Shown: positions 1 through 24,137 of the stretch, piece by piece
Layout: every line of letters begins with the position of its first letter
Numbering within the stretch: the stretch's first letter is position 1
From: a virus
Taxonomy: Duplodnaviria; Caudoviricetes
IMG/VR virus record: IMGVR_UViG_3300017832_000011
Span: 1-24,137 of that record
Length of the DNA: 24,137 nt
Reading direction: 5' to 3' (one strand)
Notes under the pieces: model-generated
The model's input: the letters and a program-made list of their open reading frames with translations, nothing else
Told to the model about the DNA's origin: nothing
Databases searched by the model: none
Program-made: the position numbers and the translations under genes

Positions 1-123
1 GACTTATCAAGTCTGGTAGTGATACTTTATAGTATTAGAGAAGCTAAAGTCGGTAAATTCTTTCAAACTCCGACTTGGCTTCTCTTTTTGTTTGCCTTCG
101 GGGGTATTCGGCTTAAAAAAAAA
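1..123. repeat. Terminal direct repeat, copy 1 (circular assembly overlap)
   Basis: 1-123 is identical to 24015-24137 (GACTTATCAAG...GGCTTAAAAAAAAA); the unit genome is 24,014 bp. Confidence 0.95.
37..89 (+). terminator. Intrinsic terminator ending the late/tail operon across the circular junction
   Basis: AGAGAAGCTAAAGTCGG (37-53) pairs with CCGACTTGGCTTCTCT (70-85), then a T-run; it lies about 55 nt after the last tail gene stop on the circle. Confidence 0.8.
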
Positions 124-150
124 TTCTTATTATATTTTGTATTATTTTAG

Positions 151-179
151 TTGACAAATCTGATAACGTCCTGTATAAT
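151..179 (+). promoter_or_regulatory. Consensus SigA/sigma70 promoter P1
   Basis: TTGACA (151-156), 17-nt spacer, TATAAT (174-179), with AT-rich upstream sequence. Confidence 0.9.
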
Positions 180-208
180 GAAGGTGAAAATAGTTGGAGG
201 TGGTTAGG

Positions 209-448
209 TTGAAACCTGTGGCTTTCAAGATTGGCGAATTCTCGAGGTTGACTGGCGTCCCCATCGTAACGCTTCGTTACTGGGACAAAAAGGGTAAACT
301 GGTTGCTAATCGAACGTTAGGTGGTGATCGGGTTTACACGGAAAGAGAGGTTCGTCAGTTGTACGAGTTGATGCTTGAAAGTAACAAAAGGAACTACAAG
401 CACTATTCGGAAGAGCAGTTGAATCGGGTTAAGTCGTTGCTTGATTAA
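209..448 (+). CDS. Stand-alone MerR-superfamily winged HTH (BldC / IS607 TnpA N-terminal / Xis-like) DNA-binding protein
   Basis: FKIGEFSRLTGVPIVTLRYWDKKGKLVANRTLGGDRVYTEREVRQL fits the MerR-like pattern. SD GGAGGTG at 196-202 favours the TTG at 209 over 194. Confidence 0.85.
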   Translation: MKPVAFKIGEFSRLTGVPIVTLRYWDKKGKLVANRTLGGDRVYTEREVRQLYELMLESNKRNYKHYSEEQLNRVKSLLD

Positions 449-623
449 GGGGTAATGAGGGGGTATAAATGCTGTGTGCTACGCTACACAGCATATGCGA
501 GGGTTGACAATATTATACCTGTCCTACCTTAAAAAGGTTATTTATTAAGTACTTCTTAATGGTCTATTGAAGTCGTGGGTTTGTTATCACCTACTTTATA
601 CCTAATACAAGGAGGTTAACACT

Positions 624-1370
624 ATGACGGTAATGTCCGCACTTAGAGCATCGCTTGGATTGGAGACTAGTCCTTCGAATCTTGAGTTTTCTTATATCGA
701 GAACGTGCATCGATTAGGTTTGAACGTGGACAAACTTTTAGAGAAGTACTTCGAGTCGAGGGGTTTAAGGGACAATAAAAAGCGTGTTGAGATAGCGAAG
801 ATTGTCTTGAATGCTAAACCGGTTCGTAACAATCGATTCTTCTTATCTATTAAGGATGAGTACTATGTTGTTTTCGACTTGTTCAATGCGTATAGACATG
901 ATAACCACGGAGTTGACTACAAGGGCAACGGGTTCTTAGTAAATCGTGACGACTACGAGTTAGAGGTTACGGAGGACGGAGATAATATTCTTGTTACTGA
1001 CTTGGATACTGGAGATTCGTTCCTTCTTATCGATAACGGTCGCCTTAACTTCAGGGGTATTAAGCATAAGGGAGTAAACAACTATACGTTCCAAACGGCG
1101 GACCCTAAACGTGGGTTTAAGGGATACCCTGCACTTCGATTCAATAATTCCCATTCTGACTCGTTAAGAGTACATGCCATTATCTTCGCTTTTTGGTGGG
1201 GTATTGAGATAGCTTGTCAATGTATCGGAGATAAGGCGAGTGGGAGAGAGTACGATATCCATCACGTTGTACCGTTCTCTAAGTCTTTCGATAACTCACC
1301 TGACAATCTTCGTTGTTTGAGAACGGAAGACCACGAGGAGTTACACGGTCGATTCTGGGAGAAGGGGTGA
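624..1370 (+). CDS. HNH endonuclease (C-terminal HNH, I-HmuI/HNH_3-like) with an unknown N-terminal domain
   Basis: GYPALR...RVHAII...DIHHV...DNSPDNLRCL...HEELH motif; AAGGAGG SD upstream. Confidence 0.75.
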   Translation: MTVMSALRASLGLETSPSNLEFSYIENVHRLGLNVDKLLEKYFESRGLRDNKKRVEIAKIVLNAKPVRNNRFFLSIKDEYYVVFDLFNAYRHDNHGVDYKGNGFLVNRDDYELEVTEDGDNILVTDLDTGDSFLLIDNGRLNFRGIKHKGVNNYTFQTADPKRGFKGYPALRFNNSHSDSLRVHAIIFAFWWGIEIACQCIGDKASGREYDIHHVVPFSKSFDNSPDNLRCLRTEDHEELHGRFWEKG

Positions 1371-1376
1371 TTGAAG

Positions 1377-2216
1377 ATGCTCACTTTCTCGTTGAACGTA
1401 CCGCTTGATATCGTGGCTGACTCTAATAAGGTCGAACAATATTTCTGGGCAGTTAAACGGGGGTATATCTACGAGGAGTGGGCGTCTCAATACTACCTAA
1501 ACGCTGTCGAGAAGGAAGTTCAAAAAGGGTCGGCTGATTTCTTAGCCAAACGGAATATTGATTGGTATTATCAAGCTCAGGTTAAGAGGGGTAAACGACT
1601 TGTTCCGATAGTCGATAATGCGGAGGATAGGGATACCCCCTTAAACGGGGGTATTCCTGAAAGCCTTATCCCTGACCCTAAAGCAGAGTTAGATTACGAA
1701 GGTGTTGAGGCGGACTTGGTCAGGGAAGATATTATAAAGGACTGGTTGTTGTTGTACGTTACAGTCCTTGTCTTGGAGGGGTATGATTTGGTGGGTCTTT
1801 TGAAGCAGTATTTGAAGGACAAGAGTACGAGTTGTTGTGGAAGAATACCTAAACGCTTCTTAACACTTCATCCTCTTGGAGAGACGTTTGTATTCAGGTT
1901 TACTAAGCAAGAAGAGGTTGACATGTTTAATAAAAAGTACGACCCAAAGGGTAACCCTGAGATGAATGGTTATACCGTTCATGTTTGTAACTGTAAGCAA
2001 GTTAGAGCGGACCGAGCGAAGAAGTTAAGAAATCTTAGAGTTATATACAAGATGGACGACTTGTTGCTCGCTATCTTAAGTGATTCTGAGACTTTTAGAC
2101 AGTGTTTGACGGACTTCGATGAAACTTTGGAGAGATACGACACTAACTTCAAGTTGACTCTCGAAGAGTACTACGAGATTCGAGATAAAGGGTTTGCAGG
2201 TAAGGAGTACTTTTAA
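1377..2216 (+). CDS. Hypothetical protein, possibly a Zn-binding transcription factor
   Basis: About 280-aa ORF coupled to the HNH gene; SD AAGGGGTGA precedes ATG 1377; SCCG...HVCNC cluster. Function not recognised. Confidence 0.6.
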   Translation: MLTFSLNVPLDIVADSNKVEQYFWAVKRGYIYEEWASQYYLNAVEKEVQKGSADFLAKRNIDWYYQAQVKRGKRLVPIVDNAEDRDTPLNGGIPESLIPDPKAELDYEGVEADLVREDIIKDWLLLYVTVLVLEGYDLVGLLKQYLKDKSTSCCGRIPKRFLTLHPLGETFVFRFTKQEEVDMFNKKYDPKGNPEMNGYTVHVCNCKQVRADRAKKLRNLRVIYKMDDLLLAILSDSETFRQCLTDFDETLERYDTNFKLTLEEYYEIRDKGFAGKEYF

Positions 2217-2231
2217 GGAGGTGGAGTACAA

Positions 2232-3329
2232 ATGGTGGATACTTCTCGGCTTCGTTTAATAAAAGGAGGTAAGGAGGACGTTGAAGACTCTTTTGTGTTA
2301 GTTAGACCGCATAAAAAGATTACTAGGATGCTTGACTATGCTAAGAACGAGTATAGGTTTGTTAAAAACAGTTTGAATGGACGACACTACTGCAGGGGTT
2401 TTAGGTTCTCGGGTCGTGATAATGGGAAACTTCAAGGGTATCGCTTCTATATCGGGGGTATTTTGTTTGACGTACCTTTACGGGTAGTTGAAAAGTTACC
2501 TGCTGATTATCTTCAGGTTTATCTCCCTTCCATCGATGATATTTATGTTCGACTTTCTTCTTGGGTTGATAAAGAGACAGGTCAATCGTTGTGGGTTTCT
2601 TGTTTGGAGCGTTACGAGGTAAACGGTAGGATAGTTGAGTCTTACGAGATTAAGTCAGTTGAGCAGTTAAAGTATATCTTAGGGGTATATCGGGAGAGAG
2701 GAACACCTGATATTGACTTCTTCAAGCGTTTGGAGAGTGTTGAGCAAGTGAACAAGTCGACTTCTCCAAATGTTGAACAAGTGAACAAGTCGACTTCTCC
2801 AGTCACTTCTCCAAAGGCTGAACAAGTGAACAAGTCGACTTCTCCAGTCACTTGTTCACTCGCCAGTTCGCTTCCGTTATTGGATAATTTGAAGCTTCTT
2901 CCTCAAATCTTAGACCTGCTTCAACAAGTAAATGCTAAGTTAGACGGTTTATCTGTCGAACAAGCTTCTGAGGTTAAAGAGGTAGTTAATACTATCAAGG
3001 AGACAGTACACTACGTTGAAGAGGACTTGAGGTTTAAGAGTGAGATTGATTTGAGTCACCCTCAAGTCCATGCGTTCTTGTACCGATTGTTAACTCGAAT
3101 TGACGAGTTGCGTGGTCGGGGGTATAGTGAACGTAAAAGTTTTAAGGAAGTTAAGTATGAGATGGATATTGAAGGTAGTGAGTTAAACGTCTTAAAGAAG
3201 GAGTTCTTAAAGTATGGCAACAATAGGAAAACGGATGTGTCGGAGCACAATATTCGGGACTACTATAAAAACCGATATTGTATTGTAAATGGTAAAGTAG
3301 TAAGAAGGCCTGACGCGGATAAAAGGTAA
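2232..3329 (+). CDS. Hypothetical protein with internal DNA repeats; candidate replication initiator
   Basis: 365-aa ORF with AAGGAGGTG SD; EQVNKSTSP three times in a linker, then a coiled coil and a basic C-terminus. The initiator role is inference. Confidence 0.55.
   Translation: MVDTSRLRLIKGGKEDVEDSFVLVRPHKKITRMLDYAKNEYRFVKNSLNGRHYCRGFRFSGRDNGKLQGYRFYIGGILFDVPLRVVEKLPADYLQVYLPSIDDIYVRLSSWVDKETGQSLWVSCLERYEVNGRIVESYEIKSVEQLKYILGVYRERGTPDIDFFKRLESVEQVNKSTSPNVEQVNKSTSPVTSPKAEQVNKSTSPVTCSLASSLPLLDNLKLLPQILDLLQQVNAKLDGLSVEQASEVKEVVNTIKETVHYVEEDLRFKSEIDLSHPQVHAFLYRLLTRIDELRGRGYSERKSFKEVKYEMDIEGSELNVLKKEFLKYGNNRKTDVSEHNIRDYYKNRYCIVNGKVVRRPDADKR
2741..2860. repeat. Three 28-bp direct repeats plus an inverted partial copy (iteron-like)
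   Basis: TGA(G/A)CAAGTGAACAAGTCGACTTCTCCA at 2741-2768, 2774-2801 and 2819-2846; inverted CACTTGTTCACT at 2849-2860. Confidence 0.9.
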
Positions 3330-3344
3330 TGTATTGACTTGAGT

Positions 3345-3374
3345 GGGAACCGTCCAGTACGGTTCCTTTTGTTT
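3345..3374 (+). terminator. Intrinsic terminator after the HNH operon
   Basis: GGGAACCGT-CCAGT-ACGGTTCCT stem followed by TTTGTTT. Confidence 0.85.
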
Positions 3375-3640
3375 GTCAAGGGGTATTCTAATTCTAACTC
3401 TTTTGAATCTTTTTATAAGGCTTTTGTACTTTTTTATAAATAGTTTGGATAGTTTTATAAAAGTTTATAAAGTTCGTTTTTGTACTCTTGAGTTTTTGTG
3501 GCGAGTTTGGTGTGTAAAAGTTTATTAAGTTTTGTTGACTTGTAAACTTGTTTGCTACTTTTATTCCACCTACGGAGTTAGTTTTATATAAAGTGGGAGA
3601 AGGGAAAAGGACGTTGATTTACACTCGATAGATAAAAGTA

Positions 3641-3669
3641 TTGACAAATCTGATAACGTACTGTATAAT
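3641..3669 (+). promoter_or_regulatory. Consensus SigA promoter P2, 28/29 identical to P1
   Basis: TTGACA (3641-3646), AATCTGATAACGTACTG, TATAAT (3664-3669). Confidence 0.9.
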
Positions 3670-3699
3670 AGAAGTATGAATATAAAGGAGGTTTTCTAA

Positions 3700-3969
3700 A
3701 TGGCAGAAGCAAGGGCAGGTCTTACGATGGGTGAGTTGGCGGTTTTGGCTGTAAAGGACGGTGTTTGTATAGATGAAGATGGGCAAGCTTGGCGATTCGG
3801 TGTAAGAGAGGTCGAGTCAGGGTTTGAGGTGTTTTTCAAGCAAGAGGATAATGGTGATGAGGTTGTAAAAAGGTATTCATTGGTAGAGGAGTTTTCAAAA
3901 CAAATGGATAATGGTGAGGAAGTAGTTGTAAAAAGGTATTCCTTTGGAGGTGCAAGAGGTTGTCCGTAG
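3700..3969 (+). CDS. Small acidic hypothetical protein, paralog A
   Basis: AAGGAGG SD; first gene after P2; shares the DEDGQxWRxGVRExESGFExFxKQExNGxEVVxKRYS block with the next gene. Confidence 0.8.
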   Translation: MAEARAGLTMGELAVLAVKDGVCIDEDGQAWRFGVREVESGFEVFFKQEDNGDEVVKRYSLVEEFSKQMDNGEEVVVKRYSFGGARGCP

Positions 3970-4265
3970 CTGAAACAGTCCATAAGGAGGTTTTGCGTTT
4001 GTTTGGGGATGAAATGTTTAATCGTGAGGTTGACCAGTTAGTCGAGCATACGGAGTATGATCTGTTACTGGAGCAGTTGGCGGAGGTTGTCCGTAACGAC
4101 CTTCATGCGTTTATGCATAGCAGGGGTATTCGAGTGGATGAAGATGGGCAAACTTGGCGATACGGCGTAAGGGAGTGTGAATCGGGGTTTGAGGCGTTTT
4201 TAAAGCAAGAGGGTAATGGTGAGGAAGTAGTTGTAAAAAGGTATTCCTTGTTTGAGGAGGGGTAA
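3960..4265 (+). CDS. Small acidic hypothetical protein, paralog B
   Basis: GGAGGTG SD upstream of the TTG; about 23 D/E versus about 11 K/R; paralogous C-terminal block. Confidence 0.8.
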   Translation: MSVAETVHKEVLRLFGDEMFNREVDQLVEHTEYDLLLEQLAEVVRNDLHAFMHSRGIRVDEDGQTWRYGVRECESGFEAFLKQEGNGEEVVVKRYSLFEEG

Positions 4266-4267
4266 TC

Positions 4268-4459
4268 GTGAAGCCTTTTAGAGATATTGAAGATAGGGAG
4301 TATTCTCCGAAGGAGTTTTCTCTCTTGACTGGAATTCCTTATCGTACCTTAGTAAGATACGATGAAAAAGGCTACTTAGTAGCAGGTAGGACGAGTACTA
4401 ATCGTAGGTTCTACACTAAAGAGCACTATTTGCAAGTATATCGTGGTTTTCGTATTTAG
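4268..4459 (+). CDS. Stand-alone MerR-like HTH (IS607 TnpA N-terminal / BldC / Xis-like)
   Basis: YSPKEFSLLTGIPYRTLVRYDEKGYLVAGRTSTNRRFYT; GAGGAGG SD; no catalytic domain follows. Confidence 0.85.
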   Translation: MKPFRDIEDREYSPKEFSLLTGIPYRTLVRYDEKGYLVAGRTSTNRRFYTKEHYLQVYRGFRI

Positions 4460-4473
4460 TGGGGGTAAACCTT

Positions 4474-4517
4474 AAACGCTTTTAGCGGAGATTGTCCGTT
4501 GAAGGCGTTTTTGTTTT
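4474..4517 (+). terminator. Intrinsic terminator of the P2 operon
   Basis: AAACGCTTTTAGCGGA-GATTG-TCCGTTGAAGGCGTTT 16-bp stem with G-U pairs, then TTGTTTT. Confidence 0.85.
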
Positions 4518-4721
4518 GGAAAGTTACTTAGTATTTCTCCAAATTAAGAAGTAAATTGGCGATATAAAACTATATTTGGTAGGAGTAGGGTTATGCCATG
4601 CCCTACCCTACCTCCTTAAGGTATGCCCCTTCTGTATACCTTGCGGAAGGGGCAGATGCTAATGGTTTATTCTTTTATCTGAATTTGCATTATTGCAGTC
4701 CAAAAACAAGGGGTGATAAAG

Positions 4722-5375
4722 ATGACACGTAAAGGTGCTAGATGCTCTTACGACAAGTTGAATATAAATGCAAAACTGGCGACTATCGAGCAGTGGTATA
4801 GAGAGGGAAAGTTCGATGATTGGGTCGCCCGTCAATTGGGGGTATCTGAGCGTACCTTATATAATTGGCTTGAACGGGGTAACCCTGCGAATAAGGCGAA
4901 GCTTGACGAGGTTGAGGCTACGTTTGGCGATAATGGTGAATCTGGCGCTAATTCTGTATACGATCCTAAGTATACTCCTTTCTTTGAGGCTAGGGAAAGG
5001 GGTAAAGCTCCTGCAAATGAAAAGCTTGAGAATCGTGCTTGGGAATTGGCGCTGGGCGAGTATGAGCATGAGGAGGTGGTCATCGGATGGTCGGACGGTG
5101 TGGCTACTGAGTATAGATACCGTAAACGGCTACCGCCTAATGCGAATCTGTTGTGGCGTTTATTGGTCAATCGTATGCCTGAGAAGTATACCAACCGTCA
5201 AGAGGTTGTGCATAGTGGGGGTATTGATTCAACGCATCGAATACTTGCAAATGTCCCTGACGAGGAGTTGGCGCGTATTAAGCAAATCGCCCTACTCGCC
5301 CAAAACCGCCGTCTTGAGGTAGTGCAAGATGAAGAGGTTGAGGAGCCGATTGACGAGGGTGATTTTGATGGTTGA
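4722..5375 (+). CDS. terS: Terminase small subunit
   Basis: N-terminal HTH (VARQLGVSERTLYNW), ENRAWELALG, PPNANLLWRLLVNRMPEKY motifs; directly upstream of TerL. SD AAGGGGTGA favours ATG 4722. Confidence 0.8.
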   Translation: MTRKGARCSYDKLNINAKLATIEQWYREGKFDDWVARQLGVSERTLYNWLERGNPANKAKLDEVEATFGDNGESGANSVYDPKYTPFFEARERGKAPANEKLENRAWELALGEYEHEEVVIGWSDGVATEYRYRKRLPPNANLLWRLLVNRMPEKYTNRQEVVHSGGIDSTHRILANVPDEELARIKQIALLAQNRRLEVVQDEEVEEPIDEGDFDG

Positions 5376-6888
5376 TAGTTCTACTTATCAATCTCTTATC
5401 CAAGGGGTCGACCCTCAAGTTCTTTTGCGTTTAATAGAGTTAGAGGAGCGAGAGAGGTTAAAGGAGCGAGCAAGAAATAATTACCTCGACTATGTGGACT
5501 ATGTCCATGAGGGGGTATTCAAGCGTACTCGTCACGCAGTTGTAGTTTGTAATGCGATACAGGAAGCGTTAAACGAATCTGAACGTATTATGAGTAAGGT
5601 GGAAAGAGGTGAGCCACTAACGGATGATGAGGGGGTAGTTGTTCTTTTAATATCTATGCCCCCGCAACATGGTAAATCGTTGGTGGTAGCTGAGACTCTA
5701 CCTTCGTACTTCAACTGTCGCCATCCGAACAAAAACTCCTTGATTATAAGTTACAATCAAAATTCTGCACGTAAGTTTGGTAGGCGTAACCGGTATAAAA
5801 TCGAACGCTTCGCAAATGAGCTTTTTAACGAGCAGTTGGATGACTCTAACTCGTCGGTTGAGGAGTTTGGCTTAAAGGGTCGAACGGGGATTATTAAGTC
5901 GGTGGGTATAAACGGGACAATCACAGGTCATATGGGTAACTTGGTTATTATTGACGACCCTTATAAAAACGGTAGAGAGGCAAACTCTCCGACTATTAGG
6001 CGGAGTATACAAGATACCTTGGAGGACTCGGTGTTAACTCGTTTGCATCCTGGGACTCTGCTTATAGTCGTGCATACAAGGTGGCATGAGGACGACCTTA
6101 TCGCTTATCTGTCGAACTTTTATGGTAATAGGGCAAGGGTATTGTCCATACCTGCTGAATGTGAAGATGAGGCTACTGACCCTCTTGGTCGCAAGTTAGG
6201 GGAGTTCTTGTGGGAAGAGCATCACGGTCGTCAATACTATCTTGACCGTAAACGTAATAGTCGAGTTTGGTCGGCCTTGTACCAACAACGTCCTGCACCG
6301 CAAGAAGGTGCGATGTTCCGTAAGTCCTCTTTCCGCTTCTATGCGAAGGAAAAGTTCTTCATCCCGAGAACGAATAAGTTCGACTTCAGTAAGTTTAAGT
6401 ATTTGGTCATGTCGTGGGATTGTGCGTTTGAGGGTAATGCGACTAGCGACTATGTGGTCGGTCATGTTTGGGGGTATTCGGAGGGCAACTATTATTTAAT
6501 TGATCGATTTAGAAAGCAGGTTGACTTCGTTGACTCGCATGCGCATATTTATGCGTTTATCAAGAAGTACCCTGCGGTTAAAACCATCTTGATTGAACGT
6601 AAAGCAAACGGCTCGGCTATTATCAACACTTTGGAACGGCGAAATGGCGTAAGGGGTATTAAGGGTATATCGCCAACGGAGTCAAAGGAACGTAGAGCCG
6701 AGAATGTTGCTTATCTTGTCAATGATGGGAGAGTCTTTCTACCTGAAGACGACCCTACAATAGACGATTTTATTGAAGAGTTCGGTAACTTCCCGTATGG
6801 TAAAAACGATGATGAAGTTGACGCCTTCACCCAAGCAGTTAGTTATATCGAAGAGAAGATTCACAATAAAGCAAAAGTTCGCTTCTAA
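5368..6888 (+). CDS. terL: Terminase large subunit
   Basis: Walker A MPPQHGKS, Walker B LVIIDDP, TRWHEDDL, and nuclease motifs SWD, IERKANG, NDDEVDA. Start moved to ATG 5368 on SD evidence. Confidence 0.95.
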   Translation: MVDSSTYQSLIQGVDPQVLLRLIELEERERLKERARNNYLDYVDYVHEGVFKRTRHAVVVCNAIQEALNESERIMSKVERGEPLTDDEGVVVLLISMPPQHGKSLVVAETLPSYFNCRHPNKNSLIISYNQNSARKFGRRNRYKIERFANELFNEQLDDSNSSVEEFGLKGRTGIIKSVGINGTITGHMGNLVIIDDPYKNGREANSPTIRRSIQDTLEDSVLTRLHPGTLLIVVHTRWHEDDLIAYLSNFYGNRARVLSIPAECEDEATDPLGRKLGEFLWEEHHGRQYYLDRKRNSRVWSALYQQRPAPQEGAMFRKSSFRFYAKEKFFIPRTNKFDFSKFKYLVMSWDCAFEGNATSDYVVGHVWGYSEGNYYLIDRFRKQVDFVDSHAHIYAFIKKYPAVKTILIERKANGSAIINTLERRNGVRGIKGISPTESKERRAENVAYLVNDGRVFLPEDDPTIDDFIEEFGNFPYGKNDDEVDAFTQAVSYIEEKIHNKAKVRF

Positions 6889-6902
6889 AGAGGAGGGGTA
6901 TT

Positions 6903-8105
6903 ATGCCGAAGAAAGGTTTTTTCAATCGCTTTTTCGGCTTATCGAACAAGTCGAAGGATAAGGTGAAAGTTGTGCACCTTGTCCATACTCGTGGGGAGTC
7001 TCCAGAACGTGCGTCCACTGACCCACTCGAGTATATTCGCGAGGGGTATGAAAAGAATCCTACCTTTTTTGCGGCAGTTGACCGTATCGTTAAAAACGTG
7101 GATTCGGTAAACTGGTTCGTGGAGACTAAGCAGTATAATCCGGAAACTGGTGAGTATGAGTGGAAGTTGGATAAGGAGCACAAGGTCAATCGTTTGTTGA
7201 CTTCTCCTAATCCTGTGCAGAAGATGACGTTCGATATGCATATTAAAGGTTCGGTTATCAATCTCTTGGTAGGGGGTAACTTTATTTGGTATAAAGTTCG
7301 TGACGACCTTGGCGAAGTGCGTTACTGGCAGTTACTTCCCTTATATGCGGTTAAGCCGAAGTTAGATGATACAGGGGTAGTCACGTATTATGAGTACCAA
7401 CAACCTTTTGGTTCTTCTTATCGTACTATCCATATCCCTGCGAGAGATATTATTCACGGGTTCGAGTATAATCCCACCGACCCTACTTGGGGGTTGTCGA
7501 AGTTAAAAGTTTTAGCTGAAACTATCGACACCGACAATGCGGCTCAAGAGTGGAACCTCACTTCGACTGAGGGTCGTGGTGTTCCTGATGGGACTTTCAT
7601 TATTAAGGGTGAAGTCGAGGAAGAGGAATATGAGAGGGCGAAGGAGCGTATTCGTGAAAACTACTACGGACCTTCTAATGGTCGACTTCCTTGGTTAATC
7701 ACCGGAGATGTGGAGTGGATTCAACGTAGCTTATCGCCAGTTGAGATGGACTTCTTGAATAGTCGCAAGTTTAACCGTTCGCTCATCTCGGCGGTAATGG
7801 GTGTACCGCTACCGCTTCTTGGTGATATGGATGCGGCGACTTATAACAATGTGGCTCAAATGAAAAAGTCGTTGTGGGAGGATGCAGTAATTCCCATACT
7901 TAATTTAATCATGTCGACTGTTAACCTTGACCTCGCAGAAGAATATTCGGATTCTGTGCGTATTAACTACAGTTTGGCTGATGTGCAGGTGTTGCGTCCT
8001 GACTACGGTTCGAAGTTGAATGATGCTCTTAAACTCCAAAAGTTGGGGGTAGATCTTAAGGAGATAAACCGTATTCTCGACCTTGGAATTAACTTCGATG
8101 ATTAA
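6903..8105 (+). CDS. Portal protein, HK97 family
   Basis: LLTSPNP, GNFIWY, DIIH, GLSKL, EMDFLNSRKF..ISAVMGVP..LG...TYNN motifs; follows TerL. Confidence 0.92.
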   Translation: MPKKGFFNRFFGLSNKSKDKVKVVHLVHTRGESPERASTDPLEYIREGYEKNPTFFAAVDRIVKNVDSVNWFVETKQYNPETGEYEWKLDKEHKVNRLLTSPNPVQKMTFDMHIKGSVINLLVGGNFIWYKVRDDLGEVRYWQLLPLYAVKPKLDDTGVVTYYEYQQPFGSSYRTIHIPARDIIHGFEYNPTDPTWGLSKLKVLAETIDTDNAAQEWNLTSTEGRGVPDGTFIIKGEVEEEEYERAKERIRENYYGPSNGRLPWLITGDVEWIQRSLSPVEMDFLNSRKFNRSLISAVMGVPLPLLGDMDAATYNNVAQMKKSLWEDAVIPILNLIMSTVNLDLAEEYSDSVRINYSLADVQVLRPDYGSKLNDALKLQKLGVDLKEINRILDLGINFDD

Positions 8106-8264
8106 GACACTTTTTAACAATTTTCGAGATATTTTATATGATTGGAGGAGTTAAAGAAGCTTTCACTGAGTAGGAAATATATTAGGTAGAGTAAAATCTA
8201 TATTCCTTTGAAGGTGAAGTATTAACTTCTTCTTAGTAGTCTCGGCGGGTAGGAGGTGATTAAG

Positions 8265-9107
8265 TTGCCGGAGAAGCCAAAACTGTCGATACCTGTATTA
8301 TTCCAACGTATGGGGTATACGGCGGACAAACGTTTTTTACGGGTAAAGTTGTGGTTTATGCACACGGGTGACAACCTCAATGGGAGTCACTTCACCAAAG
8401 AGTCCATTGAAGCCGCTATACCTACGTTAGCGAATATTCCAATCTTGGGTTTTATTCGCGATAAAGGTGATGGGAGTCAGGACTTCGCGGGGCATGAGGA
8501 ACGTTTGGTAATCAAGCGTGATGGTGAACCTGAACTCGTATATTATGGTTCCGCTTATGGGGTAATCCCTGAGTCTAACAATGCCCGCTTCGAGACTCGC
8601 TTATGCGATGATGGTGAAGAACGGGAGTTTTTGGTTGTTGACGGGTTAATGTGGTCGAAGTTTAAGAATGCCACACGTATTCTCACAGCAGATGGAGTTC
8701 GCCCACACAGTATGGAACTTTCTGAGGACTACGAAGGTGAGTTTGACGATAGGGGCGTATTCGTGTTTAAGCGTTTTGCTTTCGAAGGTGCTTGCATCTT
8801 GGGGGTTGACGTTGAACCTGCGATGATAAACTCGTCAATCGAAGTCCAAACGTCTTTCTCTAAGTCCATCGCTTCACAAGTTGCAACAATCCTCAAGGAG
8901 TACGAGAATTCGTTGCGTAGTGAAGGTAACTCTGGTGGAAAGGAAGGAGATGATGGTGATGGTAAAACTCCTGAAGGACTTGATGCACTTTTTTCGGAGT
9001 TAAAAAATCTCATCTCGATTGTTGATGGTAGTGATGAAGTTGTTAATGAAATTTTTAACTCGTTGTATAAGATTGAAAAACTATTGACTGGAGGAGATTC
9101 ACAATGA
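8265..9107 (+). CDS. Prohead protease / capsid maturation protein
   Basis: Between portal and capsid; NLNGSHF...PTLANIPILG...DFAGHE...HSMEL...GACILG..VEPAM pattern. SD AGGAGGTGA favours TTG 8265. Confidence 0.7.
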   Translation: MPEKPKLSIPVLFQRMGYTADKRFLRVKLWFMHTGDNLNGSHFTKESIEAAIPTLANIPILGFIRDKGDGSQDFAGHEERLVIKRDGEPELVYYGSAYGVIPESNNARFETRLCDDGEEREFLVVDGLMWSKFKNATRILTADGVRPHSMELSEDYEGEFDDRGVFVFKRFAFEGACILGVDVEPAMINSSIEVQTSFSKSIASQVATILKEYENSLRSEGNSGGKEGDDGDGKTPEGLDALFSELKNLISIVDGSDEVVNEIFNSLYKIEKLLTGGDSQ

Positions 9108-10237
9108 CGCCGGAACAAATCGCTGAGTTGAAAGCTCTTATCGAAAAGCTTGGTAAGCTTATCGAGGAGCAAAAGGGTGCAACTGGGGAGCAGTTCGCTA
9201 AGTACCAAAAGAAGATTGAAGACTTGGAAGGTCGTATTCGGGACCTGCAAGCAAAGGGTCGCGCCTTCTCGCCTGGGGGTAAACCGCAAGTTCGTGAAAC
9301 TATCGGGACTCGCTTCGTAAATAGCGAGGTATTCAAAGCGGCTCAGTCCAAAAACCAACCCGAGGTGACTTTCGCCACTACTGTCGACCCTGTCCTTTCC
9401 ACTGACGGTGACGGTAACATCGGCGTACCGCTTCAGGATGTTACTGAGGTAGTTTCTAAAGAGTACGAAAGCGTGGAGTCCACGATCACTCCGTACCGTG
9501 TGTCCACTGGTGCAGTGTCTTATATTCGCGAGACGGGCTTCACTAGCGGTGCAGGGGTGGTCGCTCAGGGTGATGCCGCAAATCCTTCTGAGTTGACTTA
9601 TGAAGCTAAGCAAGAGCTGTTGAAGCGTATCGAAACGTGGATTCCGATTCACGAGGATACGTACAACGACAGTGAAGCACTTCGTTCGATTATTGACGAA
9701 GACTTGATGGATGCGGTGCAAGATAAAGTCGATGAGACGATTATTAATGCTATCCTTAACGATGAGTTGGTGCAAAAATACGACCCTGATGTAGATGGGG
9801 AAGTTGGGGATACGGTTATCGATGCGATTCGTAGGGCAAAAGCGAAAGCAGATGTTGCTAAGGCTCGCACGGACATCCTCTACATCAACCCTGTCGATAC
9901 TGCTCGTATTGACCTTGTGAAAGGTGCAGATGGTCAATATGTGCTTGGTGGGGTAAATGGTGCAAAAGACTTGTGGGGTCTGCGGGTATTCCCTACGAAT
10001 GCTTGCCCTGAAGGTAAGTTCATTATTGGTTCGACTAAGAAAGCAAAATTTGTTAAGAACGGCGAGTTTATTATCGAGATGAGCAAGTCGCACGGTGAAA
10101 ACTTCACTAAGTCCATGCTCGTCATCAAGGCTACTCGCAGAGGTTTACCGATTGTCACTCGTCCTGAAGCTTGGGTAGTGGGTGAGTTCCCTGAACCAGT
10201 AGCTGACGGTGGGGATGATGAAAACCCTGACGTTTAA
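9104..10237 (+). CDS. Major capsid protein, HK97 fold with N-terminal coiled-coil (delta-like) region
   Basis: Gene position; YIRETGFTSGAGVVAQG, INPVD...KGADGQYV, LWGLRV, ENFTKSMLVIKATRR...RPEAWV motifs. Confidence 0.92.
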   Translation: MTPEQIAELKALIEKLGKLIEEQKGATGEQFAKYQKKIEDLEGRIRDLQAKGRAFSPGGKPQVRETIGTRFVNSEVFKAAQSKNQPEVTFATTVDPVLSTDGDGNIGVPLQDVTEVVSKEYESVESTITPYRVSTGAVSYIRETGFTSGAGVVAQGDAANPSELTYEAKQELLKRIETWIPIHEDTYNDSEALRSIIDEDLMDAVQDKVDETIINAILNDELVQKYDPDVDGEVGDTVIDAIRRAKAKADVAKARTDILYINPVDTARIDLVKGADGQYVLGGVNGAKDLWGLRVFPTNACPEGKFIIGSTKKAKFVKNGEFIIEMSKSHGENFTKSMLVIKATRRGLPIVTRPEAWVVGEFPEPVADGGDDENPDV

Positions 10238-10245
10238 TTCAATGG

Positions 10246-10302
10246 TTAGGGGGTAACCCTCTAAATCAATACCCGAGGGATACTTTCTCTCGGGTATTTC
10301 TA
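10246..10302 (+). terminator. Tandem hairpins / terminator after the capsid gene
   Basis: TTAGGGGG-TAA-CCCTCTAA (10246-10264) and AATACCCGAGGGA-TACTT-TCTCTCGGGTATT (10268-10298). Confidence 0.7.
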
Positions 10303-10317
10303 TAACGGAGGTGTCGT

Positions 10318-10764
10318 ATGAGTACCTACATGTCCGATGAAAAGTTGGAAGAGGTGCTTCAATCGGTAGTTACTCAAACCGAGTTAGATTCTATCGGGTG
10401 GAGTACACTTTCTTCTGAAGCTAAAAGTATTCTGCATCAACGTGCTACTAAAGCAGTTGACTCTCTCCCGTTCAGGGGTAAGCGAGCCGATCGTAATCAA
10501 GTGTTGAAGTTCCCTCGCATTATAAACGGGGTTAATACTGGAGTTCCTGACGACTTGCTTAGTGCGGTTGCACTAACAGTTGTTAATCTCTTAAAAGCCG
10601 AAGGTGATTCTGCGTACAATGCTCTAAAACTTGGAGTTAAAAGTTTTAGTATTGGTAAATTATCAATGTCCTTCGGTGAAACTTCCACTTTTAGTCCCGT
10701 CGATGCAGAGGTAAAGGAACTGTACTTGAGTAAGTACTTGGTTCGACATGGGATAAGGTGGTGA
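10318..10764 (+). CDS. Head-tail adaptor (DnaT-like connector family)
   Basis: WSTLS..AK..L..ATKAVDSLPFRG....QVLKFPR...GVKSFSIGKLSMSF pattern; follows the capsid gene. Confidence 0.75.
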   Translation: MSTYMSDEKLEEVLQSVVTQTELDSIGWSTLSSEAKSILHQRATKAVDSLPFRGKRADRNQVLKFPRIINGVNTGVPDDLLSAVALTVVNLLKAEGDSAYNALKLGVKSFSIGKLSMSFGETSTFSPVDAEVKELYLSKYLVRHGIRW

Positions 10765-11624
10765 TTGTTGTGGGTGAGCCGAAGGTAATGTTTACAGGTA
10801 TTGACGTAGCTACCCCACTAACGGCATCGGGGGTAAACACACTCAAGGCAAATGGAGTACAGTTTGTAGGTCGTTATTTGGGGTATAGTCCTACGGGGTG
10901 GAAGCATCTCAGGCAGTCCGAGGTTGACTTGTTGAATAAAGCAGGTATTATGCTTTTTTCAATCTATCAAAGGGGTAAGGACACAATTCGTCAAGGTATT
11001 GAACAGGGGTTAAAGGACGGTATAGATGCGGCGAAGAGAGCGGAGTCCTTCGGTCAACCTAAAGGAACTGCCATCTATTATGCGGTTGACTATGATGCTC
11101 CTGCTTCTGACTACGACCAAATCGCTTCTTACCTCGAAGGTGCGAGAAGAGCACATCCACAGTATGCAGTGGGGGTATACGGAAGTTACAAGGTTATCGA
11201 AGAAATGGCAAAGCGTAAAGCAGCTGATCACTTTTTCCAGACTTATGCTTGGTCGAAGGGACTATTATCCCGCTATGCAAATATATACCAATGGAAAAAC
11301 GATACCTCTCTTGGAGGTTTGACGGTTGACTTGTGTAAGTCGTATGGTAACGAAGGTTTTTGGGGTGAGGCAGTTAAACTTTATATTCCGCAGGGGGTAG
11401 GTGATGATAAGTTGAAAGAGGTCGAAGAGTTGCGTAAAGAGGTTGAATCTCTCAAGAAGGAGATAGCTCAGTTGAAGGAACTTCCTACTGTTCCAGACTG
11501 GGTAAAACCTCAAATTGAATGGGCAAAGTCTGAGGGTATTCTTACTGATGAGAAGGGGACTAGAGACTTTTACCGAGCCGTCACCATGATATACAACCTT
11601 GTACATCGGGGTAAGTCTAAGTGA
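10758..11624 (+). CDS. Endolysin: DUF1906/Rv2525c-like (GH25-related) hydrolase, coiled coil and SLH-like C-terminal cell-wall binding domain
   Basis: GIDVA, FVGRYL, IYYAVDYD, GVYGS, FFQTYAWS motifs; C-terminal VPDWVKPQIEWAKSEGIL...DFYR. True start may be GTG 10770. Confidence 0.85.
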   Translation: MVIVVGEPKVMFTGIDVATPLTASGVNTLKANGVQFVGRYLGYSPTGWKHLRQSEVDLLNKAGIMLFSIYQRGKDTIRQGIEQGLKDGIDAAKRAESFGQPKGTAIYYAVDYDAPASDYDQIASYLEGARRAHPQYAVGVYGSYKVIEEMAKRKAADHFFQTYAWSKGLLSRYANIYQWKNDTSLGGLTVDLCKSYGNEGFWGEAVKLYIPQGVGDDKLKEVEELRKEVESLKKEIAQLKELPTVPDWVKPQIEWAKSEGILTDEKGTRDFYRAVTMIYNLVHRGKSK

Positions 11625-11712
11625 CTTTCTTTTATTACAAATTTGATACGCCACCTTCCTTTGTGGAGACGAATCTATATTGGATTGAGTAACTATCGGG
11701 GAGGTGGCGGGT

Positions 11713-12048
11713 TTGGAACTTTTTTTAGAAGTATTTGACAAGTTTGGCGTTTATGTTGCACTTCTCGTAATCTTGGGTATAGTCGTAAGGTATCAATACA
11801 ACGAGAATCGCAAGCTTTTGGAGGAACAACGCCAAGAGCATCGTAAGATGCTTGCTGAACAACGAGAGGATAGTAAAGCTCGAGAAGAGCGTCTTATCCA
11901 AATTATTAACGAAGTGCAGGAACACAATGATAAACTTGTTGAGTTAAACAACAAGTTGGCTAAGCAGTTACCGGATATCAACAATAAATTGACTATTATT
12001 GTCAAGGAGTTAGGGGTGAAATGTCGTGAAGATAAACTGGAGAAGTAA
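11713..12048 (+). CDS. Holin-like protein (BhlA/UviB-like; one TM helix plus coiled coil)
   Basis: FGVYVALLVILGIVV TM then ENRK...SKAREERLIQII; next to the endolysin. SD GGAGGTG favours TTG 11713. Confidence 0.7.
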   Translation: MELFLEVFDKFGVYVALLVILGIVVRYQYNENRKLLEEQRQEHRKMLAEQREDSKAREERLIQIINEVQEHNDKLVELNNKLAKQLPDINNKLTIIVKELGVKCREDKLEK

Positions 12049-12247
12049 AATTGCAAGTCGTAAGTTTTGGGCGTTGGTGGCGGCTCTCGTTACTGCGAAC
12101 CTTGTGTTGTTCGGGGTAAACGAGGAGACTATCGTCAAGGTGACTGCGGTGTTGACTCAGTTTGGTGCAGTCGTAACCTATATCTTGGTTGAGGGGTCAA
12201 TCGACAAGTCGCACAAACATGGCGATAAGTCTGGTGGTTCTGAATGA
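12026..12247 (+). CDS. Holin (two TM helices)
   Basis: MKINWRSKIASRKFWALVAALV motif typical of Bacillota phage holins; second hydrophobic helix ending YILVEG..D. Confidence 0.8.
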   Translation: MKINWRSKIASRKFWALVAALVTANLVLFGVNEETIVKVTAVLTQFGAVVTYILVEGSIDKSHKHGDKSGGSE

Positions 12248-12546
12248 TTGAATCTCTTATGAATCAAACTTGCGTTTGGGAGAAGTATAAGGGCGAGGAC
12301 GACTATGGAGTCCCGTCCTTCTGCGCCCCTCTCACGTTGAAGTGCCGTAAAGAAACTGGAGTTAAGCAAGTTCGTAGTGATGGTGAATCTAAGTTAGTCC
12401 ACGTTAGGACGTACTTTTTACCCGGCTACTTCAAGGACATGGTTACTACCAACGACAAGATTGACGGTAAGAAGGTCGATATTGTCGAGCATCTATACGA
12501 TGCTTCGGGAGGGGTAGCGTACTTGGAGGTGAGTATTCGTGAGTAG
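12244..12546 (+). CDS. Head-closure / head-tail joining protein
   Basis: NQTCVW....DDYGVP.F..P.TLKCR.E...KQVR...DKIDG pattern; 100 aa; neck position. Confidence 0.7.
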   Translation: MIESLMNQTCVWEKYKGEDDYGVPSFCAPLTLKCRKETGVKQVRSDGESKLVHVRTYFLPGYFKDMVTTNDKIDGKKVDIVEHLYDASGGVAYLEVSIRE

Positions 12547-12874
12547 GGTAGTGATGAAAGCCGATATCGGGTGGGACAAGATGCTTGCTTATGCGGATGC
12601 TGAGTCTGACCGCATGGCGAGAGCCATCGCGGTAAACACACTTGCTATCGCTGTCGCAACGGCTCCAAGGCGTACAGGTAACCTTGCCGCTTCGCATTAT
12701 ATTCGTAAAGTCGGTAACGGTTACGAGGTAGGAAACTCCGCACCTTATGCGAAGTTTGTTGCGGCGATGCCGCAGTCGAGTTTGAGAACGGGTCGTGCAA
12801 ACTGGTTACCGAGAGCCTTCGAGGAAGCGATTCGGGGTGCTGGAATCAAAGTAAAAAGCACGGGTCTGTTGTAA
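12539..12874 (+). CDS. Neck protein, HK97 gp10-like
   Basis: APRRTGNLAAS...VGNSAPYA..V...WLPRA motif. Confidence 0.8.
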   Translation: MSRVVMKADIGWDKMLAYADAESDRMARAIAVNTLAIAVATAPRRTGNLAASHYIRKVGNGYEVGNSAPYAKFVAAMPQSSLRTGRANWLPRAFEEAIRGAGIKVKSTGLL

Positions 12875-12887
12875 AGGTTGGTGGACT

Positions 12888-13265
12888 ATGAACTTCTTAG
12901 ACGCAGTTAAAACTATATTAAGTAGTACCTACCCTATTCGTTTGGTCAATGTTCCATCCTCGGGTGATTGTATAGTCATCAGTGAGGAAGCTGTGGATGG
13001 GGTATTCGGGGGTATTGACCCACTATCTAAGAGTGACCGTCAAGTTACACTCTCTTTCTTCGTTAGAATTAAGGAGAAGCCGGCGGTATACTCGGAGATT
13101 ATGAATCTGCTCGAATCGTTCCATTATACGCTTCTGAGTAAGACGGGGTCAAACCTTGGAGGTTTTCACATCATTAGTGTAGGAGAGCCGACAATCATCC
13201 CTGCAGGGGTTGATTCGGACGGTTTTTTCAAAGCTTCAATGCGAGTTCAAATTGTTTATCAATAA
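12888..13265 (+). CDS. Tail terminator / completion protein
   Basis: 125 aa, between the gp10-like gene and the tail tube; call rests mainly on synteny. Confidence 0.55.
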   Translation: MNFLDAVKTILSSTYPIRLVNVPSSGDCIVISEEAVDGVFGGIDPLSKSDRQVTLSFFVRIKEKPAVYSEIMNLLESFHYTLLSKTGSNLGGFHIISVGEPTIIPAGVDSDGFFKASMRVQIVYQ

Positions 13266-13280
13266 GAAAGGGTGATTATA

Positions 13281-13739
13281 ATGGCAAAAGTCACTGGTAT
13301 GAATACTGAGTTTTACGTCTGGACTGGTAGTGGCGATCCTACATCTGAAGATCGTATCTCTAACATGACTGAGATTGGTGAGTTTGGTTGGGAGACTACT
13401 GAAGTTGATGCAAGCGACCTTGACTCGGGTGAAGCAGGAGAGTTCCTGCCGGGGCCGACTGACTTCGGTTCTTTCACTTTCACTGGATACGCAAACGGTG
13501 CGAACATCCAAAGGTTGCAGTCTTTAAGGGCAACTAAGTCTGCAAATCGTGAGTTGAACTTCGGAGTATATACCCCAGGTGCTGAACACGCAAACTTCAA
13601 GGTTAAGGGGTATATCGCAAGCTTCCAAGTCGGTGCGAGAACTCGTAACGACCTTATCACTTTCACTGGTGAGGTTCGAGTTACTGGCGAGCCTACTTGG
13701 GACTGGGAACCGCCTTCGGCACAAGGCGGCGGAGATTAA
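13281..13739 (+). CDS. Major tail tube protein (siphovirus)
   Basis: TEVDASDLDS..EFLPG.TDFGSFTFTG...FKVKGYI...LITFTGEVRVTGEP. Start ATG 13281 on SD evidence. Confidence 0.85.
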   Translation: MAKVTGMNTEFYVWTGSGDPTSEDRISNMTEIGEFGWETTEVDASDLDSGEAGEFLPGPTDFGSFTFTGYANGANIQRLQSLRATKSANRELNFGVYTPGAEHANFKVKGYIASFQVGARTRNDLITFTGEVRVTGEPTWDWEPPSAQGGGD

Positions 13740-13798
13740 TCAAATTCTGTGAGTTAAGTTTTAATCTACTGATACTTTACCTTTAGGAGGAGTTAAAA

Positions 13799-14263
13799 AT
13801 GGCAAAAAACAAAGAGGTTAACCAAACTAAACGCACAGTGGACTTCACAACTCAGCAAGCGGCATTAAACGTATATCTCTACGAGAAGAAGAACGGTCAA
13901 GGGTCTATCACTTATCTGTACGAACCGTCCATCGTAGGGGTTATGGAACTCATCAAGCTCGGTTCGGGGGCAAAGTCGGACCAAGAAGCGGCTTCCATCT
14001 TGATTGACCTTCTCGAAGGTGGTAAATCTGTCGTTGATGTTGCTTGCGACTTGATTCTTCAGTCGGCTCATCTGTCGGTTGTCGGTCGTGAGGGTGCTGA
14101 GGGGGCAGTCAAGGAGATTCGTAATCGAGTAAGTGAAGGTGTTCGTCAAATCAAAGAGGGTGTTTTCGACACTCAAGCTCCAGTTGAAGAGGTAGCACCG
14201 CAACCTCAAGTAGTCGTTGTCCAAGCACCGGTAGGGGGTAACGGACAAAAAGAGGAGTTGTAA
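13799..14263 (+). CDS. Tail assembly chaperone (gpG-like)
   Basis: Between tail tube and tape measure; AGGAGG SD; YEKKNG..SI..L..PS...EA..IL.DLLEGG. Confidence 0.7.
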   Translation: MAKNKEVNQTKRTVDFTTQQAALNVYLYEKKNGQGSITYLYEPSIVGVMELIKLGSGAKSDQEAASILIDLLEGGKSVVDVACDLILQSAHLSVVGREGAEGAVKEIRNRVSEGVRQIKEGVFDTQAPVEEVAPQPQVVVVQAPVGGNGQKEEL

Positions 14264-14266
14264 TCT

Positions 14267-14866
14267 ATGTATATAGACATCACCCCTCTTGAGGTGAAGA
14301 AGTTTGAAAAGGAGAATAATATCTCCTTATTCGAACTTCTTCAACCCTCTTTCCATAACCTCGTCCTGCTGGAGAAGCTTTTGAAACGCCTACCTGAAAA
14401 CGAAGCCTTAAAGTCTGCGTTAGGGGTATTAGCTGAAAGGGATATGATACCGTACTTTTCGGAGGTTTTGGATGAGTTAGAATCTCTTGGTTATATCTCT
14501 TTCGATCCTGATGCTGATGAAAAAATCCCTAGCAAGACCTTCGGGGAACTTTGGGAGGAAAGCTTCGCGGATGCTTACAGGCTCGGTCTTTCGAAGGATG
14601 ACTATTGGACGTTGATGCCGAAGCAGGTTGTTAACATCAGTCTTGCTCTAGTCGAGGATAGGAAGGCTCAAATGCAAGGAGAAGTAAATATGCAACTATA
14701 CCTTGCTCGACTGATGGCTCTTGCGATGAACAACCCGAGGAAGTTGCCGAAGAAGCCACCGAATCTTTTCGAAGAGGAAACCGAGGGTCAAAGACTTCGA
14801 AGGGAGATTCTTCAAGGTGCTTCGAGGCAGGGAGGTTACAAAAGTTCCGAGGAGGAGGAACTCTAG
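14267..14866 (+). CDS. Tail assembly chaperone with gpG-like N-terminus fused to a gpT-like C-terminus
   Basis: Own SD (GAGGAG); N-terminus resembles the preceding gene; AYRLGLSKDDYWTLMP is a gpT-type motif. Confidence 0.7.
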   Translation: MYIDITPLEVKKFEKENNISLFELLQPSFHNLVLLEKLLKRLPENEALKSALGVLAERDMIPYFSEVLDELESLGYISFDPDADEKIPSKTFGELWEESFADAYRLGLSKDDYWTLMPKQVVNISLALVEDRKAQMQGEVNMQLYLARLMALAMNNPRKLPKKPPNLFEEETEGQRLRREILQGASRQGGYKSSEEEEL

Positions 14867-14898
14867 GGTATGGTGCTTTCGGCGTCATACCCTTATTT
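14865..14898 (+). terminator. Hairpin / weak terminator before the tape measure gene
   Basis: AGGGTATGGTGC-TTTCG-GCGTCATACCCT 12-bp stem, then TATTT. Confidence 0.6.
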
Positions 14899-14917
14899 AG
14901 TTAGGAGGTGATGGTGT

Positions 14918-17587
14918 GTGGCCGCAACAGTAGGAAGTATCGTAATCCAGACTATATATTCAAACGACAAGCGTAGCTTCACTAACGTCCAGAGGGGTAT
15001 TGAAGACCTGCGTAAAAACGTCAACAAGACCTCTACTGCGATGGGAAATCTGTCGAAGTCTATAGCCAAAATCGGTGCTGTTGTTGCAAGTGCGTTTGCA
15101 GTGGCAAAGGTAGTCCAGTTTGGTTCGGAAGCTACTAAGGTTGCCATGCAGGTTGAAGCGGCTACTCAACAAGTTACTCGTACAATGGCTGATAGTTCCG
15201 AAGCTTTCTTAAACTGGGCGAAAACAAGTGCTATCGCCTACAACATGTCAAGAGCGGAAGCTATCAAATACGGGGCGATATACTCGAATCTGATAAGTAC
15301 CTTCTCTAATGATTCTGCAGTTACTGCAAAGTACACTATCGACTTGTTGAAGGCATCGGCAGTTGTGGCGTCTTCCACTGGTAGGACTATGGAAGACGTA
15401 ATGGAACGTATTCGTTCGGGTATGCTTGGCAACACTGAGGCGATTGAAGACTTGGGTATTAACGTCAATATCGCCATGATTGAATCAACGGAGGCGTTTA
15501 AGCGTTTTGCTAATGGAAAGTCGTGGAACCAGTTGGATTTCCAGTTGCAACAGCAGATTCGTTTATTCGCCATCTTGGAGCAGTCTGCCAAGAAGTACGG
15601 AACGGAGGTCAATAAAAACACTGCTTCAAGCATGCAGCAGTTTATCGCACAACTGAAGAACGTGCAGTTAAGTCTTGGTCAAGCTTTTCTTCCGATTGTA
15701 AATGTTGTACTTCCGATATTGACTTCCTTCGCCGCAAAACTGGCTCAAGTGGCGGAGGTTGTTGCGGCGTTTAGCCAAAGGATATTTGGTAAACCGCAGG
15801 AGATACAGGCTCAGGCTTCGGCTATCTCTAATCAAGCTTCTGCTGTGACTTCTCTTGGTGATTCTATCGAAGATGCTGGAAAACAAGCTAAGAAAGCTTC
15901 AAAACAAGTAGCTTCGTTCGACCAAGTTATTATGCTTTCTAAACCTGATGCTGATTCGGAAGTAGGGTCAAGCGGTGTATCCTCGCCATCGGTTGATTTG
16001 AGCGGACTAACTGGTGCTATCCAAGAGGCTGATAAGGCGTTACCTGACTTGGAAGGTAAGTTGAAGTCTTTTACTGAACGTGCTTATCAATACTTGAATT
16101 CTATCGGTATTGACAAGTCCACTATTGACAATATTGTGGGTCATAGTAAGAGCCTTGGTAACTCCGTGCTTCAAGTGTTCAGGGGTATCGCACCTAAGTT
16201 GAAGAGTACCTTGAAAACTGCACTGGATTCTCTTGGAACAATAGCGGTATCGAGTGGAAACCTTGTACTTGGTATCGGTGAGGGGATTGTAGGGGGTATT
16301 GATAAATATCTTCTGCAAAACAAAGGTCGATTAACTGCGACTTTATCTCGCATGCTCGATGATGCTTCTGTTATTCTAAGTCAAGGGACGCAGTTTTTTA
16401 GCGGTTTGGCGGATTCAGTAACTAAGTTTTTCAAGTTGGAAACGACTAAGCAGGCTATCGCTGACTTCGTAGCCATCGCAACGGACTTGTTCCTTAAACC
16501 TAAGGAGTTGCTTCTTGCTTTTATCGCGGATGTTACCACGGGTATAAACACTATCTTCCAAGAGAATAAAGCTAAGTTAGACGAATACCTTGGGAATGCT
16601 TCTGCTCTCTTGTCGGATACGCTTGGTGTGTTGAAGAAGATGATTCAGGAAACCTTCGACACCGTATTAAAGGCGTACGACACTTATGCAAAACCTGCGA
16701 TTGACAATATCGCTAATGGAATCTCGTTAATTGTTGGTAAAGTTTTAGATGCTTACAACAATCACATCATGCCAACGTTCTCTCGTATAGTTGAGAAGTT
16801 CTCCGAACTGTACGAAAGGGCTATCAAACCTTTCGTTGATAGACTTGTCGAGGTAGTAGGTAAACTTATTTTTCTTGCAAGTGAGATATGGAATCGGTTT
16901 ATCGCTCCGATTATCGGATGGTTAGTTGATAAACTTGCACCGGTATTCTCGAACATCTTCGAGACGGTGTATGATGTGGTAGCGACATCCTTCCAGTTGA
17001 TAATGGATGTGGGACAAGGACTCCTTCGTTCTCTAGGGGGTATTATAGACTTTATCACTGGAGTCTTCACTGGCGACTGGAAGAAGGCTTGGGAAGGGGT
17101 AAAAGATATCTTCGGCGGAATTTGGGATAGTCTTGTAGGTTTAGTTAAGTTTCCTCTCAACCTTATTATTGATGCGATCAACGCAGTAATTAGAGGTTTA
17201 AATAAGATAAGGATTGACGTACCGGACTGGGTTCCGGTTTTCGGTGGTGATACTTGGGGTATAAACATCCCTCAAATCCCTAAACTTGCAAAAGGTGGTT
17301 TGACTGTTGGAGCAACCTTAGCAGAGATTGGGGAAGGTCGTTACCAAGAAGCAGTTTTACCGTTGAACGACCAAGTATTCGGTAAGTTGTCGGCTCTCTT
17401 AGTTGATAATCTTCCTGCAAATAATAGACTTAATTCCGCACCTCAAATAAACGTAACGTTAAGTCCTGAGACTCTTATTCTTCTATCGGATGATGATTCT
17501 CAACTTCGTAGGCTTGCTCGAAGACTTAAAACTATTCTGGAAGAGGAGATGCTTCGTACTGGAGGAGGGTTTAGTTATGGCTTTTAA
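14918..17587 (+). CDS. Tail tape measure protein
   Basis: 889 aa, helical and Ala-rich; GNTEAIEDLGINV, FTGDWKKAWEGVKDIFGGIW, IPKLAKGG...IGEG..EAVLPL motifs. Confidence 0.95.
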   Translation: MAATVGSIVIQTIYSNDKRSFTNVQRGIEDLRKNVNKTSTAMGNLSKSIAKIGAVVASAFAVAKVVQFGSEATKVAMQVEAATQQVTRTMADSSEAFLNWAKTSAIAYNMSRAEAIKYGAIYSNLISTFSNDSAVTAKYTIDLLKASAVVASSTGRTMEDVMERIRSGMLGNTEAIEDLGINVNIAMIESTEAFKRFANGKSWNQLDFQLQQQIRLFAILEQSAKKYGTEVNKNTASSMQQFIAQLKNVQLSLGQAFLPIVNVVLPILTSFAAKLAQVAEVVAAFSQRIFGKPQEIQAQASAISNQASAVTSLGDSIEDAGKQAKKASKQVASFDQVIMLSKPDADSEVGSSGVSSPSVDLSGLTGAIQEADKALPDLEGKLKSFTERAYQYLNSIGIDKSTIDNIVGHSKSLGNSVLQVFRGIAPKLKSTLKTALDSLGTIAVSSGNLVLGIGEGIVGGIDKYLLQNKGRLTATLSRMLDDASVILSQGTQFFSGLADSVTKFFKLETTKQAIADFVAIATDLFLKPKELLLAFIADVTTGINTIFQENKAKLDEYLGNASALLSDTLGVLKKMIQETFDTVLKAYDTYAKPAIDNIANGISLIVGKVLDAYNNHIMPTFSRIVEKFSELYERAIKPFVDRLVEVVGKLIFLASEIWNRFIAPIIGWLVDKLAPVFSNIFETVYDVVATSFQLIMDVGQGLLRSLGGIIDFITGVFTGDWKKAWEGVKDIFGGIWDSLVGLVKFPLNLIIDAINAVIRGLNKIRIDVPDWVPVFGGDTWGINIPQIPKLAKGGLTVGATLAEIGEGRYQEAVLPLNDQVFGKLSALLVDNLPANNRLNSAPQINVTLSPETLILLSDDDSQLRRLARRLKTILEEEMLRTGGGFSYGF

Positions 17588-17963
17588 TCCTTTTGAGTTT
17601 AAGGTGAACGGAGTTCCACTTTCTCGTAAACCGTCTGCTTATCAAATTGACTTCCAACCCATCTCTGACGGTGAGCGACTTTTAGATGGAACTATGCAAA
17701 TTGAAGGGGTAGCGGCGAAACACGTCGTTACCCTAGAGTTCGACTATATCTCCAAGGACGAGTTGGAACAATTAGTGGGTGTGACTTGGGAAGAGTTCCG
17801 TACCAACAGGTCAAAGTTGAAGCAGACTATCACTTTTCCGTACTTCGATGATGAACCTATCACTCTCAACACGTACTTCGGACCTTTTTCTATTCGCAGA
17901 GATAGGGAGTCTACATCGGTAAATGCTTGGCGAGATGTGCGAATCTCGTTTATCGAATTGTAA
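17577..17963 (+). CDS. Distal tail (Dit-like) protein
   Basis: FKVNGV...PS.Y......ERLLDGTM...VA.K...WRDVRISFIEL; follows the TMP. SD GGAGGAGG favours ATG 17577. Confidence 0.75.
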   Translation: MAFNPFEFKVNGVPLSRKPSAYQIDFQPISDGERLLDGTMQIEGVAAKHVVTLEFDYISKDELEQLVGVTWEEFRTNRSKLKQTITFPYFDDEPITLNTYFGPFSIRRDRESTSVNAWRDVRISFIEL

Positions 17964-17975
17964 GGAGGGGTATTC

Positions 17976-19286
17976 ATGTCGTTAGTTGAAGACGTTGTTG
18001 TTAGAGTTACGTTTAATGATGATTCAACCTTGGACTTAACGGCTAAAAACTACCTCCACAAGTTTTCACTTATGCTTGAGTTGGATACTTCTCGCCAGGC
18101 ATTGACTGGTGGTGTTAGTGCCAACGAGTTGAATCTTGTACTGAATAACTCGTCGGGGGTATTCTCCCTGACGAATCGGGAATCTCCGTACTACGGCTTG
18201 ATTGAAGAGGATATTAAGTTAGAGGTATTTGTAGCTGGTGAACCGCAAGGAGTTTTCTATGTCAAAAACTGGGATGCTCCTTCAACCGCTACTAGAAAAG
18301 TAGCGACAATTCGTGCGGTCGATAGGCTTCAAAGTGTTCTTAATTCTCCAGTAAGTCTTTTACCTGTAAATAGGTCTATAATGTTAAAGGACTATCTAAA
18401 GTTAGTTTTCCTTTCTGTCGGTTTTAGTGAGGAAGACCTCGATATATCTGAGGATTTGACTGAAGTTTTGAACTATACTGTAGTGTCGGGGGCGAGTTTA
18501 TCTTCTGTATTAAACGATATCGCTCTTTCGGGGTATTGTTATATCTATGTGGGTAAGGATAATAAGATTCACGCAGTAAGTAGGGATATTCGTGGGGAAG
18601 TCCGGCATTCGTTTTCCGATTCAGTTGGTATTGTTAGTATAAACCCTGCAAAAAGTCTCCTTTCAGGGGGTAACACCTTATCTGTGGGGTATTATACTAC
18701 CTCGCTTGGTGAGGTTACCGAGGTGCTTGCTATTAAAGGGGTAACACTTCCTGTGGGGGAGTCAACTCTTGCTAATTATGAGGTTAAAAACGCCAACCTT
18801 TTCGAGATTGATTCGGTGAAACTAACTTCGGATAAGAACGTAAGACTTTTAGGGGTGACTTGGACGCAGTCTACAGTGAGTATTACGGTTGAAAACGCGG
18901 AAGAAGAGGAGTCTACTTGTGATATATTCGTTTATGGTAGGCAGTTAGACCTAAGCTCATCTTATGTACTTCGTCAAGACTATGATCTTGTTCAAAGGAA
19001 TGGAAGAAAGGATATCAAGTTAGAATCTACCTTGTTGCAAACTAAGTCTTCTGCTGACGCACTTGCTGATAAATTATGGAGTTTAGTTACTCAACCCATA
19101 CCTTATATAGATGCCAAGCTATTTATAAACCACTTTTCTCTCGACTTGTGTGAAGTTGTAAAGTTCGAATCGGAGAGATTGAATCTTAACTACACAGGGT
19201 ATATCCATTCTCTCACGTTTGAGTGGAGAGGTGGCGATGCTGTCACAGTCAATGTGGGGGTAAAGCCACTCTTGGTTGACGAGTAA
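17976..19286 (+). CDS. Tail-tip / baseplate hub protein
   Basis: GGVSANELNL.LNN..G.FS..N..SPYY...GVFYV..W...ATIRAVDRL pattern; follows Dit. Confidence 0.7.
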   Translation: MSLVEDVVVRVTFNDDSTLDLTAKNYLHKFSLMLELDTSRQALTGGVSANELNLVLNNSSGVFSLTNRESPYYGLIEEDIKLEVFVAGEPQGVFYVKNWDAPSTATRKVATIRAVDRLQSVLNSPVSLLPVNRSIMLKDYLKLVFLSVGFSEEDLDISEDLTEVLNYTVVSGASLSSVLNDIALSGYCYIYVGKDNKIHAVSRDIRGEVRHSFSDSVGIVSINPAKSLLSGGNTLSVGYYTTSLGEVTEVLAIKGVTLPVGESTLANYEVKNANLFEIDSVKLTSDKNVRLLGVTWTQSTVSITVENAEEEESTCDIFVYGRQLDLSSSYVLRQDYDLVQRNGRKDIKLESTLLQTKSSADALADKLWSLVTQPIPYIDAKLFINHFSLDLCEVVKFESERLNLNYTGYIHSLTFEWRGGDAVTVNVGVKPLLVDE

Positions 19287-19615
19287 GAAGAAGTTCCAAA
19301 GGACGAAAAATTTATTCGTCCTTCTGAATAATTTTTTCGTCCTTTGTAATCTTGTGTTTTTCTATCTGAATCGGGTTTATTATAAGTGAATAATTTGGTG
19401 GAGTTTTTTAAATGGATGAAGAGTTGAAATTCCACCAACGGAGTTAATTTTATTACAATTAAGAGTAAAGGAAGACGGTGAAGGTGAACTGTAAGTAGTT
19501 ACCGTTAACTTACAGTTAGTCTACTACAGTACAACAATACCAGGCATCCAACTTCAGGAGAGTGGATGTGGGGTATGAGGTCTTTCTATATTTCTATGGA
19601 AGGGGGAGTCGCCGC

Positions 19616-20890
19616 ATGGCTGATGGTAAAGAGTTTTTCCCTGACAATCTAATAGCCGAAGTTCCCTTATCGGCGTACACACTTTCAAATGCGACACTTT
19701 CGGATGATGTGTTTATTATAAATCCAAACGGGTCAATCGCTATCGAAGTTTTATTTGATGTGGGTAAGAGGTTCGCTTGTTACTATCTCCGTCACAAGGT
19801 TGTGTATAAGGGTAGTACCGATATCTCGGCAAACTTCACTCCAAAGGGTCAAATTTTCTTCGATATCCACTATACGAACGACCCTAAGTCGGACAACAAT
19901 ATCGTTTTATTCAATAATGATGAGCAAGATGGTGATAGGTATGTCAACTTATCTGATGTTCCTACTCGCAACAAAGAAGTTAATAAGTTGACTATGCGTA
20001 TTGTCAATAAGAGTGAGGCTCCACTATATATCTATTCGATTGAAATCTTCAAGTCGAAGGACTTTTCACCTTATCAAATTGTTGACGTATTGAAGGAAGA
20101 GGTCATCACGGCTGATGTGATCCATGCTACGGCAAACTTCAATGAAGCGGTATTCACGCAGTACCTTCAAACAAACGTCTTTTCTATGAGTGCTTTGGGG
20201 CGGTTAATCTCTCCGCAGGTTGATTATATGATCGCTCAAGACTGGACGTTGGACTTCAGGACTGCAACTCTCTCCAGTACGGAGAAGGAGCAGTTTTATA
20301 TTGACGTTCAATATGCGGATGGATCAACGAAGCGTTACTACTTTTGGTATGCGATAATCGGTGACCATCCAGATGCGTACAAGTACCTGACTACTGTTGA
20401 CCCGAGGGAGAAGTTCCCAAGTATATCGGATGAGGATAGGGATGCTTTCAAGTTTATGGTATATAAGAAAACGTCTGATGTGTCGAAGTTGTCAATACGG
20501 TTCGTTGAGTTCGATGACGGTCAAGGGGGTAAAGTTACCGGACCGATGTTTATCTTGGGAGCAGGGACAAGCCTAGACCCAAATTCCCTGCTTGGAAAGT
20601 TTGTCATGTATAAGGATTATACGGGAGTCCATCTGAAGTATACCACCCAAACTGGTAAGGTTAAAGAGTTCCACATGGATGAATATGGGGTATACGCAGT
20701 TGGAATGTATAACCGTATTGACTACATTGAGGAGTACGATGATATGGTAAAGTTCAAGTTTATCGGAGACCCAAATCCGTTGGAGTTGGAGCCAATTTAC
20801 GATGAGTCGAACAAGTTCCTTGGGATATTGGTGAACAACAACGACTTCGTACCTTATACTCGTAAGTCCGGTTCGGGAAAGGGGGTATAA
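19616..20890 (+). CDS. Putative tail-tip structural protein
   Basis: 424-aa beta-rich ORF in the tail module; SD GGGGGAG precedes ATG 19616; family not recognised. Confidence 0.6.
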   Translation: MADGKEFFPDNLIAEVPLSAYTLSNATLSDDVFIINPNGSIAIEVLFDVGKRFACYYLRHKVVYKGSTDISANFTPKGQIFFDIHYTNDPKSDNNIVLFNNDEQDGDRYVNLSDVPTRNKEVNKLTMRIVNKSEAPLYIYSIEIFKSKDFSPYQIVDVLKEEVITADVIHATANFNEAVFTQYLQTNVFSMSALGRLISPQVDYMIAQDWTLDFRTATLSSTEKEQFYIDVQYADGSTKRYYFWYAIIGDHPDAYKYLTTVDPREKFPSISDEDRDAFKFMVYKKTSDVSKLSIRFVEFDDGQGGKVTGPMFILGAGTSLDPNSLLGKFVMYKDYTGVHLKYTTQTGKVKEFHMDEYGVYAVGMYNRIDYIEEYDDMVKFKFIGDPNPLELEPIYDESNKFLGILVNNNDFVPYTRKSGSGKGV

Positions 20891-20893
20891 GCG

Positions 20894-21034
20894 ATGCTTT
20901 TCCCTAATGATCCAAACTCAAAGATAAGCTGGTTTCACTTCATCTTGGGAACGGCGTTTGCGGGCAAGTTAGACACGTTTATTTATCCTGAAGATGCGGA
21001 GGATGCGGAAGAAGAGGCAAAGGAGGAGGACTAA
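20894..21034 (+). CDS. 46-aa small protein absent from the ORF track
   Basis: MLFPNDPNSKISWFHFILGTAFAGKLDTFIYPEDAEDAEEEAKEED*; SD AAGGGGGT; fills the gap between two tail genes exactly. Confidence 0.65.
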   Translation: MLFPNDPNSKISWFHFILGTAFAGKLDTFIYPEDAEDAEEEAKEED

Positions 21035-21035
21035 G

Positions 21036-22502
21036 ATGTTTATATCGAATGATAAAGAAGCCTTCTCCTTTTTAGCGGGTCTTATAGTAGGTGCGAGATG
21101 GACTACGTTGGTGAAAACTCCAAATATTCGCGTGGGGGTAACTACTCCACCTAAGAGAAAGCAAACTAATATAGGTGCTAAAAACGTTGTTACGTTGTCA
21201 CTTGGTAAAAAAGAGGGTGAAAGAGGGCAGTCAGTTAATATACCGGTATATCTCTCTAACAACGACCCTACTAGGATAGGAAATGCTATTGGAGTGGGCG
21301 GTTTTATTCTTGATATTCGCTTCAACCCTGATTATGTTCAGTATACGGGGTATTCGAAGGTTGACTGGGACGGTTCGGTAACGGTTGATACTTCGAATGT
21401 GGCTTCAGGGGTATTGAAGCTGATGGGACTTCGCACTTCGAACTTCTTCGGTGATTGTCAACTTTTGAATCTTTCGTTCTTTGTTAAGTCAACTGTACCT
21501 GAGACAGTAACAAGTATTGAACTTCGTTTAGCAGGGTCAGCAGGAACGGGTTTAGGGACGGAGGTTTTATTCGTTGAGTCTCTTGGGGATGATGAGTACC
21601 AATACTACTACGTCCAACCGAGTGGGAAAGAGTCGGGGAGTATAGAACTTGAGGGTATCGATATACCCAAATATTCTGCACCTATTAGTGATTCGCAGTA
21701 TGGATTAATCGGTGGCGGAACTTCAATCGTGGATTTTACGCTTAATAACGTGACAGTGATAGGGCCAGGTGGAATTGGGGGTGGTGACGGTAGCGGAGGT
21801 TGGAGTGGAACTGTAAATGCTACTATTGTAGTTTGGTTTAATGGTCAGAGAATCGGCTCGTATACCATCAAGTTGCAACGGGGAACGCACAGTTACAGTG
21901 GTCGCTTCCCTATCTATGTTCCTTCTTCGGGGTATGGAGATATCGAGTTTACTATCGAGATTGAACCTGAAGAGGGTGAAGAGGATGTACCGTTCTATGT
22001 GCTTATCCCTGCGTTCTCTTTCAAGGCGACAATCACCTCCGATATTGACCGAGAAGACCAGTCGGATATACCGACACCGGACGTAAAACCTCGACTATAT
22101 GAGGTAGTTATCGGTCAAGAGTATATCTATATCTATCAATATAGTGTCGCTCCACCCGCGAGTTTGTCGGGGGTAATCGAATCTGCGGAGACCGTAGAGA
22201 GAGTTACTGTCCGGCAAATCCAAACTTCTAAGTTAGCGGTCATTGAAACGATGATAGCGGTGGAGTTGGCAAGGTTAAGGGTATATTTTTTACCTGCAAA
22301 GTTAGAAGGTGCGATTGAATTTGCTAAAGCAAGGGATTATTTTAATTTGTATCAGTTGCTTCTTAAGAAGAAGGCTCTTTTAGAGCAAGCTGAGTCGCAT
22401 GATGTTTTCACTGAAAGGGGAGTTGAGGTTAAAAAAGACACGACTATGGAGTCTGGTTCTTCAGTTGAATTTATATTCATTAGGCAGGTTCCTAAAGATT
22501 GA
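21036..22502 (+). CDS. Tail-tip/fibre protein with a cohesin-like domain and C-terminal ~22-aa repeats
   Basis: VTLSLGKKEGERGQSVNIPVYLSNN...GVGGFILDIRFNPDYVQY...GVLKLMG...GDCQLLNLSFFVK fits the cohesin strand pattern. SD GGAGGAGG favours ATG 21036. Confidence 0.65.
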   Translation: MFISNDKEAFSFLAGLIVGARWTTLVKTPNIRVGVTTPPKRKQTNIGAKNVVTLSLGKKEGERGQSVNIPVYLSNNDPTRIGNAIGVGGFILDIRFNPDYVQYTGYSKVDWDGSVTVDTSNVASGVLKLMGLRTSNFFGDCQLLNLSFFVKSTVPETVTSIELRLAGSAGTGLGTEVLFVESLGDDEYQYYYVQPSGKESGSIELEGIDIPKYSAPISDSQYGLIGGGTSIVDFTLNNVTVIGPGGIGGGDGSGGWSGTVNATIVVWFNGQRIGSYTIKLQRGTHSYSGRFPIYVPSSGYGDIEFTIEIEPEEGEEDVPFYVLIPAFSFKATITSDIDREDQSDIPTPDVKPRLYEVVIGQEYIYIYQYSVAPPASLSGVIESAETVERVTVRQIQTSKLAVIETMIAVELARLRVYFLPAKLEGAIEFAKARDYFNLYQLLLKKKALLEQAESHDVFTERGVEVKKDTTMESGSSVEFIFIRQVPKD

Positions 22503-22513
22503 GGAGGGGTAAT

Positions 22514-23995
22514 ATGAAAAATCCGACAATGGAAAAAGCGGGGATTCGAGGGCTTATCACTGTAACTCAGGTTGACCCTGTAACCGGTAAAGTGTTGAAC
22601 AAGAAGACAGTGGAGAATATGATTACTAAGCAAGGTTTGGCGATGATGTTGTATGGGTTTACTCGTCACTATTGGGGCGAGTACCTTGGTAACTCTACGA
22701 TGTTTGGTCAGCATTTCGCCAATTCGGGGGTAGGAAACGGTCGAACCTCGACTACAGATTGGATGATTAGCTACAATATAGGACCAACGTTATTTGCTTT
22801 AGACTCCGAGACTATGCCGAATGCGGACTTGAAGGATCTTCCCTTCATGAATGCTAAAGGGGAAGTAAATGATTCGGAGTTGACTTTCTATGCGACAGGT
22901 AAGACGTATACTCCCGACTCTAAGGAAGGAACTATTATTCACCTTGAGAGGAGTAGTTACGTTGCAACTGAGTTGATGGCAGGTCGTTCTTTTTATATCC
23001 CTGCGGCAAAAGGTAACGGGACTTTCAACAAGATAGCGTTTGGTATAAACTACATGAATACTCCAGTAAGACCGGTATACCAAACACCGTTCTTCGGTAA
23101 AGTTTTACCTTATAACACGAATACAACTGAAGTATACTATGCGAGACCGGGGATACCTGGGTTGACTTCGGAAGATGAGATTCTTTTAGCTTATGGAATT
23201 CAAAATGCGCGTTATGTTTATAATCTTGAGACCGGGGTATTCTCGATTCTTGACTCGTCTGACCCAAGATACGGTGTACTTCTTGGTTCGGTTGGAATGG
23301 AGCAGTATATTATAAACAATAAGTGGGTGCGTATTACAAGGAGATTTAACTCTAGTTATGATGTTTTCTTTGTGAGAGACCTAACAACTAATGCGGAGAC
23401 AACGTATTCTTTCGGCACAAACCCAGGGACAATTCGTAATATTATCTTATACAACGATAAGTTGTATTTGTCGGGAAATTACTCGAGTACTCTTATGGCT
23501 TTCAATAAGTCGACTTTTGCGAGAGAGTCTGCGAGTGACTTAAGTATATCTACGTTGTTAACTGGGTTTCCATCTCAGTTTACATCTAACGTTAATTCAG
23601 TTTACTTCGGTATGAGAGGAGAAAACTATACTGCGATTTGTGACACGTACGGAACTATATTCGAGTTTACGGATATGACAAATGCTTGGAATACAGTTGT
23701 TGAACGTCACTTCGCGCCTTCCTTGGGGTATATTCAATCTTCGAACAACGAGTATTTCTTCTGCGAGAATGTTTCTGTTCCTCAAGCGTATGGTTCGGTG
23801 TCGGTAACAAACTACACTTCGCCAGGCTTGAACAATCTGTATTCTCCGATACTGGTTAGTTTAGGGTCGGGACCACTGCTTTCTTATGCGGACTTGGGTC
23901 AAGACTTCGTGCATACGTCTGGAACGGACACGTATGTCTCTTATGCGTTTACTGTAGGTTCGGGACAAGCAGTTATCGAAACGACACCTTTGTAA
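22514..23995 (+). CDS. Putative receptor-binding / tail fibre protein
   Basis: N-terminal GIRGLITV...TGKV.....NMITKQGL baseplate-attachment-like pattern, central propeller-like S/T/N/Y-rich region; last tail gene. Confidence 0.6.
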   Translation: MKNPTMEKAGIRGLITVTQVDPVTGKVLNKKTVENMITKQGLAMMLYGFTRHYWGEYLGNSTMFGQHFANSGVGNGRTSTTDWMISYNIGPTLFALDSETMPNADLKDLPFMNAKGEVNDSELTFYATGKTYTPDSKEGTIIHLERSSYVATELMAGRSFYIPAAKGNGTFNKIAFGINYMNTPVRPVYQTPFFGKVLPYNTNTTEVYYARPGIPGLTSEDEILLAYGIQNARYVYNLETGVFSILDSSDPRYGVLLGSVGMEQYIINNKWVRITRRFNSSYDVFFVRDLTTNAETTYSFGTNPGTIRNIILYNDKLYLSGNYSSTLMAFNKSTFARESASDLSISTLLTGFPSQFTSNVNSVYFGMRGENYTAICDTYGTIFEFTDMTNAWNTVVERHFAPSLGYIQSSNNEYFFCENVSVPQAYGSVSVTNYTSPGLNNLYSPILVSLGSGPLLSYADLGQDFVHTSGTDTYVSYAFTVGSGQAVIETTPL

Positions 23996-24014
23996 GAGAT
24001 GAAAGTAATTTCTT

Positions 24015-24137
24015 GACTTATCAAGTCTGGTAGTGATACTTTATAGTATTAGAGAAGCTAAAGTCGGTAAATTCTTTCAAACTCCGACTTGGCTTCTCTT
24101 TTTGTTTGCCTTCGGGGGTATTCGGCTTAAAAAAAAA
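24015..24137. repeat. Terminal direct repeat, copy 2
   Basis: Identical to 1-123. Confidence 0.95.

Follow-up and report, generated by a model that had tools for sequence, protein, structure and literature searches.

The hexamer GGGGTA is a selected, one-strand and evenly spaced signal that two phages have in common with giant plasmids of the pXO16 type. The window, the whole stretch of 24,137 nucleotides analysed here, is a complete siphophage genome of 24,014 bp followed by a 123-nt terminal repeat of positions 1-123 (24015 to 24137, + strand), an assembly overlap that indicates a circular or terminally redundant genome. GGGGTA occurs 76 times on the + strand of the window and 75 times in the 24,014-bp circle, because the copy at 24115 repeats the copy at 101 via this overlap. 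The 75 dispersed copies (101 to 23730, + strand, consensus RGGGGTAW) have a mean gap of 320 bp, with one copy per 294 bp in the early region, 319 bp in the head, 213 bp in the lysis and 357 bp in the tail region. The word is followed by T (43 copies), A (25) or G (7) and never by C, and the base before it is G in 31 copies and A in 26.

The initial annotation had estimated by eye about 75 copies on the + strand and about three on the - strand. We counted 75 and 3, with all nine of its example coordinates correct and the reverse complement TACCCC exactly at 1634, 10811 and 13571. Its expectation of about 8 copies from base composition was recomputed as about 8.5, and the G4+ runs followed by TA, described as more than half, number 75 of 130. 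A Markov check, which it had proposed, gives a second-order expectation of 13.5 against the 75 observed, and GGGGTA ranks first among all 4,096 hexamers in this phage. All three codon phases are indeed used (27, 25 and 15 copies), with eight copies intergenic or at gene edges, and the argument that codon usage alone is insufficient is borne out by 500 synonymous-codon shuffles (mean 21.3, s.d. 3.4, maximum 31). The three copies on the - strand compare with a shuffle expectation of 0.8±0.9, so there is no depletion and the polarity reflects an excess on the + strand rather than a purge of the - strand. Spacing is more even than random (CV 0.75 versus 0.98, p=0.006). One - strand copy forms an inverted pair TACCCC...GGGGTA, a potential hairpin (1630 to 1657), and the other two, at 10811 and 13571, lie 19 and 36 bp ahead of a + copy. 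Four copies are in ribosome-binding positions (4259, 6895, 17967 and 22506), and resemblance to a Shine-Dalgarno sequence accounts for these four only.

A second word is also polar across the genome (1 to 24014). GGTAC is found 0 times on the + strand, where 23.4 are expected, and 27 times on the - strand. In a second phage, G001, the counts are 0 and 16, and the avoidance is absent in a third phage (G002) and in pXO16. This polarity possibly reflects avoidance of type III restriction.

The + strand of the window has a uniform positive GC skew and carries all genes. The early region encodes an HNH-domain protein of 248 aa (624 to 1370), which is the best-conserved gene common to the window phage and G001 (58%), a 281-aa protein without a family (1371 to 2216; weak sigma-70 region 2 lead in Atlas, score 0.89) and a 365-aa two-domain protein (2232 to 3329). 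The last belongs to an orphan family of few members (24 profile hits, G001 homologue at 33%) and is initiator-like by its internal repeats only, three 45-nt direct repeats at 2727 to 2849 on the + strand that are possible iterons by analogy with lambda O-type genes. Atlas and Foldseek searches with ORFs 2232 and 1371 gave no useful match, and ORF 2232 had no fold match. The remaining modules, also on the + strand, are the head genes (4713 to 10764; TerS, TerL of phrog_38, portal, protease/scaffold-like protein, major capsid and adaptor), the lysis genes (10758 to 12247; holin-like genes and an Rv2525c-like endolysin, 45% to that of G001), and the connector and non-contractile tail genes with a tape measure of 889 aa (12244 to 23995). 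Among the 28 ORFs compared with Pfam and PHROGs, nine of which have no PHROG family, no polymerase, helicase or primase was recognised, nor any recombinase or nuclease inhibitor. The phage occurs in the metagenomes X1, X2 and X9, and GenBank phages include no cultured close relative. The lysin matches hint loosely at Paenibacillaceae or Alicyclobacillus-type hosts.

G001 carries the same signal (72 versus 3 copies, 29.1 expected from shuffles; CV 0.72, p=0.002), and the longest gaps in the signal are 1,188 bp in the window, 1,054 bp in G001 and 1,152 bp in G002. The terminase, portal and capsid of G001 belong to other PHROG families, with no blastp match to the head genes of the window. G002, whose TerL is 65% to that of the window, retains GGGGT without the A. 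The signal thus does not track with the terminase and head module, which weakens the packaging (pac/terminase) cue first offered as an alternative. The suggestion that motif positions should be kept in relatives holds only at close range: all four are kept, and one gained, in a relative of 93% identity, and only 1 of 18 and 1 of 30 are kept in distant relatives, in which positions turn over while density is maintained. GGGGTA is not a general phage trait, being in the top three hexamers of only one of 80 TerL-related loci (L070, 6 versus 1.0). A scan for the HNH gene returned no further loci. In two whole-collection scans for spaced triples, the densest dispersed signals were G001 and one pXO16-like contig; eight loci from one of these scans were inspected one by one, of which seven were repeats. 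A close-triple scan covered 5 of 64 parts and scored 81 of 124 loci, the best hits being low-complexity repeats.

The same skewed hexamer, which the initial annotation had proposed to seek in larger phages or hosts, is present in pXO16 of Bacillus thuringiensis and related elements. In pXO16, GGGGTA is the top hexamer (658 versus 5 copies), with 33-43 copies per full 20-kb bin and a GC skew of one sign all round. The coding copies (465) far exceed the shuffle expectation (105.6±8.7), and an ORF-free stretch of 4.4 kb has 8 versus 0. Both the CV (0.71; lowest of 2,000 random sets, 0.89) and the longest gap (2,071 bp; lowest random, 2,306) are below every random value. G703, an uncultured giant element related to pXO16, has 246 versus 6 copies (shuffle, 83.8). 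Shuffles exclude codon usage as the cause in the window, G001, G002, pXO16 and G703. In every carrier of GGGGTA, all genes are on one strand. The word is not in excess on four other plasmids of B. thuringiensis (19/15, 47/50, 15/21 and 55/54), which makes a general host reader improbable in that species. We found no protein or DNA shared between the phages and the giant elements. The parts of the review literature on pXO16 that we consulted (PMC6199540, PMC9673590) do not mention the word.

Both pXO16 and G703 encode a PolA-family polymerase, a DnaB-like helicase, a stand-alone CHC2 zinc finger and a separate Toprim_2 protein, which carries the UniRef name 'DNA primase'. Read from these sequences, pXO16 has its primase divided between a zinc-finger gene and a TOPRIM gene. 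On NZ_CP009334.1 the zinc-finger protein is encoded at 107336-107908, the TOPRIM protein at 328322-329107 and the helicase at 115269-116714; TOPRIM homologues number 90. The idea favoured at the outset, a priming site for a primase that the phage does not encode, is thereby partly supported and gains a concrete candidate, a pXO16-type split primase whose element has the same polar, even word. We tentatively favor GGGGTA as a lagging-strand priming site for such a primase, supplied to the phage by a helper element. One-way replication along the genes would make the + strand the lagging-strand template. The 3' A of GGGGTA would be read and not copied, and the T would start the primer, predicting pppACCCC; T7 primers are ACCC (PMC12839067). 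Bacilli DnaG reads CTA/TTA and the T7 variant H33A reads GTA (PMC2978363). The T at position 5 and A at position 6 would match this Bacilli NTA logic, but known DnaG triplets begin with two pyrimidines. Selection would act against long gaps between copies, ORF 2232 with its repeats would recruit the helper replisome, and the phage would borrow the primase from a pXO16-type element in the same cell. A primase is carried by pXO16 and G703, and none was recognised in the phage genome. With somewhat less confidence, we propose that a family of small phages coding for a full virion may parasitise the replication of giant conjugative plasmids of the pXO16 type, growing only with such an element, their genomes rewritten with its primase word.

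Several observations count against the priming reading. Replication and transcription polarity are inseparable, as every carrier codes on one strand, and GGGGTA, at one copy every 320 bp, is spaced more tightly than the Okazaki fragments of T7, quoted as 1-6 kb. G002 lacks the A, and W02, which is distantly related to pXO16 and has homologues of the zinc finger, TOPRIM protein and helicase, has no excess (134 versus 157 in the control; CV 1.04). The reading of a GGTTA bias in W02 as a shifted primase word was set aside, this bias being weak and unevenly spaced (CV 1.04). The locus L347 has just 25 copies against 11.5 expected. The flanks in pXO16 (-1 base A461/T167/G7, +6 base G307/T247) differ from those in the window, and a six-base word could arise twice. 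No helper element emerged: the pXO16 TOPRIM protein had no match in 401+401 sampled genomes, nor the DnaX-like gene in 136 genomes.

It is unlikely, though worth weighing, that another machine travelling along pXO16-type DNA (an FtsK-like ATPase, a UvrD helicase with an SbcCD-like nuclease, or the conjugation system) reads the word for direction or as a mark of self, which the phage mimics in order to be moved or spared. FtsK, UvrD, SbcCD-like and VirB4-like genes are common to pXO16 and G703, and for the transfer of pXO16 as ssDNA neither a relaxase nor an oriT is identified in the portions of the literature consulted (PMC9673590, PMC6199540). However, W02 has these genes without the word, KOPS/SRS are 20 to 40 times more sparse, at about one per 12 kb (PMC3384302), and such a machine would not need even spacing. 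Less probable again is a reader encoded by the phage, such as a protein that nicks or coats DNA, with the match to pXO16 being convergence. The HNH-domain protein (624 to 1370) is a candidate, as is ORF 2232, since the two GGGGTA phages have both genes in common but differ in their head modules, and T5-like phages carry one-strand nicks (PMC10644984). Yet no fold or family links either protein to nicking or coating, and their profiles match nothing in pXO16, G703 or W02, so the word would have to arise twice.

We regard it as improbable that GGGGTA is the Chi of the host, enriched on the top strand so that a phage without recombination genes can use AddAB, as LLS, P1 and MD8 do with RecBCD. 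The absence of a recognised recombinase or nuclease inhibitor and the top-strand polarity fit phages classed as 'no Rec module, high Chi', and the MD8 host ranks Chi only 43rd, which allows for weak host enrichment (PMC12315714). But no excess over the reversed control was seen by eye in 301 genomes of the lysin-indicated order, from which the true host may differ; the highest ratio in 401 genomes of the phylum was about 2.3, and in stretches taken from five of these genomes GGGGTA ranks between 445th and 2121st. It is not enriched on other B. thuringiensis plasmids, and its even spacing contrasts with LLS and MD8, in which Chi is concentrated towards one end. Slightly more improbable is that GGGGTA is the best priming site of the DnaG of the host in these lineages, enriched in one-way replicons by pressure for speed. 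Some primase must serve the phage, and the specificity of DnaG differs among Bacillota (CCC in C. difficile, PMC5204125), but Bacilli DnaG favors CTA/TTA, the B. thuringiensis plasmids expected to use host DnaG lack the word, and there is no chromosomal excess in the 301 + 401 sampled genomes. Least probable of all is a signal acting in RNA (GGGGUA), such as a place where an antitermination or protective protein binds long co-oriented transcripts. It would suit a word always on the sense strand, with four copies in ribosome-binding positions, yet density is the same in the ORF-free stretch of pXO16 and across early and late phage modules; carriers offered no opposite-strand gene of at least 150 aa on which to test it.

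In the sources consulted, pXO16 replication and transfer are open questions and most of its genes have no assigned function. A one-strand word at 658 to 5 and a split primase offer a direct handle on them, and pXO16 is in culture. Should the phage use this machine, it would build its own particle while drawing its replisome from a plasmid, which inverts the usual satellite arrangement. If the parasite reading is true, GGGGTA would be the signature of an undescribed split-primase replisome that matches phages to helpers, and polar words could serve to link orphan phages in metagenomes to their helper elements.

Among known systems, the sites of T7 gp4 primase (5'-(G/T)2GTC-3') and the DnaG triplets (CTA/TTA, CTG, CCC) resemble GGGGTA in a G-rich 5' side, T at the initiating position, one 3' base and a presumed lagging template, and T7 GGGTC yielding pppACCC parallels the predicted pppACCCC. 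GGGGTA differs in ending with A rather than C, in its six fixed bases and in a carrier phage without a primase gene. The Chi-rich phages LLS, P1 and MD8 (PMC12315714) likewise have their commonest genome word on the top strand and lack recombination genes, whereas GGGGTA is 5 to 6 times denser, even rather than end-clustered, without a host chromosome excess found and shared with a plasmid family. KOPS/SRS (PMC3384302) are also G-rich leading-strand sequences, with a skew rising toward dif; GGGGTA, of six bases, occurs once per 320-530 bp, flat along the replicon with no terminus-centred pattern, and the phage has no FtsK. Inocle elements (PMC12340149) are giant Bacillota extrachromosomal elements with replication genes, as are pXO16-type elements, but have an origin-terminus switch and Pol III where the latter are one-directional with PolA. 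The PLE satellite of Vibrio phage ICP1 (PMC7145576) has an initiator without a replisome and replicates only with a helper encoding a Pol-I-type polymerase and helicase-primase. The window phage similarly lacks a recognisable polymerase, helicase and primase, but its full head, tail and lysis set means that it is not a classical satellite: here virion and lysis are encoded by the small partner, a giant conjugative plasmid is proposed as the helper and the dependence is putative. A further parallel is pXO16 of B. thuringiensis israelensis itself, which differs from the window phage in flanks, GGTAC and gene content and shares with it the core word, its polarity, its spacing statistics and one-strand genes.

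The window, a single record of 24,137 bases, has an identical 123 bases at both ends, giving a 24,014-bp circle on which GGGGTA occurs 75 times on the + strand and three times on the - strand (as TACCCC), bearing out the polar excess described in the initial annotation. It is the top-ranking hexamer of the window. The copies fall in all codon phases (27/25/15) and eight lie outside genes, as had also been claimed, and the further claim that codon usage does not suffice is upheld: synonymous-codon shuffles within the window genes give 21.3±3.4 copies (maximum 31, n = 500), ruling out codon usage as the cause. The three copies on the - strand are not a depletion (0.8±0.9 expected by the shuffles). 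Copies are spaced more evenly than at random (CV 0.75, p = 0.006; longest gap 1,188 bp), and the consensus is RGGGGTAW, with C never the following base. GGGGTA in the window is a real, strong and selected signal.

All 28 ORFs taken as genes are on the + strand, and GC skew is positive in 24 of 24 bins. Pfam and PHROGs identify two MerR-type HTH proteins, an HNH protein, terminase, portal, capsid, lysin, holins and a siphovirus tail. The same searches found no integrase, polymerase, helicase, primase or recombinase among the 28 ORFs, nine of which have no PHROG family, in agreement with the proposal that this genome lacks a primase of its own. A tail protein (20994-22502) carries a cohesin-like domain (PF00963), and the lysis genes (10758-12247) lie between the head-tail adaptor and connector genes, as in the related phage G002; in G001, another relative, they are at the genome end. 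Two sigma-A-like promoters (TTGACA...TATAAT; 151-192 and 3641-3682, mutually 83% identical) precede small-gene blocks that start or end with a MerR-type HTH gene, and an internal duplication (107-nt and 59-nt repeats) produced a paralogous pair of small ORFs at 3700-4265. A contig from run X2 has a 25-nt match to both the early non-coding region 3520-3620 and the tail intergenic region 19429-19453, suggesting, from sequence likeness, a putative common regulatory element. Three 45-nt repeats lie within the early ORF at 2232-3329, whose product falls in an orphan family with 24 profile matches; the structure model of this product (pLDDT 77, pTM 0.47) has no PDB or BFVD match at E<=0.001. We infer that it may be an initiator.

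This ORF recovered G001, which has in common with the window the HNH gene (58% identity), the lysin (45%), the ORF itself (33%) and some tail genes; a 30-nt non-coding inverted-repeat stretch upstream of the early genes is also 93% identical (window 470-499, g1 237-266). G001 has GGGGTA 72 versus 3 times in its 24,453-bp unit (29.1 expected; spacing CV 0.72, p = 0.002), with terminase, portal and capsid from families other than those of the window. G002 (TerL identity 65%, GC 32%) retains GGGGT (38 versus 1, 17.5 expected, CV 0.54) with a weaker final A. The signal is thus independent of the terminase, which argues against the packaging cue suggested initially. Conservation of sites holds at short range (4 of 4 kept and one gained in a 93%-identical fragment) and fails in the distant genomes (1 of 18 in G001, 1 of 30 in G002), so density and spacing are selected rather than places.

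A second one-strand signal is the avoidance of GGTAC, absent from the + strand of the window (23.4 expected) and G001 (17.4 expected) and normal or high on the - strand; it explains why C never follows GGGGTA. Avoiding a word on one strand is an established way for phages to evade type III restriction (PMC10644984). The giant Bacillus thuringiensis plasmid pXO16 does not avoid GGTAC, so this is probably a separate, host-specific pressure. Other scarce words in the window are GCAAT (0; ATTGC 2), CGACG (0; CGTCG 4) and GTAGA (7 versus 30 expected; 7 versus 24 in G001). GGGAC is at 0 versus 8 in G001, and GATC is absent from G002. The scarcity of ACAT relative to ATGT in both phages (29 versus 71 in the window, 27 versus 116 in G001) is possibly RNase avoidance.

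A whole-collection scan for three spaced GGGGTA copies returned 57 loci; among the eight high-ranking loci inspected, one, L240, on a 180,840-bp contig, has dispersed copies (31 versus 2). A second scan gave 78 stretches, and among the 80 loci scored the word is in every 1-kb bin only in G001 (twice) and in the 180-kb contig of L240. Four unrelated phage loci (L424, L378, L418 and L382) show a weaker dispersed bias (12 versus 2, 4.0 expected; 12 versus 1, 2.8 expected), in counts that include three copies imposed by the search. The DnaX-like gene of L240 best matches a 349.6-kb B. thuringiensis plasmid whose TOPRIM and helicase are 100% identical to those of NC_018516; by PMC6199540, it is pXO16 or its HD1011 counterpart. 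GGGGTA ranks first or second among hexamers in five pXO16-related IMG/VR loci (two maybe one element), and the complete element G703 has 246 versus 6 copies. G703, L316-L320 and L345-L347 are 118-232 kb IMG/VR 'viral' contigs; they are pXO16-like elements whose gene order is conserved and are not evident phages. Four other B. thuringiensis plasmids show neither excess nor polarity.

pXO16 itself (NZ_CP009334.1, whole record) has 658 versus 5 copies, 33-43 per full 20-kb bin, with one-signed GC skew and 345 of 351 called ORFs on the GGGGTA strand. Coding copies number 465 (105.6±8.7 in 30 shuffles), and both the spacing CV (0.71) and the longest gap (2,071) are below those of 2,000 of 2,000 random placements. 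The annotation, covered up to its last 15.6 kb, includes a family-A polymerase, a DnaB-like helicase, a stand-alone CHC2 zinc finger (107336-107908) and a separate Toprim_2 protein (328322-329107), as well as FtsK, UvrD, SbcCD-like proteins, gyrase, ligase and an RNase H-like protein. The primase is apparently split into zinc-finger and TOPRIM genes that are far apart. Public metagenomes contain 90 homologues of the TOPRIM protein, whose gene adjoins a 4.4-kb ORF-free stretch with GGGGTA 8 versus 0, a possible origin. G703 has homologues of these pXO16 proteins except the RNase H-like protein, for which no match was found.

Could GGGGTA be the Chi site of the host? This is improbable: no comparable excess occurs in 301 and 401 sampled chromosomes, which may not include that of the true host, and published Chi-rich phages cluster Chi at one end (PMC12315714), whereas spacing in the window is even. 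The TA end, the G-rich gene strand, the one-way replicons and the selection against long gaps would fit a lagging-strand priming site, at which the phage would use a borrowed primase. We hold this mechanism tentatively as the likeliest one, at somewhat less than an even chance. In every carrier, a link to the replication strand cannot be separated from one to transcription. W02 (NZ_CP076292.1, a 216-kb B. velezensis plasmid, GC skew 0.35) has no GGGGTA excess despite distant homologues of the pXO16 replisome, and in L347 the excess is about twofold. Phage proteins and DNA have no match in pXO16, G703 or W02, and pXO16-type genes were found in none of 136, 401 and 401 sampled genomes (overlapping samples, without a positive control). 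The flanks also differ (RGGGGTAW in the window, WGGGGTAK in pXO16), so pXO16 itself is not the helper.

No relevant title on GGGGTA in phages appears among the literature matches listed, and the accessible text of pXO16 reviews does not contain 'motif' (PMC9673590) or 'primase' (PMC6199540); primary pXO16 papers may bear on novelty. Among known primases, that of T7 reads (G/T)2GTC templates to make ACCC-type primers (PMC12839067), Bacilli DnaG uses CTA/TTA, and GTA is the site of a T7 zinc-finger mutant (PMC2978363). GGGGTA is a candidate link, and a testable one, between the window phage and a cultured giant plasmid, pXO16.
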